NCBI GenBank assembly: GCA_000092065.1 | Contig: CP000582.1 | Length of the DNA stretch: 64,000 nt | Source: Ostreococcus lucimarinus | Lineage: Eukaryota | Strand: one strand, 5' to 3' | Part shown: piece after piece, positions 1-64,000 of the stretch | Layout of the letters: every line of letters starts with the position of its first letter | How positions within the stretch are numbered: position 1 is the first letter of the stretch | Notes under the pieces: generated by a model | Told to the model about the DNA's origin: nothing | Database searches by the model: none | What the model saw: the letters and a program-made list of their open reading frames with translations, nothing else | Position numbers and translations under genes: made by a program

Positions 1-1169
1 TGTAAGCCCAGCCATGAGAAAATTGCACCGTGGAATGGGAATCAGGGACTGTTTCAAACCAGTTTAGAAAAGGACATTAAAGTCCCACGAACTTACCGCT
101 ATGAGACCAACAAGATCGTTGTTCATGTAACCAGGATATCTGAGAGTTGTGGTACTCGCTGCCATGACCTTCGATACGAGAGAGTTTGTATGGGAGAAAT
201 CAGGCGAGGCAACATGGAGGTGGTCCATTGCGATTCGATTCAAAGCCGCGTTATCTAAAACAACTACACAATCCGCGTGGTTTGTTAGACGTTTCAGAGT
301 CAAGAGAGAGTTATACGGCTGTACAACGACATCTTTACTACGACGTGAGCAGCAACAAAATAATAAAGCCTTCCGTGCTTACCACTTGACTCGCTTTGAT
401 TTGGGAAAACACTGTACGTTTGCAGAAGTTTTTTCCCATACCGATCGCTCAAAGCCTAGTTATCATGTGAGAATGCATTCGCTACGCGATTCACGACAAC
501 CCACCTCCAATAGATATGATCCCATACCAGACCCAGTCCCGCCAGCTATCGAGTGGCAAATAACAAAACCCGCAAGACTATCGCTACCGTCGACCTCTCG
601 ATCGATCATTTCCATTAACTCCTCCTAATACACGTGAGTTTGCTTGCAGGATGGCAACATTTTCCAACTTACATGAACAGCCTCAGCTTGCGTGTACCCG
701 TTTGCCCAATTATTTCCCGCACCCCCCCCGTGTGCAGATGTAAAAAAGTTTTCAGTATTGAATAGAGAACGCTGTGTTGAAGTTTGAATAGAGTTGATGA
801 CACGCGGTTCAAGATCAAGTAACTATTCAAGTTTTAATGACGTCGGTATATCCCTCACATAGCATCCTTACCAGCGCTCTTGGTACATAATGTTCATCAT
901 CTGCTTGGTAGAAGAAAACATCCTTCCGATCGGAGAACATATTTACAGAGGCCCCATCGATGCGACACGTGCCATCCATTGATATCCCATGCTCAGTGCA
1001 TAACTTGCAAGAAATTAGACACCACTTACACCAAAACTGAGCAAACGAACCTGGTTCCAAAACTCTGTGCCAACTTGGTTGCCACACTGACCTATCTGTA
1101 TCGTCACGATCTCTCTAAATGTGGTTTAAAAAGCTTGTGCGAATACTTGAGGCAGACTCACCGCGGCAT
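1..1169 (-). CDS. TUBG: gamma-tubulin, multi-exon; 3′ end runs off the window start
   Basis: Minus-strand exons read [24 protein letters not shown] / [31 protein letters not shown] / ..[45 protein letters not shown] / SLIPIPR.. The motif [32 protein letters not shown] is specific to gamma-tubulin. ATG at 1169..1167, exon 1 1162..1169. First intron 1115..1161 (47 nt, GTGAGT..TAG). A further 47-nt intron has donor GTTCGT. The last visible exon continues below coordinate 1. Confidence 0.85.
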
Positions 1170-1526
1170 GATCTGCTGAAAGTAAAACTGTGCGGCACCG
1201 TGAGCGCCAAGCGCGAACGCGAGTGACCGTGCAGTCGAATTTTTAAACGGTTTTGTGTTTTTTTGACAGCTCTAACTACATTTTCCGCCATTGGTACAGT
1301 AATATCTACAATACGACCAGCAGAATTGTTGCGACCCGCGCAACTTGCGCGCGGACTTGCACAACAACGCAAGGACAGGAACTTTCGGAGGGCATATATG
1401 AGTTCGCCGTAAGCACTGGAAATACGCAAGTAGAAATCATCGTGAGCATCGTCTTCCAACTGTGAACTTCCATCCGTGATCAAACTTACGCTGTTTGAGT
1501 TTACTTCTCCTACCTCCAGTTAAAAA

Positions 1527-3276
1527 ATGACGCCGACCTTCGCATCTTTAGCTCTTCGTGGATGCTTTCTCTGGGCAAAGATGCAGGTCAACGATCGCGT
1601 AACATACTCCAGGCAGTGTTCAACAGTGCTGTGCACGAACCGTAAGGCTCAGCGCACGAATGTGTTGCCTGGTGGTTCCGGGAGACTTTCGCAGGTGCTG
1701 AGAGCCTCTCGCTTTGTTGAGTCGACGGCCGCTCATCGAAACTCTGGTTTCTCACAACATTCCGGATTCATCGACGATTTCAGAAAAATCCCCAACCTTT
1801 CGCGAAGTCTTTTTGGCTTCATGCGACCTCATACAATTTATGGAACACTGGTACTTTTGAGTTGTTTGGTCTTGTCAAACTTGATTGTTTCCGTAGATAA
1901 GCATAGTATCGATCAGTCTCATGGCCGCCTCAGTAGATTCATCGCCATACAACACTTTACTTTGGAAGCTCTGGCAGGTGCTTTTTACATCATTTTGCCT
2001 CCCAACACTGTATGTAAGTTTTCGTAGGTGATATTTTGTGCGTTGGCGATGAATGTCACTATTGTGGGGCTCAATCAAATATACGACAAGAAGATGGACA
2101 AGGTTCAAACGTGAAGTATTTTCATCGAAAAGACCTCACTATTATCATAGATCAATAAACCTTATTTGCCACTCGTGTCAGGCGGCTTTACAACAGACAC
2201 AGCACTAACAACCATCGCTGTATGCTGTTCGAGTTCTGTCATCTGCGGTAAGGTTTTGGATTTCCGAAATGAAGCTTGTAAATCTTCGTTTTAGGAACGT
2301 TGACACAATCTTTCCACCTTTTGACTACTCTTGTTTTGAGGTATTTGATCGATCCACCTCATGACACTGGCACATTTAACGCGTGAAATAGTTTGTTACT
2401 CGGAGTTATCTACTCTACAGACTTTAAGTTACTTCGCTGGAAGGTATACTCGTCGCTTGCAAAAATACGACAAAATCTGAGTTCGTTAGCGGATTCCTGC
2501 GCTTGCAATTGTGTGCATTCTCAGCGTGAGGGCTATCCTAGTGCAGTGGGGTTTCTTCGGGCACTTCATGTCGTGCGTGGAACAATTTTTGACGTCCTTT
2601 CCTGATAATCCCTGTTTAGGTCAAGTTATATTCCTTATTGGGCAATGCCAGAAAATTTGGCCTTTTCGATACTTTTTATGAGCGTTTACTCCGTAGTGAT
2701 TGCGTTGTTGAAGGTAATAGATCTACAACTATTCCTATCTTTCACTTACGTTAAATAGGATACCCCAGATTTGGTTGGTGATTCGCAATCTGGAATGCGA
2801 ACGCTGGCAGTGCGACTCGGCGTGAGTTTAATGTACAATTATCATCTCTTGTCTCAACGTTCAAAAGGTTAAACCAGTCTTGAGGCTGTGCTGTTTGCTC
2901 TTGTTTTTGGCTTATTCAAGGTATTGCACTTCAAATTGAACGAGTGTTATCAGCTTATTATCCCTTCAATGGACAGTGGGATTTTAGTCGGACTTAGCCG
3001 TTCAGATTCGTGTATTCAAATGATTGTGTTGGTGCGTCAATTAGTTTTCAAATGCATCCGTTCTTAAAGTGTTTGGCACCGAAGACCTTGGGGCATTCGC
3101 TTTCCCTTATTCTGATTTTCATCAAATATTCGAAAACGGAGCATGCGTCATCGAGTTCACTTTACTCATTTTACATGTTCATCTGGAAGGTAATTTTGAC
3201 ATGGTTCTTATGTATTGATGCTTCCCAATCCGTGTAGATGTTCTACTGTGAATACTTCATGCTACCCTTCCTTTGA
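1527..3276 (+). CDS. UbiA-family homogentisate prenyltransferase (HPT/VTE2- or HST-like, tocopherol/plastoquinone pathway) with S/T/R-rich N-terminal transit peptide; at least 8 exons
   Basis: ATG at 1527. Exon peptides match homogentisate phytyltransferase: FMRPHTIYGT.., VIFCALAMNVTIVGLNQIYDKKMDK / INKPYLPLVSGG.., LLRWK / RIPALAIVCILSVRAILVQ.., MSVYSVVIALLK / DTPDLVGDSQSGMRTLAVRLG, ..YMFIWK / MFYCEYFMLPFL*. Introns: 2103..2150 (donor GTTCAA), 2714..2758 and others of 45–60 nt. A problematic 18-nt GT..AG segment at 2010..2027 carries an in-frame TAG. Stop at 3274..3276. Confidence 0.7.
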
Positions 3277-3472
3277 CGTGACGCCACTGACTCGTGAAAG
3301 TTTGGCGGCTTCCGAAGGCAAGTTTAGGAGAGGTTATATTTATGCTCGATCGCTCAATTCACATAGAGGCAAAAGTAGTCCGAACAGAGATCAGGGACAA
3401 CGTGTTACATTTTGTAGACTAAACTATTGTCGATCCGTCCACAGTGTCAAAAGGTGCACGCGATGATTTCTC

Positions 3473-4267
3473 CTACTTTTCAGTGTTCAGACCGGCTATG
3501 CCTGCAGCGATACGCTCCTCTCGTCTCGCGATTTTACGAGTTCTAACAGACTTGTTTTTCGCTCTTCGTGCCTCAAACTGGTCGGCTAAGGACTTCTCTC
3601 TGGCCTTCTCTGCCTTGGCCTTGTGGATGGCTTCCATCAAGACCCGCTTGTTCTTGAACACATTCCCCTTACATTTGAGGTACATGGAGTGGTACATGTG
3701 CTTATCGATTTTCTTCGCATCTCTGTACTTTGACAATAGTCTGCGCAGCACTCGGTGGCGACGAAGCCAAAGTACTTTGGTGGGAAGTCTGGCCTCGCGA
3801 GTACCGCGTCTTTTACCGTAACCGGTGTGTCGGCCTAGTCGCTTGGCGGCCTGCTCTCTCTTTGTACGAGCGCGCGAGTGAATCTATAATGACAACATAT
3901 TTGTAGGTCAGTACAGGCGTTCTTAGCCAAAGGGACGCGGTCACGCAACGACTCGCACAACGTACCTTCGTAGGTTTTCGGATCACGAAACCATCTTTCA
4001 CGAGTTTACGGATGTTTTGTCGCGAGTTTGCAGCTGCGATCTCGTTGACCTAAGAAGCGCAAAATTAAATGGGTTAGAGTGTTTGCTCCCCAGGGCGTCG
4101 TAATGCGGGATGTATAGTACACGTGGACGTATACGTGATCGTGTACAGATCCTACAGATCGGGTTGGAGGCTGTTTCGCGCACCTCGTTAGGGTCCATCC
4201 AGATCTTGCGTGCACCGCAATTCAACACGGATGCGGCGAGGCGTTTTTGCAACTTTAATGAGACCAT
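3473..4267 (-). CDS. RPL19: 60S ribosomal protein eL19 (3 exons)
   Basis: Exon 1 reads [29 protein letters not shown] (canonical eL19 N-terminus). Exon 2 reads ..[11 protein letters not shown] (donor GTACGT). Exon 3 reads [88 protein letters not shown].. Confidence 0.9.
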
Positions 4268-4669
4268 GGTACAAGATTTTGCTTCGTAGCTTGATCGGCG
4301 AACGGCACGCTATGCCGAACTTTAGGGTTTGTCCGTGTCACAGCTGCGACGACGGTGCGACGGCTAGGCGCACTCCTCTGGACTACACTTTTTATGTCCG
4401 AAGTGTGGTATCATTTCTCGTGTCGATGAAAACATACTATATAGCTACTATAACCTATATAGCAACCAATGTGGTACCATACCGTAGTATGACATCATAT
4501 CATACAATATCAGTAAATCACCTAAAAATTACGGACGCACCGGTCGGTCCCCAAATGTCGCCGGGCTGTCGCAGACCCTGCTTGGGATGCAGAATAGCAT
4601 TCATTCGACGACAGTCGTCGGCGTTTGTTTCTTCTTCACGAATATTTCGTCTCTTTTCGCACACGCGGC

Positions 4670-6010
4670 ATGCGTGCTTTCGTGAGCGGCGAGAAGCTAA
4701 GGAAACGAAATGGGCACGACATGAACGGCGAATGTCCACGACAAATTACACCAGTTTCACCTCTTGATCATCGTCTTTACGCTACTCTTGCGCGTGGTCA
4801 GCTTCATTCTCTTTTACCGGTACAGAAGCAGACGCTATCGCGCGCTCTTGCGGGGAGCTTCGAGAGGGACTTGTGTGTCACAGCTCCTACCGGGAGCGGT
4901 AAAACTCTCTCCTATTTGCTACCTGTGTTACAGATACTTTCAAAGCGAGTATCGAAAGCCGAAACAGTGTGCCTGATTCTTGTACCGAGTGGCGATCTTT
5001 CCGCACAGGTATGCGTCGCCGCTAGTGAACTCTGCAAAGCATTGCACGTACAGATTTCTATTGTTGGGAAAAGTCGCAATACAACCAATTCAACTAAACT
5101 AGTGAACAAGCGATATCGACGGCTATTGGCTCAAAATAGACAGCGTATGTATCAGTGTTGTATCACGCGCCAGTTTGCGCGACATAATTCGCTGGATGTG
5201 CCTTCACAAATACTTGTAGCGTCTCCTGGAAGGTTTGCTGCACATCGGACGAGTATTCTCAAGAAATTGAAATTGTTAGTCATCGATGAGGCGGACAGAA
5301 TGCTTCAACAATCATATCAAAACTGGCTCGTTACGCTGGACTATGAAATGTGTGCGCGAACACGTCAGTGTCGGCGTCTCACTGTGGGTGAACGAAACTC
5401 TGAAAGACTGCAACTTATATTTTGTTCAGCAACATTGCAAAGTTCGTGTCTACAAAGGGTTGGAGCTTTCGCACTTGATCGAATCAATGCTTATGATAGT
5501 GTCTGTCCACTTTTGCCTATTACGCTGTCTGAGTATGCGATTGTTGCGGAACACACTGATAAGTTTGATGCTCTTGTCTCGCTACTTGAATTTTTCAAGG
5601 GTGAAAAAGTTATTGTCTTCTCTGCCTCGGTATATCGTGCTAGACATATACTACAGCGGTTGAATAAATTAGAAAATTTGCCCTGTTTCGAGTATAGCAG
5701 TGACGCAAACCTTCGAAGACGAGCATCTACGCTTCAAAACTTCCAGCGCTGCCAGGGAGGTGTCCTTGTTGCTTCAGATGCCGCTGCACGAGGTTTACAC
5801 ATCGATGCAGTATCGGCTGTGATATCTTTTGACGCTCCTGAGCATTTCGAGACGTATCTGCATCGAGCTGGAAGAACGGCGAGGGCAGGCAAAACGGGCA
5901 AATGTATCACGATTTGTTCGACAGCACGTGAAGCACAAACTTTCATAAAACGAGTTCAGCGCCATGTCCCAATACTCCTTTCAACAGAGCTTCAAGGCTC
6001 GACTATTTAG
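4670..6010 (+). CDS. DEAD-box ATP-dependent RNA helicase
   Basis: Single long ORF carrying the Q-motif region (PLDHRLYATLARGQLHSLLPVQKQTL) and motif I (APTGSGKTLSYLLPVL). DEAD box is LVIDEADRML, SAT motif is FCSATL, motif VI is HRAGRTARAGKTG. First in-frame ATG at 4670; a second ATG lies at ~4720. Confidence 0.85.
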   Translation: MRAFVSGEKLRKRNGHDMNGECPRQITPVSPLDHRLYATLARGQLHSLLPVQKQTLSRALAGSFERDLCVTAPTGSGKTLSYLLPVLQILSKRVSKAETVCLILVPSGDLSAQVCVAASELCKALHVQISIVGKSRNTTNSTKLVNKRYRRLLAQNRQRMYQCCITRQFARHNSLDVPSQILVASPGRFAAHRTSILKKLKLLVIDEADRMLQQSYQNWLVTLDYEMCARTRQCRRLTVGERNSERLQLIFCSATLQSSCLQRVGAFALDRINAYDSVCPLLPITLSEYAIVAEHTDKFDALVSLLEFFKGEKVIVFSASVYRARHILQRLNKLENLPCFEYSSDANLRRRASTLQNFQRCQGGVLVASDAAARGLHIDAVSAVISFDAPEHFETYLHRAGRTARAGKTGKCITICSTAREAQTFIKRVQRHVPILLSTELQGSTI

Positions 6011-6152
6011 ATTTCTTAGTCGTACTACCGTCAGTACAAATTGTGAAATAGTTGCGTCTTTTATTGTTTTACTCGAAATTCATATTTCACGAAAAGCTTC
6101 CTAGACTTGTACTCCGTGGGCACGCATTGCAGCACCTGGCTATTTATCGTGA

Positions 6153-6230
6153 CCATCGAGCCTCGTGCTCAGACTTCAACAAAGCCACATTTATCTTAAC
6201 CGTCGAGCCTCACGCTCAGATTCCATCAAC
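6153..6230. repeat. imperfect direct repeat of a ~30-bp unit (CCRTCGAGCCTCRYGCTCAGAYTYCAWCAAC) in the helicase–ERCC1 intergenic region
   Basis: Copy 1 at 6153..6181 and copy 2 at 6200..6230, visible directly. Could be a promoter or other regulatory motif upstream of ERCC1. Confidence 0.5.
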
Positions 6231-7175
6231 GTCAATATGTCGCCTAGATCGATAGACTTAGAAACAAGTTATGAAGCTTGTATTTTTGTTCACGTACCTT
6301 CTCGCACCGGGCCCTTCACATTTCGCATAATCTGTCTATTTTGGTCGTCTAAGAATTTAACACGAACCTGTGTCACCTAACACGGAAATCAGATATAACG
6401 CTCGACGTATAAACTACTGTATTACCTGGCCACGAGAGCCCGTACGACCGATGACCTTCATCACGATTGCTCTACCGAAGAAGTAAGTTTAGGGTTTCTA
6501 GGAATCAAACAACCAAGCGGGCGCGTTGTACAGACACGACGCAAGTAATGCGTTAGAAATAGAACTCACTTTTTTATGACGTCCTGTTTGTATGATCAAA
6601 GTTGCTGATAGTCAGTATCTACGTTTCGTCACGCCGGAGCACGCCAGGTCGCGCACGTTTCCGGGAGGAAGATTTCGGTGGGTTTCAGCGTGCGGTCGTC
6701 GCTTCACGCGCGTCACGTACCATTTTGCGTGACGGTTCTGACCACAGATGGCTGTTTAAAAACGATGAAAGCGAAGCGCAAGCTGTCTCGAGACAGCAGC
6801 TTCGGTATGACGCAGGCAAGGCTGCAAGTAGCACGATCCCGCTGACGGCTTGTAATTTCTTACCTACGTTCGCATTTTTTAACCAAATCGAACTCATATA
6901 CGCATTTATATTATATTATATGGTCTACTAGTACTGTACATCTAAAAAGACTTCACGGACAGATGCCGACGGGCACAGTGCTGCGCAAGCTAAAGCTAGC
7001 CAACAGTCCGCTACGTTTCCAAGCAAAGACTACGTAAAATGCCTCGCACAAACGAGATTGGGAGTTAGCTACAATAGCTACAATGTTTGGGCGTGCACGC
7101 TAACAAATTGCTTTGAGCCAACTGTTCTAAACTTGAAAGAGTAGAAAAAAAGAGTAGAGACACGAACGAGCGAGG

Positions 7176-7814
7176 ATGAAACGGCCGCCCCTCAGCACGC
7201 TCTTGGTGAATGTCCTACACAAGACACACCCGTTATTGGCTCTTCTGGAAGTCGGGTACAGACTCGAGAACATTGATTGCGACTTCATTTACGAACACAC
7301 CAGTATTGTATACTGCACGCTTCGCCTCCACACACTCAATGCGGACCTATCAACGCAACGCCTGAAGAAAGCTTCAAGCGTTCTGGCGAATGTGGTTGTT
7401 CTATGTCTCGTCGACTCAGAGGACAGCTTTCAAGCGTTGATCTCGTTAAATAGAGTTTGTGCAGCATCGAATTGTGTTCTTGTTTGTGTGTACACTTTAA
7501 GGGAGGCAATCAGCTACATTCACGCGTTGTGTGCTGCAACAGCCAGGAAGGATACTAGTACTACAATGATCAGTGATGTGTGCTCCATTCTCTCTTCTAT
7601 TCGCGGCATAAATAAACTTGATGTTCATGCTTTGTGCCATAATTACTGTTCATTTTCTGATTTGTGCAAATCGAATGCGCGGAGCTTATCTGATTGCCCT
7701 GGTGTCGGCGCAACGAAAGCACAAATTTTGAGACAAGCTCTCCAGAAGCCCATTATGATCGATCATGATCCCTCACTCAACTCAAGTAGAGAAAAGCCAC
7801 GACTATGTACCTGA
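7176..7814 (+). CDS. ERCC1: ERCC1-like nucleotide-excision-repair protein (central domain plus C-terminal HhH2)
   Basis: Real ATG at 7176. Peptide NVLHKTHPLLALLEVGYRLENIDCDFIY..ASSVLANVVVLCLVDSEDSFQALISLNRVCAASNCVLVCVYTLREAISYIH aligns with the human ERCC1 central domain ([21 protein letters not shown]...LLVQVDVKDPQQAL..ILAWSPEEAGRYLETYK). C-terminal SLSDCPGVGATKAQILRQAL is a helix-hairpin-helix. Confidence 0.8.
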   Translation: MKRPPLSTLLVNVLHKTHPLLALLEVGYRLENIDCDFIYEHTSIVYCTLRLHTLNADLSTQRLKKASSVLANVVVLCLVDSEDSFQALISLNRVCAASNCVLVCVYTLREAISYIHALCAATARKDTSTTMISDVCSILSSIRGINKLDVHALCHNYCSFSDLCKSNARSLSDCPGVGATKAQILRQALQKPIMIDHDPSLNSSREKPRLCT

Positions 7815-9663
7815 CTCCAGATGTGATTGGCACGCCACCGTGCGTCAGATAACTTCTGAAAGCGACGAAATCTCCACACTTTGGTCGAACAATGAACTCA
7901 TGCTCCGGGAAAATCGTACCGCCACCTTTGTATTGTATAGGATCATTTAGAGAAAGAGTTATGGAGAAGTGACCTTGATCGGTGTGTACTGGTAGCTGAC
8001 ACTGTCCATCACTGGCATCGTATTTTACTATGAATGCATCGTGAACCCTAAGATTCGTGTCACCATCGACTCTGAAACGTTCTTGAATGAAGGGACCTAT
8101 GATTTGCCCGAAGATCAAATTCCACTCTCGCAAGACAGAGGGAATTTCGTGTATAGGCAAATCAGTTGTGGCTACAGATTTGTGACGATCTGTGTCCCAG
8201 CCTCCTCTATTTGTTGCATGAGCTTCGGCGGTTTTAATCCAGCTAGAACAAGCTGATGGTGATATTGCACTATTTGTTGTCAAATAAATTTCATCAATTG
8301 AAATAGTCTGAAAAGACACATAGTATTCGGGACATTTTCTACATAAATACGCTGCGTATGAAACATCTTTGTTGAATTGTTTCGATAGCCATAGATGAGC
8401 TTTGTCAACCTTAAAAGCGAGTTGCCAGATACTGTGGGCAAGTTTCCATTTGCCTTGACTAAGGAGCGTCACACCATACGCATGAAGCACATCTGTGTCG
8501 TGTGGATTGTGAAGAAGTGTGCAGTGAAATAAGAGCTCTGCCTCTGAGTATCGCCCCTCTTCCTGCGCTTGAAGAGCCAATTGCTTCATTTGTTCGGGCG
8601 AAACTCTACCAAAATCTTCTCGTTCCCACGAACAACGCGAGCAAACGCAAACTTTACCAAGCTGCCTCAACAGTGAGGCATCTCTGGCACTTACACTAGA
8701 ATGAAGAGGTATAGTTGTCAAAGAGATCGGCTCCATCTGATCAATTTCTCTGAGCGCTATATATCCATATTTCACCTGTGAAAGGGTTGAATTAGCTTCA
8801 ACTTGCACACTTGGATTGCAGCTGTGTTGGAATTTGGTCAGAATTGGTGCCAACAAAAAACCGCAGTAATCTGGCAATTTATTCATAATTGCACAATGGT
8901 ATGAAACTTTCGGATGAATATCAAACTTTGAGCCGTAATGAGCTAATGCAGGATGAGTATCACCATTTTGGGAAGGAGATTGGCGTGTCGGTGGAATTGT
9001 TGTCTTCTCTGTACCAATAGCTACAGCAAACCGCTGAATGGAAGCCACTATATCTGCGTACATCTCAAAGTCTAAAAGCTCGGCAAATCGTGTTTTTGTC
9101 TCTAGATCAAATCTATTATTCAAATGTGCTTTCAATAAGTCCCATGCATCTGCTATTTGATGTTCTAAAATACACGCTCGTCGCACAAACTCATAGAAGT
9201 CCGTACACTCCCAGTTGGCGCGTGCAGCAAGTTCGGACCACTTATGACGCGGATCGAATTGCTCCGACCAACTCAATTGTATTTTTGATACGCTCGTTTC
9301 ACACTCTGACATTGCTGATAAAAGTTGAGCAAGCACCTTAGCAGCAAAAGTGAAACTTTCGCTCGACCTTCGGCAATACTCGTAGAATTCCAACATTGGT
9401 TCACTTCTATTTGAGCATAAAATTGAATGCCAGCCTAATTCCCGCATCGCATGCGGTGCACAATCTCGTCTACAGAAGATATCTCCACAGTCACACCTAA
9501 TGAAACTTGCCTTATCATCGTCGCAGTTACCGAAAAGACGCAAACAGTTTCCGCAAGTTTGCCGCGAACTGTTTTTTTGTAGAAGGAGAAAATTCGTAGA
9601 CGAGTCAACTTTGTGAAAGTCACCTTTGCTCATCTTCCGATGATGTCTGCTGTCCATGTTCAT
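7777..9663 (-). CDS. multidomain protein: MYND zinc finger, SET domain (SMYD-like), TPR-like region and a C-terminal prolyl-4-hydroxylase-type 2OG-Fe(II) oxygenase domain
   Basis: Uninterrupted 628-codon ORF with ATG at 9663. MYND: CGNCLRLFGNC..CDCGDIFCRRDCAPHAMRELGWHSILC. SET signatures: FQHSCNPSVQV (NHSCxPN) and ALREIDQMEPISLTT. P4Hc fold: HTDQGHFSITLSLNDPIQYKGGGTIFPE..VRPKCGDFVAFRSYLTHGGVPITSGVRYIVVAF, i.e. HxD..H..R..Y. The 3′ coding end overlaps the ERCC1 stop by ~38 nt. Confidence 0.65.
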   Translation of the reverse strand: MNMDSRHHRKMSKGDFHKVDSSTNFLLLQKNSSRQTCGNCLRLFGNCDDDKASFIRCDCGDIFCRRDCAPHAMRELGWHSILCSNRSEPMLEFYEYCRRSSESFTFAAKVLAQLLSAMSECETSVSKIQLSWSEQFDPRHKWSELAARANWECTDFYEFVRRACILEHQIADAWDLLKAHLNNRFDLETKTRFAELLDFEMYADIVASIQRFAVAIGTEKTTIPPTRQSPSQNGDTHPALAHYGSKFDIHPKVSYHCAIMNKLPDYCGFLLAPILTKFQHSCNPSVQVEANSTLSQVKYGYIALREIDQMEPISLTTIPLHSSVSARDASLLRQLGKVCVCSRCSWEREDFGRVSPEQMKQLALQAQEEGRYSEAELLFHCTLLHNPHDTDVLHAYGVTLLSQGKWKLAHSIWQLAFKVDKAHLWLSKQFNKDVSYAAYLCRKCPEYYVSFQTISIDEIYLTTNSAISPSACSSWIKTAEAHATNRGGWDTDRHKSVATTDLPIHEIPSVLREWNLIFGQIIGPFIQERFRVDGDTNLRVHDAFIVKYDASDGQCQLPVHTDQGHFSITLSLNDPIQYKGGGTIFPEHEFIVRPKCGDFVAFRSYLTHGGVPITSGVRYIVVAFLYLS

Positions 9664-9832
9664 ACTTCAAACGTTTCTTAGCTGCAAGACGTCACGTGGC
9701 GGCACCTTGCAGCCGCCGCCCCGCTCGGGTCGTCGCAAGTTCACTCGCGCGCATTTATTGTCATACTGTAACGGGTGTTCACTTTATTTAACGCGTTAAG
9801 TATCACTTGCCATGCGATGGTCTAAAAAAAAA

Positions 9833-9905
9833 TGGCGACACCGCGGATCGAACGCGGGACCTTTAGATCTTCAGTCTAACGCTCTCCCAACTGAGCTATG
9901 TCACC
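9833..9905 (-). tRNA. tRNA-Phe (anticodon GAA)
   Basis: Minus-strand sequence GGTGACATAGCTCAGTTGGGAGAGCGTTAGACTGAAGATCTAAAGGTCCCGCGTTCGATCCGCGGTGTCGCCA is near-identical to canonical eukaryotic tRNA-Phe. Cloverleaf folds with anticodon loop CTGAAGA. Followed by T9 (A9 on the plus strand at 9824..9832), a Pol III terminator. Confidence 0.9.
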
Positions 9906-10180
9906 GACTGAGCTCGAGGCATACTCGAGTAAGAGGTCTCCCGCTTTCCTCGCTTTCGCAAGGCGCGTTCCCGTACGACAACGGATTTTCGACTCAATAT
10001 ATTTCCTCTAACGAGTGGCATCATCGGCCGACGGCCGTTGGGAAGATGATGCCGTCAGTACTAAAGAATCTAGTGCTTTAGTGCTTATGTGGAAAACTGC
10101 TTACGATCGTCTGAAGAGACTGCCTCTTCCCGGTAGGGCTTTATTCTTTTTTTTATTCTGGTATTGACCGTCACACTGAT

Positions 10181-13100
10181 TCACGATGAAGTGAGTTCGA
10201 CTGTGTCACGCGAAAATCGCAATTCTTGAAAAACATCACTTGGGTTTTCGTTTCCTCCAACTCCTGCGATGACAAAAGTAAAAGTGAAACGCTTCCGAGC
10301 AGGTGCAAGAAATTCAGAGTGCACACATGGAAACCAACTGCAGTCTCCTCCTAAACCCATTTGGAATGTATCTAAATGTACGTGAATACTGTCACTTCGC
10401 TGAAGATCGTGCTGGTGGTTGGCTCGCGCCAGTTCAGCGTCAGAGAAATTTGACGCATTGAAATTGAAATTCTCCTTGCTCGTGAACAAGCACTTATTTC
10501 CGCTTGCGGAAGATTCTAAAGCCAGCCAGCGCACTTCTTGGCGAGCACCATTATCACTTGGTACTATATATGGAACATGAAGATCGTCAACAGTTGCGGA
10601 GTGGCGACCCAGAAACGCAGAGGACTTTCTATCTAAATAATTTTCATGTGGACCAAGTCCAAGCCACTCAACTTGTTGCATGGTTGCTCGACATTGCATC
10701 AGAACTCCAATTCGAGGAAGAGGTGGTAAATGAGGTGATAAATCGAATGTGCAAGTAACATTTAGATGACCAGACGCCAAGACCGTGTAATGAGAGCAAA
10801 GACGACATACAGTTTTCTTTTGAGCAGTTCGAAGCACAAGCTTACTAGCACAATGAAATCTTCCGAAGTTGTCTACGAAAGTTTCGACAGCTTCTTCGTG
10901 CTCATGCAAAGTATCCAGTCCTGCTTTGGCCCATCGCTCGGCAAAAGAAAAAATCCAACCACCACTGTCATTGTCTGTTGGAGCTCGCCATAAACTCGCT
11001 ATCGGGCCTGATTGAATCAACATTTCGCCGCGAAATTGAAACTTCAATAATCTACCGGAAGCTGCATTGAAAACATATGTGCTGTCTTGCGAAGTGACCC
11101 AAATCGCATCACTCAAATGCTCTATATGAATTGCAGCTTCACTGTTCAAGCTTCCCGGAACAGGGACTTTTTGTTGCGGCAACATAAGCTGACACTTTGC
11201 AATACTCACACCTTCAGGTATCCAAGACTGATGTTTGATGAACGAAGCCGATACGTCAATCCACCATTCTCCAAACACAAACTGCTTCCTCTGGACAAGC
11301 TGCGCGAGAGATGATAGTGATGGGAATAACTGGGACCATTCGTAAGAAGTTTCTGCTCCCGGTTGAATGTGAAGTTTGCTAAATTGGCCTTTCTTAAGTA
11401 TGAAGCCACTATCGAGAATCACGCACCAGTCGAACTTCATACACTCGAGATTTGTAAAGTGATATCGATTTTCAACGATAATCTTATCTCCTTGTGCGCG
11501 TATCATCGTAGGTTGTTGGAGATACTTCACTTCTTCCATGGCAGGATGAGGCGAACGGTCTGGGAAGACCAACCCGTTGATACAAAACTGCTTATCGTTT
11601 GGTGAATCTCCAAAATCTCCGCCATAGCCCCAATGAATTCGCCCATTTGTTGAACAGTTTAATCCTTGATCGATAAGGTCCCATATGAACCCTCCTTGCG
11701 CACTACGGTTGCTCCGAAACACTTCCCAATATTTGGCGAGACCACCATTGCTATTTCCCATGGCATGAGAATACTCACACAAAATGACTGGTCGATCATC
11801 CATCTGTGATGCAAGATCTTGGCAAATCTTAGGTGTTGCATACATGGGACAAATAATATCGGTGCACTTTGTCTTGAAGCCACCACCTTCATATTGAATT
11901 GGACGGGTTTTGTCATTTTGTTTTACCCATGAATACATAGCAAAGTGAGCGCCGCCACAACCTGACTCATTGCCAAGTGACCAAATAATGATAGAGCAAT
12001 GATTTTTGTCGCGTTGTACCATGCGTGATACTCTGGACATGTATGCATTTCTCCATACAGGATCATTTGCTAGATATGGCGTCGAATGTAAGCCAAACTC
12101 AAACCCATGTGTCTCAATATTGGCCTCATCAATAACGTACAATCCGTATTCATCACACAACTCATAAAACCTCGGATGATTCGGATAATGTGAAGTGCGC
12201 ACTGCGTTGAAATTGTTACGTTTCATCAGCAAAATGTCCTCTATCATGAGCTTCTCCGATACCGCCTTTCCCTCTACAGGGCAGTGTTCATGTCTATTTA
12301 CTCCTTGAAAAGTGATTCGTTTTTCGTTCACTAATAGTTGTTTGTTGAAAATCTGGACAGTTCGAAAGCCTACTCTGCACCCTTCGCAGTCTAAACACTC
12401 TCCAGATTCACTCTCCAAAATAATGGCAAGTAGATAAAGCGTTGGACGCTCAGACGACCATTCTGCCACGTTGCTTATGTTGAAGCATACATTTGCATAT
12501 TGCCTAACTTCCTCTATGTTTTTTTCTTGCGTTGTACCAAAATCAGGTGAATAGTGTTGGATAAGAAACTTGTCCGTAGTTCCAGTAGATATTTCACGTA
12601 AGGAAGAATCAAAAAGACGAACACGAAGACGTTTATTGTCATTGTTGAAGTACGCATTGGCGGTGTCACAAATTTCAATCCCAACTCGAAGCTCCCATGT
12701 GCCTGACTGCCAATCACAACACTCTGTCTGCACGGAGTAATCGCAGATATGTGACGCTCTTTTACGATACAAATAAACATCTCTGAATATTCCACTGAGC
12801 CACCATTGATCTTGATCCTCTAAGTAACTACCATCGCACCATCGATAAACGCGGACCACCACCAAGTTAGTCCCGCTTTGCAAAGAATCTGATACGTCGA
12901 ATTCGGCGGTCATTTTGCTATCTTGAGAGTAACCGACAAGTTGACCATTGATCCATATATGAAACGCTGCATCGACCCCCTCAAACACGATGAAAGTCCT
13001 TTCATATGATTCATTCCAGTCCATATCTAGCTGGAAGGTTCGCCTGTACAGGCCCGTCGGATTTGTCGCGTGCACGCAGTTTTCACACAGAACACCAGCA

Positions 13101-13432
13101 TCAATACCTAGCTTAATAGACGTACGCGCGACTGGTGGATGCAATGGAAAAGGATATTGAAAGTTTGTGTAAATAGGTCGATCCCATCCTTTGCATTGCC
13201 AATTTGCAGGGACTGGAATCTCTGCCCAGAACGTGTCTGAGAAGTTTGACAGTGTAAATTCATCAGATATGGCGCGTGGATTCTTCAGAAGCTTGAACTT
13301 CCACGTGCCATTCAGGTTCTGAACGTTGGCTAAATTAATTCTCTCATTCCAGAGGCCTCCACCTTTCCAGAAAGATATACATTCGTCCACAGTTCTGAAA
13401 GAATATAAGGTGCAGTGACTTGGCCTAGGCAT
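10181..13432 (-). CDS. glycoside hydrolase family 2 beta-galactosidase (LacZ-type), intronless
   Basis: ~1083-aa ORF. Diagnostic LacZ blocks present: NLNGTWKF..VPANWQ..WDRPIYTNFQYPFP, WSLGNESGCGGAHFAMYSWVKQNDKTRPIQYEGGG, ILCEYSHAMGNSNGG, FIWDLIDQG. First ATG at 13432 (MPRPSH..). Contains an insertion (RTSIKLGIDAGVLCENCVHA) relative to E. coli LacZ. Confidence 0.9.
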   Translation of the reverse strand: MPRPSHCTLYSFRTVDECISFWKGGGLWNERINLANVQNLNGTWKFKLLKNPRAISDEFTLSNFSDTFWAEIPVPANWQCKGWDRPIYTNFQYPFPLHPPVARTSIKLGIDAGVLCENCVHATNPTGLYRRTFQLDMDWNESYERTFIVFEGVDAAFHIWINGQLVGYSQDSKMTAEFDVSDSLQSGTNLVVVRVYRWCDGSYLEDQDQWWLSGIFRDVYLYRKRASHICDYSVQTECCDWQSGTWELRVGIEICDTANAYFNNDNKRLRVRLFDSSLREISTGTTDKFLIQHYSPDFGTTQEKNIEEVRQYANVCFNISNVAEWSSERPTLYLLAIILESESGECLDCEGCRVGFRTVQIFNKQLLVNEKRITFQGVNRHEHCPVEGKAVSEKLMIEDILLMKRNNFNAVRTSHYPNHPRFYELCDEYGLYVIDEANIETHGFEFGLHSTPYLANDPVWRNAYMSRVSRMVQRDKNHCSIIIWSLGNESGCGGAHFAMYSWVKQNDKTRPIQYEGGGFKTKCTDIICPMYATPKICQDLASQMDDRPVILCEYSHAMGNSNGGLAKYWEVFRSNRSAQGGFIWDLIDQGLNCSTNGRIHWGYGGDFGDSPNDKQFCINGLVFPDRSPHPAMEEVKYLQQPTMIRAQGDKIIVENRYHFTNLECMKFDWCVILDSGFILKKGQFSKLHIQPGAETSYEWSQLFPSLSSLAQLVQRKQFVFGEWWIDVSASFIKHQSWIPEGVSIAKCQLMLPQQKVPVPGSLNSEAAIHIEHLSDAIWVTSQDSTYVFNAASGRLLKFQFRGEMLIQSGPIASLWRAPTDNDSGGWIFSFAERWAKAGLDTLHEHEEAVETFVDNFGRFHCASKLVLRTAQKKTVCRLCSHYTVLASGHLNVTCTFDLSPHLPPLPRIGVLMQCRATMQQVEWLGLGPHENYLDRKSSAFLGRHSATVDDLHVPYIVPSDNGARQEVRWLALESSASGNKCLFTSKENFNFNASNFSDAELARANHQHDLQRSDSIHVHLDTFQMGLGGDCSWFPCVHSEFLAPARKRFTFTFVIAGVGGNENPSDVFQELRFSRDTVELTSS

Positions 13433-14134
13433 ATTTAGCACACATATAGAAACAGTCGACACGACCTACCTTCGATCACGACCAACAATAGATGCGTTCT
13501 CCCAGTCGGCGATTTCGGCCGACGATAAAGGCTCGTCTACCTATTTTTCGTGTGATTGCATTTCAATTAGTTGTATGCGACACGTACTGAAACCAGTTGC
13601 TCCTGAACGCAACTGTCGAAAAAGGTTGCGTAGGAACACTCCCCGATTCTGAGTATAATTGATAGCACGCGCGATGTGCGAAAAGTCCAGCTTTCGTAAA
13701 AGTTGATTATTCCCTGGAGACTAAAGCAACGAAACACGAAGCTTGCAAAGAGGTTCCAAAAGTACATTTTGGAATGCGCGTAGCGCTACGACAGCTGTTT
13801 GCTATGACCGCTGTTTCCGTCGAAGGATTACGTGTAGGTCGATTTCAAGACTTATGATATGTCGTACGCGTGACGCGTTCGCGAACACGCGTCGTCACTT
13901 GTGGGGGAGTGTTGCAGAGGGTACGACGCACTACCGAACTGGGCCTGACAACGCTTCTTTAAGTCTCCCAGGGTGCTGGAAAAATTTATATATCGCACCT
14001 TTAGAGAGTACCTACACACATGACGAGTCATGAACCGTGGATATATACGTATTTTACACCGTTTAGTGCCATCTACAATAGAGTATTCCTACCTTGGTGA
14101 AAAGTAGTAGTAGTATGTTGGTATGATACCTTTG

Positions 14135-14163
14135 CTGAAGGTCCTTCAGTGAAGGACCTTCAG
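14135..14163. repeat. perfect 29-nt palindrome (14-bp arms around a central G)
   Basis: CTGAAGGTCCTTCA-G-TGAAGGACCTTCAG; each arm is itself near-palindromic. Sits in a ~1.6-kb stretch (13.46–15.1 kb) with no recognisable gene. Confidence 0.6.
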
Positions 14164-15097
14164 ACAAAGTTAGTTGAATACGGAGAAGACCGGCTCGCGG
14201 CGGACAGAATACACGACGTGCAACGAGAGCTTCGATACTGTCTTGTGATAGCAACCCAACTGAAATCAAGCGGAAGTATCGTCTGATTACGCAGCGATGC
14301 CCCGAACCGAAACTGGCAACGTTCGTCTTCTTGCACGTGTCCGACGGGGCGAGTCAGGGTCACCAGCGTACTTTTGATATCAGGGTGCTCCACAGCACAT
14401 CATAAGCATCAAATTCAAAATTAGTTGCTACCCAATTGAATCCTCTGTGGTCATCTACGATGCCGACTGAAGACCGCGGTGGACTTTCTGGCCCAACAGT
14501 ACTCAAGTTTCTTCGCACGACCAGTCTAGTAGCTTTTAAGTTGTGGGCACCAGGTATAGAAAGTATTCCAGTCGAAACACTATCTTTCTCAGACTCAACA
14601 TAGGACCATTCAAGTTAGTGCTGTGCAAGGACCTACTGCGCTCAGTACAAATGGCGCTCGTGAAAACACGCTCAGTGCAAAAAAATATATTATGTGACAA
14701 CTCAAGTTGTACTACTCCAGTACCCCTCTTAAGCAGAGTGTTTCACGGTGTATCAACTAGCATAATATGGAGGCTTCAATTAAATGTTGAGGTATGACAT
14801 TGGTACAGTCAATTCCTCCTTCATTTGGATTCAGATTACTCTTTTAGCTCCTCGGTTTATGTGTTCGCTTTTTACTCCCTGGAACATTCAGAACCTTGCA
14901 GTTCTACAATCTCCTTTTCAAGTTGACGTGCGGGTACGTCAAAACAGCAGTCTGGTGCGTTATTAACACTCTTCTTTCGTCATGGTTTGAACGATTCTTA
15001 CATACATAGGGATATACGAACCGCGAAATGCATATCGGAGTTGAAGGTGCCTCGTTGCTTTTCCCATACTATATTCAATATTCATGACAAGATTTAG

Positions 15098-16648
15098 GAA
15101 TGCTGGGACTCTCGCCATAGCAAGGCCGCAAATTTGACAAAAAGGACATTGTTAAAATTATCAGGTTTCTACTTGAAGGTACTTTCACTTTGCAAGATGC
15201 ACTTGGTGGCTAAAAGTAGCCTAGGTAGCGCAAGTTTTTGCCACGAAAGCAGATCTACTACCAAAAGAATACGTTCACGCGCTCAGCTGCGTTCTTGATG
15301 ATTGCGCTCCGATGCCCGTCGGTGAGGTCAAGAGAGTGGTAGAGCGAGAATTAGGCGCTCCAATATCGAAGATTTTTCATCGATTTGACTTGCAACCGAT
15401 CGGCTCAGCCACTATTGCTCAAGTCCACCGCGCAGTCTTGCAAGACGGTCGACATGTCGCTGTAAAAGTACAAAATACTCGAAACAAAAAGCTGATGCGA
15501 TTTGATTTACGCAACATGCTTTTTGTTTCTCGGTTACTGGATCGACTTCGAGTATATCTTCCGTTCGATCATACAAGCATTTTAGTAGAATATTCCACAC
15601 AGGTACGCACAATACACCTGCAAGTATTAATGTTCAACTTAACGTCACCCAGGTACCTCTGGAATTTGATTTTAATAGGGAGAGACGCATGTTGAGCGTC
15701 CTAGGTCGTCGTATTAGCTCTAATCATAAAGTTCGTGTTCCAGCACCGATCGATGGACTCTGCACTGCTCAAGTGTTGACTATGACTTTGATTGAAGGCA
15801 AACCTTTAGCAACTTTTACGTCAGTCAGCTCAAAGAAAAATGTGGAGGGCAATCTTGATTATCTTAGAGACAATTTGAGGGAATTACTAGCAAGCTTTGG
15901 ATTTCAAATCTTGAACTTAGGTGTTTTTCACAGTGATCCCCATCCGGGCAATATTTTACTAAGAGATTTTCGAGACATTGCGCTGATAGATTTTGGTCAG
16001 GTGAAAATATTATCTGATGAAACACGAGTGCTGTTTGCGCATCTTGTCGTATCATTGTACGAAGAGTCGGATCAATTGTACGCAATATTAAAAACACTCA
16101 AAGTTGAGTTTACAATAAATGATCCAAAATTGATAAGGACCATAGCTTCAATTCTGTTTGATACACGCATGGATATACCCGAAGCACTCGTATCCCCACT
16201 AGATTCTGAATTTCCAGCGGAACTACGCAGTGTGAGAATAAATGTGATACCCACGGAGGTTTTCATGATTATTCGTATCATTGCTATATTTCGAGGCATC
16301 TTTTCAGCTTTGGATATCGATTTACATGCGAGGAAACTTTGGGTCAGCAGTGCACGACAAACAATTCTCGATTCCGAGCGTGTATATAACTTCAATATTC
16401 TAGCGACACCAAGAAATGAAGTGAACATCGTTGATCAGCTGAAGCATTTTAGTGCTTGGCTTGCCCTTCATGGCTTGCCTCACCAGAGGGAGTATATGAT
16501 GGCTTTTGCGAAGTTACATGTGTTTTGTATCAAAGATTTACGGAAACTTGCCGCAGAGAACGAGCGATCAGCACTTGATGCCGTATTCGCAAACTTCTCG
16601 GAACAGGATAGAAGCCGTTGTCTAAAACTTTGCTATGAGCATTCATGA
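15098..16648 (+). CDS. ABC1/ADCK (UbiB-family) atypical protein kinase; 5′ exons upstream of 15098 unresolved
   Basis: Exons read ..KAANLTKRTLLKLSGFYLK / VAQVFATKADLLPKEYVHALSCVLDDCAPMPVGEVKRVVERELGAPISKIFHRFDLQPIGSATIAQVHRAVLQDGRHVAVKVQ..YSTQ / VPLEFDFNRERRML.. The signature FHSDPHPGNILL is present. Introns at ~15179..15223 and 15603..15652 (GTACGC donor). Stop at 16646..16648. Confidence 0.8.
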
Positions 16649-17093
16649 AAGCGAATATCATAGTTCAACCTGTGTCTTCGTCGAGTACCAGGAGCACTTA
16701 TTCAACTTATTCAACCAAATTTTGGATTAACGTGAATCCCGACCGGGATACTTTAAAATAGTAATTACATTTTATTAGATCTTAAAAATCTCTCAATGCA
16801 GCAAATTTTCAGTTCAGGTGCCTGTGAATGTTTAATAAATAAAATAACACACGGGCGTGCCGTTCCTCAACACCCCCGCCAGTCGCCAGACACGCACATA
16901 TACCGAACTGATTCGAGCCGTCGAATGGTCACGTAAAGCACGCATATTGCAGAGTCCTACCGTTGTTCAACTTTTAACTAGAGTTCGCGATGGGTAAGTC
17001 CATCGCTCACGCCAGTCACTCCCACTTCAACTCATACATTTTTGTTACAATACAGGCATTAAGGAGGGTCTCTCCGAACTTTGGGATGACTTG

Positions 17094-18794
17094 ATGTCTT
17101 ATCGGACACTTAAGGTGGTCAAAATAAGCGATAGGCGCCTGGCCTATGTTCACAAGACGCTCATGGTGACGATTCTTGTGTACGCTCTCGTTTCAGTCAT
17201 CGGGGCCCACACGTACATGCTCAAGGAAAAGCCACGAGCATACATGTCTACCATATTCAATGATACAGTGAGAGATTTGAATCTCGCTGATAGTGCAATG
17301 CTCAATCAAATTTATTGCAACGCGTCATATTCGGACTTCGCTGGAGACTCACTTGTACCGGAAGGTTCATATTTAAATAACAGTTGCGTCACTCATATAC
17401 CGACAGCACAAATGGTTGAAACTGATGAGGTGGCTACGTTCATCGCGACGCATTTGAAGTCGAGAATGTTTACAAGATCGTGTGCAGATGCTTTGACCCA
17501 GGTCGGTTGCAGCATATCATATCAAACAGATGTTAATCAGTTCCCACTTGATCCAGACAACTTAATCCTGCAAATCCGGCCGCGTTTTGTTACGAGTTGG
17601 GGGTATAACGGCTATCCCGAATCGGTTGCTGTATTTGATCACACGTCGACAGCATTTCGAACATTTTACTCTAACGATGCGAATAACTCGGCGAAATTCC
17701 CGATTATGTACCTTCATGAGATCCTGCGATTAGCTGGTATCGAGCTGGACGAAAGAAACGAGATTGAAGTTTCGTCCGCTTTCGCCACGAATTTTCCCAT
17801 TTATCGGCTGACGGGCGTGCGATTGAGTGTTGACTTGACTTTTAGTAACTTTCGTCCGATGTCGCACTTCAAACCGTTCGATTTCAGTGCTGAAGCAGAT
17901 ATGAATATTCAACTGAGCAGTGAGGGAAGCTTTGTCACAAGCGTAGACATGGTGCATTTCTCCGGACCAGCATCAGATATCTCTGCAAGTGGAACTGTGA
18001 TGCAGTACAGAGGAGTGCAATTGGAGTATGGTGCAAAGGGTCTGATGGGCAAAGCTGACTTCTACACAGCAATGATGGCAATAATGAGCTGCTTCATTAT
18101 GGTCTCTGTCGCGACAACGGTTGTTGATATTATCGGTGCTTTTATCTACGATTCTTTCAAAGACGATAAAATAGAAGATGACGGTGAGCGACAGCATTTA
18201 GAGCACATGATTCTAAACTTGGAGACCGTTGGCGTGCCTTTCGGACACGACGACTTACAAATTCTACCAAATGTATCCATGAAGGAGTTCCTTCAGTTGC
18301 TTCAACGTGACATCGTCAAATTGAACGCTCTGGCGCACCACATGAGTCGTGATTTGGCAGCAGCAGGAGTAAATCAGCACACGGTATCAATCCAACAACC
18401 AACCAAGCATGCAAGTATGCCGAAGTATAAATGTAAACTTGTCGCACCCGATAGAACAGACGTTTACCTCACCGGTGGGCCTCAAACAATTGGACGTGGG
18501 CACGGTGGTTGTGAATCAAAGCGCATTTCACATAAGCAGCTAAGTATTATAGCGAATATTCAAACCGGCGTGGCTTTGGTGAAAGGTCTGCACACGAAGA
18601 ATGTGTCTGGTGTCGCTTTAGCCGGTGGTGCATGGCAGACGCTCGGCGCAAATGATGAAGTTGAGCTGGAGGCAGGTGATATGATAGCATTAATATTAGA
18701 CCAGAACGAAGAGGAGACAAGCGCAGAGGGTGTTTTCATTTACGCTGTCGAGAAATTCGAGGAAATAACGAGTAAGAGCTGGTTTAGTCTTTGA
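17094..18794 (+). CDS. P2X-like ATP-gated cation channel with a ~230-aa C-terminal cytoplasmic extension (FHA-like)
   Basis: N-terminus is YRTLKVVKI (the YxTxK motif) followed by TM1 (TLMVTILVYALVSVIGAHTY). The Cys-rich ectodomain reads FPIMYLHEILRLAGIELDE, matching the P2X motif CPIFRLGDIVE.AGENF. TM2 is AIMSCFIMVSVATTVVDIIGAFIY. The C-terminal tail carries TIGRGHGG..RISHKQLSI..NVSGVAL..VELEAGDMIAL, reminiscent of the FHA GR / SxxH / NG / GD.I.LG pattern. Single exon. Confidence 0.65.
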   Translation: MSYRTLKVVKISDRRLAYVHKTLMVTILVYALVSVIGAHTYMLKEKPRAYMSTIFNDTVRDLNLADSAMLNQIYCNASYSDFAGDSLVPEGSYLNNSCVTHIPTAQMVETDEVATFIATHLKSRMFTRSCADALTQVGCSISYQTDVNQFPLDPDNLILQIRPRFVTSWGYNGYPESVAVFDHTSTAFRTFYSNDANNSAKFPIMYLHEILRLAGIELDERNEIEVSSAFATNFPIYRLTGVRLSVDLTFSNFRPMSHFKPFDFSAEADMNIQLSSEGSFVTSVDMVHFSGPASDISASGTVMQYRGVQLEYGAKGLMGKADFYTAMMAIMSCFIMVSVATTVVDIIGAFIYDSFKDDKIEDDGERQHLEHMILNLETVGVPFGHDDLQILPNVSMKEFLQLLQRDIVKLNALAHHMSRDLAAAGVNQHTVSIQQPTKHASMPKYKCKLVAPDRTDVYLTGGPQTIGRGHGGCESKRISHKQLSIIANIQTGVALVKGLHTKNVSGVALAGGAWQTLGANDEVELEAGDMIALILDQNEEETSAEGVFIYAVEKFEEITSKSWFSL

Positions 18795-18861
18795 AAGACG
18801 AGACATTTTGCAAGAATGCAGGAGCGAAGCGTGAAAAAGATCCAGGCAACGACCACACCTA

Positions 18862-20606
18862 CTAACCGATGTCCTTGAGAAGTTTTCCATAGTAAACAAA
18901 TTTCCACTGTGTCTGCTTGTAATGTAACCACCTATCTTCAAATAGGGAAAGATTTCTTTGAGACGTCTCTCCATTCATGGGAACTAGTGTTGCGAAAAAT
19001 AAAGCTGCCTTCGGGAATACTTAATAGGCGATTGCGTCTTTAATAGTTCGAGTGCAAGCAGCTTACCTCGAGCCATGTGAGTGCCTCGCACATTTGAGCC
19101 TCATAAAATAGTCCTGCAGAGGTGTTAATCTAATCCTAACTACAAGCAGAAATAGAACACCTTCAACGTTCATTTCTGAATTCTTTTCCGCCTGGTACTC
19201 TTGCAAAAATGATAGCAAACTTTCATCGTAGAAGGAGTTCGTAGTTCGAAACAATTTCATTGTATCGAATCCACGATAATTTGGGCCGGCTAAATCAATG
19301 TCGATCAACTTTAGTGAAACGAAGGTATGAGGTGTAAGTAAGTGACTTCAACGTGAAGTTTATGGTGTACCTTGAAGTTTCGGTCCTGTTGGTAGATTAC
19401 GTTCGATGGCTTCAGGTCACCGTGACAGAAACAGATAGGTAAGTGAACGCTCTGGATATTTTGTGAGATACTATTGAATTTTGGACACTCATATACACGC
19501 CTTGAAGAAAGATTCCACTTTGAACACTTCATCCTCTAATTCCTAAAGCAATGTCAACTTGTCAACTTGAGCGACCACCAACTGGTACTTTGCGCTTTGC
19601 GCCGCACCTTGACCCCAACACCAGCGATCATGCCCCCCTTTGAAAATCTTAGTCTCATTAACATCCGGGGATTTCGACACTACCTCAAGTGGTCGCAACT
19701 GCATCAGCATTTGATGAAACCATTTCCATATGAGTGCCCGCTCACGTCCTTCACAAGTCAGGGGAAGTAAAGGTTTCAAGATCTCAAATGATTCACCCTC
19801 TACGTGCACTGAGTGCAGCCTACTTATTCTACGATATTGTGACAAAAGATTTAACATTCTTGTTCAAAGATTCGAGAGTGTGCTTACAATTTAGCAGTTG
19901 ACTTGCAGAACGAAAGTTCCTTCATATCTTCTTCTCGGAGAACTCGGCCATCCAAGTACTCAGTAACGATGATATCATCGGCGTGTGAAATATAATGCGG
20001 ACAAATGCCACGTTCTGCCAAAGTTTTATGCATCTCGATGCAACTGCGCGCTCTTGAGACAGTTGAAATGTACTGTGTACTTCACGCCTACCTCAGTAAG
20101 TCACAGCGCAGTTTTGACAACTTGCTGTACTTTTTTACTACAAAGGTTTCGCCTCCACATGAGACCTTGTGCAGATGTGAATTTTAGTTTTTAAATAATG
20201 TAGCGCCGTTTCGTATCGGATACCTTGAAAACTTGGTTGCAGAAGCCTTCTGTGAACTGTGCGCACTCGAGTCTAACAGAAAAAGTTTAGGTATTGAGAA
20301 TATCCAAGATCGGCGGCGGATATGAGTAACTTACTTCACCGAATGCTTGTAATTTAAAATACTTTTGATGGCGTCAACATCTTCCACACTTAGTGATGTT
20401 GCTACTTTTTTCGAGAAAGCAGTTGCGCTTGGACTCCGTCGAGTTTGTCGAACTTTGCAATAACTTGGTCGTTCCGGTCGGGAAAGGACGAAAGCATGCA
20501 TCACCCTCTCATGCAGGGGTATCAAGCATATCTTAACTTGCTCTAGTAGAGAGAAGCAAGTGCGAAACGCGTCGGCCTGTCCTGGGCATAGCCGGTCTCC
20601 CGGCAA
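18862..20606 (-). CDS. choline/ethanolamine kinase (about 6 exons)
   Basis: Exons read ..NYKHSVK / LECAQFTEGFCNQVFK / VSCGGETFVVKKYSKLSKLRCDLL / ..CIEMHKTLAERGICPHYISHADDIIVTEYLDGRVLREEDMKELSFC.. / ..ICFCHGDLKPSNVIY.. (Brenner motif) / IDIDLAGPNYRGFDTMKLF (ChoK motif IDxE..NYRGFDI.NHF) / ..LFEDRWLHYKQ*. Introns are ~46–63 nt. The stop at 18862..18864 lies 68 bp from the convergent P2X stop. Confidence 0.75.
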
Positions 20607-21154
20607 ACTGCTGAATTGTGAAAAATAGCAATAGTGGCAAATTGTACTTACTAGTCCTGTATTGTACTTGTGTGACTATCTATATAAATCCGCGAAATAT
20701 AGCACAGTTATGAAAATCTATTCGCAACATCGAGAACTCGAGAAGCATGTCCGTTCGTTTGAAAAATTCGAACTTAGCTGCATCGACGGCTCGTCAGTAC
20801 GAAGCCTGAACAAGGTCTGCGTACAGCCATTGAAGGCAGCACCTCGACCTCGACACAGAGGAAGAAAACAAGAGAGAAAGGATATAGACACAGAGACACA
20901 GACAGAGATGTCAACACGTCCGACGTTTACATACGAAGTGCGTACCCATTTCTCGCGTTCTGCAAGCTCAGGCGTATGACTCCCCGGTAGGAAACGGATT
21001 TCATATCACAAGATATACTGGTCGAAATAACACCACATTTTTTACGCGAGGTAAGCATATTTCCGTCCGGATTACTTCATTACGTTAACAGCGAACGACG
21101 TTTTCTGCATACAGCGCGATCAACTTGTAACTGCTGAGGTAAGGTTCGCGAAAA

Positions 21155-21165
21155 GAGTGAGAGAG

Positions 21166-21212
<47 letters not shown>
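21155..21212. repeat. (GA)n microsatellite, about 27 units, with a GAGAAAAA-containing lead-in
   Basis: Visible directly: gagtgagagagaaaaa(ga)n, then gggg. Confidence 0.95.
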
Positions 21213-21214
<2 letters not shown>

Positions 21215-21891
21215 AGACTGACGCGTTCAATGCAGTACGGACCGTTTAGACCAAACGTACCAGTTGTTGTACCACTTTGGGTGGCACTCGCCTTGAAACA
21301 AAGTGGTAGTTGTACCATCGAGTTGGATGACTGGTTTAAACTAGAGAATATATTGGCAACTCAAGAGAGAGAAAAGACAGATGCGAAGCAACTTCAGGTT
21401 TCGTCTCTACACTAGATTCTATCGCACAAGCTAAGCTACTCGCAGATTTTGCCGCGATGTTATGTCGAACAGGCACGTACAGTTTCAAAGTATTGGTTAG
21501 AGGATATGCCGCAGCAAAGTGGGATGGCATCCAGTTTAGTAAGTTCGAGTACGCCTGATTGTGGCGGCTATCTTACTTTTAAGCAGGAGGATATCTTGTC
21601 ACTTAGAAAACAAAAATTGCGACAAAGCTTTCGTAAGCTAGAACAGAAGCTAGAAGACATAGACGGACTGGTAGGTGGCCCTGAACACACAACAGAGAGA
21701 CTTCTCACGCTAACATACAGGGCTTTCTCTCACTACAACCGGAGATATCAAATCTTGAACTAACGCTAATAAGGTGCTTTAGCTGCGCATCTATGGAAAT
21801 GAGCACGGCGATGTTTTCAAATTGGTGTGAGCGGCTTCGTAGGAACAATCATCTGTCAAGCCCAAGTGCTGGTAATTGAATCTGCACAATG

Positions 21892-22315
21892 TTATGAGCA
21901 CGAAAGCTTTGAGAGTGATACAAAATTGTAACTCACTTTTTCCATCTTCGAAAACTCCCATTCCTTGTTCTGAGAAAATGTAAGCGTTGTGATAAGAAAA
22001 TAAAGCTCACGTACACAAAGTGGACAGTTGCTACGCGTCCGAAGCCATTTCGAAATACAGTCCAGATGGAAAACATGTCCACAGTTGCCCCAAGCAATGC
22101 TCAGACCTTCGTCTGATGAAGCAGAAGGGTTTGCTTGATATTCTATACTAGCTTCATGTAGGCTGTTCCTACAGATAGCACATGTATCTGTACAGATGGA
22201 CCAAGACCAAACAGCAACAGCTGACCACTACTTTCTTGTGAGCGACTTCTTTCCCGATCTTAACAGCACTTACCTTTTTCAACTGAAATGTCTGGTCCAC
22301 ATTTGTATGCGACAT
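21892..22315 (-). CDS. RBX1: RING-box protein RBX1/ROC1 (cullin-RING ligase subunit), 3 exons; missed by the ORF track
   Basis: Exon 1 (22274..22315) reads MSHTNVDQTFQLKK. Exon 2 (22015..22227) reads WSAVAVWSWSICTDTCAICRNSLHEASIEYQANPSASSDEGLSIAWGNCGHVFHLDCISKWLRTRSNCPLC, matching the human RBX1 core ([55 protein letters not shown]). Exon 3 (21892..21969) reads NKEWEFSKMEK.. Introns are 46 nt (GTAAGT..TAG) and 45 nt (GTACGT..CAG). Confidence 0.85.
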
Positions 22316-22624
22316 GTCCACCACCGCCGCAGCGAGACTTTCGTTCGTTGGATACGTTCTGACGTATTGCGCGTTCGTCGGCGCACGAAAATCGCAGCGC
22401 GCGGTCCTTTTTTGCGGTACACTGACAGACATCACGACTGTTTTTTTGTACAATCTCTGCCGCTGCCGCTTCGGTAAACGCAAATATTTTAGCCTATCAA
22501 GCACACACCGATTGCTGAGTTGTACAAAAAGCTAAAATCGAGGAAATTCGATTGACCGGCGTTCCGACGGCGACGTAGGGCGCCTGTCGAAAGGCCGTAT
22601 CACATTTGGCATACTACTCAGAAC

Positions 22625-23994
22625 ATGTTCAACGCGAAGAACGGTTTTTCTGAGGCACACGTGAGGGGATGTCAGACCAAACGACTCACCAAACAGAACT
22701 ACGCCGAACTTTCTCGATGTGACACGTTGGAAGACATCAAGACGTACTTGGTATGCACTCTAAGTTGCGCTGAAAGTTAGCGATTGACAATAAACAGCAA
22801 ACGATGAGTGATTATTCAGAATATGTTCGTGATCTTCAAGCGCCAGTGAGACCGGTTGACATTATTGAATGCTGCAGAAAGAGACAGATCGCAGAGTTTA
22901 ATATTTGCTGTCAGCAGGTTTGTAACGTATCTTATTCCTGAAGATAGCCAACAATTGCCATAGGCTTCTTCCCCTTTGTCCAATTTTTTGGAGTATTTGA
23001 CGTACGGATACATGATCGATAATCTTGTGTTGGCTTTAAATGGCATGCTTCGTGGACGTACCACAGAGGTACGCAGTCAATTTTTCAACGAAAACCTGTC
23101 TCAACTGCTGTAGGCAATACTTGAGAAGTGTAGCCCCATTGGTTTTTTCGATTCTTTATCCGCGGTTGTCGTGTCGAGTAGTGTCCAGTGAGTTCTCCTT
23201 CATTTTGACAAACAAGCTCAGATGATTGTAGTACTGTGTAGAGAACTCTACAGACTAGCTCTCGTGGATACACCGCTTGCCTCTTATTTCAGTAGCTCGA
23301 TTAAGGCAGAAGATCTGGATGAGTTAAATATTGAGCTCATACGGAACGTCCTATACAAGGTAAAGTTCCGGTTGCATTTTGACGAAGTGACGCCTGAGGT
23401 CTGCTCTAGGAATATTTGCAAGATTTCATGGTTTTCTGCAACAAAATGGATCAAAACACACGTCAATTGATGGAGGTAACGCAAATGACACCACTAAATG
23501 ACGGGCATTTTGATCAGTACTCCTACCAGAAACTACTTAGCATGGAGGCCGATCGGCACGCGATAAGAATCACACTGAACTCTTTCGGAACAGAGCTTTC
23601 CAAGGCTGATCGAAGAAATCTTTATACGAATTTTGGCACCATGTACCCCGATGGCTTCGCGCGTCTTGCGAATTGTGAAACGGTAGATGAAGTGAAACGC
23701 ATACTAGTAGCTTATCCAGAATTCAGAGAGTTGACGAAAAGTGATGATCCCCACTACATTGACAGGGTACGCAGTCTCTTTTTTTGTATCACAAGACTTA
23801 ACGATTTGCAGGGACTACGCGTTCTCGAACTGGAAGCATGTGGACAAGCACTCGATGAGCAATTCAATTTCGCTATCTTTTATGCTTTCGTAAAGTTTCA
23901 GGAGAACGAAATAAACAACCTGATGTGGCTCACTGAGTGTGTTGCTCAAAGGCAAAAAAGTAGTCTAGGCGAGGGCATTGTCTACATACAATAG
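22625..23994 (+). CDS. ATP6V0D: V-type H+-ATPase V0 subunit d (VMA6/ATP6V0D), about 6 exons
   Basis: ATG at 22625. [42 protein letters not shown] matches the N-terminus of V0-d. Later exons read ..[38 protein letters not shown] / [10 protein letters not shown].. / ..[77 protein letters not shown]... Introns are ~45–70 nt, including GTATGC, GTTTGT and GTACGC donors. Confidence 0.9.
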
Positions 23995-24097
23995 CGATCC
24001 AAGGAAGTTAAAAGAACGATGCGACGGGTCTGAAAATTAATCTCTCGTTGAATAGTTTCATTATAAACTCAAGATTGTAAATTTAATGTGATGCGTC

Positions 24098-25616
24098 TCA
24101 GTCCGTTTCGTAACCGAACACAGATGAAAAGACATCAATAACTCGAGAGCCTTCATCAATAGTCGCCATTGGATCCTTACGGAGCCTGTGACGCAGGCAG
24201 AGCGACACTACCGAATAAACGTCTTCGTCGGTCACTACCTTGGAACCTCGGAAGGCTGCAGCTGCACGTGATGCGCGAGTCGTCACGAGATCACCACGGA
24301 GGCCATCGACGTCAAGCTCAGCGCAGACTTGGGAAATTTTCAGTCGGATTTCCATGGGAACCTCAACCTCCGGTAACAAGGCGCGCGCCCGAGTCACCTG
24401 GTCTATGATTTCGTCCTGCTTTGCCTTGTATCCCGCGCGGAACGACTTCGGATCCGTGTCAAATGCAGTCCGCTCTTCGACAACCTTGACCCGCTCTTCT
24501 GGCAGTTTCACAGTCTTGATTTGTGCATGCATGCCGAAGCGATCTAAAAGCTGGGGTCGCAGTTCGCCTTCTTCTGGGTTACCGGAACCAATGAGGATGA
24601 AACGAGCCGGGTGACATATACTGATTCCCTCGCGCTCCACTGTATTCCAGCCCGACGCTGCCGAATCAAGCAAAACATCAACAAGGTGGTCGTCTAGTAA
24701 GTTGACTTCATCAACATACAGTATTCCGCGATTCGCCTTGGCGAGGAGACCAGGTTCGAAGGCTTTCGTCCCCTCAGTTAACGCTTTCTCGATATCGATC
24801 GTCCCGCATACGCGATCCTCAGTTGCACCCAAGGGTAAGTCAACCATATTGATAGGAACGAAGGAAGTCTCGAGCGGTTGCTTGGCCCGATATGCCGATA
24901 AAACGTCGGGAGACATCAAGTTCGGATCCGTAGGGCTACTCATAAACGGATCATCTTTCACGATTTCGATGTATGGAAGTAAATCAGTCAACGAACGGAC
25001 TGTCGTCGACTTCCCAGTCCCACGATCGCCCATCACCATGATGCCGCCGATATTCGGATCGATGATGTTCATCAGCGCTGCGAACTTCATCTCTTCTTGG
25101 CCAATGATAGCGCAGAAGGGATATACAGGTCTAGCGGTACTATCCTCCACCTCGGAATCGTTGGAAACTACGTCAAGAGTGAGTAAGTCAATATTCTATG
25201 CCGACACTACAGGGTCTCTTACCGGCTTTAGGGCGAAGTGTCTGCTGCACGCGGCAGCCACGCGTGCCTTGAATGTTCCTGAAAACAAATTGAGAAAAAT
25301 TTCGAAGATCAGTTCGAAACGGGGCGTACTTATATCCCCGGCTCCATCTACAGAGCGCTGTACCGTAGAAGAAAACCGTCAGTCGCCCGAGTTCTGTCGA
25401 TAAGGTTGCGAGCGATGTGTTCGCGTGTCCGCTTGTGCGAAAAGAACGCAATGGGAAAGCCTCACGCGTGACGATCTAACGAACAAAAAAATGAGGATGC
25501 TTGAGTGAAACAAATATCGCGTCAAACTCGCACGTGACGAGAAAACTTCGCGTGCAGGCACGTGTCTCACCGTTTACGTGTTGATGACTGTATGAAACAG
25601 CGGCGGACATCGACAT
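24098..25616 (-). CDS. CHLI: magnesium chelatase subunit I (ChlI), nuclear-encoded with N-terminal transit peptide; 3–4 exons
   Basis: Mature part reads RPVYPFCAIIGQEEMKFAALMNIIDPNIGGIMVMGDRGTGKSTTVRSLTDLLP.., a textbook ChlI AAA+ module, in a 350-codon exon. Upstream exons encode an S/T/R-rich presequence (MSMSAAVSYSHQH / ..RSFRTSGHANTSLATLS..QQTLRPKA / VSNDSEVEDSTARPVYPF). ATG at 25616..25614. Presequence exon boundaries are uncertain. Confidence 0.9.
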
Positions 25617-26101
25617 GTTGAACTCGCTCGTCTGTTTAAATAATATCCGAATAATTATTCACGATGGTACACGATCTAATCACCCGTGGGCACAACGTGT
25701 GCGCGTGCGTCAGTGCGGCAAGTACAAGTATCGAATGTGACGTGAGCTAAGCTGAGGAAGCGGATAACGATGAAAACATTCGGTTCTATATCATGGTGTA
25801 TTAATGATGTTTCATAAACGCGCACATACTTAACAGCGTGTATTGCATATATCAGTATCTCCACGGTTTATTGTGGGTCTGGCGCGTGCGTTGACGTCTT
25901 CGAGGAAACGACAGCTTTCGCTGAACTTGCAACGCGCGTCAAAACGCTCACGCGAATACTCAGCCACAGTTCCTTCGTCCGTCGTTTGACGCGACAGCTG
26001 TTTCTCAGGTTCAACATCCTGCACTTCTTGCATCAACTCAACAAGGTTGGCTGCATACTCGCCGAACTCTTCGCGACAGGATCCCCGAGTTATTTTTCAC
26101 A
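25617..26101. promoter_or_regulatory. 485-bp head-to-head intergenic region shared by CHLI (minus) and ClpP (plus); putative bidirectional promoter
   Basis: Inferred from divergent start codons at 25616 and 26102. No motif was verified. Confidence 0.35.
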
Positions 26102-26996
26102 ATGCAAGCTCGATCTTTATACCGTTTCAAGACGCAGCACTCTAGGTACGCTATAGGTGTAGTTTTCGTCGTTCGAGCATACGGTCGTGAGCGGTGCACC
26201 CCTTTTGTTGGCAAATTAAAGGCGGCACACGCGTGAAACCCTACAGGGGAAGTACTAACGGCTCTTTTTTGTTTTCGCTCCCAGTGGCGTTGGATCATCA
26301 TCTGCGCGCATAGATCGCTCAAAGCACCAAGGCTTACAGACTCGAGTTAAAGCAGGGCTTTATGTCAGCAACCAACAGGGCAAGGGTCCATCGCCTATTG
26401 TGCTGGAAAGGTTTCAAAGCGTTGCCAGCCAACTCATGTCGCAGCGTATTATTCGACTCGGCGGTGCAGTAGATGACGATAGCTGCAACTTAATCGTAGC
26501 TCAACTTCTTTGGTTAGATGCTGCAGATCCCACGAAAGACATTACACTGTACGTAAATTCACCTGGGGGCTCCGTTACAGCAGGAATGGCGGTGTTTGAT
26601 ACAATGCGACATATTCGTCCCAACGTTTCTACGGTTTGTGTGGGTCTTGCGGCATCTATGGGTGCGTTTCTTCTTGCTTCTGGTCATCCGGGCAAAAGAT
26701 ACAGCCTTCCGAACAGTAGGATCATGATTCACCAACCTCTTGGTGGTGCACAAGGTCAAGCCGCAGATATTGAGATACAAGCTAACGAAATCATGCATCA
26801 TAAGTCAACGCTGAACGGCTACCTCGCTGAATTTACCAAGAAACCACTTGAGACGGTGATGGAAGATACCGATCGAGACTTTTTCATGTCGGCTAAGGAA
26901 GCCGTTGAGTATGGCCTTATAGACGCTATCATTGAGCACCCCACAGACGTGGCTGTCAAGGCTTCGGGCATACCTATGTATGCGTCTGGACTGTAA
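26102..26996 (+). CDS. CLPP: ATP-dependent Clp protease proteolytic subunit ClpP, nuclear-encoded organellar precursor (2 exons)
   Basis: Exon 1 (26102..26145) reads [14 protein letters not shown]. Intron 26146..26284 runs GTACGC..TACTAAC..CCCAG. Exon 2 (26285..26996) reads ..[121 protein letters not shown].. The catalytic Ser is in AASMG; a catalytic-triad His is present; the Asp was not checked. 252 aa in total. Confidence 0.85.
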
Positions 26997-27497
26997 GACG
27001 ACTGCTTCGTCTCGTTTTCCATTGTAAAAGTGACTCTGGTTATAATGTATGAGTCGGCGTGTAGAAGAAAAGCGATTATCCGACGACACGTCATTTTTCA
27101 TGTTGTTCCAGCGAGAGGTAAAAATACATCGCACCAGAACGCACCTCGTCTATGTTGGACGTTCCTTAGCGACAATTTGTTATGAACACCAACCAACGAA
27201 TCCTCAGATTTGCAAACATCTCGCGGCATGCGACACGACAACCTCTACACTCAAGGTTTGCGTGGCAATCAGCCTCACTTGGGCTAGAGTTCCAGTCTCG
27301 AACGGTAAGGTTGGTGTACACTACGGCCGAAGCTTGGCGAGTTTTAGGGAGCTTCAGATAGGTCGTAGACTTCATGTGATGATTGTTTTGAAATTTAATC
27401 TTCTGTCAATATTAAAAGCCGTGAGAGAGGGACTCGACGGGCTCTTAAAGCTGCACATGGCGCTCGCTCATTGTCCGAGCTCATAAGGACTATCAGC

Positions 27498-27825
27498 TTA
27501 CAACGAGAGCCCACTGTCATCGTCCTTGCCACCAGCTACAATGGAAGCATCTTGCTTACCAGCGATAAAGTAGAGGCCAAAGATGGCGAGCGGAACGGTC
27601 GCCAAAATGATGCCCAAGGCGCCGTCGTTGATGCCGAGAGGCAAGCCAGTACCGTCACCGTTCAGTCGATCGTCAACCTACGGCGTTCAAGTTGAAGGAT
27701 AATACGTGTGAAAGGAATCATATCAATACTTACGATCGCGAGCGCCGGAAGTACATTAACCATAGAAGAGAGCGCAAAGGAGCCAGCAACTCGTTTACCC
27801 ATTTCTTGCGGTGCAGTCGCGCTCA
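27498..27825 (-). CDS. PSBW: photosystem II reaction-centre W protein (PsbW) precursor; at least 2 exons, with a possible further 5′ exon
   Basis: Exon at 27734..27825 reads MSATAPQEMGKRVAGSFALSSMVNVLPALAI, a thylakoid-transfer signal ending in the AxA motif. Intron 27678..27733 has donor GTAAGT. Exon at 27498..27677 reads VDDRLNGDGTGLPLGINDGALGIILATVPLAIFGLYFIAGKQDASIVAGGKDDDSGLSL*. This matches mature PsbW ([41 protein letters not shown]). A stromal-targeting exon probably lies upstream of 27825 (candidate in 27880..28106). Confidence 0.8.
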
Positions 27826-28685
27826 TAGTGACCACTGTGCGGCCAAGTCAGTATGGTAGATGTCAAAAAGTCCGCGCGAAGAAAAGTACGAAACACACAA
27901 CGTATGCAAATGGATATTTTTCGACGCACCTGATCGCTTGGTAGTGGCATTTTGCTTCTTGACTGTCGGTGGGAAAACGACTTGTCAGTTCTGGTTATAG
28001 CGCGCTTAACAACGCGATCGTATCTTTTCGCAGACAGCGCACACGTACCAGATCGTCGCTGCACGACGTTGCACGGCGTGGAAATCACAGACGAGATAGT
28101 AAACATGTTATTCGTGAACTTTTACACACGATGGCTTGCGCGGGTACGAAGTGGTGTCGTCGGCGATCACCAGCGTCGTATCGCGTACAGATATGCGATT
28201 ATGTTTATGAGTCTCTTTAATTTTTATTACCTAATAGCCTCATCAGTATATGAACCGTAACGGCTCTTTGTTGTTGCGAACGTACGCGTATATTGTACCG
28301 AATTTCTCATAGACGACCGATAGCTCCTGAGCTCTCAGATCTCGTCTAGATCGAGCGCTATCCTATGTTTGATCCTTAGACAAGCGTCGAGAACGGTGAA
28401 CATCACTGTACGCGTCGGCGCCTCCTGTCAAAGTGAAATCATGTTCACATTGAATACTCGAACTACATGCGTTGAACGAAGGTAAGATTGGTGCATCGCC
28501 CCTGGAAACCCAGCCTCTTTTTTGTACTCGATGTTCGTAGCGCGTGACGACGGAACTCACACTCGACTCGAAACCGCACGCGTGCGGTCATGCAATCCAG
28601 AAACGGCAAAATGGTTAGATCCCGAATTATTTTTAAACAACGATGAGGGAGATTTTTGGCGCAGTGTTTGCTTGCTGCCTTCGTG

Positions 28686-30071
28686 ATGCACGAAAAGACT
28701 AACGTTATCCTCCCCGAGAACAGCCTGAGCGCGAAGTTGCACGAACCTAAGCTGTCGCGTTCGCGCACGACGGCGCGTGTGACGCCACGAAATGTGGTCA
28801 CAGCGTCTGGTGCCCCTTTAACTGATCGGAAATTGCGTGTCGCTGTCATCGGTGGTGGTCCTGCCGGTGCTTGCGCCGCTGAAACTCTGGCGAAGGGTGG
28901 ATGCGAGACCTTCCTGATCGAGCGCAAGATGGACAACTGCAAGCCCTGTGGTGGCGCCATCCCGCTGTGCATGGTTGGTGAATTCGACTTGCCGGAAGAA
29001 ATCATCGACCGTAAGGTCACTAAAATGAAGATGATCTCGCCTTCGAACCGTGCCGTGGATGTCGGACAAACTCTGAACGACAAGGAGTACATCGGTATGT
29101 GCCGTCGAGAAGTCATGGATGACTTCCTGCGCAAACGCGCGAAGAGCCTAGGCGCGAACCTTGTCAACGGTCTTTTCATGAAAATCGAAGATCCCGGCCA
29201 AGGAAACGGCCCTATCATGGTCCAGTACAACGATTACGAAGAAGAAAGCAAGACTGGCGTTCCCAAAACGCTTGAGGTTGACGTCGTCATCGGCGCGGAT
29301 GGTGCCAACTCTCGCGTTGCCAAGTGCATCGACGCAGGTGAATATGACTACGCCATCGCCTTCCAGGAACGCATTAAGATTCCGGATGCAAAGATGGAGT
29401 ACTATAAAGACCTTGCTGAAATGTACGTAGGCGACGACGTGTCGCCAGATTTTTACGGTTGGGTTTTCCCGAAGTACGATCACGTTGCGGTTGGGACTGG
29501 TACGGTTGTGAACAAGACTGCCATTAAGCAATATCAGACTGCCATGCGCAACAGAGCCGAGGAAAAGTGCGAGGGTGGTAAAATTATCCGTGTGGAGGCG
29601 CACCCGATCCCGGAACATCCGAGACCGAACAGAGTGAAAGGTCGTGTCGCGTTGGTTGGAGATGCAGCAGGCTACGTCACGAAGTGCAGTGGCGAAGGTA
29701 TTTACTTCGCGGCCAAGTCAGGTCGTATGGCAGCCGAGGCCGTTGTCGAACAATCGATGAATGGAACGAAGGAAATTGGCGAGACCGATCTTCGTGTTTA
29801 CCTTGACAAGTGGGATCGCAAGTACTGGGCGACGTACAAGGTTCTTGACATTTTGCAGAAAGTCTTCTACCGCTCTAATCCGGCGCGTGAAGCCTTCGTT
29901 GAAATGTGCGCGGATGAGTACGTGCAGAAGATGACTTTCGATTCCTACCTGTACAAAACTGTTGTGCCGGGCAATCCGTTGGACGATGCGAAGCTCCTCG
30001 CCAATACTGTTGCCTCACTGATGCGCTCGAACGCTCTTCGCATCGCGTCAAAAAGTGGCATCGCCGCCTAA
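28686..30071 (+). CDS. CHLP: geranylgeranyl diphosphate reductase (ChlP), single exon with ~45-aa transit peptide
   Basis: RVAVIGGGPAGACAAETLAKGGCETFLIERKMDNCKPCGGAIPLCMVGEFDLP is the canonical ChlP FAD-binding N-terminus. Homology continues across the full length (..ALVGDAAGYVTKCSGEGIYFAAKSG..). First ATG in the ORF at 28686 (MHEKT..). Confidence 0.9.
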   Translation: MHEKTNVILPENSLSAKLHEPKLSRSRTTARVTPRNVVTASGAPLTDRKLRVAVIGGGPAGACAAETLAKGGCETFLIERKMDNCKPCGGAIPLCMVGEFDLPEEIIDRKVTKMKMISPSNRAVDVGQTLNDKEYIGMCRREVMDDFLRKRAKSLGANLVNGLFMKIEDPGQGNGPIMVQYNDYEEESKTGVPKTLEVDVVIGADGANSRVAKCIDAGEYDYAIAFQERIKIPDAKMEYYKDLAEMYVGDDVSPDFYGWVFPKYDHVAVGTGTVVNKTAIKQYQTAMRNRAEEKCEGGKIIRVEAHPIPEHPRPNRVKGRVALVGDAAGYVTKCSGEGIYFAAKSGRMAAEAVVEQSMNGTKEIGETDLRVYLDKWDRKYWATYKVLDILQKVFYRSNPAREAFVEMCADEYVQKMTFDSYLYKTVVPGNPLDDAKLLANTVASLMRSNALRIASKSGIAA

Positions 30072-30268
30072 GATGCGATCAGTTTAATTCTTTACGATCA
30101 ATTTCGAAGCAAATTAGTAGCGCTACTTTACAAAACAACTGTTATTGTTATCCACGATCTACGTAAGACACTGTTCGCCTCGCGATGCTTGATATAGGCA
30201 ACTAACACACACTGACGTGTTGCGCTTTCTTACACTCACACCCCACCGAATTGCCGTCAATCGTCTGC

Positions 30269-32104
30269 TCACCAAGCGAGAAGATTGATGAATACCGAAC
30301 CTTTCCAACCCTCTGGGTTGCGTACACCGTCCCGACACAGTTGCTTCACAGCTTTTAAACACAGTTCTTTGCTCGCAGTTGAGATGTCTCGATGTCCTTT
30401 CTCAAGCCGTCGAAGACTCAAGAGGGTGCTCAGACGAAAAACGGTTGAACTAGCCAGTTGCTTCAGGAACTCAACCCGATACTTCGTCTCACGCTCGTTC
30501 CTAGACTCGCATCTGTACATTAACCCAACGTGATTTTCGACGATAATACGGTCTACGAGGAACTCTCGCAACTGCTCTCGTACGTCATGACTGACTGAGT
30601 TCGGGTTGTCGTCTGCGAGCAGTTCGTAAATGGCACCGTGAAGCAGAAAAAGTGCACGCAGATAGGGTGCCGGCATACTCAGCCACTTGAATTGCTTGAT
30701 GCGAGTGCGTAGCAAACGAACAAATTCGTGCTTTGACTCTCCGTGTACATATGCACTGCGCATCGCTTTGCAGGCGAGTTGCACTGTAGAATCTGCACTT
30801 TTAACTTGCAAAGATTTCAACGTTGTCGCTATGGAAGCGAGTAGTTCAATCAACGGAATGCACTCTTGTAACGATTTATTTTGCTCGAACTCGAACCACT
30901 CCTTTTGTATCCATATGAGGAAGTCAGCGCACAAGATACTCGCTACTGGATTCTTGAGCACTACTTCTTCGGCAGTACCAGAAGCCAATTTAGAATGGAA
31001 TATATCTACGAAAAACAAACAAAGCTGGACATAATTTGTACATCGTATGGTATGCTCTACACTTGATATCATCATCTGTTTACTTCGTTTCAGATCGTCC
31101 CAAGCTGAGAATAAAAATTGGTTGACAACAGGAGCCGACAGGTTCGTCAATAAGCCGACCTGCCAAGGTTGGAGTTCTGATGTAGAAGATGTAGAAGGGA
31201 TCAAAATACCGCAGGCGCGCGACATATAGTGTGTTTCGATTGGATTTCCTCTAAGAAGCCTTTCAGACTCTGCGTATTCGCTATGCTTAACGTAAACACC
31301 ACTGAACCCCCCCCGCACAGCGCCCTTCACAGCCTTTGAAATGCCGAATTTACTCAACTTTCGCGACCATTGTGCAGATTTGGCGCTATGAGTTCCCATA
31401 TTCAGGTGTGTACTGGTATTGGAATCATTTTCATGAAAGCAGAGGATCAAAGCGAAGATTTCAACAAGAAGAGGAAGGTCATTGTTTATTGGAGAAACAC
31501 ATGCATCCTGAATTACTGCGGAAAGAACCTCCATAAACTGACACTTGAGTAGCAGTCGAAAAAGTTCATGGCGCACGTTACTGCTCTTAGAACCAACGAG
31601 ACTGTGCGAACGCGCTATGAGTAGTAAGTTCCGTACGAGCGTGAATGTTAACTGTAGAATTTTAGTCAATGTTTCGCCATTTTCCAGGTTGCCAGTTTCC
31701 AACTTCCCAAGTGCTTCAGAGACCAATAACATCAACTTGGGGAATATACAGGCGTGATCCAATAGGACACGGAGCGTGGAATTCAGAGCTTGATTTTGTG
31801 CTATAAAATTCGTACTTTCTTTTTCAGGTGGAAGTGTTAAGAAGACAAGAAGTTTCACCACAAGAAAGGACGTCGACAGCTCGCCACAGTGTGTTCCAAG
31901 AAGCGGCAATAAGTCTTTCCCCAGCACGTTCCACGCAATTAGCTGAAGGAAGACACCCCTTTCGCTAGAATCTTTTTGTAGGAAGCGTGTAATGTCCTGG
32001 AGCGATGCATCACATTCTGGATCTTTTCGGTATCCTCCCCGCGTGGTGCGAACACCGATCGTTGAGACCAAACTTAGCAGGTGCGCTTCACTGTACTTCG
32101 ACAT
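30269..32104 (-). CDS. Timeless/Tof1-family replication fork protection protein (N-terminal Timeless domain)
   Basis: Peptide CDASLQDITRFLQKDSSERGVFLQLIAWNVLGKDLLPLLGTHCGELSTSFLVVKLLVFLTLP aligns with the human TIMELESS N-terminus ([47 protein letters not shown]). ATG at 32104. Only ~610 aa before a stop, so it is unclear whether 3′ exons exist. The stop lies ~200 bp from the convergent CHLP stop. Confidence 0.75.
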   Translation of the reverse strand: MSKYSEAHLLSLVSTIGVRTTRGGYRKDPECDASLQDITRFLQKDSSERGVFLQLIAWNVLGKDLLPLLGTHCGELSTSFLVVKLLVFLTLPPEKESTNFIAQNQALNSTLRVLLDHACIFPKLMLLVSEALGKLETGNLENGETLTKILQLTFTLVRNLLLIARSHSLVGSKSSNVRHELFRLLLKCQFMEVLSAVIQDACVSPINNDLPLLVEIFALILCFHENDSNTSTHLNMGTHSAKSAQWSRKLSKFGISKAVKGAVRGGFSGVYVKHSEYAESERLLRGNPIETHYMSRACGILIPSTSSTSELQPWQVGLLTNLSAPVVNQFLFSAWDDLKRSKQMMISSVEHTIRCTNYVQLCLFFVDIFHSKLASGTAEEVVLKNPVASILCADFLIWIQKEWFEFEQNKSLQECIPLIELLASIATTLKSLQVKSADSTVQLACKAMRSAYVHGESKHEFVRLLRTRIKQFKWLSMPAPYLRALFLLHGAIYELLADDNPNSVSHDVREQLREFLVDRIIVENHVGLMYRCESRNERETKYRVEFLKQLASSTVFRLSTLLSLRRLEKGHRDISTASKELCLKAVKQLCRDGVRNPEGWKGSVFINLLAW

Positions 32105-32603
32105 ACGCCCGCTGATAGTACGGGCGTCGGTCTCAAACAATTCAATTTATTTATTGACGAGAAGAGGCGTACACCACGAGTGGGGCGCTACCTATGTCGA
32201 CACGCCGTGAGCACGACACAGTTTTGACAGTTCAATTCAAATTTTTGTCACCAGTTTGGCATTTTGAAAAAAGGTTTTTCCGGGTGTTCGGGGAGGGCAG
32301 TTATGTTATGAGCGGATGTTTTCACACGCCACCAGGTGAGTTTTGTGGAGCACATTTGTCGAGTTATGACTCAAGAATGACCCCGAGCTATGTACATTCA
32401 ATTCTCTTAGACTCCGCGCGTATGAATAAGCACGCACGACATCGACGCGACCTACAAACCCAAGGTTTCTCAAAACCCTGGGTGGTTCCAGTCCAACTGG
32501 AGGTCTACGGCGGAAGGGAGGCTGTGAAGACGCGTCAGTCGAATCAGACGAAAGTCAACACGTGCGAGCCGGTAACGATTGACAGGTCGAAAGCATCAAA
32601 GCG

Positions 32604-33893
32604 ATGTTGGCTACGAAGTATTCATTGACTGAGCATAGACGAATGCAGATCAGCCTCGGTGCGAGCAAGCGTTCTATACAGTGCACTGGAGTCCGTCGTG
32701 CGAGACAGAGGGGTATCGTAGCAGCGAATCCAAATCCTTCCTTCAGTTTGAAGACTTTGAAAGTAAATGTTGCAAAAGCTGTTGTAGATTTGGCTCCAGG
32801 AGAAGCGGGTTTGAGGCTTCTATCACGGGCTTTTCCTTCAAAGATTCGCGGTACCTTCGATGGTCTCTTATCTAGTTATAAAAGTCAGCTATTAGTGGCT
32901 TTAGGTGATGACGATCGAGCTGCCACTGCCGTCACGAGTATATTCAAAGACATGATTAAGGCTTACGCAGAGCAACTTCTTGGAGAGTCGTATACGTTCC
33001 CTTCTTTTCACCGAGCAATTCGCGAGCCTTTTGACTACTATCAGATGGCCAACGCATACATCGGCTCGTTGATCGACTTCGACCGATCAATCCTTCGGTA
33101 TTCATCAAGGTGGTCAAAGGTGCAACAACAGCTAGAAGCCGGTGAAAATGTCGTATTTTTGGGAAATCATCAGAGCGAGGGGGACGCTGCTTTTATCCCG
33201 CTCCTTACCGAAGTGTCCCACCCGGGCCTTGGCGAGCAAGTCATTTATGTCGCAGGCGGACGCGTTGTGAGTGATCTGCTCGCCAAACCTTTCAGCATGG
33301 GGAAAAATTTGTTGTGCGTTGTTTCAAAAAAGCACATGGACGAAGATGCGGCAAAAAAATCAGCACAAATGAAACAAAATCTCACCACACTGAAAGAAAT
33401 GCAATTGTTGTTAAACAAAGGTGGTGCCTTGATATGGATCGCACCTGCAGGTGGTCGGGATCGGCGCAAGCCAGATGGTACCTTAATTCCAGATGAATTT
33501 GATCCCCAAGCAGTTGAGATGATGCGTAAACTTGGGACAAAGAAAACGTCTGCGCTTACACATTTTTATCCTTTGGCTATGGCTACATACGATATAATGC
33601 CTCCCCCTGCCACTACAGAAAAGGAGCTTGGTGAAAAACGTGTTGTCAACTATACCGGAGTTGGCTTATCTTTGGGCGAGGAAATCGACGTTTCAGATGC
33701 AGGAGAGTGGCGAAAAGAAATAGCTGCTGGCGAGGACATGGACGAGGCGAAGCAACTTTCCACTTACATTTGGCGTCAAGTTCTATCAGAATACTTGGAA
33801 ATAGATGCCTGCAATGTTCCCGGGGGGGAGACTCTCCCTCTTCCTGCGGATAGCTTGAGACCGGTGAGGCCACCCTCTGTCCCAAAATTCTGA
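32604..33893 (+). CDS. ATS1: plastidial soluble glycerol-3-phosphate acyltransferase (ATS1/GPAT), single exon with transit peptide
   Basis: ATG at 32604. Acyltransferase block NVVFLGNHQSEGDAAFIPLL matches the plant ATS1 H(x)4D region (NVVLISNHQTEADPA). Further matches: ..LCVVSKKHMDEDAAKKSAQMKQNLTTLKEM..ALIWIAPAGGRDRRKPDG. Confidence 0.9.
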   Translation: MLATKYSLTEHRRMQISLGASKRSIQCTGVRRARQRGIVAANPNPSFSLKTLKVNVAKAVVDLAPGEAGLRLLSRAFPSKIRGTFDGLLSSYKSQLLVALGDDDRAATAVTSIFKDMIKAYAEQLLGESYTFPSFHRAIREPFDYYQMANAYIGSLIDFDRSILRYSSRWSKVQQQLEAGENVVFLGNHQSEGDAAFIPLLTEVSHPGLGEQVIYVAGGRVVSDLLAKPFSMGKNLLCVVSKKHMDEDAAKKSAQMKQNLTTLKEMQLLLNKGGALIWIAPAGGRDRRKPDGTLIPDEFDPQAVEMMRKLGTKKTSALTHFYPLAMATYDIMPPPATTEKELGEKRVVNYTGVGLSLGEEIDVSDAGEWRKEIAAGEDMDEAKQLSTYIWRQVLSEYLEIDACNVPGGETLPLPADSLRPVRPPSVPKF

Positions 33894-34021
33894 GCAAACT
33901 GCAGTTTTGACGACACAGTACATGATATGCAACTGAGAAGTACTTCTGTAGTCCTCGCCACGCACTCAACAATTGAGGTGCACATTATGTGATGTCATTT
34001 ATTATAAAATTCATCGATCTT

Positions 34022-34549
34022 TCACGTAGCTTCGCGTAATTTTACATGTGTAGCTGAAAGTGCTTGTTCAAAAGCGCTCAGCAGCGAATATAAAGTGAAG
34101 TCCTGTTTCGCCAAATCCACTTCACCCGCCGGAGTCACGAGAAACAAATTACCCAATGTCGATTCGCAAGCCCTCAGCTCTTCTTCATAAGACCGAGCGA
34201 CGCTTTTAAGATAGTCTAGCGGACTTTCATGACATGTTACAGGCACCTTCAAGCTTTGGGATCCCTGTGTTGATAGATGTGAGCGGATGCTCTCGAGGGT
34301 TGCCCATGCTCGTTGAGACCCCTTGCTCTGATGTGCACACCTTTCTACCTGAAGTTGGAGCGCCGTTTCTTTCCTACCTATACATACTTTCGCCGCCGAC
34401 AAAAGACGTCGCGTCAGGTCAAGGGAGTGTTCTAGTTTGGGCACATCAGACGCTGTCGCTCTCCACGAGCACGGATCGAACAAGTTCGCTTGCGCGCTCG
34501 TTCGAGATAATACATCATCCACTTGAGAAACGTAAACCGCGTGTAGCAT
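34022..34549 (-). CDS. hypothetical protein (175 aa, no recognisable domain)
   Basis: Uninterrupted ORF with a real ATG at 34549. Lies between ATS1 and the tRNA pair. No homology recognised by eye. Confidence 0.35.
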   Translation of the reverse strand: MLHAVYVSQVDDVLSRTSAQANLFDPCSWRATASDVPKLEHSLDLTRRLLSAAKVCIGRKETALQLQVERCAHQSKGSQRAWATLESIRSHLSTQGSQSLKVPVTCHESPLDYLKSVARSYEEELRACESTLGNLFLVTPAGEVDLAKQDFTLYSLLSAFEQALSATHVKLREAT

Positions 34550-34585
34550 CGCTAGGAGTGTGTAGTAAGGAAGAGTAGAACAGCG

Positions 34586-34650
34586 GACCCGCGCGGGCTA
34601 CAGCGTCTGTAGAGAGCCCGTTCCGAACGGAACGGGCCTTTGTTTTTTCT
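34586..34650 (+). other. three consecutive GC-rich hairpins followed by T-run (CCCGCGCGGG; CTACAG-cgt-CTGTAG; GCCCGTTCCG-aa-CGGAACGGGC; TTTGTTTTTT)
   Basis: Seen directly. On the plus strand it looks like the 3′ end of a Pol III or small structured RNA, or like an intrinsic terminator. On the minus strand it is the 5′ leader, 37–100 nt upstream of the 34549 start codon. Confidence 0.5.
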
Positions 34651-34750
34651 CGTGCTGTCGCGCCGGGTTTCCATAGTTCCTTGACGCATTGCGTTTGTAT
34701 GTGTACAAATCTTGTACTAAGTACTGAAAAAGTAAAAAGTCAAAAAAAGT

Positions 34751-34830
34751 TGACACCGGTGGGATTTGAACCCACGCTCTTTCGAACCAGGACCTGAACC
34801 TGGCGCCTTAGACCACTCGGCCACAGTGTC
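34751..34830 (-). tRNA. tRNA-Leu (anticodon CAG), 80 nt with long variable arm
   Basis: Minus-strand sequence GACACTGTGGCCGAGTGGTCTAAGGCGCCAGGTTCAGGTCCTGGTTCGAAAGAGCGTGGGTTCAAATCCCACCGGTGTCA resembles eukaryotic Leu-CAG tRNAs. Anticodon loop is TTCAGGT. T7 terminator follows (plus 34742..34748). Confidence 0.85.
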
Positions 34831-34919
34831 TTTTCGCCACAATGGCGCGGATCGTACAATAAATAGCGCACCGTGCGCGCGATTCATATCTATAGCAGGG
34901 GGTTTTTCGGCGAACAAGC

Positions 34920-34992
34920 GCTCAATTAACTCAGTGGATAGAGTGTCAGCTTCCTAAGCTGAGGGTCGCGGGTTCGATCCCCGTATTGAGTG
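34920..34992 (+). tRNA. tRNA-Arg (anticodon CCT)
   Basis: GCTCAATTAACTCAGTGGATAGAGTGTCAGCTTCCTAAGCTGAGGGTCGCGGGTTCGATCCCCGTATTGAGTG folds as a cloverleaf. D-arm is ACTC/GAGT, anticodon stem TCAGC/GCTGA with loop TTCCTAA, T-arm GCGGG-TTCGATC-CCCGT. There is a G1:T72 wobble. A T-rich tract lies downstream (34999..35031). Confidence 0.75.
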
Positions 34993-35104
34993 ACATCTCT
35001 TTCTTTTTTTTTCTTTTTTTTCTTTTTCGTGAAAAATGAAATGGCGACGACTGCGTGGCTGCACTTTCGTCTGGTGCGCTATATTTTGTTATTTATTTCG
35101 CTAT

Positions 35105-35270
35105 TTATCAGTATGTATTACTTTCCAGGCTCTAATGTATGGGGTCTCGATCGCCACGCGCGCGTTGTGGCGTCGTCGCGAGTTATTAGCACTTCGACGG
35201 CGCGCACGTATAAGGCCCGGGAAAGTGATAATGATTAACCTGGGTTTATAAGTCGCGATGGATGCCGTGC
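35105..35270 (+). mobile_element. MITE-like element copy A (Tc1/mariner-type CAGT terminal repeats; 3′ end degenerate), with AAGTCGCGATGGATGCCGTG tail
   Basis: 35107..35210 is ~95% identical to the reverse complement of 61870..62016, apart from an 11-bp indel. Starts TATCAGTATGTATTACTTTCC. The tail ATAAGTCGCGATGGATGCCGTG recurs at 38598..38622. Confidence 0.55.
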
Positions 35271-35794
35271 GTGTTTGTCTGATGCATATTCATACGCGCA
35301 ATAGTCTATATATGTATGCTAGGTCGTGTAGTGTAGATAGACGTTAGCACCACTACAATACAGGATTGTGTTCATCTCCGTTCATCTCCAGTGTCCACTA
35401 CCAGCACACATTACACAAGTGTATACGACCCCCATGTAGGAGCGCCATAATACGAGGAAAGTTCCGTATCTCGCGCGATCGCTCGGCCGCGATCTCGAGC
35501 AAAACCGTATCTATCGTCAGTTTCGACCTCAACATGATCCGAACCGTGAACGTGTCGCTCGGCGCGCGCGCCATCCTCGAAGGAAAGGTGAGTGTAACGT
35601 GTTCATCGAAAATTTCGTGACTCGTCGTACTTGCGCTTTGTTACACAGCGTTTTACATAGCTCGCACGACACTAACGACGATTCTTTCGCTTGGTTGCCG
35701 CAGTCTTTGCGACATGAGAGACGCTCGCGAGCGCCCGTGAGCGTGACGAATAATTCGCGGTAGGTAGCAAAAAAGATTATTTTCGTCGAGTACC

Positions 35795-36395
35795 ATGTTC
35801 TTCAATCGAACGTCTGGCCTGTTATCACCACCGCGTAAGCGAAACGTTCGAAACTGACCGCGATCACGCGTGCTTTCTTTTCTTTCACAGAAGACGTTCC
35901 GTCGTTTTGGCCTCTTCCGATAAAGTCCAAATCATTAAACCGATCAATGGTGATCCGTTCATTGGTATGCTTGAAACGCCGGTGACTTCATCGCCGGACG
36001 TGGCGAACTTTCTTTCCAATTTGCCTGCTTATCGCACCGGCGTAGCCCCTCTCCTGAGAGGAGTTGAAGTTGGCCTCGCTCACGGCTTCTTCCTTACCGG
36101 ACCTTTCATCAAGCTTGGCCCGCTTCGCTCGACCGATGCGGCTGAGTTGGCGGGTTGCCTGTCTGGTGCTGGCCTTGTGCTTATTTTGACGGCTTGCTTG
36201 AGCATCTATGGAGCGACTGCGTTCCAAAGGGAGGAAGTGGTTGGCTTGAAAACTTTAAGTGGTAGAGCCATCGCTAAAGATCCTTTACAATCATCTGACG
36301 GCTGGGCCTCTTTCACTTCTGGCTGGCTTGTCGGAGGTTTGTCTGGCGTCGCCTGGTCGTATGTTTTGACTCAAGTGTTACCGTACTACTCGTGA
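35795..36395 (+). CDS. PSAL: photosystem I subunit XI (PsaL) precursor; 2 exons (35795..35835, 35891..36395) with an alternative 5′ model
   Basis: Mature part reads [66 protein letters not shown], near-identical to plant PsaL. Exon 1 reads [13 protein letters not shown] + R. The 55-nt intron runs GTAAGC..CTGAC..TTCACAG. The alternative model uses upstream exons 35533..35586 (MIRTVNVSLGARAILEGK, GTGAGT donor) and 35704..35759, joining the same acceptor at 35890. Confidence 0.85.
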
Positions 36396-37384
36396 GCCTG
36401 TTGCGCGTAGAGTGTTTTTCAAAGATGCCACAAGCACATGCGCACGTACTTATAGTCATCATCCTACTAGACGTGTGATAAAATGACATGTAACCGCCAC
36501 GCTTTGAACGAACGTATGATAAAATCGCCAACAAGAATACACTGAGAGTTGCGAACTATGTGAGCAGCAACTATCTGCGAGTTCATCTGCGAGTTCACGC
36601 TAAAGTGAAGCAACAACGACAAAGTAAATTAAGAAAGCTGAGAGCACTCGCTCGCACCCATGGGGCAAGACACACTCACAATCGAAAGATACTTATGCAA
36701 GATAGAAAGCCGAAAAAAAGTATGATCTTTGTAGTGCATGTAAATTTTTGCCTTTTGCTGTTTTCCGTGCAAGCGCACCTCAGCAACAGGAGCCCATAAA
36801 GCATAAACTGAGAATAGCAGGAAGAAAAGTCTACACGGTATATGAGATGAAGCCATCAAAAGAGAAGAGCAAAGTCGCCCACCCGATTACTAAAGATGCC
36901 CCAACCGTTGGAAGAATGAATACGTGTCTCGTCCTCAGCAAAATGCAACTGATGACAACCAGTCCCCACAAGGCAAATACACCACTCCTGGGAAATCAGT
37001 TGATACTCAAAAAAACTAGGTGTACTTTTCATGTCTCGTACCTTCCGTGATAAATAACTAAAACATGCGGTAAGCTGGCTTTACCATCGCCGTGTAGGAT
37101 AACGAGCGTAGCTAAAAACACTAACACGTAGCTCTCCAATCTGTTCACCACCGATTGAAGATAAGGTGATTTCATGTGGCCTAGTAATTGATAGTAATAT
37201 CTTCGGATAGTATGAACAAACGCTCGTCCCTGTGTGGCGCCTTTGGTCAACTTAGTTACGTAAAATGCCGTTCGAATCACAACCGACAGCTTGTTTGATA
37301 ATTTTGACTTCGACGAACAATATCACGACCAAGATCGTGAAGCAGAACCGCGAGAGTTTAACGGAGATTTTGTTGTTACAAGGT

Positions 37385-38288
37385 TTACTCATCATTTTTG
37401 AAATATTCTAGCAAAGGAAAACGATCAAACTTGTACTTTTTGTGAACGGCACTCGAGCTCACAAAATTTGGAATTGGGTCCTCCACCACTGTCGAATACC
37501 AAGCAATGAAAAGATGAATCACCGCGTCGTTATCAGAATCGTGTCGTGTGTAATATTGCATCGTGCTCCCTCCAATCACAATCTGTCGGATTCAGAACAA
37601 CTGTCCGTTGGGGATCGTGACAGCTTTTTAACAACTCAAAGTTTCTCGCAGTGCCTATGACCTTTTTTATGAAACCAACCAAATCTACATTGAATGGGTC
37701 GGAGCTCATGCAACTGATAAGTAGCGCACACCTAATTATGTAGAAATCTATGCTATCTTCTCCAAACTTATAGCTACTTAAACTGTAGATCTTCGGCAAA
37801 AGTTCTGTGGTTAGAGTGCAAAAGTTGACTGTTTCAAGAAGTATCAGTTCAAGTTCACCCATCTCGTCGGAGAATTCAACTAGACTTAAGCGACATGGTG
37901 AAAGGTAGAAGGGTAGCGGAGTTGGGTCTTTTGAAACCATTTCAGTGAGTGCGACGTACATTTCGTATAATTTTGTGCAGCAGATAGTTTCGTGCCCGAT
38001 AGCCTTGCTTGCAACGAGAACAGAAGACGCTGTGACTAGTAAAGGACAGTGGGTTACCCATCGTTCGTCGTGTAATCTCCAGAAAAAAGCTGCAGCTGTT
38101 CCAAATAATAGAACTTTTGAGTCAAAGTGCAAGTGAAGGGGCACTTTGCAGTCTCGTTGTTAGTACACGTTCAGCAAAAGTTTTGAATGACACTCACTTT
38201 CTTCTTCCAGCAACAAGGAAAGAAGCTTACACAGACATAACCGTCGTGTAAACCGTAGCTCTTCTGATGTCGAAGGTCCTCCCAACAT
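37385..38288 (-). CDS. cyclin (cyclin-box fold, C/H/L-like), 3 exons
   Basis: Exon 1 (38288..~38199) reads MLGGPSTSEELRFTRRLCLCKLLSLLLEEE, with donor GTGAGT. The 203-codon ORF reads MPLHLHFDSKVLLFGTAAAFFWRLHDERWVTHCPLLVTASSVLVASKAIGHE..GELELILLETVNFC.., fitting the cyclin-box pattern (A..YF.RF....clfLASKvEE ; mE..iL..L.F). The last exon follows a ~91-nt intron and reads LVEDPIPNFVSSSAVHKKYKFDRFPLLEYFKNDE*. Confidence 0.6.
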
Positions 38289-38597
38289 TTTCTTCTTCGA
38301 AAACTTTTCTTGGAAAGGAAAACGACACACGAATCACGCCCGCACGATATTGATGATTACTGTAGTTCGGACCATGGGCGATTGTGTATTCGAACTAAGT
38401 GACAGTCGCCGCCGCTTACGTGCGGTGAAGTCAATTGGTAGACGGATGAGTACAGTGGATTCGATTCCTTGTTCGCATGCACGCTTTTATCTTACGCATC
38501 GCTCGACGTCGATGCGGCTTTCAGCAGGCAAGTAAGCAACGACGTGGTCCGCGAACCGCCGTGAACATTGATGCGGGGATGTATTTAGGCATAAGTC

Positions 38598-38643
38598 GCG
38601 ATGGATGCCGTGTTTTAGGGTTTAGGATTTAGTGCTTGTCTGG
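38598..38643. repeat. fragment of the MITE tail (GGCATAAGTCGCGATGGATGCCGTG) directly followed by telomere-like TTTAGGG repeats (TTTTAGGGTTTAGGATTTAG)
   Basis: Direct match to 35246..35269. TTTAGGG is the plant/green-algal telomere unit, here about 2.5 interstitial copies. Confidence 0.5.
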
Positions 38644-38977
38644 TAGGTTATGATCACGTACATGATACGGCCGAAGAGTGATTATATATTGCATTGTACA
38701 AGTACATTAGCTAGCTAGTACTAGCTCTAGTACCTTGAGTATCTTGAGCAACTACAGTGGGGCTGAAAGTGGAACAAGAAACCGGTCGTTTGTTACCCGT
38801 GAATGGTCTTTTCTTTGCACACATGCGCGTGGAGAGCAGAGCTACCTCGCTTCATTCCCACTTCGCTCAATTCACGCGCGAATCGTTCGCGTGCCTGCTC
38901 GCCAGTATTTGTCTTAGGGGCGCGCCCGCTCGTTCAACGCTACGGCCACAGTCACAAATATCTTCCAAGGTCACGAG

Positions 38978-39790
38978 ATGAACATTTTTCGGTTCGGTGA
39001 GTGGCGTTGGCGTCGTCACTTGAGACCATCTTCCTGTTTTTCGCCGTTTCTTTTTTCCATTCCAATCATGTAGCGAGAATAACATCTTTGTTCGTTGAAA
39101 CAGCCGGTGACATGACGCACCTGTGTAGCATAGTCGTAAGTTGAACGCAATTGAGTTGTATACCTTGACGGACGACTCACTCGATCTCCTTAGGTTCTTC
39201 TGTTGAAAATAGAGGCGACGAAATCGTGTGCTGGAGTTTCGTTGAGGACTCAGGAACTATACGCCGTCGTTTTCGTGAGTAGGTACTTGGATTTGTTTTT
39301 CACTTTCATCTCAGTGTACAACACTGTTATGAAAGTCTTCTTTATTACCAGCAGCTTCTGTATAATATGGTACATGCGGCATCATAGGATAGTATCACAG
39401 ACGTATGATCGTGAACAGGACACATTTCGTGTCGCATTTCTCGTTGTACCGTGCATTTTCCTTGCACTGCTGGTCAACCACGAATTCTCCATGGTGGAAG
39501 TGTTGTGGACTTTTTCAATTTACTTGGAATCGGTCGCGATCTTACCGCAGCTCATCTTGCTGCAGCGGACATTTAATGTTGATACACTGACCAGCAACTA
39601 TGTCTTCTTGTTGGGCGCATATCGCGCCTTGTACATATTAAACTGGCTGTATCGGTATTTTACAGAGCCGGGATATTCACAGTGGATAGTCTGGAGCAGT
39701 GGAACTTTGCAAACTGCGATTTATTGCGACTTTTTCTACTACTATGTCGTGAGTTGGCGAAAAAATGAACGCCTGTCGCTACCTAGTTGA
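38978..39790 (+). CDS. ERD2: ER lumen protein-retaining receptor (KDEL receptor, ERD2), 3 exons
   Basis: Exons 38978..38996 (MNIFRF+g), 39104..39135 (AGDMTHLCSIV) and 39194..39790 (VLLLKIEATKSCAGVSLRTQELYAVVFVSRYLDLFFTFISVYNTVMK..SIYLESVAILPQLILLQRT..YRALYILNWLYRYFTE..). Closely parallels the human KDELR N-terminus ([37 protein letters not shown]..). Introns are 107 and 58 nt (GTGAGT, GTAAGT). Confidence 0.9.
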
Positions 39791-40951
39791 CGCTTGTTGT
39801 GATCGTTTGTCGAAACAGCGTGAGATATCATGACACTGTTGAAAATATATAAGAAAGATGTCGGAAATAATTTTACGTAATTTTCTAACTCTGCGAAAAG
39901 GACCTGATTCGTTCATCCGCTGTGCGAATCCGATGATCGCACCGATCACTCTCTCGACTTTGAGCATAGCCACCCGAAGTGGATGGATGCATCGCCCACT
40001 TTCTCTGTGCATTGGTTCTCCTAGACCGTTGAAGAGCCGTATTTATTTAATTAATCAAATGTAATCAAATGTTTCACGCGAACTTCTCAAAATGGAGATG
40101 AAAGCGACTCGTGCGAATGATTCGTAGTGGCTATTCCAAGGCCATACTGGCCCATGGTATTCCTTGCCGACAATCAACTAACGGTGGTCACGGCAATTTC
40201 GCTATAGCCGATTCTTGTATTGCATGAATAAGGTTGTATTAAATTTAATTTAAGTGATCTGAGCACACTCAATACTCGCCTAGTTTTACCAACAACAGAA
40301 ATAGCACTCTTCGAGCTATACGCCGCACGACTTCACCACACATTGAAAAATTTGTCATACGTGTAACTAAACTTGGTGAACATTCAGTAGCACAATTAAC
40401 AAATTAATTTAATTAATTCATGAACTCCTGCTTGCTTGCGCGAAGTACATCATTGGTCGCTTAGCGCAAGCAGTCGCTCGCGCGCGCGAAGACATTTGAG
40501 CTTGCAATGGGTGAAGAACGACTATGGAACGTCGGGCGCTCCTTTTACTAATATTTTTTCTCTCAACTGAAATTATTTCAAAATATCAACCGAGTTTGAG
40601 TAAAATGAACATCTTTCACTCCGTTGCCCTTGAACAAGTTTTACGAAAATAGCCATTGATTGTGAGAGGATGCCGCACAAATATCGAACGTGATACATGC
40701 CTCGCACGGATAGTCTGAGTTTGCTTACTATAAAACTACCAAATAAAATAAAAAAACAAGTAATAATTAAAATAGTGAAAAATAGTTTCGCTCGTTCGTT
40801 CTTGTTTGTTACACACACACACGGACAGACACGCACACATCTCAGATACATAAATTGTGGGTAGAAAAATCTTAGGGATACATAACAAGAATACTACGAA
40901 CATTCTAGGGTTAAGTTGTTCAATTTCAACTTGAACGACCGACACTGTGCT

Positions 40952-42291
40952 TCAGTCGCATTCTTGTGTCTCAGTCACAAGGGCGGCGAGGTCTCGGATG
41001 ATATCAAACGTAGCTTCGGGGCGTCCCAGAGCCCGTGCTCTGGAGGACATTGCGAGAAGTTCGGCATTATTCTCAGGAGCTAGCCATTCGGCAACTATTT
41101 GAGCGATCGTACGCGGGTTCTCACTGTATGCTCCAACTTTATTGTCAGTCACAAAGGGAATATTGCCCTCCTCTTGGCAAGGAATGCAGCCGTTCAAGAC
41201 AATAGGAACCCCACAGATCATAGCTTCAGCGATCGTTCCCGGGCCCGCTTTTGAGATAACGCAGTCACAAGCAGACATATACTCAGCCATATTATGAACA
41301 AATCCCTTCACCACCATTTTCAGTGGCCACACCTTTGACTGCAAGAAATCACTTAGTCTCAAATTGCGACCGCACACCACGATGACTTGGTGTGTGCTCC
41401 TTAATGTTTGTGCTAAAGCTTCCGCAGTTTCTTGAAGCTTACCCATACCTTCTCCACCACCGACGAGCATAACTGTTGGGGCGTCTGTGTCGAGTGCCAA
41501 TTTCGTTCGAAGTTCATGTTTAGAAAGTTGCCTACGTGCACTGAACGAGGGTCGGATAGGAAGACCATGGCACGCGATTTGTTCAGACTTCAACCCGAGT
41601 CGCATAGCCTGAGCAGCCACAAGATTAGTGGCCACGAAACACCTATCAACTGAACGATGGAACCATGTCGCGTGACAGCGTGTGAGGTCAGTTACAACAG
41701 TGGCAAAAGGCACTCTGGATATCAAAGACTGCTTGTGCATCTGTTGTAAGACACGCATCGGTACGTGTTGCATCAAAGGGTGAACGCTGACGATCAGATG
41801 CGGGTCGATTTCTTTAAATGCCCGCGCAAAGTGCTTTGATACAATCACGGTGTATCCCTAGGATGCAAATGTTAGCGCAATAGAAAGAGAAAAGCATTTA
41901 TTTCATCACCTTGAACATGATTTCGTGCAGGAGACGGGGCTCTGAGCAGCGGAAGTTTAACCTCCACAGCCAAGGATTTTTCACGAGAAAAAAGTAACTA
42001 TTTGGCATTTTAGAAAACGGCCAAGGGGAATTACTACTCCACAGATCGACAATGTGTACAGAAAATTCGTCCCCTGTTTTCGAAAAGTTGTGGCCGTGAG
42101 ACGGTTGTCATCAAACTTTAGGCAACATGATTACCGTATATGAGCTCAAAGCAATCTTTGAGAGCCTGAGCACTTGCCCTGTGTCCACCACCAGTATCAC
42201 TCATCAGACACATAACCCGCCGGCCACTCCTGTGGCCGATGAAGTCAGACGGGGAGCGCCCACCGACGTCGACGTTGGAGCAAGTTTTCAT
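40952..42291 (-). CDS. MGD1: monogalactosyldiacylglycerol synthase (MGD1-type), at least 4 exons; transit-peptide exon may lie further upstream
   Basis: Peptides ..RRVMCLMSDTGGGHRASAQALKDCFELIY / GDEFSVHIVDLWSSNSPWPFSKMPNSYFFLVKNPWLWRLNFRCSEPRLLHEIMFK / GYTVIVSKHFARAFKEIDPHLIVSVHPLMQHVPMRVL..VVTDLTRCHATWFHRSVDRCFVATNLVAAQAMRLGL..VMLVGGGEGMG..VVCGRN..VKGFVHNMAEYMSACDCVISKAGPGTIAEAMICGVPIVLN.. track plant MGD1 block by block. ATG at 42291 (MKTCSNV..), immediately after an in-frame stop, or after a CTTCATAG acceptor. Confidence 0.9.
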
Positions 42292-43666
42292 TTGTTGTGC
42301 GTTACTTATGACGCACTATGAAGGATGATCAGGGCGACGAAAGGCACGTTAGTCCATTGTGTTGAAAGTCGACGCGATAAAAAGGTAGACAGGTAAAGAA
42401 ACTGGATTAGAAACGCACTTCACCAGAGTTGAGCGGACGGCCACTTTGGGCTTTCAGCACAGCAGATATATTCATATCATTAATTTCCCTACAGCTGACA
42501 GATGATCAAAAGCTTCGAAATAGAATACCGTAAAAAGTACCTCGGGGCAGGTCTATCCATCCAACCGAACACATCAATGGATAAATCCTGAACACTACAC
42601 TTCACACCAGTTGATCTCTTGGGGCTGCGCACCGTTCTTCTACATTCGAAACCATACGACGCGTCCCGGAGCATCGTCATTGATTTCGATCCTAGATTCA
42701 CACGCTCCGTCGCCGCAAGCAGCGATGCGGACTGCGTTGTGTCAGCTCCCAGCATCCCTCCGCTGACAACGCGGGTCGGAAAGTCAGCAGTAGAACAGCC
42801 CCTATCAAAGCTCACAACAGTCTGTCGCGCGTTCAGCCACAGGCAACGGGGTGTGCGGCAGATTATACAATGAATGAGGGTAACAGACCTGGGCTGTTAC
42901 GCGCAACCTTTGACCAAAGCGGTGAGTTGAGTGCTGAGCAAACCGTCCGACGAGACTTCCGGTCGGTCCTGTCACATGGATATGATATTAGACATATTTA
43001 CATTATTATACTATGTGTGAGAGTAATACCCGAAGGAGTTATTTTCCGGTTTGTTGGTTCCAGACCCTAATACCTCACCGTAGAAAACCTCGTTTCGTTC
43101 ATAATCGATTCTCTGTGCCGGTACTGGTACAACTTGCACTCCAGTAATAAACTCAGCAGTCGACAAGTGTTACCCGAGGAATCTCGCTCGCTGCCCTGAA
43201 AAGCGCTCGCGGTCGCCCATGATACAAAGGTTTGTCAAATTAAGGGCGTGGCGGAATTGAGGAAAATTTCGAACTGTACAGTCCACTTTATTTTCAACTT
43301 CTCTGTTCAAGCCATGGTGCGCTTTCAGGTTTCATAATGGCAATTTTTCTCACTACGTCCGAGCGGTTAGATATGCATTGGAGGCGTTTGCATTCCTTAT
43401 GCCGCTATGATACCAATGCTAATCAACTTTTTCCGTTATCTGCGTACATTATTTTGGACTCGTGTCGGCCGTTGAGAAGTAAATACATCACTTGTGTTTA
43501 GAATATGGTCGCGTCCCAGCTTGCCAGAGTTGTCAGTGCGAACGCGGTTGAAGTCCACGGAGCACTATGTAGAATTGAAAGAGTAGTGAGTATTGCGGGA
43601 ACAGTTATTTGATCGCGCCAATTTCTTTCGGATTTTCATGTCCTATACAAGAACTAGACAAGGATC

Positions 43667-44833
43667 CTATCTACTGAGTTTCACTACTATACACACGACA
43701 TTGTCTTGCGTTCTACAACGCAAAGCTCGCGCTATCAAAGCATCAGCGATATCTTGCATGCTTTTACTCGGATCTTTCTTCAGTTCACTTCGCACAAAAG
43801 TGACTGCTTGCGCACTATTCATAGTATCCCATAACCCGTCCGACGCTAAGATTATGAACTCGTCCTCGGTTGAACGAGGTATTGTGAAACAATGAGGTAG
43901 CGATATCACCGGCGGACCTTCCATGCTAGCCTTCATTGCAAGAATGTCGCTAGAATCTTTCAATTCCTCAAGTAACTCGTACCGTCCTCCTTTAAATTCA
44001 TAGTCTCCAAATGCCCGAGTGACAGCAAGTATACCACAAACTCGACTCTGCGATATCCAACCACCTGCTTGATTGATCCGTTTGATCTCGCATCTTCCAC
44101 AAGAGCTTGATGTTGTTGGCCGATGATCAGCACTTATATCGACAGGTTTCCCGGAACGGCACAAGACAGCCCTACTATCTCCTACATTCGCACACATTAG
44201 TAGCGAAGAATTCACTACACACACCGTCGCAGTGCTTCCGCTCCAACACTCTGGATCACCAAGTGTGGCTATGTAGTCTATCAATGCACTATCTGCGGCC
44301 ATAAATACCTCAGACATCGACTTTTCAAAGATAGTATTCATCTCATCGTCGGTTGTAGTCTCGTCGCTCAAAAGCTTTCTGTTCTTTCCGAGCATGGCAC
44401 TCACGAACTTATAGAAATTTGAACGTAAATATGTTGAACTACCACATCCTCCGTGTCCATCGTAGACGGCCGCGAAAAAGTGATCTGGACCTTTGACGAC
44501 CTGATAAGCATCTTCCATGTAATCGCGCGGCCCGATGTCACTACACGCTCCCCAGTCAAGGTCTACTGGTCGTCGCACCTTGGCAGCAGGTTTTCTTACT
44601 TGTTCAAGTGAATCTACACTCGACGTCGTCGCTCTTGACGCGTTAGATACAATTACGGCAGCTAAACATGTAGCAACAAGCCCGGCTAGTTCACCTCCAG
44701 TCAAGAGCCCATTCAAATCGCTCAAGGGAAAGCGGCTCCCGCTTTGAACTGTTCGACGCTTATGCCGAAAGTGACGACTGACGAGTTTCGGAGAACTCAC
44801 AGTTGCCACCTGCTGCAAGGGTGCAACCTTCAT
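43667..44833 (-). CDS. PP2C-family protein phosphatase with N-terminal hydrophobic segment
   Basis: Matches to PP2C motifs 1 and 2 and the metal-binding region: YMEDAYQVV..FFAVYDGHGG, LLMCANVGDSRAVL, ILASDGLWD. ATG at 44833 (MKVAPLQQ..). The N-terminus GELAGLVATCLAAVIVS is a candidate membrane or transit segment. Confidence 0.85.
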   Translation of the reverse strand: MKVAPLQQVATVSSPKLVSRHFRHKRRTVQSGSRFPLSDLNGLLTGGELAGLVATCLAAVIVSNASRATTSSVDSLEQVRKPAAKVRRPVDLDWGACSDIGPRDYMEDAYQVVKGPDHFFAAVYDGHGGCGSSTYLRSNFYKFVSAMLGKNRKLLSDETTTDDEMNTIFEKSMSEVFMAADSALIDYIATLGDPECWSGSTATVCVVNSSLLMCANVGDSRAVLCRSGKPVDISADHRPTTSSSCGRCEIKRINQAGGWISQSRVCGILAVTRAFGDYEFKGGRYELLEELKDSSDILAMKASMEGPPVISLPHCFTIPRSTEDEFIILASDGLWDTMNSAQAVTFVRSELKKDPSKSMQDIADALIARALRCRTQDNVVCIVVKLSR

Positions 44834-45184
44834 GTTAGAGCTCGAATGTGTCTTGCGCAAACCACCTTTTCGGCTTTACAGGCTTCCTGAAATATACGTT
44901 CACACCAAGAACGTCGCGTCGTGGTCAGCGCCGGAAGCGCAGGCTAGGAAAAGATTTCCGTCTTTTTTACTTCAGCAGTTCAGTTGACACCAGCAGGTCA
45001 CAGTACTTTCACCTGCTTTTTACAGGTCTTCAACTCCCCCACTGAGGGGCTGAAGCCTATTTTGCTCTAAGAAATGGACGGTTCGTGACTCCTCGATTTG
45101 CCGCGGCGGCACTTTGCGGCGCAGTAAGTCGGAGGTTGGTACATCTAGGTGCTATCGCGTGCAAGCGTGGCGTGCACGACAGGC

Positions 45185-46744
45185 ATGCACGATGACATCT
45201 GTTCTCGAAGTTTCCTTGAATTCTCGTCACGAATTACTTCGCCCATTGTGAACGCTGTCCCGTATCCTCACGTCAACATCCATAACGTTTTTAACGACCG
45301 CTTCCTTCGCGAGTGTTTGGCAGAACTCAAAGACCAGCTGACAGCAAATTTCAAAGAGACTGACCTGTTCAAAGTATATCAAACAACAGATCTAGCTAAC
45401 TTACAGGACTGTGTGCCACGAGCACGCGTGACCGTACCGCATTTATTCAGGCTTCGACAGTATTTGTATTCAGAGGCCTTCCGTGATTTCATCGTTCAGG
45501 CGACAGGATGTGGTTCACTTGACGGCGCAGTGGACTGCTCTTGTAATATTTACACAGCTGGATGTCATCTGCTGTGCCATGATGATGTGATCGGTACTCG
45601 GAGAATTTCATATATAATCTACCTTTCTGAACCAGACGAGGTTTGGACGGGTACAGACGGAGGACAATTGGAGCTGTATCCCATCGGCCCAGATGGAAAA
45701 AATCCAACCGACAGTCCCGTGGTGTCGATGATGCCGGAATGGAATTCCATGGTTCTATTCGAGGTCTTGCCTGGACACAGTTTTCATGCTGTTCGGGAGG
45801 TGAGTTCGATTACAAAAACCAGGGTCAGCATATCAGGGTGGTTCCACGCAAAGCAGATAAAACAAGCTGAAAAACGCTATGGTGCTCCATCAACACTTCA
45901 ACAGCTTCAGGCAGCTGGCGATATCTACTATCCACCGTACACTTCAGTTTCAATTGCAGCTCGGTCTAGCCGACAAATAGCAGAACACGAACTGTCAAGT
46001 TTTTTGCACAAATGGGTCAAACCAGAATATCTGATACACGAAAACATTATACGAATTCGAGAGCACTTTCAAAACGAAGGTTCAATTCAGCTTCACGACT
46101 TTCTCTTGCCAAGTATTGCAGATTCGTTGCGTGAAAAGTTAAAACGCGAAGACAGCCGCAACCGTCGAAAATGTGGCCAGTACGACTACGCATGTGGGCA
46201 TGGTTGGAGTGTGAAAGGTCCGCCTCATATTCGTAGGTATTTAAGTTATCAGCCTGATAGTGCGCGTACGAATAGAAATGATGTAGGTGATCGCTTGGAG
46301 GAAGTTCTGATTAATGTCACCAGCACAGTTGGATTCCAGAACTGGTTGAGCGCGGTCACCGGTTTTCACTGCACACACGCATTTTCTGAAATACGCCGGT
46401 TCCGAGCGGGACTGGACTACACGCTCGCGCACTCTGACATTTTCAAGGATTCTCAGATAGATGTCGATCTATGCTTTACGAGTGGTCCTTCTCAGTGGCT
46501 CTCTGGTGACTTAGGGGGCTATCAATGCTTTACTTCCACTGAAGCAACGGACGGTGCTGCAGACGTATACTCTGGGGACATTGCAGAGAACGAGTCTCTG
46601 CGATCTATCGCACCTACATTCAACAGTTTAACACTCGTAAAAGTGGATAAAGGCATTACTAATTTTGTCAAATTCATTTCAACACATGCGAAGGGAAGTC
46701 GTTGGGACATAACTTCTCGTTTTGTAGTGGCCAAGTCAACCTAG
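45185..46744 (+). CDS. OGFOD1/Tpa1/Ofd1-family 2OG-Fe(II) oxygenase (ribosomal prolyl hydroxylase-like)
   Basis: IVNAVPYPHVNIHNVFNDRFLRECLAELKDQL..ETDLFKVYQTTDLANL..AGCHLLCHDDVIGTRRISYIIYLSEP..WTGTDGGQLELYP matches the Ofd1 N-terminal DSBH domain (PF13661-like). The C-terminal Ofd2-type half is present. First ATG at 45185. Confidence 0.8.
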   Translation: MHDDICSRSFLEFSSRITSPIVNAVPYPHVNIHNVFNDRFLRECLAELKDQLTANFKETDLFKVYQTTDLANLQDCVPRARVTVPHLFRLRQYLYSEAFRDFIVQATGCGSLDGAVDCSCNIYTAGCHLLCHDDVIGTRRISYIIYLSEPDEVWTGTDGGQLELYPIGPDGKNPTDSPVVSMMPEWNSMVLFEVLPGHSFHAVREVSSITKTRVSISGWFHAKQIKQAEKRYGAPSTLQQLQAAGDIYYPPYTSVSIAARSSRQIAEHELSSFLHKWVKPEYLIHENIIRIREHFQNEGSIQLHDFLLPSIADSLREKLKREDSRNRRKCGQYDYACGHGWSVKGPPHIRRYLSYQPDSARTNRNDVGDRLEEVLINVTSTVGFQNWLSAVTGFHCTHAFSEIRRFRAGLDYTLAHSDIFKDSQIDVDLCFTSGPSQWLSGDLGGYQCFTSTEATDGAADVYSGDIAENESLRSIAPTFNSLTLVKVDKGITNFVKFISTHAKGSRWDITSRFVVAKST

Positions 46745-46864
46745 CGCACTCTACGGGTGCTGTTGTGAGCCCACGTGTACATAAGTTTACATTAACTACG
46801 TAGTAATATTTTGCTAATATGTATGAGCGTTTCAGTTCCACAGCTATCGAAGGCATGTTTGAAA

Positions 46865-47593
46865 TCATGCTTGATACTGAGCGATTCTCTTTTTTATCTC
46901 TAGCATCTTGCTCTGTAGTTCGTAATTCTTTGCCGAGGAAAGAGTGCTAGAGGCAACAAGAGCACGATATTCGGACTGAATATTTTGGGCTTCTTCGCGG
47001 AGTTCTTCGAGCGTCATTTCTCCACCAGCAAGCTTGGCTTCCATTGACTGTTGCTGTGAGTTCATTTTCACTTGTGCAGGCCGTGTTCCCTCGTACAGTT
47101 GTTGAGTGTTTACTTGAGACTCATTGTGGAAATTTTCAGATGGCTGGAGCAAGTATTCCGTATTTTTTACTCCTAACACCTCGTGCGATGAGCCCACTGG
47201 AGGAAGTGACGTCGATCTTGACTGACCCTCATACTCCCATCCACCCAACGCTCGTCTCACCTCTGGTGGCAAGTCAGTATCAACAGTTGAATTATTTTCT
47301 GTAAACCCAATCTCTATGCTGTTTCTTAGATGAAGCTCCATACGAGCTCTTCGGATCTCCTTTATGTACAGTCTCCAAGATCGTTCTGTGAAACCATAAT
47401 TGAAATAGGAATTGAGTTCAGCTCCACGGCGTCGCCAGGGAGCGACATCGATGTTGTCAAGATCCAAGTCAAAGACCCCACCATGACCAAGCTGTAGAAA
47501 TTCCTTATATTCGTCCGGTGGGATAAAACGAGCGCCTCCTTCTCCGCCAGGAAGAATGCGTTGTTGGAGTTCGTTATATCGAGCGTTTGGCAT
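46865..47593 (-). CDS. FIP1: Fip1-like pre-mRNA 3′-end processing factor
   Basis: Real ATG at 47593. Fip1 signature: DNIDVAPWRRRGAELNSYFNYGFTERSWRLYIKEI (compare [23 protein letters not shown]). 242 aa, single exon. Confidence 0.7.
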   Translation of the reverse strand: MPNARYNELQQRILPGGEGGARFIPPDEYKEFLQLGHGGVFDLDLDNIDVAPWRRRGAELNSYFNYGFTERSWRLYIKEIRRARMELHLRNSIEIGFTENNSTVDTDLPPEVRRALGGWEYEGQSRSTSLPPVGSSHEVLGVKNTEYLLQPSENFHNESQVNTQQLYEGTRPAQVKMNSQQQSMEAKLAGGEMTLEELREEAQNIQSEYRALVASSTLSSAKNYELQSKMLEIKKRIAQYQA

Positions 47594-48204
47594 TTGTCCG
47601 TTATACGTATTCCACCGACCATCTGGTAACCTACTTGAAACGCTTTCACGACCTGTTCGCGGTTTCCCTGGGGGAGGCTGCGGAATCTTTCTGTCGTCGT
47701 GCTTGACAAATTCAGTGCCTCGGCGTTCCTCTAGCGATTCTATAGATACGTGACGTCGACGTTAGTTGTCGTCGAACAGCCTGAGTCGAATATTTTACCT
47801 GGAGTGCTTCTTGTCCGCTCAGCCCCGGAGCCAGTCTCGCCAGAATGGAAAATCTTTGCACAATCGTCATGAAATCAAAAAAAGCTGATAATTGAATGGT
47901 TTACCTCTCCGAACAGTTTCTCCTCATTCAAGCCCTTCTCACGTGAAAAACCCGTCATCACGACAACCGCCCTCCTTGTTCTGACGTTTTTGTTTCTACC
48001 GAGGGAACGTGGGCCCTACACCACAACACTACGCTTCCTCAATACATTGTATGCCGAACAGATATGGACGCTTCCAAATATATTCACGTGCTCACGCGCT
48101 AATCGTAGTGTTCAGCGCGTCCAGTTGTCGGTGAACTCGACTTGAGAACCCGGTGTTCGTTCTGGACAAGGGGACGTCTTGCGCACAGCAAGCGACACGC
48201 CGCG

Positions 48205-48879
48205 ATGCCAAACTTAGAACTACCTACAAGAATGTTACCGCGAGTACTGCTACCCACTTTAGCCGCTCTGGGGGCTATACTACACCCGGAGCGGGCAGAT
48301 TTAGTGGGCATCACGAGCGAGACGATTGGAGTTTTTAAGTTTGAGAGGATATTATCACAACTCTTGCAAGACAGAAATGGGCGCGCCATGCTGAGGGACC
48401 GCCAAAGAATATCAGAACATTCGCTACTTAAAGCAAGATTATGCGAGCGCGGAAGCTTAGGTCACGCGTACGCTAAATTTATGGATAGTCGGCAGTTCGA
48501 GCCAAGTGCAAGACCACCAGTCAGGTTTGTTCAGGACAAGCAGAGCAGATACATCGCCATAAGACTACGTGAAATTCACGACATCCTACATGTTTTATAC
48601 GATTGCCCAACTACTTTGAAGGGCGAACTCACCCTCAAAGCAATAGAGTTTGTCCAATATGGCCTTCCAGCTCATTGGGCTTCAGCATATTTTGCGCCAA
48701 GCCGCTTGCCCCTTGCAGAACGCAATTTCCTGACAAATCAACTTTTTCCATGGGCGATAAGAACTGCTAGCAAAGCACCCAACTTATTAAGTTTTGACTA
48801 TGAATCTCTCTTCCACACACCCATTGATCAATTGCGTGATGATTGGAAAATTGAAAGGATACCCTGCAGTTCAGCCTAA
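48205..48879 (+). CDS. COQ4: ubiquinone biosynthesis protein COQ4 (mitochondrial presequence)
   Basis: LGHAYAKFMD..RPPVRFVQDKQSRYIAIRLREIHDILHVLYDCPTTLKGELTLKAIEFVQYGLPAHWASAYFAPSRL carries the Coq4 HDxxH-(x)n-E zinc motif. First ATG at 48205 (MPNLELPTRMLPRVLLPTLAA..). Confidence 0.85.
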   Translation: MPNLELPTRMLPRVLLPTLAALGAILHPERADLVGITSETIGVFKFERILSQLLQDRNGRAMLRDRQRISEHSLLKARLCERGSLGHAYAKFMDSRQFEPSARPPVRFVQDKQSRYIAIRLREIHDILHVLYDCPTTLKGELTLKAIEFVQYGLPAHWASAYFAPSRLPLAERNFLTNQLFPWAIRTASKAPNLLSFDYESLFHTPIDQLRDDWKIERIPCSSA

Positions 48880-50061
48880 GCTTGACTTTTTAACGCAAAT
48901 GAAGACAGTAAGGCAGAAGATGGACGCCAACAACATAGCACAAATAGCAATCAAAGTTGCCTGTTCGTCAGTGCTAAATTTACTTTGCATCACTTCGCTA
49001 AGTCAACGTACTTGGGTCCGTTTTATCGTGTATTTCTGTTCTATTTGGCTCAAGAGAATTGAGGTTATCGGAGTCAAGACTACCGCAAGCCACACGCGCA
49101 GTGCCTTGGTCACTTGACTTCCGGCCTGTAAGGTACAATTTAAGTTTTAATATGATGATTAATGGGCGATTGATGACCATTCAATGCAGTAACATACCCA
49201 AACAAGCACAGCGACCTCGAGAAAGCGCCCTTGCAAAGTGAGGCTTGACTACAGGAGACATGAGTGATAGAACGCGCGGATCATACAAAAAGCTCACTCT
49301 TTGAAGGCAATAGATGTATGCACAAGTGTAGTAGCACGAGTTCAACGCTCCATAGCTCACCATACCTGCAGGACCAAGGTTTTTCAAGGTTTCTCTTTGC
49401 CTGAGATTTTTTCACCTCGCGAAACGAGCAAGCTAATATCTCATCTTACCGACAAAACCAGCCCGATTCAAGTTTACGTTGAGGACTTTGCGAAAAATTG
49501 TCTTTATCAAGCAAGCGATCTTCTCTAGGGAATGAACCCGCATTGTGCGAGGCACTGGGACGGTGCGGGGCCCTTGGGACTTTTCCACCACTGCTTTTAC
49601 AGACGTTCAGTCGTGTTTTCTTGTAAGCTGACGTCGGCGCACATTGAAACGCTACAGCCCGAGTCACCATTAAGCGGCACACGTTTCGCAAAAATGTGCG
49701 GTTCAAATGCGGCTTAGTACCCGTGGACACAGAGGCGAAAGCTGCTCGTGTTTCGGAAGTGAGTACAGGCCCGCGACAAATGTCACACTGAAGCTAGGAT
49801 GATCTATATATGTCCGTTTATGTCCATGCTTCGAGGAAATCGCCCATGATGCGCAAACATGCATAAATAAGCCGAAATTTCCAGACAGTTCGACAAAAGG
49901 TCACCGTTGGCCTTTCAGCAGTGGGCACAAGAAAATATAACGCATACAGCTATCACTGTCACACTTGGCTCTGCGATTCCGTTTGATGGATGACTTTCCG
50001 CTTGACGCAACGTCGCGCGATGCGACGCAAAAGTTTTTGGAACATTTGACACCTTGAGGCC

Positions 50062-51258
50062 ATGCAGTGCGTTTTACTCGAACCCTTTCTAGTAGGGCGT
50101 ATCGCCGTAAAACGGGGCCTCGCTAAAACAAAGCGAGCCAAACACATGAAAGGAGCACACGCGAGCGCACTTTGCGACGCATCTGATATCCCTATACGTT
50201 TAGTCGACCGCCCTGGTAAGTACCCCGTGAACAGCTCTCAACTGGATGACGTTAGGAAATGGGGTCAAGACGTTGCGGCACGAAATATTGCGTATTTCGA
50301 AGCTTCTAATGGAAGTCCGATGCTAAAAGAGCTATATCAAGAACTCGAATGGCTTATAACGGATAGTACCGCCGAAAGAGTCGAATGTTCTCCCAGACTG
50401 AAAGTAGCAACCTCTGGCGACGATGGTTTCAGCGCATCAAGTACCACCCGATCCGCGATTTTGCGTCAGTCGATACCCGAGCTTCAGCAGCTCTGGATGC
50501 GAAGAATAATAGATAGGGTGCCTTTGCAGTATCTCACAAACACGGCGCATTGGCGAGATATGGAATTCACTGTGAATACTTCTGTCCTCATACCACGACC
50601 TGAGACTGAATTACTGATAGATTTTGCGTGCGAATGGCTTCGTGAACTGGAGTCAAATACTGAAAATCATACCATGAATTATAATCTATTGTCAGGGCCA
50701 TGGCTTGATCTTGGAACCGGATCTGGAATTTTGGCCATCGCACTTGCGAAAGAACTACAGCGTAAGTGCGCAGATGCCTCCAGTGTGTACGCAGTAGACG
50801 TTTCTGTAGCCGCACTCGAACTCGCAAGGGACAATGCGCGTCGTAACGGAGTCCAAGATTCCATCAAAACCTTGCACGGATCATGGTTTAACCCGATCAA
50901 AAAAGATGTACGCTTTACCGGAATCTTGACCAACCCTCCGTACATCCCGACAGATTTGCTTGAGTCTCTTCAGCCGGAGGTTTGTTCGCATGAGCCATGG
51001 CTCGCACTCGATGGGGGGGGCGGGGACGGTTCAGCACACTTAGTCACTATCTGTAGGGACGTCAAGAACTTTTTACTCCCCGGTGGTCTGTTTGCAGTTG
51101 AAACCCACGGTCTAGAACAGGCTCGTTTGGTTCAACATTTATTGAACAGCACCGAGGCTTTTCGAGACGTCCACCTAAAAGCAGACTACTCTGGTATAGT
51201 TCGTTATGTAACGGCTAGAAAAGTGAACGATCCTGGAGTCATGGATGGCGCATGCTGA
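50062..51258 (+). CDS. HemK/PrmC-family release-factor N5-glutamine methyltransferase (organellar type)
   Basis: ATG at 50062. SAM motif LDLGTGSGILAIAL and catalytic NPPY (GILTNPPYIPT). 398 aa, single exon. Confidence 0.85.
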   Translation: MQCVLLEPFLVGRIAVKRGLAKTKRAKHMKGAHASALCDASDIPIRLVDRPGKYPVNSSQLDDVRKWGQDVAARNIAYFEASNGSPMLKELYQELEWLITDSTAERVECSPRLKVATSGDDGFSASSTTRSAILRQSIPELQQLWMRRIIDRVPLQYLTNTAHWRDMEFTVNTSVLIPRPETELLIDFACEWLRELESNTENHTMNYNLLSGPWLDLGTGSGILAIALAKELQRKCADASSVYAVDVSVAALELARDNARRNGVQDSIKTLHGSWFNPIKKDVRFTGILTNPPYIPTDLLESLQPEVCSHEPWLALDGGGGDGSAHLVTICRDVKNFLLPGGLFAVETHGLEQARLVQHLLNSTEAFRDVHLKADYSGIVRYVTARKVNDPGVMDGAC

Positions 51259-51408
51259 GTGAGAAATTGCTCAACGTCTGCGTGCACGCAAACAGTGAGT
51301 GGTTCTGTTGACAATGTTAGCACGAGCAGCATAGTGTTAAAAACAAAAGAAGTCTCTACTGAGACAGCGAGCGACTGATATTATTGAATCTAAATTAATA
51401 AATGCTGC

Positions 51409-51933
51409 CTAATCGTACGAAGTTTCCCCGGAAGTTTGGCCGTGCTTCACGTGGTTTGACGACACCTGTATCCGTGTTTTCTCTTTTCGATCGCTAGGTG
51501 ACGCTGTACCGGCATCCAGAATAGGCGCTTTCACTAAGTGAACCTGTTTTTGTAACTCTTTCCTATCATTTCGTCTTCTTTCATCTGTGAGCCCTTTCAT
51601 GCGCCCATCGTAGTGTCTTTTCTCGCGCTTGCTACGGATTCCCTCAACAGTTTTGAGAGCTGCCATGGTTTTATGAGTCAATTCTCTACTGTATCTCACT
51701 GGACGATTACGTCGTCGCTCAAAGTTGAACACGTTATCTCCACTTAGATCTTTACCATGAATTGCGCGATATGCTTTTGTCCACTTAACTTTACGTGGAT
51801 TTCTTTTCATTTTGAAGTTCTTGTGGCACTTGGAGCGACAAAAGCGGAACATTTTAGAATCATTCCGTACGAAACAAATGCCGTGACCAGGATAGATGGT
51901 TGAACTACAGAACCAGCACTTCTCGAGACGCAT
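51409..51933 (-). CDS. RLP24: ribosome biogenesis protein RLP24 (eL24-like)
   Basis: ATG at 51933. [56 protein letters not shown] is essentially the RLP24 consensus ([53 protein letters not shown]). Confidence 0.9.
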   Translation of the reverse strand: [174 protein letters not shown]

Positions 51934-52238
51934 GAGCTGTGCTATTCACGATCTTGTCAAAATCTAGACCTCTCTAGCGGGGTACGAGTGTCGTTCTGGT
52001 TGTGGCGGCTGGCGGAACGGGCACGGACCAACCCGTCAATTTCCCCTCGTCAGGGTTTTGACCGAGGTGCATTTTATTTAGTAACTAATCTAGTTTTGAT
52101 ATATGTAAATTTATGTATATAATATTGTATGCGACGAGCAAATATGCAATCATAAAAAGCGTGGCGCTCTTTGGACGCGTGGCGGCGGTGACGTTCAACG
52201 TTTCGGTGACTACAGCGAGTTCCGCACGCGGTACAAAA

Positions 52239-53972
52239 ATGTTCGACGATACGATAAACTCGACTGGGGATGTGCCAGCCGCCTGGTATAGGGATCTTTC
52301 TCACGTTGGATACAACTTGGCTGGTCAGCGACTGCAGCGGAATGTTGGTGCCGATGCACTGTCAAAGTTGCTGAACGACGTCGATGATCGTTCTTCATGG
52401 CGAAAGCTATCTGACGGTTTGACAGGGCGAGATTTCAAGTTATCTCAAAGTGATATTGTTTTATTGAGACGCATGCAAGCGGGTAGGCTGCTGACAGACC
52501 CACTGGCACACATCACGGGAATAAGTCAAATCATGGAAAATGTAGTCTCCACAACCGAACCAAAGCGGCGATTTCAGCCATCGAAATGGGAAGCTAAATC
52601 AGTACTAAGATTAGTTCGCGCTTTGAGGCAGCAACCTCGGCGTAATGTATCAGCTGGCGAGAATGATATTCAACATACTCGTGATATATGGTTGGGCGTG
52701 CAGCACTTAGTGCACAATAGCTCTGGGTCTGTTCGTGTACCGAAACCATTACCACCAGGTAATCACTTTTCTTTCAACCCACCGGCAGAATATGTGGCAT
52801 ACTTGGGCAAATCTTCAGATTACGCGCCAAAAAGTCTCAGGCAGCTTCATAGCTATGAAAACTTCACACGCGAAAGATTTGAGAGATGCCTTGATTTATA
52901 TCTATGTCCTCGTTCCAATCGTGTTAGAGTAAATATGGCACCCGATGAAATTTTGCCGCAACTACCCTCTCCAAAATCTCTGAAACCTTTCCCAGAGATT
53001 CTCACACAGAGCTATACCATCTCAGAGAAAATTATGTCAATGTCTGTTCACTCCTCTGGTGAGTGGCTTGCATGCAGTACAAAAACTGCTAAAGTGTTTA
53101 TATTCGATATTCACACTGGATGCTGTCTCCAAAAAATTAGCTTCGGTATCGCACCCACCGCAATTCGTTGGCATCCAGTGAAACCGCGCATCTTACTGCT
53201 CATACTAGGTTGCTGCGTTCTTGTGACAGATGCTTTCAGTGTTTTCGATGCCTCAAACGTGAACTTTATGGAAACTTCAGAGCTGATGAGTTGGATCCAG
53301 CTCGGTGTATCAACATTTATTGTACGACACACATCAATCGTGAAAGAAATAGTATGGCACGAAAAAGGCTGTTACTTTGCTACGATTTTTGGTACAAAAA
53401 GTGGTGTCATGATACACAATCTTGATAAACAGGAATCCCAATCACCTTTCGTGAAGCACGATGCTCCAATACTCGGCACTTCATTTCATCCAACAAAAGC
53501 ATTCTTCTTCATCTGCTCACAGAAGAGTGTACGAATGTATAATTTGAAGACACAGGAGCTCGAGAAAAAGTTTTCGAAAGGTACGGCAGTGAATTCTTGC
53601 ATGTGTATCAGCTCTAGTGGCTTGAGTCTGTTCGTGGGCACACGTAATGGGAATTTACTGTGGTTTGATATAGGTAGCTCTACGCATAGCAAGGTCATTT
53701 CGATGCGTGGGGCAGCGATAGGTTCGGTGATTTGCCATGAAAAATATCCACTGTTGGCCACTGTGGCATTCGATGGCGACGTGAACATATTTCACATATC
53801 AGAGACATCTGATTTTGACTCGACCACGGAGCCCATGATAGTTCCAGTAAACACAATAAAGAGTACTAGAACAGAAATTGTGGATTGCTGCAGAATACAA
53901 TTTCATCCATGTCAGCCGTGGCTCTTTCTCCAGCGAGGAAAGGCAAATATTGGTCTTTTCAGTCCAATGTGA
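52239..53972 (+). CDS. BOP1: ribosome biogenesis protein BOP1/Erb1 (BOP1NT domain plus WD40 repeats), lacking a long acidic N-terminal extension
   Basis: GDVPAAWYRDLSHVGYNLAGQRL matches the BOP1NT start ([22 protein letters not shown]). WD repeats in the C-terminal half read ..VWHEKGCYFATI.., ..LLATVAFDGDVNIFH... First ATG at 52239. Confidence 0.85.
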   Translation: MFDDTINSTGDVPAAWYRDLSHVGYNLAGQRLQRNVGADALSKLLNDVDDRSSWRKLSDGLTGRDFKLSQSDIVLLRRMQAGRLLTDPLAHITGISQIMENVVSTTEPKRRFQPSKWEAKSVLRLVRALRQQPRRNVSAGENDIQHTRDIWLGVQHLVHNSSGSVRVPKPLPPGNHFSFNPPAEYVAYLGKSSDYAPKSLRQLHSYENFTRERFERCLDLYLCPRSNRVRVNMAPDEILPQLPSPKSLKPFPEILTQSYTISEKIMSMSVHSSGEWLACSTKTAKVFIFDIHTGCCLQKISFGIAPTAIRWHPVKPRILLLILGCCVLVTDAFSVFDASNVNFMETSELMSWIQLGVSTFIVRHTSIVKEIVWHEKGCYFATIFGTKSGVMIHNLDKQESQSPFVKHDAPILGTSFHPTKAFFFICSQKSVRMYNLKTQELEKKFSKGTAVNSCMCISSSGLSLFVGTRNGNLLWFDIGSSTHSKVISMRGAAIGSVICHEKYPLLATVAFDGDVNIFHISETSDFDSTTEPMIVPVNTIKSTRTEIVDCCRIQFHPCQPWLFLQRGKANIGLFSPM

Positions 53973-54259
53973 GCATCTGTTATCACGAGCGAAGCGAGAG
54001 CAAAAACTAGCACGATGTAGTTTAGAAAGACTTTTGAGTAGGAACGAGCGAGATGGCGCTGATACGTGGATGTGCTGTCACTTGAATGAAACTAAAATCT
54101 TCCTAAAGAAATCCGTTCCCAAATGCTCGATGTAAAATAAGAACAACTCATTCGCTTTGCAGAAAGGAGGAAAGCTTCAGAAATCCTCTTCATCCGAGGA
54201 CGAGTCATGATTCGAGTCCGTCATAATTTTCCATCCTACGCGATCGACTTATGTTCGTT

Positions 54260-54607
54260 TCAACGAAAGCAATGGTGCTGCGTACCTTCGACTACAAAAA
54301 GCCGTCTTATCACTACCAAGTCAGCTGCGTGTGGAATTCGATATTCTTCAAGTCGCTTGTCAGCCATGAGCTGAGTGCCGTTGCACAGCACCCTGTCCTC
54401 CGTAGTTAAGTCACTTTTGAGTTCCGTCTGAGCTTCCTGATCATAAATTTGATGCCAACTTGTACGTGAAAGCTCCTGTACAGTTTTCTGTGCCGATAGA
54501 CTGAGAACAATTTCGTCGAGGATTATAGTTTTAGTCGACAGCGTAGAGTTATGATACAAGCTCCACTTGTTAATCTCTAGTCTTGGGCGAACACGTATCG
54601 TTAACAT
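54260..54607 (-). CDS. small ubiquitin-like-domain protein (tentative)
   Basis: 115-codon ORF with ATG at 54607. Weak ubiquitin-fold pattern (..VLCNGTQLMADKRLEEYRI.. compare ..LIFAGKQLEDGRTLSDYNI..). Low confidence. Confidence 0.3.
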   Translation of the reverse strand: MLTIRVRPRLEINKWSLYHNSTLSTKTIILDEIVLSLSAQKTVQELSRTSWHQIYDQEAQTELKSDLTTEDRVLCNGTQLMADKRLEEYRIPHAADLVVIRRLFVVEGTQHHCFR

Positions 54608-54658
54608 TGGACTCAGTTTTAACTTCTTTGAATGAATATGAGACGCAGCTATGCGGAC

Positions 54659-54703
54659 GAAGTCGCGTGCGTTTTCGCGGTTAAGTCGCGTGCGTTTTCG
54701 CGG
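54659..54703. repeat. tandem duplication of a 21–22-nt unit (AAGTCGCGTGCGTTTTCGCGG, 2 copies)
   Basis: Seen directly. Shares the AAGTCGCG core with the MITE tail. Confidence 0.8.
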
Positions 54704-55113
54704 CGCGCGATGTCGTCATGATGTCCTATGACATGATCTCACTTCAACTAAATATGAATGATTGGGATGTCACTTCACAAGAAAATCGCATAATAAAGGA
54801 TATCATATAGGGTAAAATTACTTAAACATCGATGCTTAGTTAAATCTAAAATCTAATTTCATCCCGTGGCTCCACTTGTCTCTACATTTTTGCAAAAATC
54901 GCTCGTCGAACGCGTCTCATCGAGAGCGCTCGATCGCCGCTGAGTTTGGCAAAATCCACTATATTCGTGGATTTTCATAAAAATGCGGGTCAGAGGCAAG
55001 ACAAAACAAATCCTACTTAGGTTTTCCTGTGACTACATGATGCTTATTAGCCAAGCGCGCTACGTCTACAGTCTATTTGTCGAAGATTGGAAGATTGAAC
55101 ATTTTGTGTATCG

Positions 55114-57056
55114 TCATCTCTCAAAAAAATGAACACTATGATGATACACGCTTACACAGATGAAAATGGCGAGTAGCAGTGCGCTACTTAAAAATATCCA
55201 CAGGTACCAAAAGAGAGGCACCGAACTACGAATTTGCGGTTCGCAATTACTTTCAGCAGTATTACTCAAGACTTCTCGAACTCTTCGACGGAATGCTACG
55301 ACGTCAAATTTCTGTCCAAAATTAAGCTGTGCTGCGTTTCCCATTCGCTCAGCGAGCCCAGACACGCGTGCGAGTTTACTCATCGCGCACGCAAAGCTCT
55401 TGAAAAATGTTAGAAGGAAACTTTAAAGTATTCGACAATCGTACTTCTGGAGTATTTTCGCACAGGAAGCCCGTCACACCATGTATCACAGTCTCCTTGG
55501 GACCTCCACTATTGCACGCAACGACAGGTTTATGGTACTGCATGGCTTCAAGTGGTACGATTCCAAAGTGCTCTTCATTTGGTGTGTACAAAACACACAA
55601 ACTATGATGCAATAAAACTTGCTTCTGGTGATTGTTGATCGAAGGAAGAAAGAGAACACTGTCAGAGAGTTCTAGATCGTCTTTCAGCCTACACTTCAGG
55701 TGTGAATACAGTTGAAATTTGAAGCGCCTTTTTCACCTCCTCAGCTCGCGCAGCACTTGGACATTATCTTGTAAACGCGAGTCAAAGCCACCTGCAAGAA
55801 TCAGCATGTATGTTGCATCGTTCCGATTTTGCTGAATGAACTTATGAAATGCGAGAATAGCAAGACGAAGGTTTTTATTTGAATCGAAACGATTTATGGA
55901 GAGGAATATCTTCCTGCGTCTGAAGTCAGAAGGTTGTGCTGACTAAGACGAAGTTACCAGCCTTACCTTTCCTGAAAAATTAGTGATTTGCCAGGAAAAG
56001 TTCTGAAGGTCGCATCCACATCATGTGTAAACTCAAGCTCCTAAAGCAGGTCAACAACAAATTTGAACCCAGCGTGTAACCAAAGCGTACCGTCAAAGAA
56101 GCTGTGGGGTAAACAACCTCTGGAGATATTCCTTTCCTGTACAGTCGTTTGAAGGTTCGTGAGAAGACTTCAGCTGTAAAGTAGCTATTCACAACAATAC
56201 AATCAGCCTTTACAAATCTGAGTTAGTCGGAACTCAACTCTCGATAAACTTTTCCTTACCATGCCAGTGCAATGCTCCTCAACATAGTCTATCGGAGTTC
56301 GATACAGACGTTGTAGTGTTGTATTGTGTGGAGCTAGTAGGCAGTCTGGAAAATGACAATAAAAAATTGTGCGTTGTGCGAAGATTTTAAGGACAAATAT
56401 TGGGATTGGAACCTGAGCATTGTTAAAGCCATGTAAAAATTCAACTCACACAGTTAAGTACCTGATCCAAAATCCAAACATCGACTTTACCACAGTCTCG
56501 CCACAGTGCAAAAAACTGTATTCAGTTAGCCTAAAAGTTACTGTGAAGGCAAGTAACGTACAACTACGCAAAGACATCGCAGATTGGCGCAAATGGCATG
56601 AAACCGCCCCGCAAAATTTCGTGGCACCAGTGAATTGTAAACTTGTATCCAGTCAACGCGTTTGCCCTCTGGAGAAAACTTTGAATTCACTCGCTTTCGT
56701 CTTTCACTGTCTTTCACCTGTATTCACAGTGTCTTCAAAGCACCGATTTTCGTCGTGAAATGCCGTATAAAGCTTAATCTACTTTGCGGTCAACTCGGAA
56801 TACAATTACTTTTGAAGCTGACTCATGTGACTTACTTCGTGACCAGCTGTTGAGCACGCTCTTGCGAAGTCCAATATGAGTCGTTCTGCGCCACCTATGA
56901 AGAACCTTGTAATGAACATGCAAAGCGAAGCAGATCTACCTCACCTAATCCAAGATCCGGATGTATGATGTTTATTCTTAGCGGTTTTGAGGTGCCGTCA
57001 GTGTGTGCTGAACTTTTGGCGCGGCACTCTTTGGACAAGTCCTTTGTAGCGAACAT
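55114..57056 (-). CDS. ALG2: alpha-1,3/1,6-mannosyltransferase ALG2 (GT4 family), about 5 exons, C-terminal TM segment
   Basis: Exon peptides ..KPLRINIIHPDLGLG.., ..NSYFTAEVFSRTFKRL..PEVVYPTASLTV.., ..[51 protein letters not shown] / SFACAMSKLARVSGLAERM..VPLFWYLWIFLSSALLLAIFICV match human ALG2 ([81 protein letters not shown]). The apparent +1 frameshift near 55400 is resolved by a 46-nt intron GTACGA..CTAAC..CAAG. Confidence 0.8.
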
Positions 57057-57455
57057 CGATGTATTCCAGAACGCGTAAGATGTAAAGATACTCGAAGTCA
57101 CTATTGCCAGAGTGTGGACGAGTCGTACAAATTGATGGCTCACGTGACGGGGTCTAGCGATCCCAGGTTTGTCCGTGAACGAACCATACGAAAAAAGGCA
57201 ACGAAATTGGACGTAGGATCTCACGCAGTCCGCATGAGCCAGATTGGTAGATTATGTGAAGATATAATAGGACGGATTGTACAAGTGCAGAAGTGATGTG
57301 GGGTATCCATTGAAATTAATGTTCACACGATGGCCTAAAGTCACATCATACCTACATCAACTATTTGGCTCTTTTCTTGTTTAAAAGGTCCAAGGGATTC
57401 ATCTACGAAATGCGATCTGGTGAATTTCTTGCCACCGTGGTCAGCGAACAAAGTA

Positions 57456-58730
57456 TTAGTCGTTTTCGTAGAACTCTTCCTTACTTATGACGACGCTGTC
57501 TTGACCCAAACTCCCGCCATATCTTTCGTCTGGGTTCAGATCACTCTCGTCCAACTCCGGTACGAGGACGGCGGGAGGTGCTTCGCTGAATTCAACACTC
57601 GGTGCGAACGTGAGGGATTTCAAGTTTTGCCGAACTTTTTCTTTCACCTGATTCAAGTATGAAGGTGTGTTCAAATTTTCTATCCACACCGGCGCGTGTG
57701 CCTTCAACTTGTATCCTGCATCGGCGTAATACTCGTAATAGTTCTCGTGCGGTGGAATATGTTCTACCAGTTGTTTACCTAGGAGAGTTGCTGTCTCATT
57801 CGCCCAGCATCTGGCTACATTGGATTTCGTATAGCCTCCGCCACCTGTAACAAGTATCGGCTTCGCAAAACTTTTCATGAAGGAAACACATTCTGCGTGA
57901 CCTTTCAGTGAAAGGTTAAAGCAACCGATTCGATCGCCAGCTAGTGAATCAGCGCCGCATTGGAGGACGATGGCGCCTGGTTGGAATGAATCCATCACGT
58001 CTTGCATGACAAATTTGAATAGATCCACAAAGCTTTTGTCATCTATGCCATCATTCAAGGGCACATTGACACTGTAGTATTTTCCCGAGTTTATGCCGAT
58101 GTCCCTCAAACCACCTGTGCCCGGGAAGAACATATCGCCATATTTATGAAAACTGACGGTCATCACTCGATCAGTCATGTAAAATGCTTCTTCCACTCCG
58201 TCACCGTGATGAATATCTATATCTATGTACACGACCCGTGCATGTTGCTTCAGGAGTTCTAGTATCGCTAACACGAGGTCGTTGATGTAGCAAAATCCCG
58301 AAGCTTCTGCCTTCTTTGCATGGTGTAAACCTCCAGACCAGTTTATGGCAATGTCTGATACCCCCTGATTCAATCGCCGGACTCCGTCAATGGACCCACC
58401 TGTGTACCGTCGACAAAAGTCAAGCATGTGATCGAAAATGGGGCAGTCTTCGCCAAGGTTGAATCTTTGCATTTCTAAAACGTATTGTTGCTGCTTGTCA
58501 GGAGTTATTTTTGACAAGAAATCGACGTAATCTTCGCTATGAAACTGAGTGAATTCTGTGTTCGTGCAGGCTCGTGGCCTGAAAACTTGCAGGTGTTTAT
58601 GCAAATCATAGGCCAAAATCAAATTGTGCGTCATGCACAAGCGATGAGGCTTCATGGGGTGGTTCGGCCCGTAGTAGTTTCTACCAACTTCTTCGTCATA
58701 GTAGTAGCACACCCTTTCCTTGGCGACCAT
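57456..58730 (-). CDS. class I histone deacetylase (RPD3/HDAC1-like)
   Basis: ATG at 58730 (MVAKERVCYYYDEEVGRNYYGPNHPMKPHRLCMTHNLILAYDLH..). The whole ORF aligns with HDAC1: ..HHAKKAEASGFCYINDLVLAILELL..YIDIDIHHGDGVEEAFY..VSFHKYGDMFFPGTG..GGGGYT.. 425 aa, no C-terminal tail. Confidence 0.9.
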   Translation of the reverse strand: MVAKERVCYYYDEEVGRNYYGPNHPMKPHRLCMTHNLILAYDLHKHLQVFRPRACTNTEFTQFHSEDYVDFLSKITPDKQQQYVLEMQRFNLGEDCPIFDHMLDFCRRYTGGSIDGVRRLNQGVSDIAINWSGGLHHAKKAEASGFCYINDLVLAILELLKQHARVVYIDIDIHHGDGVEEAFYMTDRVMTVSFHKYGDMFFPGTGGLRDIGINSGKYYSVNVPLNDGIDDKSFVDLFKFVMQDVMDSFQPGAIVLQCGADSLAGDRIGCFNLSLKGHAECVSFMKSFAKPILVTGGGGYTKSNVARCWANETATLLGKQLVEHIPPHENYYEYYADAGYKLKAHAPVWIENLNTPSYLNQVKEKVRQNLKSLTFAPSVEFSEAPPAVLVPELDESDLNPDERYGGSLGQDSVVISKEEFYEND

Positions 58731-59060
58731 CGGAACCGACGAAAGCCCGTGTGGAACGAGAACCAACCTTTTGTTAAAAAATTGGCGACGGCCGCAAACT
58801 GTCTTGAATTTCGTAGGAACTGAATACTATCTCGTTTGCTAGGCTTCGGCTTCCGTGTGTTGCGTGCGGTGCAAGGTGGCCGACGTGGTACTTGGAAGAA
58901 AATAAGAAAATTGAATCGAGTAAGCCGAACCCAACCCGTATTATAGCGGCGCTAAAGAGTATGTCTACACTACGAGACTCAAACATACATATAGACTAGA
59001 TATAGACTTGGCGCGTATTCATACGAATAACCATCAGACAAGCGACTTTAAACGCGCGAC

Positions 59061-59483
59061 TTGAAAACTAAACCAAAAAATACAGCAGGATTCGGCTGGT
59101 GCCGCCGCCGTGCAGCCCACGGAAAAGACGCGCCTATCGAAGCGATGCGTGACGAAGGAAGTGAAGGCGACGTGAAAAGCCAACCAAAATTAGAGAAAAG
59201 GTACACAACTTACGTTCGGTTGTACCGTTTCATTGACGTCCTCTGAAGTTCTCCGAAATCCTCAAAGAGTAGGGCATACTACCTGAAGAAGTGTACGACT
59301 GTAAAAGCTCTGTTCTTCCGCCATTTTACATGAACGTTTTCAGCCGAAATGAAGGTCTTACAGCTCATTGAGAAGTATGAGGTACTCAAAAGCAAAGGTG
59401 CAGTTGACAAATTCCTAGCAAAAAAGCGAAAGAGGCGCGCGACTCGAGGAAGAAAATATGTACCCTCTGTTCCCAAGCGCTGA
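59061..59483 (+). CDS. RRP36-like rRNA-processing protein (tentative, multi-exon)
   Basis: Terminal exon (acceptor GTTTTCAG at ~59340) reads ..MKVLQLIEKYEVLKSKGAVDKFLAKKRKRRATRGRKYVPSVPKR*. It resembles the Rrp36 C-terminus (..LEKKFDQLKKSGRIDKFLERRRKKNASKDHRYMP). Upstream exon candidate at 59061..59246. Confidence 0.4.
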
Positions 59484-59562
59484 CTCTTTCAGCGTAAAGT
59501 GAACCGTTGAATTGTTTTGCGCATGGAATGGTAACTTATCTTCGAACTATGACGTCTTTACA

Positions 59563-61686
59563 TCAAATGATGTGCACAATTCCATCGTCAACAAATATCT
59601 CGTTTGAGGTGGCCATTCTGTCTAGAATTTGCGTCACCTTCACAGGGTTGAAATGTGGCGACCACGAAGCTGCACTTCTCATAATAGCAGCAAGTTCTAC
59701 GCTGTTCTGACGAGCTCTAAGCTGACTGAAATTTCGTCTGAAAATACTCAGTTCATCTTCTTCTGTAGTCGGACCAGCAGGTAATGACGTGCAGCAGTCA
59801 GACACAATTTGCTCATTTGCTTCTATCCCGTATTTGAGTAAGCGTATGGCTTCGAGTGCATCGATACGCTCAACTTTCCTCGACATCCTTAGTTTTGCGT
59901 GCGCGCTGGCTAAACGGATCATCGTCTCAAGTGTCCGCGCAGTTATTGGTATCGAGCTTGAAGTTCTGGTCTTTTCTGCTTTCGCAAGTCTCCAAGCAGC
60001 ATATTGTTCAGCGATGCACACTTCTGCTTCATTTGTAAGTTTCTGTTCCCAAGGTCGTTCTTTCATGAATCGCAAATACTTTTGAAGATCGCTCTTCGTC
60101 AAAAACCCGCCGTTTGGCTCAGTACATGCGTCGGTGAAACTCCATTGGTTTTCTGGGTCGACTGCGACACTCGCAAGTCGGCTGCTTGTTGTAGCCGCAG
60201 GGCTCCTGTCCTGGCTATGGAGTTGAAGAACATGGGAAGAAATCGTACGATCGACCGTGGCATCAGATATATCATGAATGACAAAAAGTAAATCGAACCG
60301 TGATAAGAGTGAGTCGGGGAGATTGATGTTGCGAGAAAGACTTTGAGCGTGATCGTACGTCCCATACAGTGGATTGGCAGCAGCAACCACACTGCACCTA
60401 GCATTCAGAGATGCCTGTATACCAGCCTTAGAAATAGTAACCGTTTGCTGTTCCATTACTTCATGTATCGCAACCCTATCGATATCATTCATCTTGTCGA
60501 ATTCATCTATGCAGACAACGCCCCGATCAGCAAGCACCATCGCTCCAGCTTCCAGGCGTCTTTCTCCGGTTTCCATGTCACTAGTGATGGCCGCTGTCAA
60601 ACCAACGCCAGACGAACCGCGTCCAGTCGTACTTATAGCAAAAGGCGCAACACCCATGACACATCGCAATAATTGTGACTTCGCAACGGATGGATCACCA
60701 ACAAGTAAACAGTTAATATCACCGCGAATGTGAGTTCCGTTCGGCAAGTTCTTTTCGTTACCTCCTAGGAGGAGGAGCACTAAGGCTTGCTTAATATGGT
60801 TATGACCGCATATAGATGGGGCTAGAGAACGCCCTAGTAGCTCCAAAAGTTGTCTTGGTTGAACTATATTTGCCATTCTGGTCATGTCTTCGACTTCTGA
60901 TATTGTCGGGATGGGTGAAAGTTCCTTCGATAGTTTTTCTACACAATTTGCAACCAAAACAGTCTGGAAAGTACAAGTGTTACTGCGCTGAACTGGAACG
61001 ACTTTGTAAATTCCGATAATGCTCACTCGGTCTCCGGGTTTGCAGCAATCAACTAAATCTTCTTCGAGAATGACATCCACTGACCGTGGAAGCTGACCAG
61101 CAGGTGCTTTCTCTGGCATTTCTTGAATACATATGCGTTGATGATCAACGTACAACGATTCACCGTATTCGATGTCCAAAGAATTTCCGCTTTGATCTCG
61201 CATTGGAAAAGCCGCACCAGTACTCATACCAGTCAGTGCTGTGACATCGCGATAAATCTGTCCTTGGGACAGCTTTCCTGTATTGGGACAGAACTGAACT
61301 ATCTTTTGAACTTTTGGATTGACAGCGGAGCACTTGGTTACAATGCCATGTACTCGAACCATCTTATTGAGGTATGTTGATAACAGCTGTCTCGGAGACA
61401 GTTCATAGCTTCCAAAATTACCAGAAATACCTACACAAAAAGAGCACGGCTTTCTCAACAAAGATTCGGCGGCCACGCTGAGCGCTTTCAGTGCTACTCC
61501 TGGATCGGTTAGTATCCTCTGCGCTAAAGATGAGTCAAATTCTCGCACATGATCGAGTTGCACGATAAATCTGCCTCCCTCAGTTTGCTTTTGTAGCTTG
61601 ACCAAGTATGTGTCTTCGGAAACGGTTTTGCCGTTCCCTGAAATTTCAAATTTTTTTTGAAAAAAGGCTTCGAACTCGCGTTCCAT
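59563..61686 (-). CDS. MCM7: DNA replication licensing factor MCM7, single exon 707 aa
   Basis: ATG at 61686. Walker [12 protein letters not shown] and Walker [13 protein letters not shown]7-specific blocks: ..[24 protein letters not shown].., [62 protein letters not shown] (compare human [35 protein letters not shown]). Confidence 0.9.
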
Positions 61687-61869
61687 GAAGGCGTTCCTCG
61701 CTCGTTGTGTCCAGTTTTAAAGCGCTAGAAGTACTAGCTTTTCACAAGCTCCAATATCAATCGAGCGTGCTCGTAACCGGACTCACTCTTTGAGGCTGCG
61801 CGCTGCGAACGAGGCAGCGAGCGGCGTCCGGGGATTGGTTTTTTGTAAAATTTGTTAGGATTGATATGA

Positions 61870-62016
61870 TATCAGTATATATTACTTTCCACGTCCCCAA
61901 TACGTGCGTACCGTCGGAAGTGCTAATAACTCGCGACGACGCCACAACGCGCGCCTGGCGATCGAGAAGTGCTAGCACCCCATACATTAGAGCCTGGAAA
62001 GTAATACATACTGATA
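61870..62016 (-). mobile_element. MITE-like element copy B (147 bp, Tc1/mariner/Stowaway-type: 20-bp TIRs ATCAGTATATATTACTTTCC / GGAAAGTAATACATACTGAT, flanked by AT/TA)
   Basis: TIRs match 19/20. CAGT..ACTG termini with a TA-like flank (atat|cagt..actg|atat). The internal sequence is ~95% identical to copy A (35107..35210) in inverse orientation. Non-coding, located upstream of MCM7. Confidence 0.6.
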
Positions 62017-62103
62017 TCGGATAGATAGATATCCAACGCCAAAAATGTTTTTCTGGCGTTGGCGTGTCGTACTTGTCGCAGCGTTCGCTTTCTCCACGCG
62101 GCG

Positions 62104-62143
62104 CAAAGCGTGAAGGAAACCTGCAAAGCGTGAAGGAAACCTG
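62104..62143. repeat. tandem duplication of a 20-nt unit (CAAAGCGTGAAGGAAACCTG, 2 copies)
   Basis: Seen directly. Confidence 0.8.
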
Positions 62144-62224
62144 CAGACTCGTTCGCCCGCAAGTGTACGTAATCTCGATTGAGATAAGTTGATACTTGCA
62201 ACCGTTAGTAACTTTTACTGTGAA

Positions 62225-63143
62225 CATGAATGTGCGTATTACTCAGCGGACAGCGTTCCTAACACTAGCCCCTTCGCGCAGCACCGCGTTCAACGGTAGG
62301 AAAGCGTGCAGTAATCGATTCACTCGCATCGCTCGTAAAATCCAAGCGTCGTTGGATTTGACTGAAGATATGGAGCGTATTGTCTCTCGGCGATACGTGG
62401 TTACCTCAACACTTGTGATAGGACAGCTGACACGTGCCTTACCCGCAAAAGCCGTCATGGTATGTATCGAGCGATTGAGCCTAGACCGTGAGCATATCTC
62501 AAAATCGCGTAGGGAATGACGGCAGGGCGCGTTCCAGGGTTCGCCAAGGCCGATACCAATGGCTTTCGAGTGTACACGCGACCCGAGGCCAAAAGCGGTG
62601 GACATGGTGTCGGCTGGAGTGAAATAACACCTTACTCGTTTCAAGCGAATGAGTCATGGAGAGAAACGCCCGTGAGCATTGCTGATCCAGCGGGTACAGA
62701 AATCGATGCTAAATTTGTGAGCGACAGCGATGGAGAGCTGAAAATAATTCTTGCTCCCATCCTTCGTTTTTCAGACAAGGTGAGTGTTTTTTCTGAAAGT
62801 TTGGATGTAAACAAATTGAAACTGAAACAATACATAAAAGGGTGACTTGGATACAATCGATATTAAAGAGCTTGTTTCGTTGAATGCTTTCATAAAAGGA
62901 TTTGGTCCAGAACTATTAGGAAATCCCATACAGGACGAGAACATACTGAGCGCCGAGGAGATTCAAGTAAAAGATAGAACCTACTACATCTACGAACTTG
63001 CAAATCATAGTCTGGTATCAGCAACTACCTGGAATAAAAGAGTTTACATATGTGCCATAACATGCAACTCGTTACAATGGCGAAAAAGTAAATCAAATAA
63101 CATTTCAGTGCTCAAGTCTTTCCAGGTACTTGTCTCCGGCTAG
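62225..63143 (+). CDS. PsbP-domain protein (PsbP-like / PPL-type thylakoid lumen protein) with bipartite presequence incl. twin-arginine signal; 3 exons
   Basis: Exon 1 from ATG 62225 reads MNVRITQRTAFLTLAPSRSTAFNG..EDMERIVSRRYVVTSTLVIGQLTRALPAKAVM, with an RR motif, a hydrophobic core and AKA. Donor GTATGT. Exon 2 reads GMTAGRVPGFAKADTNGFRVYTRPEAKSGGHGVGWSEITPYSF..ILRFSDK (donor GTGAGT). Exon 3 reads GDLDTIDIKELVSLNAFIKGFGPELLGN..DRTYYIYELANHSLVSATTWNKRVYICAIT..W. This is the PsbP-fold pattern. Confidence 0.8.
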
Positions 63144-63208
63144 CTCCAAAATTCTGAAGAGTATCAAAGATACTATCCACTGCTTGGAATTTTGAACGCG
63201 CTCCCTAT

Positions 63209-64000
63209 TTACTTCGCTTTGACTTGTACTGATATGTTCATCGCCGCAAGCTCTGCCGTAAGATAAATGAAAACATGTGGAATGGAAATGCGTTCAAGTT
63301 TGTGTGCTGAATCACAGACCCGACAACTCGTTCTGCGAGACGAGTATTCGTCAGTACGGATAGACGCCACGCATGTCAAAGGGGCTATCAAGCTACCACA
63401 CATATTACAAACCCAAGCATCTCGATTATCTGAGCAGATATGCAACCTATCACGCAGCTGCTAAATGTGTTAGAGTTTACGACGGAATAAATCCAAACAA
63501 GCTCACCAAGTATGCTACACCATGGGCAAGGAGTGAATCGCGTTCCATTTCACCGAAACGTATACCACCACCTGACTTTCTTCCTTTGATCGGCTGCATC
63601 GTGAGAGGATTGTTTGGGCCAGTTGACCGCACTTGAAATTTATCGCTCACCTAGTTACTTGTAATGAGAGAACCATGAAAAGTATGAAAAAGACTCACCA
63701 TATGGCGCAGACGTTGGTAGTACACGAGACCAATAAAAATATCAACACTGAAGCTCTCACCTGTACAACCATTGACCAAACGTTCACTACCACAGAAATT
63801 GTAGCCACTTTCTCGAAGCAACTTGCCATATTCTTCTGTGGGTGAAATCTCCTTGTCACTATGCTTGAAAGGAGTTGCATCCGCAAAAATTCCTGTGCTA
63901 GCACCAGCTTTGGCAGCCAAACTCTCAACAAGCATACCAATAGTCATTCGCGACGGAAAGGCATGCGGATTGATGATAACGTCGGGTCGAAGACCTGTGC
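63209..64000 (-). CDS. RPA2: RNA polymerase I second-largest subunit (RPA2/A135), C-terminal part; continues beyond window end
   Basis: Exons: 63700..64000 ([57 protein letters not shown]), 63508..63651 ([48 protein letters not shown]) and 63209..63457 ([26 protein letters not shown]..). The Pol I (A135) flavour (SIGMFVESLAGKAG; [20 protein letters not shown]) fits better than Pol II or Pol III. Introns are 48 and 50 nt (GTGAGT, GTGAGC). Confidence 0.85.

What the first reader, a model, noticed from the sequence alone, without database searches (positions are those of the whole stretch)
7777..9663. Single ORF fusing MYND zinc finger, SET domain, TPR-like region and a prolyl-4-hydroxylase-type 2OG oxygenase domain
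The 628-codon minus-strand ORF has no stop between a SMYD-like module and a C-terminal P4Hc fold. The SMYD-like part carries CGNC..CDCGDIFCRRDC..H..H..C (MYND), then NHSCNP and a post-SET-like segment. The P4Hc part reads HTDQGH..LNDPIQYKGGGTIFPE..FRSYLTHGGVPITSGVRYIVVAF. A lysine methyltransferase scaffold coupled to a hydroxylase domain is not a combination I recognise. It could couple methyl-lysine recognition with hydroxylation, or be a gene-fusion artefact of compaction.
Basis: partly seen in the sequence, partly recalled or inferred. Interest (0 to 1): 0.65.

Follow-up and report, generated by a model that had tools for sequence, protein, structure and literature searches.

The report
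SMYD-like scaffold fused to lysyl hydroxylase
This Ostreococcus lucimarinus gene really encodes one protein that joins a SMYD-type (SET plus zinc-finger plus TPR) module, which has lost its methyltransferase catalytic residues, to an intact collagen-lysyl-hydroxylase-type oxygenase domain; the same fusion occurs in many marine algae, but its function has never been studied.

Summary
The ORF is real: 7777..9663 on the minus strand, 628 codons. It is 100% identical to GenBank XP_001416384.1, "Protein Lysyl hydroxylase fusion protein, putative" of Ostreococcus lucimarinus, whose model starts at Met11.

Three details need correcting:
- The SET motif reads QHSC, not NHSC.
- Pfam zf-MYND does not hit, although eight zinc ligands are invariant.
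- The oxygenase is PLOD-type rather than P4H-type.

It is not a compaction artefact. About 65 of the top 150 representative clusters carry both modules, including members from brown and chrysophyte algae. A syntenic orthologue at 43% identity keeps the fusion.

In 56 aligned members the Fe/2OG residues (Y, HxD, H, R) are invariant or nearly so. The SET catalytic Tyr survives in only 12 and the NHSC Asn in only 5. The window protein also lacks the SAM-clamping N-terminal strands.

Best reading: an intracellular PLOD-type protein hydroxylase that uses a dead SMYD scaffold and TPR for substrate docking. The gene is already annotated but uncharacterised. Interest is moderate.

The parts
7777..9663 (-). 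Whole ORF, 628 codons plus stop at 7777..7779. The GenBank model XP_001416384.1 starts at Met11 (9633). The upstream Met1 (9663) may be the real start, because the 89% relative has Ile at position 11.
9556..9633 (-). N-SET remnant (aa 11-36): two beta-strands equivalent to SMYD3 residues ~24-40. The preceding beta1-beta2 loop (SMYD3 R14/N16, the GxG SAM clamp) is absent. An in-frame stop lies 2 codons upstream of Met1, and a tRNA gene lies 170 nt upstream.
9415..9555 (-). MYND-like zinc finger (aa 37-83) inserted in the split SET. Its ligands C37, C40, C57, C59, C64, C68, H79 and C83 are invariant in the family. Pfam zf-MYND is not detected.
9028..9402 (-). Helical insert domain (aa 88-212), positionally equivalent to SMYD I-SET.
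8881..9006 (-). Disordered, fast-evolving insertion (aa 220-261). pLDDT is below 50. Against the 89% relative it shows 9.5 nonsynonymous versus 0.5 synonymous changes, and its indels are in multiples of 3.
8698..8880 (-). C-SET core (aa 262-322). It carries Q279-H280-S281-C282-x-P284 (8818..8829; H, C and P invariant in 56/56). Thr317 (8713..8715) occupies the position of the catalytic Tyr, SMYD3 Y239.
8614..8697 (-). Post-SET segment (aa 323-350) with the invariant zinc cluster C339-x-C341-x2-C344 (8632..8649). Leu335, Lys337 and Val340 replace SMYD3 Y257, F259 and D262.
8359..8598 (-). TPR region (aa 356-435): five helices, about 2.5 canonical TPRs, at the position of the SMYD C-terminal domain.
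7780..8313 (-). PLOD-type 2OG/Fe(II) oxygenase (DSBH) domain (aa 451-628). Its key residues are Tyr548, His560 (7984..7986), Asp562 (7978..7980), His608 (7840..7842) and Arg618 (7810..7812). These equal L230 Y814, H825, D827, H877 and R887.

Best explanation
One gene encodes one cytosolic or nuclear protein. It is a PLOD-type (collagen-lysyl-hydroxylase-like) Fe(II)/2-oxoglutarate protein hydroxylase.

Its N-terminal 440 residues are a SMYD-derived module: split SET, a MYND-like zinc finger, a post-SET zinc cluster and a TPR C-terminal domain. In Ostreococcus this module has lost methyltransferase catalysis. It most likely serves as a non-catalytic substrate-docking or presenting scaffold.

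Shown:
- The architecture.
- Its conservation across relatives.
- The intact Fe/2OG site.
- The degenerate SET active site with retained structural zinc sites.

Inferred:
- The oxygenase is active.
- It acts on a protein side chain, lysine being the best guess from its PLOD affinity.
- The SMYD cleft, MYND-like finger and TPR select the substrate. This would be analogous to the TPR peptide-binding domains of collagen P4H and AspH.
For: A single conserved ORF:
- The ORF is uninterrupted and identical to the GenBank model.
- All six full-length relatives recovered at 43-89% identity keep both halves.
- The Tara contig L001 has the same neighbours (beta-galactosidase, Rad10, DEAD helicase). Their divergence is comparable, 44-59%.
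- About 65 of the 150 best 50%-identity representatives found with the N-terminal profile also carry the C-terminal domain.
- Named members come from Ostreococcus RCC789, with complete MMETSP transcripts, and from Cladosiphon and Mallomonas.

Fold:
- The AF2 model has pLDDT 88.4 and pTM 0.83.
- Foldseek matches SMYD2/3/1 and L230/LH3.

Active oxygenase:
- Y538, H550, H598 and R608 (618-aa numbering) are invariant in 56/56 members, and D552 in 55/56.
- They align with the L230 residues shown by mutagenesis to be needed for activity.

Dead SET:
- The catalytic Tyr is kept in 12/56 members, the NHSC Asn in 5/56, and both in 5/56.
- The window protein has Gln, Thr, Leu, Lys and Val at SMYD3 N205, Y239, Y257, F259 and D262.
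- SMYD3 Y239F/A/K/Q abolish activity and F259A almost completely abolishes it.
- The protein and its Bathycoccaceae-like orthologues start after the R14/N16 SAM loop.
- The structural HSCxP and CxCxxC zinc ligands are 56/56 invariant.
Against: - There is no biochemical or transcript evidence for this exact gene.
- The SMYD3 SAM ligands Y124 and N132 could not be mapped.
- A minority of relatives (5/56) keep both Asn and Tyr, so some family members may be true methyltransferases.
- dN/dS against the 89% relative is only moderately below 1 (0.50 overall, from 34.5 synonymous and 64.5 nonsynonymous changes).
Confidence: 0.6

Rival explanations
1. It is a bifunctional enzyme. The SET domain still methylates lysine and the C-terminal domain hydroxylates the same or a neighbouring residue.
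For: - The SMYD fold and the post-SET zinc cluster are fully conserved.
- 5/56 relatives keep NHSC plus the catalytic Tyr, and 24/56 keep an aromatic (F/Y) at the F259 position.
Against: - In the window protein the SAM-clamp strands are missing.
- N205, Y239, Y257, F259 and D262 are all replaced.
- Single substitutions of Y239 abolish SMYD3 activity and F259A almost completely abolishes it.
Confidence: 0.1
2. The oxygenase does not act on protein lysine. It acts on another residue (Pro, Asp/Asn) or on a non-protein substrate. The SMYD/TPR part only provides localisation or partner binding, for example to a chaperone or to chromatin.
- NCBIfam gives weak YbiX-type hits.
- Complete stand-alone ORFs of the domain exist in transcriptomes.
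Against: - The best sequence and structure matches are consistently the lysyl hydroxylases.
- The 'VATTDLPIHE' segment aligns with the corresponding 'YPTQDTQLYE' / 'VPTVDIHMKQ' segments of L230 and LH3.
- The strict co-inheritance of the SET cleft with the oxygenase argues for a shared substrate.
Confidence: 0.22
3. It is an annotation or assembly artefact. Two neighbouring genes have been merged by genome compaction, or an unspliced intron joins them.
For: - Ostreococcus genes are tightly packed. The neighbouring Rad10 gene even overlaps the 3' end by 38 bp.
- A 42-residue low-confidence insert exists.
Against: - The same continuous frame appears in seven close clusters and about 65 distant ones.
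- It appears in independent assemblies and in complete transcripts of a homologue.
- AF2 gives a single confident multi-domain model (pTM 0.83).
- There is no stop or frameshift anywhere in the ORF.
Confidence: 0.02

Closest known systems
SMYD lysine methyltransferases (SMYD1/2/3)
   Same: - The module order is the same: N-SET strands, a Cys/His zinc finger inserted in the SET, a helical I-SET, a C-SET with HSCxPN, a post-SET CxCxxC zinc cluster, then a TPR-like C-terminal domain.
- SMYDs are the only SET family hit by the profile (E=2.7e-12).
- Foldseek aligns nearly the whole SMYD chain.
   Different: - The beta1-beta2 SAM clamp is missing.
- The equivalents of N205, Y239, Y257, F259 and D262 are replaced.
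- The finger is not recognised by Pfam zf-MYND.
- The TPR is canonical enough to hit TPR models.
- There is a 42-aa disordered insert.
- A C-terminal oxygenase domain has been added.
Collagen lysyl hydroxylases (PLOD1-3/LH3; mimivirus L230 LH domain)
- The Tyr, HxD, His and Arg Fe/2OG residues are identical in register.
   Different: - There is no signal peptide and no glycosyltransferase domain.
- The protein is rich in cytosolic-type zinc fingers, so it is presumably intracellular.
- No collagen-like substrate was looked for or identified here.
- The dimer interface and the second Fe site of LHs were not assessed.
TPR-plus-oxygenase hydroxylases (AspH; collagen P4H alpha subunit with its peptide-substrate-binding TPR domain)
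   Same: - A TPR module lies immediately N-terminal to a 2OG oxygenase domain.
- AspH TPR-oxygenase structures appear among the Foldseek hits.
   Different: The TPR here is the tail of a SMYD-type module, and the catalytic domain is closer to LH than to AspH or P4H.
SET-JmjC fusions (for example JMJD2/KDM4-family proteins fused to SET, listed in PMC2938197)
   Same: A SET domain and an Fe/2OG oxygenase sit in one polypeptide.
   Different: The oxygenase there is JmjC, not PLOD/P4Hc-type. Those SET domains are chromatin-type and presumed active.

Membership tests
SMYD (split SET + MYND) methyltransferases | SET fold split by a zinc finger, with significant similarity specifically to SMYDs | tested here: met
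   - The family profile gives SMYD3 at E=2.7e-12 and SMYD1/2 at about 1e-10. No other SET family appears at E<=0.01.
- Foldseek against SMYD2 gives E=4e-7 over about 440 columns.
SMYD (split SET + MYND) methyltransferases | Recognisable MYND zinc finger (Pfam zf-MYND, C4-C2HC) | tested here: inconclusive
   - There is no zf-MYND hit on the 10 family fingers tested at E<=10, and none at E<=0.001 on the 56 aligned members.
- However, eight ligands are invariant, in the pattern C-x2-C...C-x-C-x4-C-x3-C-x10-H-x3-C, with the MYND-like 'FCSxxC...WHxxxC' signature.
SMYD (split SET + MYND) methyltransferases | Catalytic and SAM-binding residues (NHSC Asn, invariant Tyr = SMYD3 Y239, F259, beta1-beta2 loop R14/N16) | tested here: not met
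   - The window protein has Q279, T317 and K337, and no beta1-beta2 loop.
- The function of these residues is described in PMC3105404.
SMYD (split SET + MYND) methyltransferases | Post-SET zinc cluster (Cys of NHSC plus CxCxxC) and a TPR-like C-terminal domain | tested here: met
   - C282, C339, C341 and C344 are invariant in 56/56 members.
- Five TPR helices follow.
PLOD-type lysyl hydroxylase (LH) domain | DSBH fold with the Fe triad HxD...H plus Tyr and Arg for the 2OG C5 carboxylate | tested here: met
   - Y548, H560, D562, H608 and R618 align to L230 Y814, H825, D827, H877 and R887.
- They are invariant in the family.
PLOD-type lysyl hydroxylase (LH) domain | Closer to LH than to other P4Hc-superfamily enzymes | tested here: met
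PLOD-type lysyl hydroxylase (LH) domain | Hydroxylates lysine in a defined substrate; dimerises through the C-terminal interface | not testable with these tools
   This needs enzymology and structural work.
Prolyl 4-hydroxylase (P4Hc / 2OG-FeII_Oxy_3 superfamily) | Pfam PF13640 / SMART P4Hc-type domain | tested here: inconclusive
   - PF13640 is not reported for the window protein at E<=1.
- It is precomputed on orthologues P0005-7 and found in 10/56 relatives.
- Superfamily membership is clear from the structure.

The most novel reading that the evidence does not exclude
The catalytically dead SET pocket has been repurposed as a lysine or methyl-lysine reader. It feeds the side chain to the PLOD-type oxygenase. 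That would make this a new, non-JmjC class of intracellular lysine oxidising enzyme, either a hydroxylase of (methyl)lysine or even a demethylase. It would be widespread in marine green and stramenopile algae.
Probability: 0.08. Interest if true: 0.85.

Novelty: new variant of a known kind. Interest (0 to 1): 0.5.

Why it matters
- Known intracellular protein lysyl hydroxylases are JmjC enzymes, and PLOD-type enzymes are known from collagen processing (my own background knowledge). A conserved PLOD-type domain welded to a SMYD scaffold would point to an uncharted protein-hydroxylation pathway. It occurs in algae such as Ostreococcus, which to my knowledge have no collagen; I did not check this.
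- It would also be a clear natural example of a SET-domain pseudoenzyme recycled as a targeting module.
- The family is easy to test. The protein is small and soluble-looking, and it comes from the tractable model genus Ostreococcus.
- The gene and its 'fusion' nature have been in GenBank since the genome release, so the observation itself is not new.

Tried and rejected
- AF2 with only the 7 close homologues gave a useless model (pLDDT 39.5). It was replaced by the 56-sequence run.
- The third homologous-protein search, with the 56-sequence alignment, returned only the already known close relatives. It gave no extra taxon names.
- The afdb50 fold library was unavailable, so named UniProt homologues could not be listed.
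- Most 'stand-alone' hydroxylase-domain hits turned out to be fragments on short contigs. Only a few complete transcript ORFs support a free-standing form, so I do not claim a clear ancestral stand-alone state.
- Literature searches for this fusion found no paper describing it. PMC2938197 and PMC5725981 do not mention it.
- Domain-wise dN/dS against the 89% relative rests on too few substitutions to rank the domains.
- The viral fold search showed only oxygenase-domain matches and no viral fusion.

Full report
**Observation**

The window holds an uninterrupted 628-codon ORF at 7777..9663 on the minus strand. Residues 11-628 are 100% identical to XP_001416384.1, [quoted passage not shown]. The O. 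tauri counterpart is annotated only as a TPR protein.

An in-frame stop lies two codons upstream of Met1. A tRNA-Phe gene sits 170 nt upstream on the same strand. There is therefore no room for a missing 5' exon. The 89%-identical relative has Ile at position 11, so Met1 rather than the annotated Met11 may be the start.

**Domain assignments**

Taken alone, the protein gives only marginal Pfam hits: SET at E=0.049, weak TPR, no zf-MYND and no 2OG family. Its C-terminal 130 residues, however, match the mimivirus L230 lysyl hydroxylase (E=1.6e-11) and human LH3 (1.5e-7).

A profile search of 1.84 billion representatives with the N-terminal 445 residues found many distant relatives. A 15-sequence profile of the SET/zinc-finger part then hit SMYD3, SMYD1 and SMYD2 at E=2.7e-12 to 1e-10, and no other SET family at E<=0.01.

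With a 56-sequence family alignment, AlphaFold2 gave a confident model (pLDDT 88.4, pTM 0.83). Only residues 220-261 (ORF numbering) are disordered. The fold searches on this model gave:
- Foldseek: L230/LH3 (E about 1e-9, TM 0.73 to L230), and SMYD2/3/1 over about 430-500 alignment columns (E=4e-7 to 2e-5).
- The viral library matched only the oxygenase domain. The best hit was a Megavirus procollagen-lysine dioxygenase.

The zinc finger is not recognised by Pfam zf-MYND. It does sit where the SMYD MYND sits. Its eight ligands are invariant in 15 diverse members, and it keeps the MYND-like 'FCSxxC...WHxxxC' signature.

The architecture is therefore SMYD-like, followed by a PLOD-type oxygenase. 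The SMYD-like part runs: N-SET remnant, MYND-like finger, I-SET, C-SET, post-SET, TPR C-terminal domain.

**Not an artefact**

- All six full-length relatives recovered at 43-89% identity keep the continuous frame.
- A Tara contig encoding the 43%-identical orthologue has the same neighbours: GH2 beta-galactosidase, Rad10/ERCC1 overlapping tail-to-tail, and a DEAD helicase. Their divergence is similar, at 44-59%.
- Local hmmsearch shows that about 65 of the 150 best representatives carry both the SMYD-like C-SET/post-SET/TPR part and the oxygenase domain.
- Named members come from three sources. One is Ostreococcus sp. RCC789, which includes complete MMETSP transcripts. The others are the brown alga Cladosiphon and the chrysophyte Mallomonas.
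- In the 56 aligned relatives, Pfam SET is found in 16, 2OG-FeII_Oxy_3 in 10 and TPR_2 in 19.

**Which half is catalytic?**

The two halves differ sharply in how well their catalytic residues are kept.

Oxygenase half. Across the 56 aligned members the following are invariant, with Asp at 55/56: Tyr548, His560, Asp562, His608 and Arg618. They align with L230 Y814, H825, D827, H877 and R887, which are the Fe and 2OG ligands required for activity.

SET half. The structural zinc ligands (H280, C282, P284, C339, C341, C344) are 56/56 invariant, but the catalytic residues are not:
- The NHSC Asn is kept in 5/56 members.
- The universally conserved catalytic Tyr (SMYD3 Y239) is kept in 12/56.
- Both together are kept in 5/56.

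The window protein has Gln279, Thr317, Leu335, Lys337 and Val340 at SMYD3 N205, Y239, Y257, F259 and D262. In SMYD3, Y239F/A/K/Q abolish activity and F259A almost completely abolishes it. The R14/N16 loop holds the SAM homocysteine moiety. That loop is absent, because the protein, like its close orthologues, begins at the equivalent of SMYD3 residue ~24.

The SET module here is best read as a pseudoenzyme that keeps its fold.

**Mechanism (inferred)**

This is an intracellular protein hydroxylase. It has no evident signal peptide and many zinc-finger cysteines. Its catalytic domain is PLOD-like. Its specificity is supplied by the SMYD-derived cleft, the MYND-like finger and the TPR. This parallels the TPR peptide-binding domains of collagen P4H and AspH, both of which appear among the fold hits.

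Lysine is the most likely target because of the LH affinity. P4H-type folds score almost as well, so this is not established.

**Rivals**

- A truly bifunctional methyltransferase-hydroxylase. This is unlikely for this protein but possible for the 5/56 relatives with intact motifs.
- A non-lysine or non-protein substrate.
- An annotation artefact, which is essentially excluded.

**Selection**

Against the 89% relative, dN/dS is 0.50 overall. It is 0.25-0.8 in the folded modules and above 1 in the disordered insert. The counts are small. The deep conservation is the stronger argument.

**Novelty**

The fusion is already flagged in GenBank's product name. I found no paper that describes or tests it. 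It combines known families in an uncharacterised, widely conserved architecture with a degenerate SET. That makes it a new variant of known kinds, of moderate interest.

Noticed in passing
window 7176..7814 (+): A Rad10/ERCC1-like gene converges on the fusion gene and overlaps its last 38 bp (7777..7814). The same tail-to-tail overlap is kept in related contigs: 38 bp in L005 and 12 bp in L001.
   Followed up: partly
window 9833..9905 (-): tRNA-Phe(GAA) lies 170 nt upstream of the ORF on the same strand and is followed by a T-run. This leaves a very short promoter region for the fusion gene.
   Followed up: partly
window 1..64000; L001; L004: The whole window is about 46% G+C. The block of beta-galactosidase, tRNA, fusion gene, Rad10 and DEAD helicase is syntenic in Tara contig L001, which is also 46% G+C. 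The O. tauri orthologue, on chromosome 2 (CAID01000002.2, 110-128 kb), has different neighbours. From memory, not tested here: this looks like the low-GC 'outlier' part of Ostreococcus chromosome 2.
   Followed up: partly
window 8881..9006 (-), aa 220-261: A disordered insert lies inside the SET-like domain. pLDDT is below 50. Against the 89% relative it has 9.5 nonsynonymous versus 0.5 synonymous changes, and its indels are in multiples of three. It is variable in length in all orthologues.
   Followed up: partly
window 9633..9663 (-): The start codon is ambiguous. GenBank uses Met11, but the closest relative (P0002/P0022) has Ile there and must start at the upstream Met.
   Followed up: yes
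window 10181..13462 (-): A 1093-aa GH2 LacZ-type beta-galactosidase lies next door. It is 59% identical in the syntenic Tara contig. Its origin was not examined.
   Followed up: no
P0083 cluster (Ostreococcus sp. RCC789, MMETSP0938): An Ostreococcus homologue is only 32% identical to the window protein, while other Bathycoccaceae-like orthologues are 43-52% identical. I could not decide whether this is a very divergent orthologue or a second paralogue.
   Followed up: no
window 34751..34994: tRNA-Leu(CAG) on the minus strand and tRNA-Arg(CCT) on the plus strand are divergently arranged, 88 nt apart.
   Followed up: no

What the first reader, a model, noticed from the sequence alone, without database searches (positions are those of the whole stretch)
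10181..13462. Intronless LacZ-type GH2 beta-galactosidase in an algal nuclear context – candidate horizontal acquisition
This ~1083-aa single-exon gene has all E. coli LacZ-like catalytic blocks (WSLGNESG..YEGGG; ILCEYSHAMGNS). LacZ-type GH2 enzymes are mainly bacterial; a few eukaryotes carry them, for example yeast LAC4. It is the largest gene here and has no intron. It lies between a tRNA-Phe and a gene-poor palindrome-containing gap. It also carries a lineage-specific insertion after the NPTG motif region.
Basis: partly seen in the sequence, partly recalled or inferred. Interest (0 to 1): 0.5.

Follow-up and report, generated by a model that had tools for sequence, protein, structure and literature searches.

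The report
Known spliced algal LacZ-type beta-galactosidase gene
This is the already annotated LacZ-like beta-galactosidase gene of the green picoalga Ostreococcus lucimarinus; it has two small introns and relatives in related algae and land plants, so it is an ordinary inherited gene rather than a recent bacterial import.

Summary
The long ORF at 10181-13462 (minus strand) is real and encodes a complete five-domain LacZ-type GH2 beta-galactosidase. All 16 LacZ active-site residues checked are conserved, and the predicted fold matches E. coli LacZ. The window is Ostreococcus lucimarinus CCE9901, in the low-GC part of chromosome 2. The gene is RefSeq XP_001416385.1, "Beta-galactosidase, putative".

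The gene is not intronless. It has three exons and encodes 1164 aa. Six independent transcript contigs lack exactly the 47-nt and 45-nt GT-AG introns.

Orthologues with the same intron positions occur in O. tauri, Bathycoccus and other marine picoeukaryotes, always in low-GC regions. Land plants carry the same family (AT3G54440), and the Selaginella gene has at least 8 introns. GC3 and codon usage match the neighbouring genes. No prokaryotic sequence found exceeds about 43% identity.

Distance trees group algae with plants against 106 prokaryotic sequences, with 57-89% bootstrap support. Gamma-proteobacteria are the nearest prokaryotes. An ancient transfer from gamma-proteobacteria into green plants was already proposed for this family by Yue et al. 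2012.

This is an ordinary, known gene. One side observation: Bathycoccus prasinos carries two haplotype-specific versions only 45% identical.

The parts
10181..13424 (-). Exon 3 of the GH2 beta-galactosidase gene. It runs to the TGA stop at 10183-10181 and encodes aa 84 (part) to 1164, that is all five LacZ domains.
   Evidence: ORF. Pfam domains. The spliced translation is identical to XP_001416385.1. Transcripts are colinear with it.
13425..13469 (-). Intron 2: 45 nt, GT..AG, phase 2, inside an Arg codon.
   Evidence: Sequence. It is missing from six transcript contigs. The same site and phase occur in O. tauri-like L002, Bathycoccus haplotype B L003 and the P0018-lineage locus L091.
13470..13540 (-). 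Exon 2. It encodes VDEPLSSAEIADWENASIVGRDR(R), which includes the conserved LacZ N-terminal DWEN motif.
   Evidence: tblastn of the annotated N-terminus. The motif aligns with bacteria and plants.
13541..13587 (-). Intron 1: 47 nt, GT..AG, 36% GC. The boundary is ambiguous by 3 nt because GTA is repeated at both ends.
   Evidence: An intron at the same position occurs in O. tauri-like, Bathycoccus A and B and P0018-lineage loci.
13588..13767 (-). Exon 1, starting at the ATG at 13767. It encodes a 60-aa hydrophobic N-terminal extension found only in the algal clade, with a conserved W-x-[FW]-R motif. Its function is unknown.
   Evidence: It is conserved in O. tauri, Bathycoccus and other algal-clade proteins. 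There is an in-frame stop upstream of the ATG.
13768..13904 (-). 5' UTR. Transcript contigs begin at 13880-13904.
13064..13126 (-). Clade-specific 21-aa loop insertion (RTSIKLGIDAGVLCENCVHAT). It lies immediately before NPTG, whose Asn corresponds to active-site N102 of E. coli LacZ. It is poorly conserved and predicted flexible.
   Evidence: Alignments. pLDDT is below 50 for exon-3 residues 101-112. Coordinates.
11960..11983 (-). WSLGNESG block. It holds the acid/base Glu (E570, equivalent to E. coli E461).
11750..11785 (-). ILCEYSHAMGNS block. It holds the nucleophile Glu (E634, equivalent to E. coli E537).
9833..9905 (-). tRNA-Phe(GAA), 276 nt downstream of the stop codon on the same strand. 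It lies inside the region covered by four of the six transcript contigs. It is a neighbour, not part of the enzyme gene.
   Evidence: ARAGORN. Transcript ends. The same linkage occurs in the O. tauri-like contig L002.

Best explanation
This is the expressed, spliced nuclear gene for a LacZ-type (CAZy GH2, LacZ subfamily) retaining beta-galactosidase of Ostreococcus lucimarinus CCE9901. It lies in the low-GC part of chromosome 2, the 'big outlier chromosome' region that is a candidate mating-type locus.

Shown:
- The gene has three exons and two small GT-AG introns.
- mRNA exists.
- All five domains are present, and the predicted fold matches E. coli LacZ.
- All active-site residues checked are conserved.
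- The coding sequence is under constraint.
- Orthologues in Ostreococcus, Bathycoccus and other picoalgae share the intron positions.
- Homologues exist throughout land plants.

Inferred:
- The enzyme hydrolyses terminal beta-D-galactosides by double displacement. E634 would be the nucleophile and E570 the acid/base, with Mg2+ held by E521/H523/E570 and a monovalent cation by D289/F697/N700.
- The gene reached this alga by vertical descent from at least the common ancestor of these picoalgae, and probably of all green plants.
- Any bacterial origin dates to before that ancestor.

Speculative, from my own knowledge:
- The physiological substrate is unknown. It could be beta-galactosylglycerol released from chloroplast galactolipids.
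- The roles of the N-terminal extension and of the loop next to the active site are unknown.
For: Identity:
- 1081/1081 residues match XP_001416385.1.
- The spliced CDS translates to exactly that protein.
- Its longest contig, 895,087 bp, fits a whole chromosome.

Expression and splicing:
- Six contigs from independent sequencing runs cover 13904..9525 and lack exactly 47+45 nt.

Enzyme:
- Pfam domains and PDB sequence matches.
- Model pLDDT is 89.6. The TM-score to E. coli LacZ 6cvm is 0.86 normalised to the query and 0.91 to the target.
- 16 of 16 active-site residues are conserved.

Constraint:
- Against a 99.7%-identical environmental contig, there are 3 differences in the 3.2-kb coding region and 7 in about 360 nt downstream.

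Host-typical features:
- GC3 is 0.40, against 0.37-0.48 for most neighbours. RSCU correlates at r=0.70 with neighbours, against -0.03 for E. coli lacZ.
- The introns are 45 and 47 nt. The published size for this chromosome region is 40-65 bp, AT-rich (PMC3491373).
- The neighbouring genes are eukaryotic housekeeping genes: MCM, HDAC, BOP1, PP2C, Timeless, DEAD helicase and ABC1.

Vertical descent:
- O. tauri is 61% identical and Bathycoccus 46% and 43%.
- Intron 2 has the same site and phase in four lineages. Intron 1 is shared by five.
- tRNA-Phe lies downstream in both Ostreococcus species.
- An ABC1 kinase gene lies nearby in both O. lucimarinus and Bathycoccus haplotype A.
- All these loci are low in GC: 38-50%.

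Tree:
- The algal clade and land plants are each monophyletic and together separate from 106 prokaryotic sequences.
Against: - No enzyme assay exists, so activity and substrate are inferred.
- The algae-plus-plants grouping has only moderate support: 57-89% bootstrap depending on the distance correction, from neighbour-joining only with no likelihood analysis.
- Shared indels between the algal clade and plants are few and short.
- Plant and algal intron positions do not coincide at the one site examined.
- Core chlorophytes and streptophyte algae were not sampled by name.
- That the window is chromosome 2 rests on contig length, low GC and the literature, not on a direct alignment to the chromosome record.
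Confidence: 0.9

Rival explanations
1. Ancient single transfer. A gamma-proteobacterium-like donor gave a lacZ-type gene to the common ancestor of green plants, after which it was inherited vertically and gained introns. This concerns the deep origin of the family and is compatible with the best explanation.
For: - Yue et al. 2012 list 'Glycoside hydrolase family 2, donor gamma-proteobacteria, AT3G54440' among acquired families (PMC3493653).
- In my tree the nearest named prokaryotic group to the algae-plus-plants clade is gamma-proteobacteria: Vibrio, Agarivorans, Enterobacteriaceae and E. coli.
- No red-algal, glaucophyte, animal or other named non-green eukaryote appeared in the 120 best hits. 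Many of those hits are unnamed.
- Yeast LAC4 is much more distant: 458 bits against 665 for E. coli LacZ.
Against: - Support for the grouping is moderate.
- The direction of transfer and the rooting are not established.
- Identity to any prokaryote found is only 34-43%, so no donor can be named.
- Loss from other eukaryotes cannot be excluded.
Confidence: 0.55
2. Two independent acquisitions. The marine picoalgal clade and land plants each obtained the gene separately from related bacteria.
For: - In 11-43% of bootstrap replicates the algae-plus-plants split is not recovered.
- In the smaller tree, midpoint rooting put plants with bacteria.
- O. lucimarinus is about equally distant from plants and from Vibrio-type sequences.
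- The intron positions compared differ.
Against: - The full-data trees under three distance corrections all recover algae plus plants against 106 prokaryotic sequences.
- The split separating all bacteria from both green groups had 99% support in the first tree.
- Two small insertions are shared by both green groups and are absent from at least 85% of the prokaryotic sequences.
Confidence: 0.12
3. Recent horizontal transfer from a bacterium into the Ostreococcus lucimarinus lineage.
For: - The long ORF looks bacterial.
- LacZ-type enzymes are mostly bacterial.
- A tRNA gene lies next to it.
Against: - Orthologues occur in O. tauri, Bathycoccus and other picoalgae with shared intron sites.
- The gene has spliceosomal introns, confirmed by transcripts.
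- Codon usage is typical of the host region.
- The best prokaryotic identity found is about 43%.
- The tRNA-Phe linkage is itself conserved in O. tauri.
Confidence: 0.02
4. Bacterial contamination, an assembly artefact, or a decaying pseudogene.
For: None beyond the bacterial-looking ORF.
Against: - The gene is embedded among eukaryotic genes with the same composition.
- The same arrangement occurs in an independent environmental contig at 99.7% identity.
- Spliced mRNA was found in six sequencing runs.
- The reading frame is intact, the catalytic residues are conserved and the coding region is constrained.
Confidence: 0.01

Closest known systems
Ostreococcus lucimarinus CCE9901 XP_001416385.1 / ABO94678.1 'Beta-galactosidase, putative' (UniRef A4RT31)
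   Same: It is the same gene. The spliced translation of the window is identical over all 1164 aa.
   Different: Nothing.
E. coli LacZ beta-galactosidase (GH2, LacZ subfamily; PDB 1dp0, 6cvm)
   Same: It has the same five-domain architecture and fold, with TM-scores of 0.86/0.91. All 16 active-site, Mg2+ and Na+ residues checked are identical, and the DWEN N-terminal motif is present.
   Different: Identity is about 36-39%. The algal protein has a 60-aa N-terminal extension encoded by exon 1 and a 21-aa flexible loop inserted just before the residue equivalent to N102. It also has several smaller clade-specific insertions. The gene is nuclear, spliced and not in an operon.
Land-plant GH2 family represented by Arabidopsis AT3G54440 (for example Selaginella LOC9662790, Glycine max)
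   Same: It has the same domain set at 37-41% identity. It groups with the algal clade against prokaryotes in distance trees. The catalytic residues are conserved.
   Different: Plants lack the algal N-terminal extension and the loop before NPTG. They have their own 29-aa N-terminal insertion and many more introns, at least 8 in Selaginella and none at the algal intron-2 site.
Orthologues in O. tauri (XP_022839487.1) and Bathycoccus prasinos (K8EN09, and CAL6303989.1 and related entries)
   Same: They share the N-terminal extension, the loop insertion, the intron positions and a location in a low-GC region.
   Different: Identity is only 61%, 43% and 46%. The Bathycoccus haplotype-A version lacks intron 2.
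   Same: It is a GH2 LacZ-type beta-galactosidase in a eukaryote.
   Different: It is much more distant than bacterial LacZ: 458 bits and two separate matched stretches, against 665 bits for E. coli. It is not a specific relative.

Membership tests
GH2 LacZ-type beta-galactosidase | Five-domain architecture: sugar-binding N domain, Ig-like domain, TIM-barrel catalytic domain, LacZ domain 4 and the Bgal_small_N C domain | tested here: met
   All Pfam models score above their curated cut-offs. The predicted structure superposes on E. coli LacZ over about 1077 columns.
GH2 LacZ-type beta-galactosidase | Catalytic Glu pair (E461 acid/base, E537 nucleophile) plus the Mg2+, Na+ and substrate-binding residues | tested here: met
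   16 of 16 residues are identical to E. coli. All 16 are also identical in every one of the 35 algal-clade and 18 plant sequences that has a residue at the site; two sites have alignment gaps in 2 and 5 algal sequences.
GH2 LacZ-type beta-galactosidase | Measured beta-galactosidase activity | not testable with these tools
   This needs a recombinant enzyme assay.
Recently horizontally acquired gene | Absent from sister species | tested here: not met
   It is present in O. tauri, in Bathycoccus (two versions) and in other picoeukaryote lineages.
Recently horizontally acquired gene | Composition or codon usage unlike the surrounding genome | tested here: not met
   GC3 is 0.40 and the RSCU correlation is r=0.70, the second highest of 22 ORFs in the window.
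Recently horizontally acquired gene | Nested within a donor clade at high identity | tested here: not met
   The best prokaryotic identity found is about 43%. The gene sits in a eukaryotic clade with 100% bootstrap in the first tree.
Recently horizontally acquired gene | No spliceosomal introns | tested here: not met
   It has two GT-AG introns that are removed in transcripts.
Gene of the low-GC outlier region (candidate mating-type region) of Mamiellales chromosome 2/14 | Sits in a region whose GC is about 9-17% below the genome average | tested here: met
   The window is 42-52% GC, against 60% for the genome as stated in PMC8557840. Orthologous loci are 38-50% GC.
Gene of the low-GC outlier region (candidate mating-type region) of Mamiellales chromosome 2/14 | Small (40-65 bp) AT-rich introns | tested here: met
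   The introns are 47 and 45 nt at 36% and 42% GC. The definition comes from PMC3491373.
Gene of the low-GC outlier region (candidate mating-type region) of Mamiellales chromosome 2/14 | Two deeply diverged haplotype-specific alleles within one species | tested here: inconclusive
   This is met for Bathycoccus prasinos. It has two versions 45% identical, one on a 669-kb contig and the other on 730-798-kb contigs. The second version carries 8 accessions, which matches the 8 haplotype-B strains reported. It was not tested for O. lucimarinus, because the opposite mating-type sequence was not identified.

The most novel reading that the evidence does not exclude
The LacZ-type gene may be an ancient resident of the Mamiellales candidate mating-type region, kept as two very old allelic lineages. 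In Bathycoccus prasinos the two haplotype versions are only 45% identical, which is as far apart as different genera. The versions differ in intron 2. All share a clade-specific N-terminal extension and a flexible loop beside the active site. If the two lineages also exist in Ostreococcus, the enzyme could have haplotype-specific properties, for example in remodelling cell-surface or storage galactosides. This gene-level pattern is not described in the papers I read. The general phenomenon of diverged gene pairs in this region is published (PMC8557840, PMC13242883).
Probability: 0.45. Interest if true: 0.35.

Novelty: already known. Interest (0 to 1): 0.12.

Why it matters
It matters little as a discovery. 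The gene is annotated in RefSeq, and CAZy-based work already recognises green-plant members of the LacZ subfamily (PMC12243196). A bacterial origin of the green-plant family was proposed in 2012.

The check is useful mainly as a caution. In the low-GC outlier region of these tiny algae, 45-nt in-frame introns make multi-exon genes look like bacterial single ORFs. A long ORF with a nearby ATG is therefore not evidence for an intronless, transferred gene.

The side observation may interest people who study the candidate sex chromosome of Mamiellales. It is that two versions of this enzyme, only 45% identical, segregate with the two chromosome-14 haplotypes of Bathycoccus prasinos.

Tried and rejected
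1. An exact look-up of the 1083-aa ORF product found nothing, because that product is not a real protein. The 1093-aa ORF and the 1164-aa spliced protein were both found.

2. I looked for this gene in the mating-type paper's supplements. None are held as text, so I could not tell whether the family is one of its 23 'core' families.

3. One member of the algal clade is labelled '[bacterium]' (MDA9766426.1), which could have meant a bacterial sister group. I rejected this because the cluster's contigs carry RRM, HSP70, CAF1 and proteasome genes, so the genome bin is probably mis-assigned.

4. I tested whether land plants share the algal intron-2 site, which would have been strong evidence for common descent. 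They do not: the first Selaginella intron lies about 14 codons downstream.

5. Shared-indel analysis between the algal clade and plants gave only two short shared insertions, which is weak evidence.

6. Midpoint rooting of the first tree put plants with bacteria. With only three groups this says nothing, so I added 80 named prokaryotic loci and E. coli LacZ as outgroup diversity.

7. No likelihood tree program was available, so only neighbour-joining with three distance corrections was run.

8. A literature search for this gene in Ostreococcus found nothing specific.

9. I did not establish the species of the other algal-clade sequences, such as the P0012/P0017 group and the P0018 group. I did not establish which Bathycoccus haplotype corresponds to the O. 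lucimarinus version either. The signals conflict: the ABC1 neighbour matches haplotype A, while intron 2 and slightly higher identity match haplotype B.


Full report
OBSERVATION

The ORF reported at 10181-13462 on the minus strand exists. It is 1093 aa from a GTG and 1083 aa from the ATG at 13432, and it is the longest ORF in the window.

Pfam finds the complete LacZ domain set. This comprises Glyco_hydro_2_N, Glyco_hydro_2, the TIM-barrel Glyco_hydro_2_C at E 3e-103, LacZ_4 and Bgal_small_N at E 5e-68. The best sequence matches among solved structures are E. coli LacZ-type beta-galactosidases at E about 1e-199. Kluyveromyces LAC4 is far weaker.

The tRNA-Phe(GAA) at 9833-9905 is real. A 43-nt near-palindrome lies at 14128-14170 in the upstream gap.

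WHAT GENOME AND GENE THIS IS

The translated ORF is 100% identical (1081/1081) to Ostreococcus lucimarinus CCE9901 XP_001416385.1, "Beta-galactosidase, putative". That protein is 1164 aa and sits on an 895,087-bp contig.

The window is 42-52% GC, whereas the Ostreococcus genome is about 60% GC. A sharp 9-17% drop in GC defines the outlier region of the big outlier chromosome, which is a candidate mating-type locus (PMC8557840; PMC3491373).

The other ORFs in the window are ordinary eukaryotic housekeeping genes. They include MCM, a histone deacetylase, BOP1, PP2C, Timeless, a DEAD-box helicase, an Ofd1-type oxygenase and an ABC1 kinase.

THE GENE IS NOT INTRONLESS

The annotated protein has 83 more N-terminal residues than the ORF. 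These residues map upstream in two further exons. The full structure on the minus strand is:

- exon 1, 13767-13588
- intron 1, 13587-13541 (47 nt, GT..AG)
- exon 2, 13540-13470
- intron 2, 13469-13425 (45 nt, GT..AG)
- exon 3, 13424-10181

Joined, these exons translate to exactly the RefSeq protein.

Intron 2 is in frame with the ORF. Exon 2 encodes the DWEN motif that begins LacZ proteins in bacteria and plants.

Transcripts give direct proof. Six contigs of 3.9-4.3 kb from independent public sequencing runs carry an uninterrupted ORF for the 1164-aa protein. They align to the window from 13880-13904 down to 9525-9871, and exactly 47+45 nt are missing.

The intron sizes fit the 40-65 bp AT-rich introns described as typical of this chromosome region in all Mamiellales (PMC3491373).

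IS IT A FUNCTIONAL ENZYME?

- All 16 E. coli LacZ residues checked are identical in the algal protein: N102, D201, H357, H391, E416, H418, E461, M502, Y503, E537, H540, W568, F601, N604, G794 and W999.
- An AlphaFold model of exon 3 has mean pLDDT 89.6 and pTM 0.91.
- The model superposes on E. coli LacZ 6cvm with TM-scores of 0.86 (query-normalised) and 0.91 (target-normalised).
- Against a 99.7%-identical environmental contig, the 3.2-kb coding region has 3 differences, 2 of them synonymous. About 360 nt of downstream spacer has 7.

I infer a retaining beta-galactosidase that works as LacZ does. The natural substrate is unknown.

THE 'LINEAGE-SPECIFIC INSERTION'

The insertion is 21 aa long (13064-13126). 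It lies immediately before NPTG, not after it. It is present, with variable length and sequence, in every member of the algal clade and absent from plants and prokaryotes.

The model predicts it to be flexible, with pLDDT below 50. It abuts the residue equivalent to active-site N102.

The exon-1-encoded N-terminal extension, with a conserved W-x-[FW]-R motif, is likewise specific to the algal clade.

RELATIVES AND DESCENT

The closest proteins are from marine eukaryotes:

- O. tauri XP_022839487.1, 61% identical
- several environmental Ostreococcus-like sequences, 51-61%
- Bathycoccus prasinos, 46% and 43%
- further picoeukaryote lineages, 40-46%

Contigs of the unnamed members carry eukaryotic genes such as RRM, HSP70, CAF1 and proteasome subunits.

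Gene structure is conserved across these lineages:

- Intron 1 sits at the same place in O. lucimarinus, O. tauri-like, both Bathycoccus versions and the P0018 lineage.
- Intron 2 splits the same Arg codon in the same phase in four of these five. It is absent from Bathycoccus haplotype A.

tRNA-Phe lies just downstream of the gene in the O. tauri-like contig too. An ABC1 kinase gene lies nearby in both O. lucimarinus and Bathycoccus haplotype A. All these loci are low in GC, at 38-50%.

Codon usage is host-typical. GC3 is 0.40, against 0.37-0.48 for most neighbours. RSCU correlates at r=0.70 with the pooled neighbours, against -0.03 for E. coli lacZ.

DEEPER ORIGIN

Land plants from liverwort and Selaginella to angiosperms have the same family at 37-41% identity. 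The best prokaryotic sequences, such as Vibrio, Agarivorans, SAR324 and Anaerolineae, are at about 40-43%.

A scan of one genome per prokaryotic species returned 80 named loci at 34-40% identity. None was closer.

In neighbour-joining trees the algal clade, land plants and the sampled bacteria each form a group, with 100%, 100% and 99% bootstrap.

With 106 prokaryotic sequences including E. coli LacZ, the split of algae plus plants against all prokaryotes is recovered under three distance corrections. Bootstrap support is 57-89%. Gamma-proteobacteria are the nearest named prokaryotic group.

This matches a published claim. Yue et al. 2012 list [quoted passage not shown] among gene families that green plants acquired after their split from red algae (PMC3493653). 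A 2025 subdivision of GH2 also notes green-plant members of the LacZ subfamily GH2_10 (PMC12243196).

The Selaginella gene has at least 8 introns, though none at the algal intron-2 site.

Support for a single green clade is moderate, not strong. Independent acquisition by algae and plants is not excluded.

VERDICT

The ORF, the motifs, the tRNA and the palindrome are real. 'Intronless', 'about 1083 aa' and the placement of the insertion are wrong.

The interpretation as a candidate horizontal acquisition is refuted as a recent or lineage-specific event. Only an ancient, already published transfer into the green-plant ancestor remains plausible.

The gene is already known and annotated, so interest is low.

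SIDE OBSERVATION

Bathycoccus prasinos has two versions of this gene that are only 45% identical.

- One version (K8EN09, reference strain) lies on a 669-kb contig.
- The other carries 8 accessions on contigs of 730-798 kb.

This matches the 16 haplotype-A and 8 haplotype-B strains, and the chromosome-14 sizes, reported for the two outlier-chromosome haplotypes (PMC13242883).

The enzyme gene therefore appears to be one of the deeply diverged haplotype-specific gene pairs of the candidate mating-type region. I did not establish whether O. lucimarinus has a second version.

Noticed in passing
L090 6001-9216 (Bathycoccus haplotype-A type) and L003/L004 8001-11054 (haplotype-B type): Bathycoccus prasinos has two versions of this GH2 gene that are only 45% identical. 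They lie on chromosome-14 assemblies of different length classes (669 kb against 730-798 kb, the latter with 8 accessions). This matches the two published outlier-chromosome haplotypes. Their flanking genes differ completely, and only the B type has intron 2.
   Followed up: partly
window 9525-10180 (tRNA-Phe at 9833-9905; next gene's ATG at 9663): Four of six transcript contigs of the beta-galactosidase gene run on through the same-strand tRNA-Phe gene. They continue past the start codon of the next gene (7777-9663), so the tRNA lies inside a long 3' UTR or read-through transcript. The same gene-tRNA-Phe linkage is present in the O. tauri-like contig (L002 4300-4372).
   Followed up: partly
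window 13588-13767 (exon 1): A 60-aa hydrophobic N-terminal extension with a conserved W-x-[FW]-R motif is shared by Ostreococcus, Bathycoccus and other picoalgal versions. It is absent from plant and bacterial LacZ proteins. It could be a membrane anchor or a targeting signal; its function is unknown.
   Followed up: partly
window 13977-14170: A near-palindrome with 21-nt arms lies at 14128-14170. Next to it is an insertion/deletion difference between the window and a 99.7%-identical environmental contig: L001 has 57 nt where the window has 172 nt.
   Followed up: no
L087, L088, L089 (cluster of P0012 / P0017): One member of this protein cluster is deposited as 'DUF4981 domain-containing protein [bacterium]' (MDA9766426.1). 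The contigs nevertheless carry eukaryotic genes (RRM, HSP70, CAF1, proteasome) at about 45% GC. It is probably a mis-binned picoeukaryote sequence in a bacterial genome bin.
   Followed up: partly
window 15312-16648: The ABC1 kinase gene upstream is split over two overlapping reading frames near 15690, presumably by another small intron of the outlier-region type. An ABC1 gene also lies near the GH2 gene in Bathycoccus haplotype A (L090 1-1355).
   Followed up: no
window 24000-30100: This stretch has higher GC (0.49-0.52) than the rest of the window. It has long overlapping antisense ORF pairs (24098-25150 / 24702-25403 and 28463-29230 / 28656-30071). The geranylgeranyl-reductase-like ORF has GC3 0.62 and codon usage unlike its neighbours.
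   Followed up: no
window 7777-9663: This 628-aa ORF immediately downstream has no Pfam match at default thresholds, although it has Cys/His-rich and oxygenase-like stretches.
   Followed up: no
L002 640-660: The O. tauri-like environmental contig has one base fewer than the O. tauri reference protein implies in exon 2 (tggaaaat where tgggaaaat is expected). This shifts the frame across the DWEN motif. It is probably an assembly error or a homopolymer variant.
   Followed up: no

Follow-up and report, generated by a model that had tools for sequence, protein, structure and literature searches.

The gene lies on the plus strand of a stretch of 64,000 nucleotides of Ostreococcus lucimarinus contig CP000582.1 that was analysed here (the window). 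A first-pass annotation had placed it at 17094-18794, as a P2X-type ATP-gated channel with a C-terminal extension resembling a forkhead-associated (FHA) domain. The open frame itself (17091/17094..18794, plus strand) proved to be continuous and uninterrupted to 18794, with 566 amino acids counted from the ATG at 17094. However, the actual coding sequence starts upstream, at the ATG at 16990, with a 4-nt exon 1 and a 62-nt intron after ATG G that had been missed. The mechanical frame starts at 17091 because an in-frame TAA at 16995 lies inside this intron. The spliced product of 580 amino acids is 100% identical to XP_001416144.1 of O. lucimarinus CCE9901, a RefSeq model named 'conserved protein' in the database. 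A transcriptome-derived sequence of 580 amino acids falls into the same 90% cluster as this product (P0316), and nucleotide similarity to a related contig extends over 16899-18784, exactly the extent of the gene. The features are as follows, with residues numbered on the spliced product:

16990..16993, plus strand: exon 1, ATGG (ATG and base 1 of codon 2), from sequence reading and the identity of the spliced translation to XP_001416144.1
16994..17055, plus strand: spliceosomal intron, GTAAGT...ACAG, 62 nt, from sequence reading and the orthologue N-termini (MGIKEGLSELWDDL-)
17056..18794, plus strand: exon 2 including the stop codon (18792-18794), from the open frame, the spliced translation and the identity to XP_001416144.1
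17100..17114, plus strand: predicted cytosolic N-terminal motif Y17-R-T19-L-K21 (P2X YxTxK/R), invariant in 19 of 19 orthologues and paired with Y15-D-T17-P-R19 of human P2X4 (hP2X4)
17157..17222, plus strand: predicted transmembrane segment 1 (TM1), residues ~36-57, from hydropathy and hhalign to hP2X4 TM1
17223..18062, plus strand: predicted ectodomain, residues ~58-337, with four Cys and four N-x-S/T sequons; the least conserved region
18063..18146, plus strand: predicted TM2, residues ~338-365, with conserved V-A-T-x-x-x-D359 (D359 corresponding to hP2X4 D354)
18147..18371, plus strand: predicted cytosolic module after TM2, residues 366-440, with Y366xxxK370, DDKIEDDGER, GVPF and two predicted helices
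18372..18422, plus strand: variable, low-confidence spacer, residues 441-457
18423..18761, plus strand: predicted FHA domain of PNKP/APTX/APLF type, residues 458-570, from profile searches against the PDB, AlphaFold2 (AF2) and Foldseek
18762..18794, plus strand: short variable C-terminus with a conserved aromatic SWFS-L/W end, and stop

The tail might be an artefact, that is, a separate gene, 3'UTR read-through, or a fusion introduced by assembly or annotation. Nothing was found in support of this, the sole error in the gene model being that at the 5' end. The unbroken frame and the identical RefSeq model speak against it, as do transcriptome-derived orthologues of equal length and architecture, colinear orthologues in three genera together with distant paralogues, and the conservation of the tail, which exceeds that of the ectodomain. 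The first-pass annotation had itself raised a misread 3'UTR or intron; the tail is kept by all orthologues, transcriptome-derived ones included. On the sequence evidence the artefact reading is thus already refuted, and we regard it as exceedingly improbable.

By hhalign, homology to P2X receptors extends over the whole of residues 1-375. Comparison of the family profile with hP2X4 plus 13 protist P2X sequences gave a probability of 99.8% and an E-value of 3.1e-28 over 340 columns, spanning YxTxK to the K-x-x-ED motif after TM2; at the level of sequence profiles, this similarity is far beyond chance. A profile built from Mamiellales orthologues only retrieved 370 proteins at E<1e-3 from a library of 1.8 billion. 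When 64 of these were aligned with four members of the P2X-FHA family, 43 of the 68 sequences matched Pfam P2X_receptor at E<1e-3 (best 83 bits), and the extended-family profile matched P2X1, P2X2, P2X3, P2X4 and P2X7 in the PDB with E-values down to 5e-27. The wider profiles were required: phmmer and the orthologue profile found no match among PDB sequences. A direct Pfam scan of the protein gave a sub-threshold N-terminal P2X match (PF00864, residues 2-42 only, 14.8 bits against a gathering threshold of 27) and no FHA match, and 17 of 19 orthologues showed weak P2X_receptor matches (best E 2.3e-4). A full-length AF2 model based on 19 orthologues had a pLDDT of 52, too poor for mapping the pocket; in a Foldseek search with this poor model, the top 50 PDB matches were all P2X chains, at TM ~0.3. 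The profile and hhalign evidence therefore bears out the P2X-type core of the first-pass annotation, in that the N-terminal two-thirds of the protein constitute a bona fide, very divergent P2X-superfamily core. The match proposed for FPIMYLHEILRLAGIELDE also stands, since hhalign pairs this segment with PIFRLGKIVENAGHSFQD of hP2X4.

The protein has only two strongly hydrophobic segments, ~36-57 and 338-365, which align with TM1 and TM2 of hP2X4 and correspond to the two membrane passes claimed at first. The resulting topology places a large ectodomain between two transmembrane segments, with cytosolic termini. The YxTxK motif is present as annotated, along with the TM2 Asp (D359) and YxxxK as Y366-D-S-F-K370 (definitions of the three motifs from PMC2397467). 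The description of the ectodomain as Cys-rich does not hold: it contains four cysteines (C89, C112, C144 and C153), not the canonical ten that form five disulfides. Other protist P2X receptors likewise lack some of the ten (PMC3853471). Compared with vertebrate P2X receptors (hP2X4, PDB 9bqh; P2X3; P2X7), the protein shares YxTxK, TM1, the ectodomain beta-core, TM2 and the K-Y-x-x-ED motif after TM2, but identity is ~15%, the ten-Cys ectodomain has only its four-Cys counterpart here, and equivalents of K67, K69, T186, N293, R295 and K313 are missing.

The ATP pocket was assessed by sequence alignment within the divergent ectodomain, the full-length model being poor. The six hP2X4 residues just listed align, in that order, with I68, N70, I172, S293, V295 and Q318. 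Thus, none of the six canonical ATP contacts is kept, and in the orthologues these positions are variable and mostly non-basic. In contrast, canonical protist P2X receptors in the same alignments retain NFT and F-K/R, and have basic residues close to the positions of K67 and K313. The invariant S-N-F-R-P of the family, considered as the P2X N-F-R ATP motif, was rejected, as both hhalign and MAFFT place it one strand earlier, at 'NWDCN' of hP2X4. With all six contacts replaced, ATP is unlikely to activate the protein through the known pocket; given these replacements and the missing ten-Cys pattern, the label 'ATP-gated' is not supported. Gating may depend on some other ligand, on a pocket elsewhere or on control from the cytosol.

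A relevant comparison is OtP2X, a P2X receptor cloned from Ostreococcus tauri (Fountain et al. 2008, PMC2397467). The two proteins share genus and superfamily, the N-terminal YxTxK/R motif and a poorly conserved ectodomain. However, OtP2X has 387 amino acids and no C-terminal domain, whereas the O. lucimarinus protein has 580 with linker and FHA domain; OtP2X keeps the equivalents of Lys69 and Lys308 of rat P2X2 and is ATP-gated in HEK293 cells, whereas the O. lucimarinus protein lacks the ATP-site residues; and OtP2X has Asn at the position of the TM2 Asp that the O. lucimarinus protein retains. Four P2X-related ORFs have been described in O. tauri (PMC2397467), and the orthologue of the present gene is plausibly one of them. 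P0242, suspected to be OtP2X, was rejected as an amoebozoan sequence from Paradermamoeba. The Dictyostelium receptors P2XA-E are likewise protist P2X proteins of very low identity to animal receptors, but are ATP-gated, have ~378 amino acids and lack an FHA domain. They are intracellular (contractile-vacuole), and a role at intracellular membranes has been proposed (PMC3853471).

The protein might nonetheless be an ATP-gated receptor that binds ATP in a remodelled inter-subunit pocket, its FHA tail joining purinergic to phospho-signalling. P2X homology over the entire core and the ATP gating of the related OtP2X (PMC2397467) are in line with this reading. The ectodomain also has invariant arginines (R74, R142, R252, R257, R268 and R320), which could create another place for an anion or nucleotide to bind; one of them, R320, is on the same strand as the K313 equivalent and two residues away from it. 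Nevertheless, the replacement of six out of six contacts at positions that vary among orthologues, the retention of NFT, F-K/R and basic residues in canonical protist P2X and, reportedly, of the Lys69 and Lys308 equivalents in OtP2X, and the low conservation of the ectodomain relative to all other regions make ATP gating, in our judgement, unlikely.

We next turn to the cytosolic tail. In the module after TM2, the acidic DDKIEDDGER stretch aligns with KKYKYVEDY of hP2X4, and helices are predicted at 379-393 and 410-437. Searches of this linker against the PDB and Pfam returned no match beyond insignificant coiled-coil-like ones. The AF2 model of the tail has a pLDDT of ~90 over residues 458-570. 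With this model, the 44 best Foldseek matches in the PDB were all FHA domains, the best being APLF (5e50; E 2.8e-7, TMt 0.80), a match likewise far beyond chance. APLF, PNKP and APTX were matched at E 1e-5 to 3e-7 with TMt ~0.8 and an rmsd of 2-3 Å (1.8-1.9 Å for PNKP 2w3o). The top matches of the family tail profile in the PDB were likewise all FHA domains (APLF, E 3.1e-4; PNKP, E 0.015-0.04), while single sequences reached E ~0.1 and 12.9 bits with Pfam FHA_2 (PF17913), against a cut-off of 23.1. Residues 458-570 are thus confidently predicted to form an FHA domain, and the FHA-like tail suggested by the first-pass annotation, with its TIGRG, RISHKQ and GDMIAL motifs, is genuine in fold by AF2 and Foldseek comparison.

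Its subtype is that of PNKP, APTX and APLF (Pfam FHA_2) and differs from the classical SxxH/NG type. The PNKP, aprataxin and APLF domains are the best matches by both sequence profile and structure (20-23% identity, TM ~0.8); G-R-G, the basic pair, S-[RH]-x-Q and G-D are common to them and the tail, and the classical SxxH/NG is missing. In the O. lucimarinus protein these are G-R482-G, K490-R491, S493-H494, Q496 and G542-D543; the profile alignment pairs R482, K490, R491 and S493 with R27, K36, R37 and S39 of APLF. G-R-G, the Ser and the Gln are invariant in 14 of 14 diverse tails. A role in phosphate binding is established by structural work on PNKP and APLF for the Arg of the GR loop and the Ser of the S-R loop. 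The residue after this Ser is His (H494) in the Mamiellales orthologues but Arg in the paralogues and in PNKP and APLF. The known domains are N-terminal parts of soluble nuclear DNA-repair factors, which bind CK2-phosphorylated XRCC1 or XRCC4 through them, whereas the present domain is C-terminal on a P2X-like membrane protein. A precedent is P2X7, whose P2X core bears a large C-terminal domain in the cytosol, although this 'ballast' is unrelated to FHA.

All Mamiellales orthologues retain the tail, which is better conserved than the ectodomain; this settles whether orthologues keep the extension. Identity to the Micromonas/Bathycoccus-like orthologues is 93% for the N-terminus, 84% for the linker, 79% for TM2, 67% for the FHA domain and 40% for the ectodomain. 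The same P2X-linker-FHA plan occurs in paralogue clusters of Mantoniella and Crustomastix and in one clade known from metagenomes only (P0149 and relatives). By sequence comparison, then, the whole architecture is conserved across Mamiellophyceae, with the cytosolic parts most strongly constrained. The O. tauri orthologue, CEG00997.1, already bears the automatic name 'Forkhead-associated (FHA) domain'. Bathycoccus viruses reportedly encode a P2X; a search of IMG/VR revealed no viral relatives of the P2X-FHA family. A literature search for a fusion of P2X and FHA, including by the O. lucimarinus and O. tauri accessions, found nothing relevant. Sister P2X-like proteins have a similarly divergent core with the F-K-E/D-x-K-F/Y-E-D-D motif after TM2 and also lack the canonical ATP residues, but carry another cytosolic module in place of linker and FHA: IG_AIR9-type tails in P0138, P0141, P0146 and P0153, and EF-hands or zinc ribbons in others.

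These sister modules, together with the loss of the ATP site and the far better conservation of the cytosolic parts than of the ectodomain, would also fit a non-conducting, membrane-anchored FHA adaptor, in which the P2X-like core serves as a trimeric anchor or luminal domain and the job of the protein is phospho-dependent scaffolding. From P2X3 structures it is established that, when P2X channels are open, their cytoplasmic cap is built from the segment with the N-terminal YxTxK and the one that follows TM2. The near-invariance of both segments here is the pattern expected of a working gate and pore, and we consider the adaptor reading quite improbable.

We favor, as reasonably probable, the interpretation that the gene product is a subunit of a divergent membrane channel of the P2X superfamily, with a conserved linker and an FHA domain of PNKP/APLF type attached at its cytosolic C-terminus. 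In this subunit, both termini would be cytosolic and two transmembrane helices would flank a large domain that is extracellular or luminal; the C-terminus would be extended by the acidic, helical linker and then by the predicted phospho-Thr-binding FHA domain. By analogy with other P2X proteins, we infer that three subunits form a cation channel. The FHA domain would dock on a phosphorylated Ser/Thr motif, located in a partner or in the cytosolic segments of the channel itself. As for PNKP and APLF, this motif is probably acidic and of CK2 type, and through such docking kinase signaling may control gating, assembly or localization. A more specific version, which we put forward tentatively and with some doubt, is a P2X-fold channel that does not sense ATP and is controlled from the cytosol by phosphorylation, binding of the FHA domain to the channel's own cytoplasmic cap or to a partner making it a kinase-gated trimeric channel. 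The conserved, possibly trimeric helical linker would hold the FHA domain under the pore, with T19 of YxTxK and the CK2-like S368-F-K-D-D adjoining TM2 as candidate binding sites.

In conclusion, the protein is a genuine, hitherto uncharacterised P2X-superfamily variant, for which ATP gating is unsupported. P2X receptors are textbook ATP-gated channels that have been studied almost exclusively in animals. A conserved algal branch with the hallmarks of pore and cap, without the ATP pocket and with a predicted phospho-peptide reader raises the questions of which stimuli other than ATP the P2X fold is able to detect and whether P2X-type channels are directly controlled by phosphorylation. The analysis provides a function-level annotation for genes of Ostreococcus, Micromonas and Bathycoccus, abundant marine picoalgae, whose present names are 'conserved protein' or 'FHA domain', and suggests a testable link between ion flux and kinase signaling, perhaps by CK2. 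O. tauri is genetically tractable. As OtP2X has, moreover, been recorded in HEK293 cells (PMC2397467), these predictions are directly testable. If kinase gating is true, then together with the AIR9-Ig, EF-hand and zinc-ribbon sisters it would make the P2X fold a protist channel chassis with swappable cytosolic sensors.

The gene at 16990-18794 (+) is best read as encoding a divergent channel subunit of the P2X superfamily, with a predicted phospho-Thr/Ser reader on its cytosolic tail. The first-pass annotation had proposed an ATP-gated P2X channel with a ~230-aa forkhead-associated (FHA)-like C-terminal extension; both the P2X fold and an FHA domain hold up, but ATP gating is not supported. 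A single long ORF was listed at 17091..18794 (+), encoding 566 aa from ATG 17094, in agreement with the earlier coordinates. Many orthologues have 14 additional N-terminal residues, MGIKEGLSELWDDL, adjoining MSYRTLK, and the 5' end was moved upstream to 16990:

16990-16993, +, exon 1 (ATG G, 4 nt), read from the sequence
16994-17055, +, canonical intron (GTAAGT...ACAG, 62 nt) between exon 1 and the MGIKEGLSELWDDL coding sequence
17056-17093, +, coding sequence of the 14 residues MGIKEGLSELWDDL, immediately 5' of MSYRTLK

The 580-aa spliced product is 100% identical to XP_001416144.1 / ABO94437.1 / UniRef A4RT33 of O. lucimarinus CCE9901 (current name of XP_001416144.1, 'conserved protein'), which makes the window nuclear DNA of O. 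lucimarinus; its 90% cluster also includes a 580-aa sequence derived from a transcriptome. That the gene is an annotation artefact is refuted. Because exon 1 is minimal (ATG plus one base) and followed by a 62-nt intron, ORF-based callers give truncated proteins of 566 or 525 aa, versions that account for many metagenome records in the cluster. A 92-aa antisense ORF at 18696-18974 (-), which overlaps the gene's 3' end, was treated as a chance ORF.

Upstream, at 15312-16648 (+), an ABC1 atypical-kinase-like gene runs across two reading frames (15312-15695 and 15689-16648, matching Pfam ABC1 positions 10-92 and 123-235), which points to a short unannotated intron near 15690. GC across the whole window (1-64000) is just 0.43-0.52. 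One metagenomic contig shares 95% identity with the gene across window 16899-18784 but is flanked there by other genes; next to it lies a histone-deacetylase gene that corresponds to window 57133-58732, about 40 kb off. Low GC and changed neighbours fit the 'outlier' part of Ostreococcus chromosome 2, which is low in GC and prone to rearrangement and where small introns are frequent too.

Pfam P2X_receptor scored the single protein at 14.8 bits (residues 2-42), below the cut-off of 27, and PDB sequence searches with the protein and its orthologue profile gave no match. The profile of 19 Mamiellales orthologues (A1) found 370 matches at E<1e-3 among 1.84 billion representative proteins, many of 350-450 aa and spanning profile positions ~10-380. 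When 64 of these were aligned with 4 sequences from the protein's family, 43 of the 68 members matched Pfam P2X_receptor at E<1e-3 (best 83 bits), and an extended-family profile matched P2X1/2/3/4/7 in the PDB (E down to 5e-27). Comparison by hhalign of the Mamiellales-only profile A1 with human P2X4 (hP2X4; sequence confirmed against PDB 9bqh_A) plus 13 protist P2X gave 99.8% probability and E 3.1e-28 over 340 columns, running from the N-terminal YxTxK through TM1, ectodomain and TM2 to the post-TM2 K-x-x-ED. It paired FPIMYLHEILRLAGIELDE, singled out earlier as P2X-like, with hP2X4 PIFRLGKIVENAGHSFQD. The full-length AF2 model was poor (pLDDT 52); its top 50 PDB matches were P2X chains only. 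On profile comparison, P2X homology is solid despite the sub-threshold single-sequence Pfam score. The features present in the core (residues 1-375) were:

N-terminal motif, Y17-R-T19-L-K21
two hydrophobic segments
TM2 motif, V-A-T-x-x-x-D359
post-TM2 motif, Y366-x-x-x-K370

The YxTxK motif and two TM segments thus stand as annotated, whereas the ectodomain is not Cys-rich, with four cysteines against the 10 expected of P2X. ATP contacts were mapped by hhalign and an independent MAFFT L-INS-i alignment, with hP2X4 as reference.

ATP-contact residues of hP2X4 and their counterparts
K67, I68
K69, N70
T186, I172
N293, S293
R295, V295
K313, Q318

All six residues, including the ATP-binding Lys/Arg K67, K69, R295 and K313, are replaced, and orthologues are non-basic or variable at these positions; K190 corresponds to R176. 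Canonical protist P2X in the same alignment keep E-N-F-T, have F-K/R in place of NFR and carry basic residues close to where K67 and K313 fall, so any misalignment at these contacts, the pocket being placed by sequence alignment, is probably small. OtP2X, the cloned, ATP-gated O. tauri receptor, is reported to keep the Lys69 and Lys308 equivalents (PMC2397467). The canonical pocket is therefore unlikely to bind ATP. A remodelled site is conceivable, given several invariant arginines in the ectodomain such as R320, two residues off the position of K313, but with six contacts replaced we regard a remodelled receptor that retained ATP gating as improbable.

Identity to Micromonas/Bathycoccus-like orthologues
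N-terminus, 93%
post-TM2 linker, 84%
TM2, 79%
FHA, 67%
ectodomain, 40%

Conservation is lowest in the ectodomain. That the N-terminal cap motif, TM2 and post-TM2 segment are so strongly conserved speaks for a functional gate and pore, and makes a membrane-anchored, non-conducting FHA adaptor a decidedly poor candidate. Directly after TM2, a nearly invariant acidic DDKIEDDGER aligns with hP2X4 KKYKYVEDY, followed by GVPF, two predicted helices (379-393, 410-437), a variable spacer and the beta-rich domain. The linker had no significant match in Pfam or the PDB. At residues 366-440 (window 18147-18371) it is second to the N-terminus in conservation among cytosolic stretches, with the pattern F..DDK[FY]EDDGER..LE.ML...GVPF...L+L and a heptad-like helix.

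A profile of 14 diverse tails matched best exclusively FHA domains in the PDB, led by APLF (E 3.1e-4), then PNKP (E 0.015-0.04) and, weakly, Rv0020c, Vps64 and FOXK2; Pfam FHA_2 matched weakly (E ~0.1). AF2 modelling of residues 362-580 from a 25-sequence alignment gave pLDDT ~90 over residues 458-570. Foldseek of this model against the PDB returned APLF 5e50 (E 2.8e-7, TMt 0.80), PNKP 1yjm and 2w3o (rmsd ~2 A), aprataxin 3kt9 and, lower, CEP170, SLMAP, RNF8 and MDC1, every one FHA. The stretch G-R482-G ... K490-R491-I-S493-H494-K-Q496 aligned to APLF G-R27-G ... K36-R37-V-S39-R40-R-H42 and with the S-R-T-Q of PNKP. G-R-G, Ser and Gln are invariant in 14/14 tails; Mamiellales orthologues have His instead of Arg after this Ser. 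The Arg/Ser signature residues bind phosphate in PNKP and APLF. Taken together, these results make the beta-rich domain an FHA of the PNKP/APTX/APLF type with the putative phosphate-binding residues kept.

Ostreococcus, Micromonas and another Mamiellales group, probably Bathycoccus, have full-length orthologues (54-99% identity), all of which retain the tail. Distant proteins (19-31% tail identity), in clusters including Mantoniella beaufortii and Crustomastix stigmatica, share the layout of a P2X-like core followed by linker and FHA. A metagenome-only clade (P0149, P0140, P0152, P0155, P0382-P0390) is also P2X-like with linker and FHA, at 19-29% tail identity and on contigs of up to ~169 kb. 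In IMG/VR, a pattern scan turned up no viral protein related to the FHA-bearing type; each of the five sequenced Bathycoccus prasinoviruses reportedly encodes a P2X receptor (PMC8528832).

Orthologues in O. tauri (CEG00997.1 / XP_022840732.1, 'Forkhead-associated (FHA) domain') and O. mediterraneus ('FHA domain-containing protein') show that the FHA portion is already known to automatic annotation. Fountain et al. 2008 cloned OtP2X (387 aa) and noted that O. tauri has four ORFs with a distant relationship to P2X and that O. lucimarinus has similar ones (PMC2397467). Later P2X reviews contain nothing on long-tailed forms, and literature searches on P2X with FHA and on the accessions found no description of a P2X-FHA fusion; the gene is therefore annotated yet uncharacterised. 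Neither the P2X-FHA combination nor the ATP-site loss seems to have been reported before.

Four relatives with the same divergent core (P0138, P0141, P0146 and P0153; 699-878 aa overall) have long C-terminal tails, matching Pfam IG_AIR9 in P0138 and P0141. Sister P2X-like branches carry IG_AIR9, EF-hand or zinc-ribbon tails, which suggests that cytosolic tails are modular on protist P2X-like channels. In the divergent channel subunit described here, the FHA domain would link ion conduction by the channel to signalling by kinases; by analogy with PNKP and APLF its ligand may be an acidic CK2-type motif, on a partner or on the channel's own cytosolic segments, with T19 and S368-F-K-D-D as candidates.

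Follow-up and report, generated by a model that had tools for sequence, protein, structure and literature searches.

A run of chloroplast-function genes in Ostreococcus lucimarinus lies within BOC1, a low-GC part of the big outlier chromosome

Between positions 24,098 and 42,291 of the window (the whole 64,000-nucleotide stretch of DNA analysed here) there is a real run of nuclear genes for chloroplast functions. This 18-kb block is part of BOC1, the low-GC sub-region and candidate mating-type locus of chromosome 2, the "big outlier chromosome", of O. lucimarinus CCE9901. With a probability of roughly 0.72, the block is nothing special within BOC1, and its plastid-gene density results from regional composition and the chance of shuffling; because it sits in a known low-GC, highly expressed region, that density would be largely an ordinary consequence of its location. 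The features recognised in the window are as follows.

1527..3273, plus strand: HPT-like UbiA prenyltransferase, multi-exon (tblastn with the L052 homologue)
22547..23994, plus strand: V-ATPase subunit d, a BOC1 core gene and context marker, with six introns of 42-54 bp (spliced contig alignment)
24098..25611, minus strand: CHLI, Mg-chelatase subunit I, 397 aa (Pfam Mg_chelatase and AAA_lid_2; spliced transcript contigs L059/L060 aligned)
25612..26101, no strand: CHLI/ClpP divergent intergenic region, about 490 bp between ATGs (starts placed from the L059 alignment)
26102..26996, plus strand: ClpP, chloroplast-type proteolytic subunit, 251 aa (Pfam CLP_protease, E 4e-79)
27501..28106, minus strand: PsbW, mature exon 27501-27677, ending ...SGLSL and stop (six-frame reading)
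28686..30071, plus strand: CHLP, geranylgeranyl reductase, single exon (Pfam GGR_cat and FAD_binding_3)
30269..32140, minus strand: Timeless homologue, not plastid (Pfam TIMELESS)
32604..33893, plus strand: ATS1, plastid-type soluble glycerol-3-phosphate acyltransferase (top PDB match 8ia1, "GPAT, chloroplastic", E 2e-77)
34022..34549, minus strand: ORF175 (synteny; adjoins ATS1 in every low-GC relative compared)
34751..34994: tRNA-Leu(CAG) on the minus strand and tRNA-Arg(CCT) on the plus strand (ARAGORN)
35907..36395, plus strand: PsaL, mature part (Pfam PsaL, E 7e-58)
37533..38144, minus strand: ORF203 (kept in L010 and L044/45)
39203..39790, plus strand: KDEL (ER lumen protein retaining) receptor, not plastid (Pfam ER_lumen_recept)
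40952..42291, minus strand: MGD1, MGDG synthase, several exons (Pfam; PDB 4wyi, "MGD1 chloroplastic", E 5e-87)
51409-51933, minus strand: RLP24, BOC1 core gene and context marker (Pfam; Table S3 of PMC3491373)
52113-53972, plus strand: BOP1, BOC1 core gene and context marker (Pfam; Table S3 of PMC3491373)
62513..63140, plus strand: PsbP-domain protein (Pfam PsbP, E 3e-5, concatenated ORFs)

The identities of CHLI, ClpP, PsbW, CHLP, ATS1, PsaL and MGD1 given in the original prediction were all borne out at the coordinates above by Pfam, PDB, homologue matches and six-frame reading. Its count of seven plastid genes out of 13 holds for the seven; the total is 11 recognisable genes, rising to at most 13 should two gaps without annotation also contain genes. 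The CHLI product, from a gene with three introns (about 25169-25222, 25279-25325 and 25359-25570 by spliced contig alignment), and ATS1 are identical to XP_001416388.1 and XP_001416149.1 of O. lucimarinus CCE9901, respectively, and these exact proteins map to one O. lucimarinus contig. ClpP carries one intron (about 26146-26282), and its top solved relative is a subunit of the Chlamydomonas chloroplast Clp core (7eko_B, 326 bits, versus about 240 for bacterial ClpP). PsbW, with a putative transit-peptide exon starting at the ATG at 28106 on the minus strand, is 83% identical to a Bathycoccus gene bearing PF07123 (PsbW) and 83-98% identical to the PsbW genes of L058, L005 and L047. CHLP is 86% identical to a Micromonas geranylgeranyl reductase, and the N-terminal exons of MGD1 extend to an ATG at 42291. 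A cyclin had been proposed at ORF203, where Pfam gave no match even at E<=0.1; the Pfam search of ORF175 likewise returned no match. Outside the block, the PsbP domain expected near 62 kb was found at 62.5-63.1 kb, and the HPT-like gene expected near 1.5 kb was recovered indirectly at 1.5-3.3 kb through an intronless homologue in L052, which passes the NCBIfam NF009525 (homogentisate phytyltransferase) cut-off and aligns to positions 1779-3273.

Several properties place the window within BOC1, which in O. lucimarinus spans 345,000-709,200 of chromosome 2 (roughly 364 kb). GC content is 45.9% overall and 43-52% in every 2-kb bin, as fits the long contiguous stretch about 10-15 points under the genome average that marks BOC1; published values are 60% for the O. 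lucimarinus genome and 47% for its BOC1 (PMC3491373, Table 1 and Table S2). Eight of the ten introns mapped with spliced contig L059 (six in V-ATPase d, two in CHLI) measure 42-54 bp, and BOC1 is described as having many introns of 40-65 bp (PMC3491373). At least eight of the 29 published Mamiellales BOC1 core genes are present in the window, namely V-ATPase d, CHLI, Timeless, MGDG synthase, RLP24, BOP1, an ALG2-like GT4 and RNA polymerase subunit 2 (Table S3 of PMC3491373). In M. commoda, CHLI lies at 1.20-1.23 Mb of chromosome 1, inside BOC1 (46% GC versus 66.5% elsewhere), and the Bathycoccus CHLI lies within a stretch of 41% GC.

The over-representation of photosynthesis and highly expressed genes in BOC1 was already described by Moreau et al. 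(2012; PMC3491373), contrary, for this region, to the suggestion that clustering of this kind is rarely described. The published core list is itself not plastid-rich (4 of 29 genes; PMC3491373, Table S3), and photosynthesis was not highlighted when BOC1 of O. tauri and of Bathycoccus was later analysed for GO terms. By hand count, about 18-24% of the genes at sampled BOC1 loci, without the anchor genes, are plastid genes. Derelle (2006) reportedly treated this region as well.

The density had been considered unlikely by chance, a view that the genome-wide figures do not sustain. The nominal binomial probability for seven plastid genes in 13 is 1e-4 to 1.3e-3; with 7,600 genes in random order and 10-15% of them plastid, however, 0.75-9.6 such windows are expected and the probability of a 7-of-13 run somewhere is 0.26-0.97. 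Restricting the calculation to a BOC1 of 200-250 genes, 12.5-20% of them plastid, gives a probability of 0.03-0.38 for one or more such runs. The block is denser than the flanks of the window (2-3 of 25 plastid; Fisher P 0.001-0.009), although this comparison is post hoc, its boundaries having been chosen after the fact. The statistical case is weak.

Gene order gives a patchy picture. The original prediction of a conserved photosynthesis neighbourhood holds for only part of the genus, namely two low-GC lineages in which the whole block is collinear: the close L010 (ATS1 98% identical), with a cassette of three sugar-nucleotide genes between Timeless and ATS1, and the diverged L047/L048, where ten genes are collinear despite only about 50% identity of Timeless and ATS1, indicating that some stretches persist for long. 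Elsewhere it fails, the block being broken in O. tauri RCC4221, L005, L052 and L042-44. The arrangements found instead are PsbX ... CHLP-FAD monooxygenase in O. tauri, CHLI-PsbW followed after 8 kb by CHLP in L005, ATS1-ORF175-PsaL ... HPT in L052 and PsbP-PsbX-x-CHLI-PsbW in Bathycoccus, and in M. commoda a different chloroplast Clp paralogue stands beside CHLI in convergent orientation. The block was absent around CHLP and ATS1 of Micromonas, where both lie outside BOC1 in high-GC DNA among unrelated neighbours. L005 matches the window at 96.5% DNA identity in CHLP and 76-82% in CHLI and PsbW with a differing order, which may be compatible with an opposite mating-type haplotype, BOC1 being expected to have deeply diverged, non-syntenic MT+ and MT- versions. 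A functional cluster would be kept as a unit, and across L010, L047/48, O. tauri, L005, L052, L042-44 and Micromonas the block is not; the shuffled order with a retained gene set that typifies BOC1 is seen in O. tauri, L005, L052, L042-44, Bathycoccus and M. commoda.

ATS1-ORF175-PsaL is the only stretch kept in every low-GC lineage compared (at least five, diverged). The head-to-head CHLI/ClpP pair, claimed with 485 bp between the genes, is indeed divergent with its ATGs about 491 bp apart, and divergent starts within 1 kb have a geometry that would suit a bidirectional promoter. The pair is kept in L011 and L047/48; in L005 and Bathycoccus it is missing, and CHLI is followed by PsbW. The conserved stretches carry Timeless, the KDEL receptor and ORF175 besides plastid genes and look like ordinary microsynteny.

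On the preferred reading, the BOC1 gene set stays together across Mamiellales while internal rearrangements shuffle its order. The set abounds in highly expressed housekeeping genes, including genes for photosynthesis, so that a local density of seven in 11-13 most likely reflects BOC1 composition plus an outcome of shuffling; each gene of the block would have its own promoter. The raised plastid-gene share is probably due to the bias of BOC1 toward highly expressed genes, and local co-regulation is probably absent, nothing found here pointing to a mechanism that governs the 18 kb jointly. Against this reading, CHLI or CHLP has plastid genes as neighbours in each genus sampled, a pattern that may go beyond regional enrichment. 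The density relative to the flanks, the collinearity in L047/L048, the plastid-poor core list and the later GO analyses also count against it.

It is unlikely, though the best of the alternatives, that the block is what survives of an earlier and larger plastid-gene neighbourhood, trapped through suppressed recombination in an ancestral mating-type region ("constrained ancestral location") and eroded lineage by lineage through inversions. CHLI and MGDG synthase lie inside BOC1 in all Mamiellales (PMC3491373), Bathycoccus and L005 share a tail-to-tail CHLI-PsbW pair, no more than a few kb separate PSF2 from CHLI in Bathycoccus as well as in the window, and the wide retention of ATS1-ORF175-PsaL would also fit. 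The location of the Micromonas CHLP and ATS1 speaks against it, as does the finding of Moreau et al. (PMC3491373) that in Chlamydomonas, Volvox and Chlorella the BOC1 core genes have scattered orthologues.

That the roughly 18 kb form a co-regulated chromatin domain dedicated to photosynthesis, in which shared chromatin or enhancers would give light-dependent expression and selection would maintain linkage, is very improbable. The local density, the divergent CHLI/ClpP pair, the collinearity in L010 and L047/L048 and the loop and TAD-like structure of BOC1 in O. tauri (10.1101/2025.04.21.649811) are in its favour. The original prediction of a co-regulated domain is right in that a domain has been described; this is BOC1 itself, about 364 kb, which in O. 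lucimarinus is reported to be TAD-like and hypomethylated with 1.9-fold higher expression (2026 preprint, 10.1101/2025.04.21.649811), but it is of another scale and without photosynthesis specificity. The 18-kb version is opposed by the broken arrangements, by the L010 cassette that splits Timeless from ATS1 and by the four to six unrelated genes and two tRNAs interspersed. Nor do the plastid genes of the block share a single pathway or complex, being spread over chlorophyll and phytol synthesis (CHLI, CHLP), photosystems II (PsbW) and I (PsaL), lipid synthesis (ATS1, MGD1) and proteolysis (ClpP). ATS1 and MGD1 are not consecutive galactolipid steps as had been stated; LPA acyltransferase and PA phosphatase act between them. 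Moreover, O. tauri arrays linked diel transcription to no chromosomal position, and the Ostreococcus nitrogen-assimilation cluster is not transcriptionally co-regulated either (PMC2850359).

Just as hard to credit is adaptive linkage, whether by co-transmission with a uniparentally inherited plastid via mating type or by relocation to a permissive BOC1 with high transcription raising expression: BOC1 is a candidate mating-type locus regarded as recombination-suppressed (PMC3491373; Benites 2021, PMC8557840), its genes are expressed 1.6-3.8-fold higher (PMC3491373; 10.1101/2025.04.21.649811), CHLI or CHLP has plastid neighbours in all four genomes sampled and Moreau et al. explicitly left "adaptive gene relocation" open (PMC3491373), but neither sex nor the inheritance of plastids has ever been seen in Ostreococcus, the plastid share of sampled BOC1 loci is low, and orthologues of BOC1 genes are highly expressed in BOC-less algae too (PMC3491373), so that high expression is gene-intrinsic.

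Among known systems, plant biosynthetic (operon-like) clusters likewise link non-homologous genes of related roles, but their products act in succession in a single specialised pathway under tight co-expression, whereas the block holds non-consecutive steps with unrelated genes between. In Arabidopsis, nuclear genes whose proteins work in chloroplasts or mitochondria reportedly cluster on the chromosomes (Alexeyenko and colleagues, in Trends Genet of 2006), a comparable statistical excess of neighbouring organelle-protein genes; that clustering, unlike the block, is weak, genome-wide, over larger distances and unconnected with any low-GC compartment that lacks recombination. The nitrogen-assimilation cluster (about 19 kb, chromosome 10; PMC2850359) is similar in size and belongs to the same genus with its very compact genome, but it serves one pathway on a normal chromosome, whereas the block combines four processes and unrelated genes in an outlier region. 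The BOC1 papers, in the texts consulted, describe region-wide enrichment and do not single out the run CHLI-ClpP-PsbW-CHLP-x-ATS1-x-PsaL-...-MGD1. The closest likeness is BOC1 as already known, which the window matches in its low GC, the small size of its introns, the core genes present, shuffled order and enrichment for highly expressed housekeeping and photosynthesis genes.

Seven genes for chloroplast functions were confirmed between positions 24098 and 42291 of the window through Pfam domains, PDB matches and homologues, in agreement with the original prediction. They are arranged as follows:

24098-25611, minus strand: CHLI, with the Pfam domains Mg_chelatase and AAA_lid_2
26102-26996, plus strand: ClpP, with Pfam CLP_protease
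27501-27677, minus strand: mature exon of PsbW, ending in SGLSL and a stop codon
28686-30071, plus strand: CHLP, geranylgeranyl reductase
32604-33893, plus strand: ATS1, top PDB match 8ia1 'GPAT, chloroplastic'
35907-36395, plus strand: PsaL
40952-42291, minus strand: MGD1, PDB match 4wyi, with N-terminal exons reaching an ATG at 42291

The ATS1 product is identical at every residue to XP_001416149.1 of O. lucimarinus CCE9901, annotated 'Glycerol-3-phosphate acyltransferase, probable', and the spliced CHLI product is XP_001416388.1 of the same strain. The nearest solved structure for ClpP was 7eko_B from the Chlamydomonas chloroplast Clp core (326 bits, compared with about 240 for bacterial ClpP), and the gene therefore encodes a plastid paralogue, the mitochondrial one being ruled out. 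CHLI and ClpP do lie head to head, their start codons being about 491 bp apart according to a spliced transcript-like contig (L059; Logan SRR28326253). This single intron-free contig matches window 22547-27243 and runs from ClpP across the divergent spacer and CHLI to V-ATPase d, which suggests either overlapping or read-through transcripts across the three genes or an assembly that chained transcripts with overlapping UTRs.

Timeless, ORF175, tRNA-Leu, tRNA-Arg, ORF203 and a KDEL receptor are found between the plastid genes, giving a block of 11-13 protein-coding genes; the small ORFs in the gaps at 36.4-37.5, 38.1-39.2 and 39.8-40.9 kb showed no Pfam match. ORF203 is the gene earlier called a cyclin, an assignment without Pfam support. 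ATS1 and MGD1 had also been described as consecutive steps, wrongly, because LPA acyltransferase and PA phosphatase act between them.

In each property that could be compared, the window matches BOC1, the low-GC part of the big outlier chromosome of Mamiellales. Its DNA is compact, eukaryotic and 45.9% GC throughout, compared with 60% for the O. lucimarinus genome (Moreau et al., PMC3491373 Table 1) and 47% for its 364-kb BOC1 on chromosome 2 (PMC3491373 Table S2). Eight of ten mapped introns are 42-54 bp long, agreeing with the 40-65 bp of BOC1 introns. From the list of 29 'BOC1 Mamiellales core genes' (PMC3491373 Table S3), at least eight were found, namely V-ATPase d, CHLI, Timeless, MGDG synthase, RLP24, BOP1, an ALG2-like GT4 and RNA polymerase subunit 2. 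The CHLI genes of relatives lie in comparable DNA: that of M. commoda at chr1 1.20-1.23 Mb, within its BOC1 (263,000-1,817,000) and surrounded by 46% GC as against 66.5% elsewhere, and that of Bathycoccus, 88% identical to the window CHLI, in DNA of 41% GC. A nucleomorph or other organelle-derived genome was ruled out by the 46% GC, by exact matches to nuclear proteins of O. lucimarinus and by the typically nuclear gene set (MCM3, HDAC, BOP1, tubulin). The GC value had also suggested Bathycoccus, whose whole genome would be low in GC; this reading was dropped in view of the 88% identity of CHLI and of the exact protein matches to O. lucimarinus.

Two further plastid-related genes predicted outside the block were supported, a PsbP-domain gene at 62.5-63.1 kb and an HPT-like gene at 1.5-3.3 kb; in the latter, a multi-exon gene, the UbiA domain was not detected directly and was reached only through a homologue on contig L052 of a relative. 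For the GT4 gene at 54-57 kb, as for the one near Bathycoccus CHLI, an identity as plastid SQD2 was considered and rejected; in line with the BOC1 core list, it was called ALG2-like. PSF2, a GINS subunit, lies a few kb from CHLI (21161-21412, plus strand), as it does in the Bathycoccus BOC1 (L058:3572-4371); in the window, a microsatellite rich in GA, which reads as (ER)n in translation, stands before it at about 21.1 kb. An intronless gene at 10181-13462 (minus strand) encodes a GH2 beta-galactosidase of LacZ type, 1093 aa long, in which the five domains of the bacterial type are all present, a possible case of horizontal transfer; candidates for such transfer have been reported in BOC1 at 1.6 times the average. 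Another intronless ORF, of 567 aa (17091-18794, plus strand), had as its sole match a weak N-terminal one to the P2X receptor family (E 0.015).

The density of plastid genes had been regarded as unlikely by chance. The nominal binomial P for seven plastid genes out of 13 is 1e-4 if 10% of genes are plastid genes and 1.3e-3 at 15%. Chance was estimated by simulating 7,600 genes in random order with assumed plastid fractions of 10, 12.5 and 15%: the expected number of windows this dense is 0.75-9.6, one or more occurred in 26%, 69% and 97% of the simulated genomes, respectively, and with window sizes of 6-20 genes allowed, at least one dense run appeared in 47-100%. When the simulation was confined to a BOC1 with 200-250 genes, the probability was 0.03-0.10 if 12.5-15% of them were plastid genes and 0.32-0.38 if 20% were. 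Of the 25 genes recognised in the flanks within the window, only 2-3 are plastid genes, a difference from the block with a post hoc Fisher P of 0.001-0.009. Taken together, the simulations and the post hoc flank test indicate a block that is locally dense, yet not demonstrably non-random; the claim does not hold genome-wide.

Gene order in relatives was surveyed from anchor genes, ATS1 for metagenome contigs and CHLP and CHLI for reference genomes, after which homologues of all window genes were placed. One contig (L011) came from the same organism as the window. The block is collinear in L010 (ATS1 98% and Timeless 90% identical) and in L047/L048 (46% GC), where all ten genes from CHLI to MGD1 are retained in unchanged order and orientation at identities of about 50% for Timeless and ATS1 and 96% for PsaL, with an inversion breakpoint immediately beyond MGD1. 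Other orders were found elsewhere: eIF3c, PsbX, cyclin, zf-U1, panB, CHLP and FAD monooxygenase in O. tauri RCC4221 (chr2 508-530 kb, 48% GC); in L005, CHLI and PsbW tail to tail and, beyond an 8-kb stretch carrying U3 snoRNP-6 and an RNA polymerase subunit, CHLP followed by FAD monooxygenase; BOP1, CAF1, HDAC, ATS1, ORF175, PsaL, YchF and HPT in L052; RNA polymerase I subunit 2, ATS1, ORF175 and PsaL in L042-44; and PsbP, PsbX, one further gene, CHLI and PsbW in Bathycoccus. In M. commoda, CHLI adjoins a different chloroplast Clp paralogue of 7eko_N type (L057:11816-12426), 32% identical to the window ClpP and convergent with CHLI, not divergent. None of the high-GC (55-72%) ATS1 loci, nor the CHLP loci of M. 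commoda and Micromonas-like algae, has another block gene inside 10 kb. The proposed conserved neighbourhood therefore holds for L010 and L047/L048 and fails in the other lineages, and the conserved stretches contain non-plastid genes to an equal degree.

The only invariant part of the block among the low-GC lineages sampled is ATS1-ORF175-PsaL (window 32604-36395; contigs L040-L055), retained even at ATS1 identities of 44-58%. ORF175, convergent to ATS1, has no recognisable domain. At the position of tRNA-Leu in the window, L052 and L047 share an 81-bp stretch of 96% identity.

Several further differences were observed among these contigs. In L010, the 0.46-kb Timeless-ATS1 spacer (window about 32140-32604) is replaced by a 4.6-kb insertion (L010:5420-10000) with three genes (one resembling GT29 sialyltransferases, one a fusion of CTP_transf_3 and RraA, one SIS+CBS), which as a set look like a KDO/sialic-acid-type sugar-nucleotide cassette. 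L005 (ENA k141_650471), compared with window 24098-30126, is 96.5% identical in DNA over CHLP and 76-82% over CHLI and PsbW; its CHLI has extra introns and its gene order is unlike that of the window. L005 may be the opposite mating-type haplotype of an alga resembling O. lucimarinus, for which such a pattern is expected, or it may be a chimeric metagenome contig; strain CCE9901 has been classed MT- (Benites et al. 2021, PMC8557840). The FAD-dependent monooxygenase of about 510 aa downstream of CHLP in O. tauri (L061:11721-13247) and L005 (11600-13150) is not in the window, and gave only sub-threshold NCBIfam matches, to aromatic hydroxylases.

One pool of BOC1 genes has been reshuffled among lineages, with plastid genes often becoming neighbours. 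The block is probably (about 0.72) a stretch of BOC1 whose plastid density comes from regional gene bias and rearrangement. A bias of BOC1 toward highly expressed housekeeping and photosynthesis genes would raise the density, rearrangement inside a region that genes seldom leave would bring them together, and no step would need a mechanism acting on 18 kb as a unit. BOC1 genes are reported to be over-represented in photosynthesis and more highly expressed, and the gene set is kept together across Mamiellales despite lost collinearity (Moreau et al. 2012, PMC3491373).

It is unlikely that the block is what remains of an older neighbourhood of plastid genes that suppressed recombination has trapped; suppressed recombination is reported for BOC1 as a candidate mating-type locus (Benites et al. 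2021, PMC8557840). It is more doubtful still that there is a reason why plastid genes stay in, or have moved into, the non-recombining mating-type region or a hyperactive compartment. Such linkage could possibly co-transmit nuclear plastid-gene alleles with a uniparentally inherited plastid, or an insulated, hyperactive BOC1 could serve as an expression platform for photosynthesis genes. According to a 2026 preprint (10.1101/2025.04.21.649811), BOC1 forms a hypomethylated, TAD-like compartment whose RNA-seq coverage is 1.86-fold higher in O. lucimarinus; were adaptive linkage true, the block and the ATS1-ORF175-PsaL trio would be its best-preserved pieces. A dedicated co-regulated domain of 18 kb appears equally improbable; in O. 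tauri, no link of chromosomal position to diel transcription was found (Monnier et al. 2010, PMC2850359).

Were the clustering selected, it would rank among the rare examples of nuclear genes in eukaryotes ordered by function, and would connect plastid biology with a sex-linked region in algae from the base of the green lineage. At present, the finding of a BOC1 stretch chiefly re-discovers a published property: both the genome (2007) and the enrichment of the region (2012) are already known, and this gene run, not singled out in the cited BOC1 papers, adds no new kind of feature. Functional gene clusters serve a single pathway and are conserved as a unit, neither of which applies to the block; even the O. 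tauri nitrogen-assimilation cluster was found not to be co-regulated (Monnier et al. 2010, PMC2850359). The practical value of the finding is that of a well-annotated 18-kb test case whose divergent CHLI/ClpP promoter of 491 bp and invariant trio could help to decide between adaptive relocation and constrained ancestry as the origin of BOC1 clustering, a question left open by Moreau et al. (PMC3491373).

Follow-up and report, generated by a model that had tools for sequence, protein, structure and literature searches.

MITEs are non-coding elements of less than ~800 bp that are dispersed through genomes, carry terminal inverted repeats and have ends in common with an autonomous transposon. Those of the Tc1/mariner superfamily include the pogo/Tigger-derived MITEs, such as Emigrant of Arabidopsis (partner Lemi1) and the human MER2-type Tigger derivatives. 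The Stowaway MITEs of plants are mobilised by Osmar/mariner-like transposases, have the terminal consensus CTCCCTCCGT and rely on a DD39D partner. A survey of the Mamiellales lists a Tc1/Mariner class and a ~1-kb Tc1/Mariner element near a TFIIA gene on O. tauri BOC1; according to its main text, which does not use the word MITE, O. lucimarinus BOC1 is for the most part free of TEs (bioRxiv 10.1101/2025.04.21.649811).

The window analyzed here, a stretch of 64,000 nucleotides from Ostreococcus lucimarinus (GenBank assembly GCA_000092065.1, contig CP000582.1), contains two related elements, copies A and B. They are very probably members of a ~146-bp MITE family that arose by internal deletion of a ~3.52-kb pogo-type Ostreococcus transposon. 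Like the pogo/Tigger MITEs, the family is non-coding, keeps both repeats of a DDE_1 transposon, duplicates TA and traces to an internal deletion. Unlike them, the Ostreococcus family has a lineage-specific terminal sequence (TCAGTATGTATTACTTTCC...) and a lineage-specific transposase, for which a word-indexed protein search returned one 90%-identity cluster only, and all copies found lie in low-GC outlier DNA. The transposase gene has an intron of 53 nt, a small type that has been reported from the outlier region. With Stowaway the family shares the TA duplication, small size, hairpin-forming terminal repeats and closeness to genes, but it lacks the CTCCCTCCGT terminus and its partner is of the pogo-like DDE_1 type, not DD39D mariner-like. 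A further likeness is to the O. tauri BOC1 element, as one MITE insertion (site 18) and one full-length transposon copy also adjoin a TFIIA-domain gene. The family, its consensus, its target-site duplication and its autonomous partner are not described in the main text of the survey (bioRxiv 10.1101/2025.04.21.649811). The element is of an ordinary type and is newly documented relative to that text; it leaves general knowledge of how MITEs work unchanged.

Genomic setting and structure of the two copies

The GC content of the window is ~46% throughout, and its MCM3 and GPAT proteins are exact matches to XP_001416404 and XP_001416149 of O. lucimarinus CCE9901, the MT- reference strain (PMC7016971). 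Whole genomes of Mamiellales have 48-64% GC, and the low-GC outlier regions on the big outlier chromosome double as a candidate mating-type locus (PMC5082852; bioRxiv 10.1101/2025.04.21.649811; PMC8557840). We infer that the window belongs to the low-GC outlier region of O. lucimarinus chromosome 2.

Copy B occupies 61870-62016 on the minus strand (147 bp). The element proper spans 61872-62014 and is bounded by TA target-site duplications at 61870-61871 and 62015-62016. Its terminal inverted repeats, each ~31 nt, pair 61872-61902 with 61984-62014. Within copy B the inverted repeat measures 24 nt at 96% complementarity, which bears out an earlier description of a clean 147-bp element; in the family consensus the two ends align over ~31 nt with one mismatch and one gap. 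The termini had been given as CAGT..ACTG with AT/TA flanks and are better read as TA-TCAGT...ACTGA-TA, that is, a TA duplication around TCAGT ends. Copy B is 92.5% identical to the family consensus. The only open reading frame across it (61757-62227, 156 aa) also spans unrelated flanks and has no counterpart in the other copies; together with a consensus of just 146 bp, this agrees with the proposed lack of coding capacity.

Copy A is defective. It extends from 35106 to ~35240 on the plus strand and is matched by the family HMM at 35103-35231 (E=1.5e-38). The 5′ TA and 5′ terminal repeat are intact, an internal deletion has removed 10 nt, and decay or truncation has affected the last ~28 nt. 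The 3′ terminus is unrecognisable and runs into a second repeat, R2; the 3′ terminal repeat, previously called degenerate, is lost. Two blocks of copy A align with the reverse complement of copy B: 35106-35145 is identical to its far end over all 40 nt, and 35145-35195 is 98% identical over 51 nt, with the 10-nt deletion between the two blocks. Over its whole length copy A is only ~82% identical to B and 83% identical to the family consensus. An internal identity of ~95%, as first estimated, therefore holds for the first 100 nt and not overall.

Both alignment and a motif count confirm two real copies at these places: a 22-nt terminal motif occurs three times in the window (the left end of A and both ends of B) against 0 expected from 100 shuffles. 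A scan of the whole window with an HMM built from the family revealed no copy beyond A and B. The two share two private substitutions, reading CCAGGCTCT where the family has CCACGCCCT.

Copy A lies upstream of PsaL and beside two tRNA genes, as originally noted. These are tRNA-Leu(CAG) at 34751-34830 (minus strand) and tRNA-Arg(CCT) at 34919-34994 (plus strand), on its upstream side, and copy A begins 112 bp past tRNA-Arg. The downstream gene matches the PsaL family (Pfam PF02605, E=7e-58) and has a putative ATG at 35534. Copy B is located 184-330 bp upstream of the start codon of a helicase gene at 59563-61686 (minus strand). This gene had been named MCM7; it is MCM3, as it scores 572 bits to solved MCM3 chains versus 319 bits to MCM7, and the reference annotation also gives MCM3. 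The window further contains two short, perfect intergenic tandem duplications. One, close to copy B at 62103-62142, consists of a 20-nt unit present twice; in the other, at 54660-54703, the copies of a 21-nt unit are spaced 23 nt apart.

A dispersed family inserted at TA

Public metagenome contigs were scanned with the 20-nt terminal motif TCAGTATRTATTACTTTCCA, which yielded 41 loci. Element sequence is carried by 38 of them; in the other three (L024, L027 and L042) a 20-22-nt motif match stands alone and was treated as chance. Some 15 distinct flank contexts are represented among Ostreococcus-type low-GC contigs. Full-length copies of 146-147 bp are found at the site of copy B and at sites 3, 6, 7, 9, 13, 16, 17 and 18, and a near-complete one at site 4. 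The preliminary description had held that an absence of further copies would argue for a segmental duplication; instead, nine to ten of the contexts contain full-length copies. Most sites are backed by two to five independent assemblies, which makes assembly chimeras unlikely.

Full copies have the termini TCAGTATGTATTAC... and are 91-100% identical to one another (mean 95.5%), with a consensus of 146 bp. Two pairs of sites, 6 with 9 and 13 with 16, have copies that are 100% identical. Copy B is 91-96% identical to the other members and copy A ~82%; the window thus holds two of the older members of the family. Site 3 adjoins a TFIIE/RPC3-like gene. The copy at site 9 is 2.6 kb away from a chloroplast HSP70 open reading frame that is 100% identical to CCE9901 XP_001416211, and reference-type chromosome 2 consequently carries at least three copies (A, B and site 9), a lower bound for the reference strain.

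All genuine matches fall in loci of 45-52% GC, except L037 (33% GC), a 1.2-kb low-coverage contig that has a bacterial-looking open reading frame and may be chimeric. Since the motif scan is blind to flank composition, the family appears to be restricted to outlier-type DNA. A scan of viral contigs with the terminal repeat gave 0 matches, and there is accordingly no sign of a virus-borne copy. Among the open reading frame ends that flank insertion sites, 15 of 17 are 5′ ends, a rough count made at the level of reading frames with introns ignored. The family does, then, insert mostly between divergent genes, in line with the first placing of A and B near promoters. This 5′-end bias reflects where, in a compact genome, the element inserts or persists, and is not evidence of co-option.

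Every full copy is bounded by TA on both sides, with no longer direct repeats, and reads TA-TC(A/C)GTATG...CATACTGA-TA. The duplication of the target can be seen at site 13, where the element lies inside a copy of R2. The filled site reads GATGCT-TA-[element]-TA-TTCATACGC, in wider context ...GTCTGATGCT-TA-[element]-TA-TTCATACGCG. Element-free copies of R2 read GATGCTTATTCATACGC (in longer form GTCTGATGCTTATTCATACGCG) and have one TA. As the paralogous empty site has a single TA, the target-site duplication is TA; two TAs in filled R2 sites versus one in empty sites settle the check for TA duplications that had been suggested.

The autonomous pogo-type partner

An autonomous transposase partner, also proposed for search in the preliminary description, was found. 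MITE positions 1-69 and 57-147 correspond to the two ends of a ~3.52-kb element (L048 4450-7968, L057, and L056-L062). In L048 a distance of 3.5 kb separates the left match (MITE 8-69) from the right match (57-147), and both have the same orientation. The left ~70-72 nt and the right ~90-95 nt of the long element cover the whole MITE, and the junction falls in a run of GCGCGCG. Because its ends are those of the ~3.52-kb transposon, the short element is a MITE formed by internal deletion.

The first exon of the transposase gene encodes 467 aa in L048 and is called at 524 aa elsewhere. It matches Pfam PF03184 DDE_1 at 34.4 bits (cutoff 22, E=2e-8). The DDE_3 match is under its cutoff, that to HTH_Tnp_Tc5 is weak (15 bits, below the cutoff of 22.2; E=0.025), and no Tc1 or mariner transposase family of Pfam is reached at threshold. 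Between this exon and a 335-aa open reading frame lies a 53-nt intron (GTAAGG...CTAG); the predicted spliced protein has ~860 aa. Read by eye, the sequence ...YVVDGCQTH...PPHTSSDMQGED places 35 residues between two D; the DDE_1 match covers 15-123 of 177 positions, and the intron follows. Such DD35D spacing fits pogo-type elements. The initial classification as Tc1/mariner-like thus stands for the superfamily (IS630-Tc1-mariner) and not for Tc1 or mariner proper, as the partner is pogo-like DDE_1.

A look-up of the exact protein identified ten more contigs, most of 3-3.7 kb, with intact termini flanked by TA; this length is what assembly breaks at a repeat would produce. In at least four flank contexts, the full-length copies show 99.4-99.97% identity, and this near-identity argues for recent activity. 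L048 is the one full-length copy seen with both flanks, and its left terminus is damaged, with the first 9 nt missing. At site 18 a MITE (L041) and a full-length element (L056) occupy TA sites 5 bp apart, and the two contigs are 98.9% identical over 754 nt from the common end of the element into the flank.

The short copies keep both ends of the long element, which would have been joined within the GCGCGCG stretch. In the proposed mechanism, the transposase would bind the ~31-nt terminal inverted repeats (TCAGTATGTATTACTTTCCACG.CCCTAAT), cut the element out and paste it into a TA dinucleotide, duplicating the TA. The short copies encode nothing and would therefore depend on transposase supplied in trans; we infer that the predicted pogo-type transposase may mobilise them in this way.

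The 16-mer AGGTATAGCTCGCAAT is present directly outside the right end of the L057 copy and also outside the truncated left end of the L048 copy (L048 4420-4460 compared with L057 150-210). This common 16-mer points to aberrant transposition or to recombination between copies.

A second, unrelated pogo-like transposon is present in one environmental strain at L004 11335-13893 (JACLAB010016240.1), which corresponds to ~51.9 kb of the window. Its protein, called at 869 aa, contains HTH_Tnp_Tc5 and DDE_1 domains, and it is inserted at TA by a BOP1-like gene. The window and other contigs are without this transposon, so that it represents a true insertion polymorphism. As a candidate partner of the MITEs it was rejected: its transposase is 24% identical to that of the ~3.52-kb element, and its visible terminus, CTAGTGATTTCG, is unlike that of the MITE.

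The R2 repeat beside copy A

Copy A had been assigned an extra tail, ATAAGTCGCGATGGATGCCGTG. This tail is an exact 22-mer at 35248-35269 that recurs, as had been seen, although at 38591-38612 rather than at 38598-38622 (0 such recurrences expected). It does not belong to the MITE. The tail at 35248-35269 is the 5′ part of a complete copy of R2, a ~155-nt repeat with the 5′ block GAGAAACCTCGGGTTTATAAGTCGCGATGG... and the 3′ block ...CTATAATACGGGATTGGGTTCA. This copy (35229-35380, plus strand; nhmmer E=1e-44) is located ~150 bp before the ATG of PsaL and is co-oriented with it. R2 also occurs without a MITE in the window, as a copy at 58921-59067 (minus strand, E=2e-27) and a partial copy at 32408-32474 (minus strand, E=1.7e-9). 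The piece at 38591-38650 (plus strand), taken at first for a MITE tail fragment, is likewise an R2 fragment. Here the 22-mer is followed by telomere-like TTTTAGGGTTTAGGATTTAG, and the fragment is interrupted by TTTAGGG-like units, in agreement with the TTTAGGG-type repeats initially placed directly after the recurring tail. Outside the window, R2 is found at L039 1857-2013, L033 6615-6912, L036 5667-5847, and L048 7967-8035 and 4245-4281.

R2 is always upstream of a gene and co-oriented with it, and in three cases its 3′ end lies 137-155 bp from the start codon. The copy at 58921-59067 ends 155 bp upstream of the start of a histone deacetylase open reading frame (58766), the partial copy at 32408-32474 precedes a 623-aa open reading frame at 30269-32140, and the fragment at 38591 precedes an ER-retention receptor gene (39203-39790). 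TATA-like motifs are present at both ends of R2. Insertions of the transposon or the MITE into R2 or next to it are found at three different TA positions. This promoter-proximal repeat has received the transposon in at least three independent events and is a recurrent landing site.

Rfam was searched over the whole window at gathering thresholds and, at E<=10, in the neighbourhood of copy A with its R2; the matches were only tRNAs and one miRNA at chance level. In the E<=10 search of 35050-35600, which covers copy A and the adjoining R2, there was no R2 match. RNAalifold gave -7.6 kcal/mol for six R2 copies with an unfavourable covariation term and no conserved fold. With this weak energy and unfavourable covariation, R2 is not a structured RNA. 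Candidate identities are a dispersed promoter/5′-UTR module or an old orientation-biased mobile element. The presence of R2 upstream of unrelated genes may bear on the unusually high expression of outlier-region genes.

A telomeric reading of 38613-38633 was rejected: there is a single occurrence of the exact 13-mer, and similar sequences are no more frequent than expected by chance. The 9-mer telo-box AAACCCTAA is present three times in the window (38613-38633, 4322-4330 and 6489-6497) versus 0.41 expected, and 1 of 100 shuffles reaches three. The stretch is a short interstitial telo-box-like motif, not a telomere, and is probably a promoter motif rather than telomeric DNA. A telo-box-like motif was also observed beside site 6 (right flank of L055) and, as GGGTTTA, at the 5′ edge of R2.

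Alternative explanations

Copies A and B could be relics of one intergenic segment spread by segmental duplication or gene conversion: the 64-kb window contains only two copies, these share two private substitutions, and insertion polymorphism was not seen at either. Such an origin is exceedingly improbable in the face of ~15 sites with unrelated flanks and sharp identical boundaries, a TA duplication confirmed against a paralogous empty site, and a transposase-encoding element with the same termini. The same termini speak against a family of small-RNA or structured ncRNA genes in place of a mobile element. Copy B does fold as a long hairpin of -28.7 kcal/mol (as single-stranded DNA; z = -3.8 versus shuffles), but the stem is the terminal repeat itself, these ends also enclose a transposase gene, TA duplications border the copies, and no Rfam family was found in the window at gathering thresholds or over 35050-35600 at E<=10; this reading is very unlikely. 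Also very unlikely is a single longer mobile unit composed of the MITE and an R2 tail, with the piece at 38591 as its fragment. R2 abuts copy A from 35229 onwards, and R2 or its fragments adjoin MITE or transposon ends at three other loci. However, the junction varies, with the MITE before R2 in the window, inside R2 at ~58 in site 13, and the long element of L048 at R2 position ~68 in inverted orientation. Moreover, R2 occurs by itself at two places in the window (58921-59067 and 32408-32474) and in both L039 and L036, and nine full MITE copies are without R2 at either end.

The location of the window copies raises a further alternative, the promoter co-option first suggested as a possibility, in which selection would maintain them, whatever their origin, as exapted regulatory parts of the MCM3 and PsaL promoters. 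Copy B is situated between divergent genes, 184 bp ahead of the MCM3 ATG, and all contigs examined retain it, among them a contig with a flank at 93% identity to the window; insertions of the family are strongly biased to the 5′ regions of genes. Yet the flanks of copy B are as conserved as the copy (~99.9%), in which case retention reflects low population diversity only; a 5′ bias is typical of DNA transposons that insert into open chromatin in a compact genome; and copy A is decaying. Exaptation, a conjecture from position and retention, is therefore unlikely. Overall, descent of both copies from the pogo-type transposon by internal deletion is strongly preferred.

Age and mobility

Copy B is present at its site in 10 of 10 environmental contigs with an identical MCM3 protein and in L050, the contig whose flank is 93% identical to the window. 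Its flanks are as invariant as the copy, ~99.9% across contigs, and its retention hence reflects low population diversity only. Copy A is present in all three contigs found to span its site (L017, L025 and L047). Copy B is an old, structurally intact, population-fixed copy, and copy A is an older, crippled one that is unable to move.

At site 18, reached through the neighbouring ATPase gene in six contigs, four contigs contain the complete MITE and a fifth (L071) ends inside it. The sixth (L070, Tara) departs from the others ~35 bp before the MITE, continues into an unrelated foldback repeat and then ends. This foldback element (L070 9050-9183) has perfect ~46-nt terminal inverted repeats (GGAAAAATTTATATATCGCCCCTTTAGAGAGTACCTACACACATGA...) and may represent a second MITE family.

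A search of environmental contigs for an empty allele at A, B and site 18 revealed none, and mobility is thus deduced from paralogous sites and copy identity. The recent mobility first proposed applies to the family, in which some MITEs at separate sites show 100% identity and the autonomous copies at least 99.4%. It does not extend to copies A and B, which are present in all contigs examined and have diverged from the family core; the comparison of strains suggested at the outset disclosed no insertion polymorphism at either.

Mating-type haplotypes

O. lucimarinus is a model minimal eukaryote whose outlier region has been described as almost TE-free (bioRxiv 10.1101/2025.04.21.649811). An apparently still-active pogo-type transposon and its MITE progeny slightly correct this picture, and the family supplies markers for typing strains and mating-type haplotypes.

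Most other copies are on environmental contigs whose genes are 73-83% nucleotide-identical to the window genes and follow a different order. The MGDG-synthase at site 6 is 64% identical to the window copy, 75% identical to an O. tauri allele and, at 99% identity, closely matched by an MMETSP transcript. Ostreococcus gametologs are reported to cluster by mating type and not by species (PMC8557840), and MT+ of O. lucimarinus is reported to co-occur at sea with MT- and to outnumber it (PMC7016971). Because the site-6 MGDG-synthase shows the reported gametolog pattern, the divergent contigs would appear, with a fair though far from complete likelihood, to be the MT+ haplotype of O. lucimarinus; a sister species is the less likely source. 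The HSP70 beside site 9 is identical to that of the MT- reference strain.

From these contigs arises a broader, tentative proposal, which is somewhat doubtful as it stands: the family would be confined to the low-GC outlier compartment and common, to 100% identity, to two ancient non-recombining mating-type haplotypes. If this were true, the transposon would be a molecular record, with a date, of sex that took place recently in natural populations; the element would also target outlier-region chromatin, with R2 as a preferred landing pad. Should copies span both haplotypes, their near-identity could time genetic exchange in a species in which sex has never been observed.

Two further differences among contigs were observed. 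Contigs L052, L015 and L033 have the MITE of site 13 in common and differ in their histone-deacetylase segment (L052 7877-9462; L015 10056-10496; L033 11078-11518), which is 94.9% identical to the window in one contig and 82.8% in the others. This difference suggests that the two divergent haplotypes form mosaics or undergo gene conversion, or that a third lineage is present. Upstream of an RPB2-like gene, contigs with identical MCM3 differ in structure (L009 2657-4450; L006 1195-3396): one such contig contains a gene for a 597-aa DDE_Tnp_4 (Harbinger-type) transposase together with an XPG-like gene, and another contains an SNF2 helicase gene, which indicates strain-level rearrangement.
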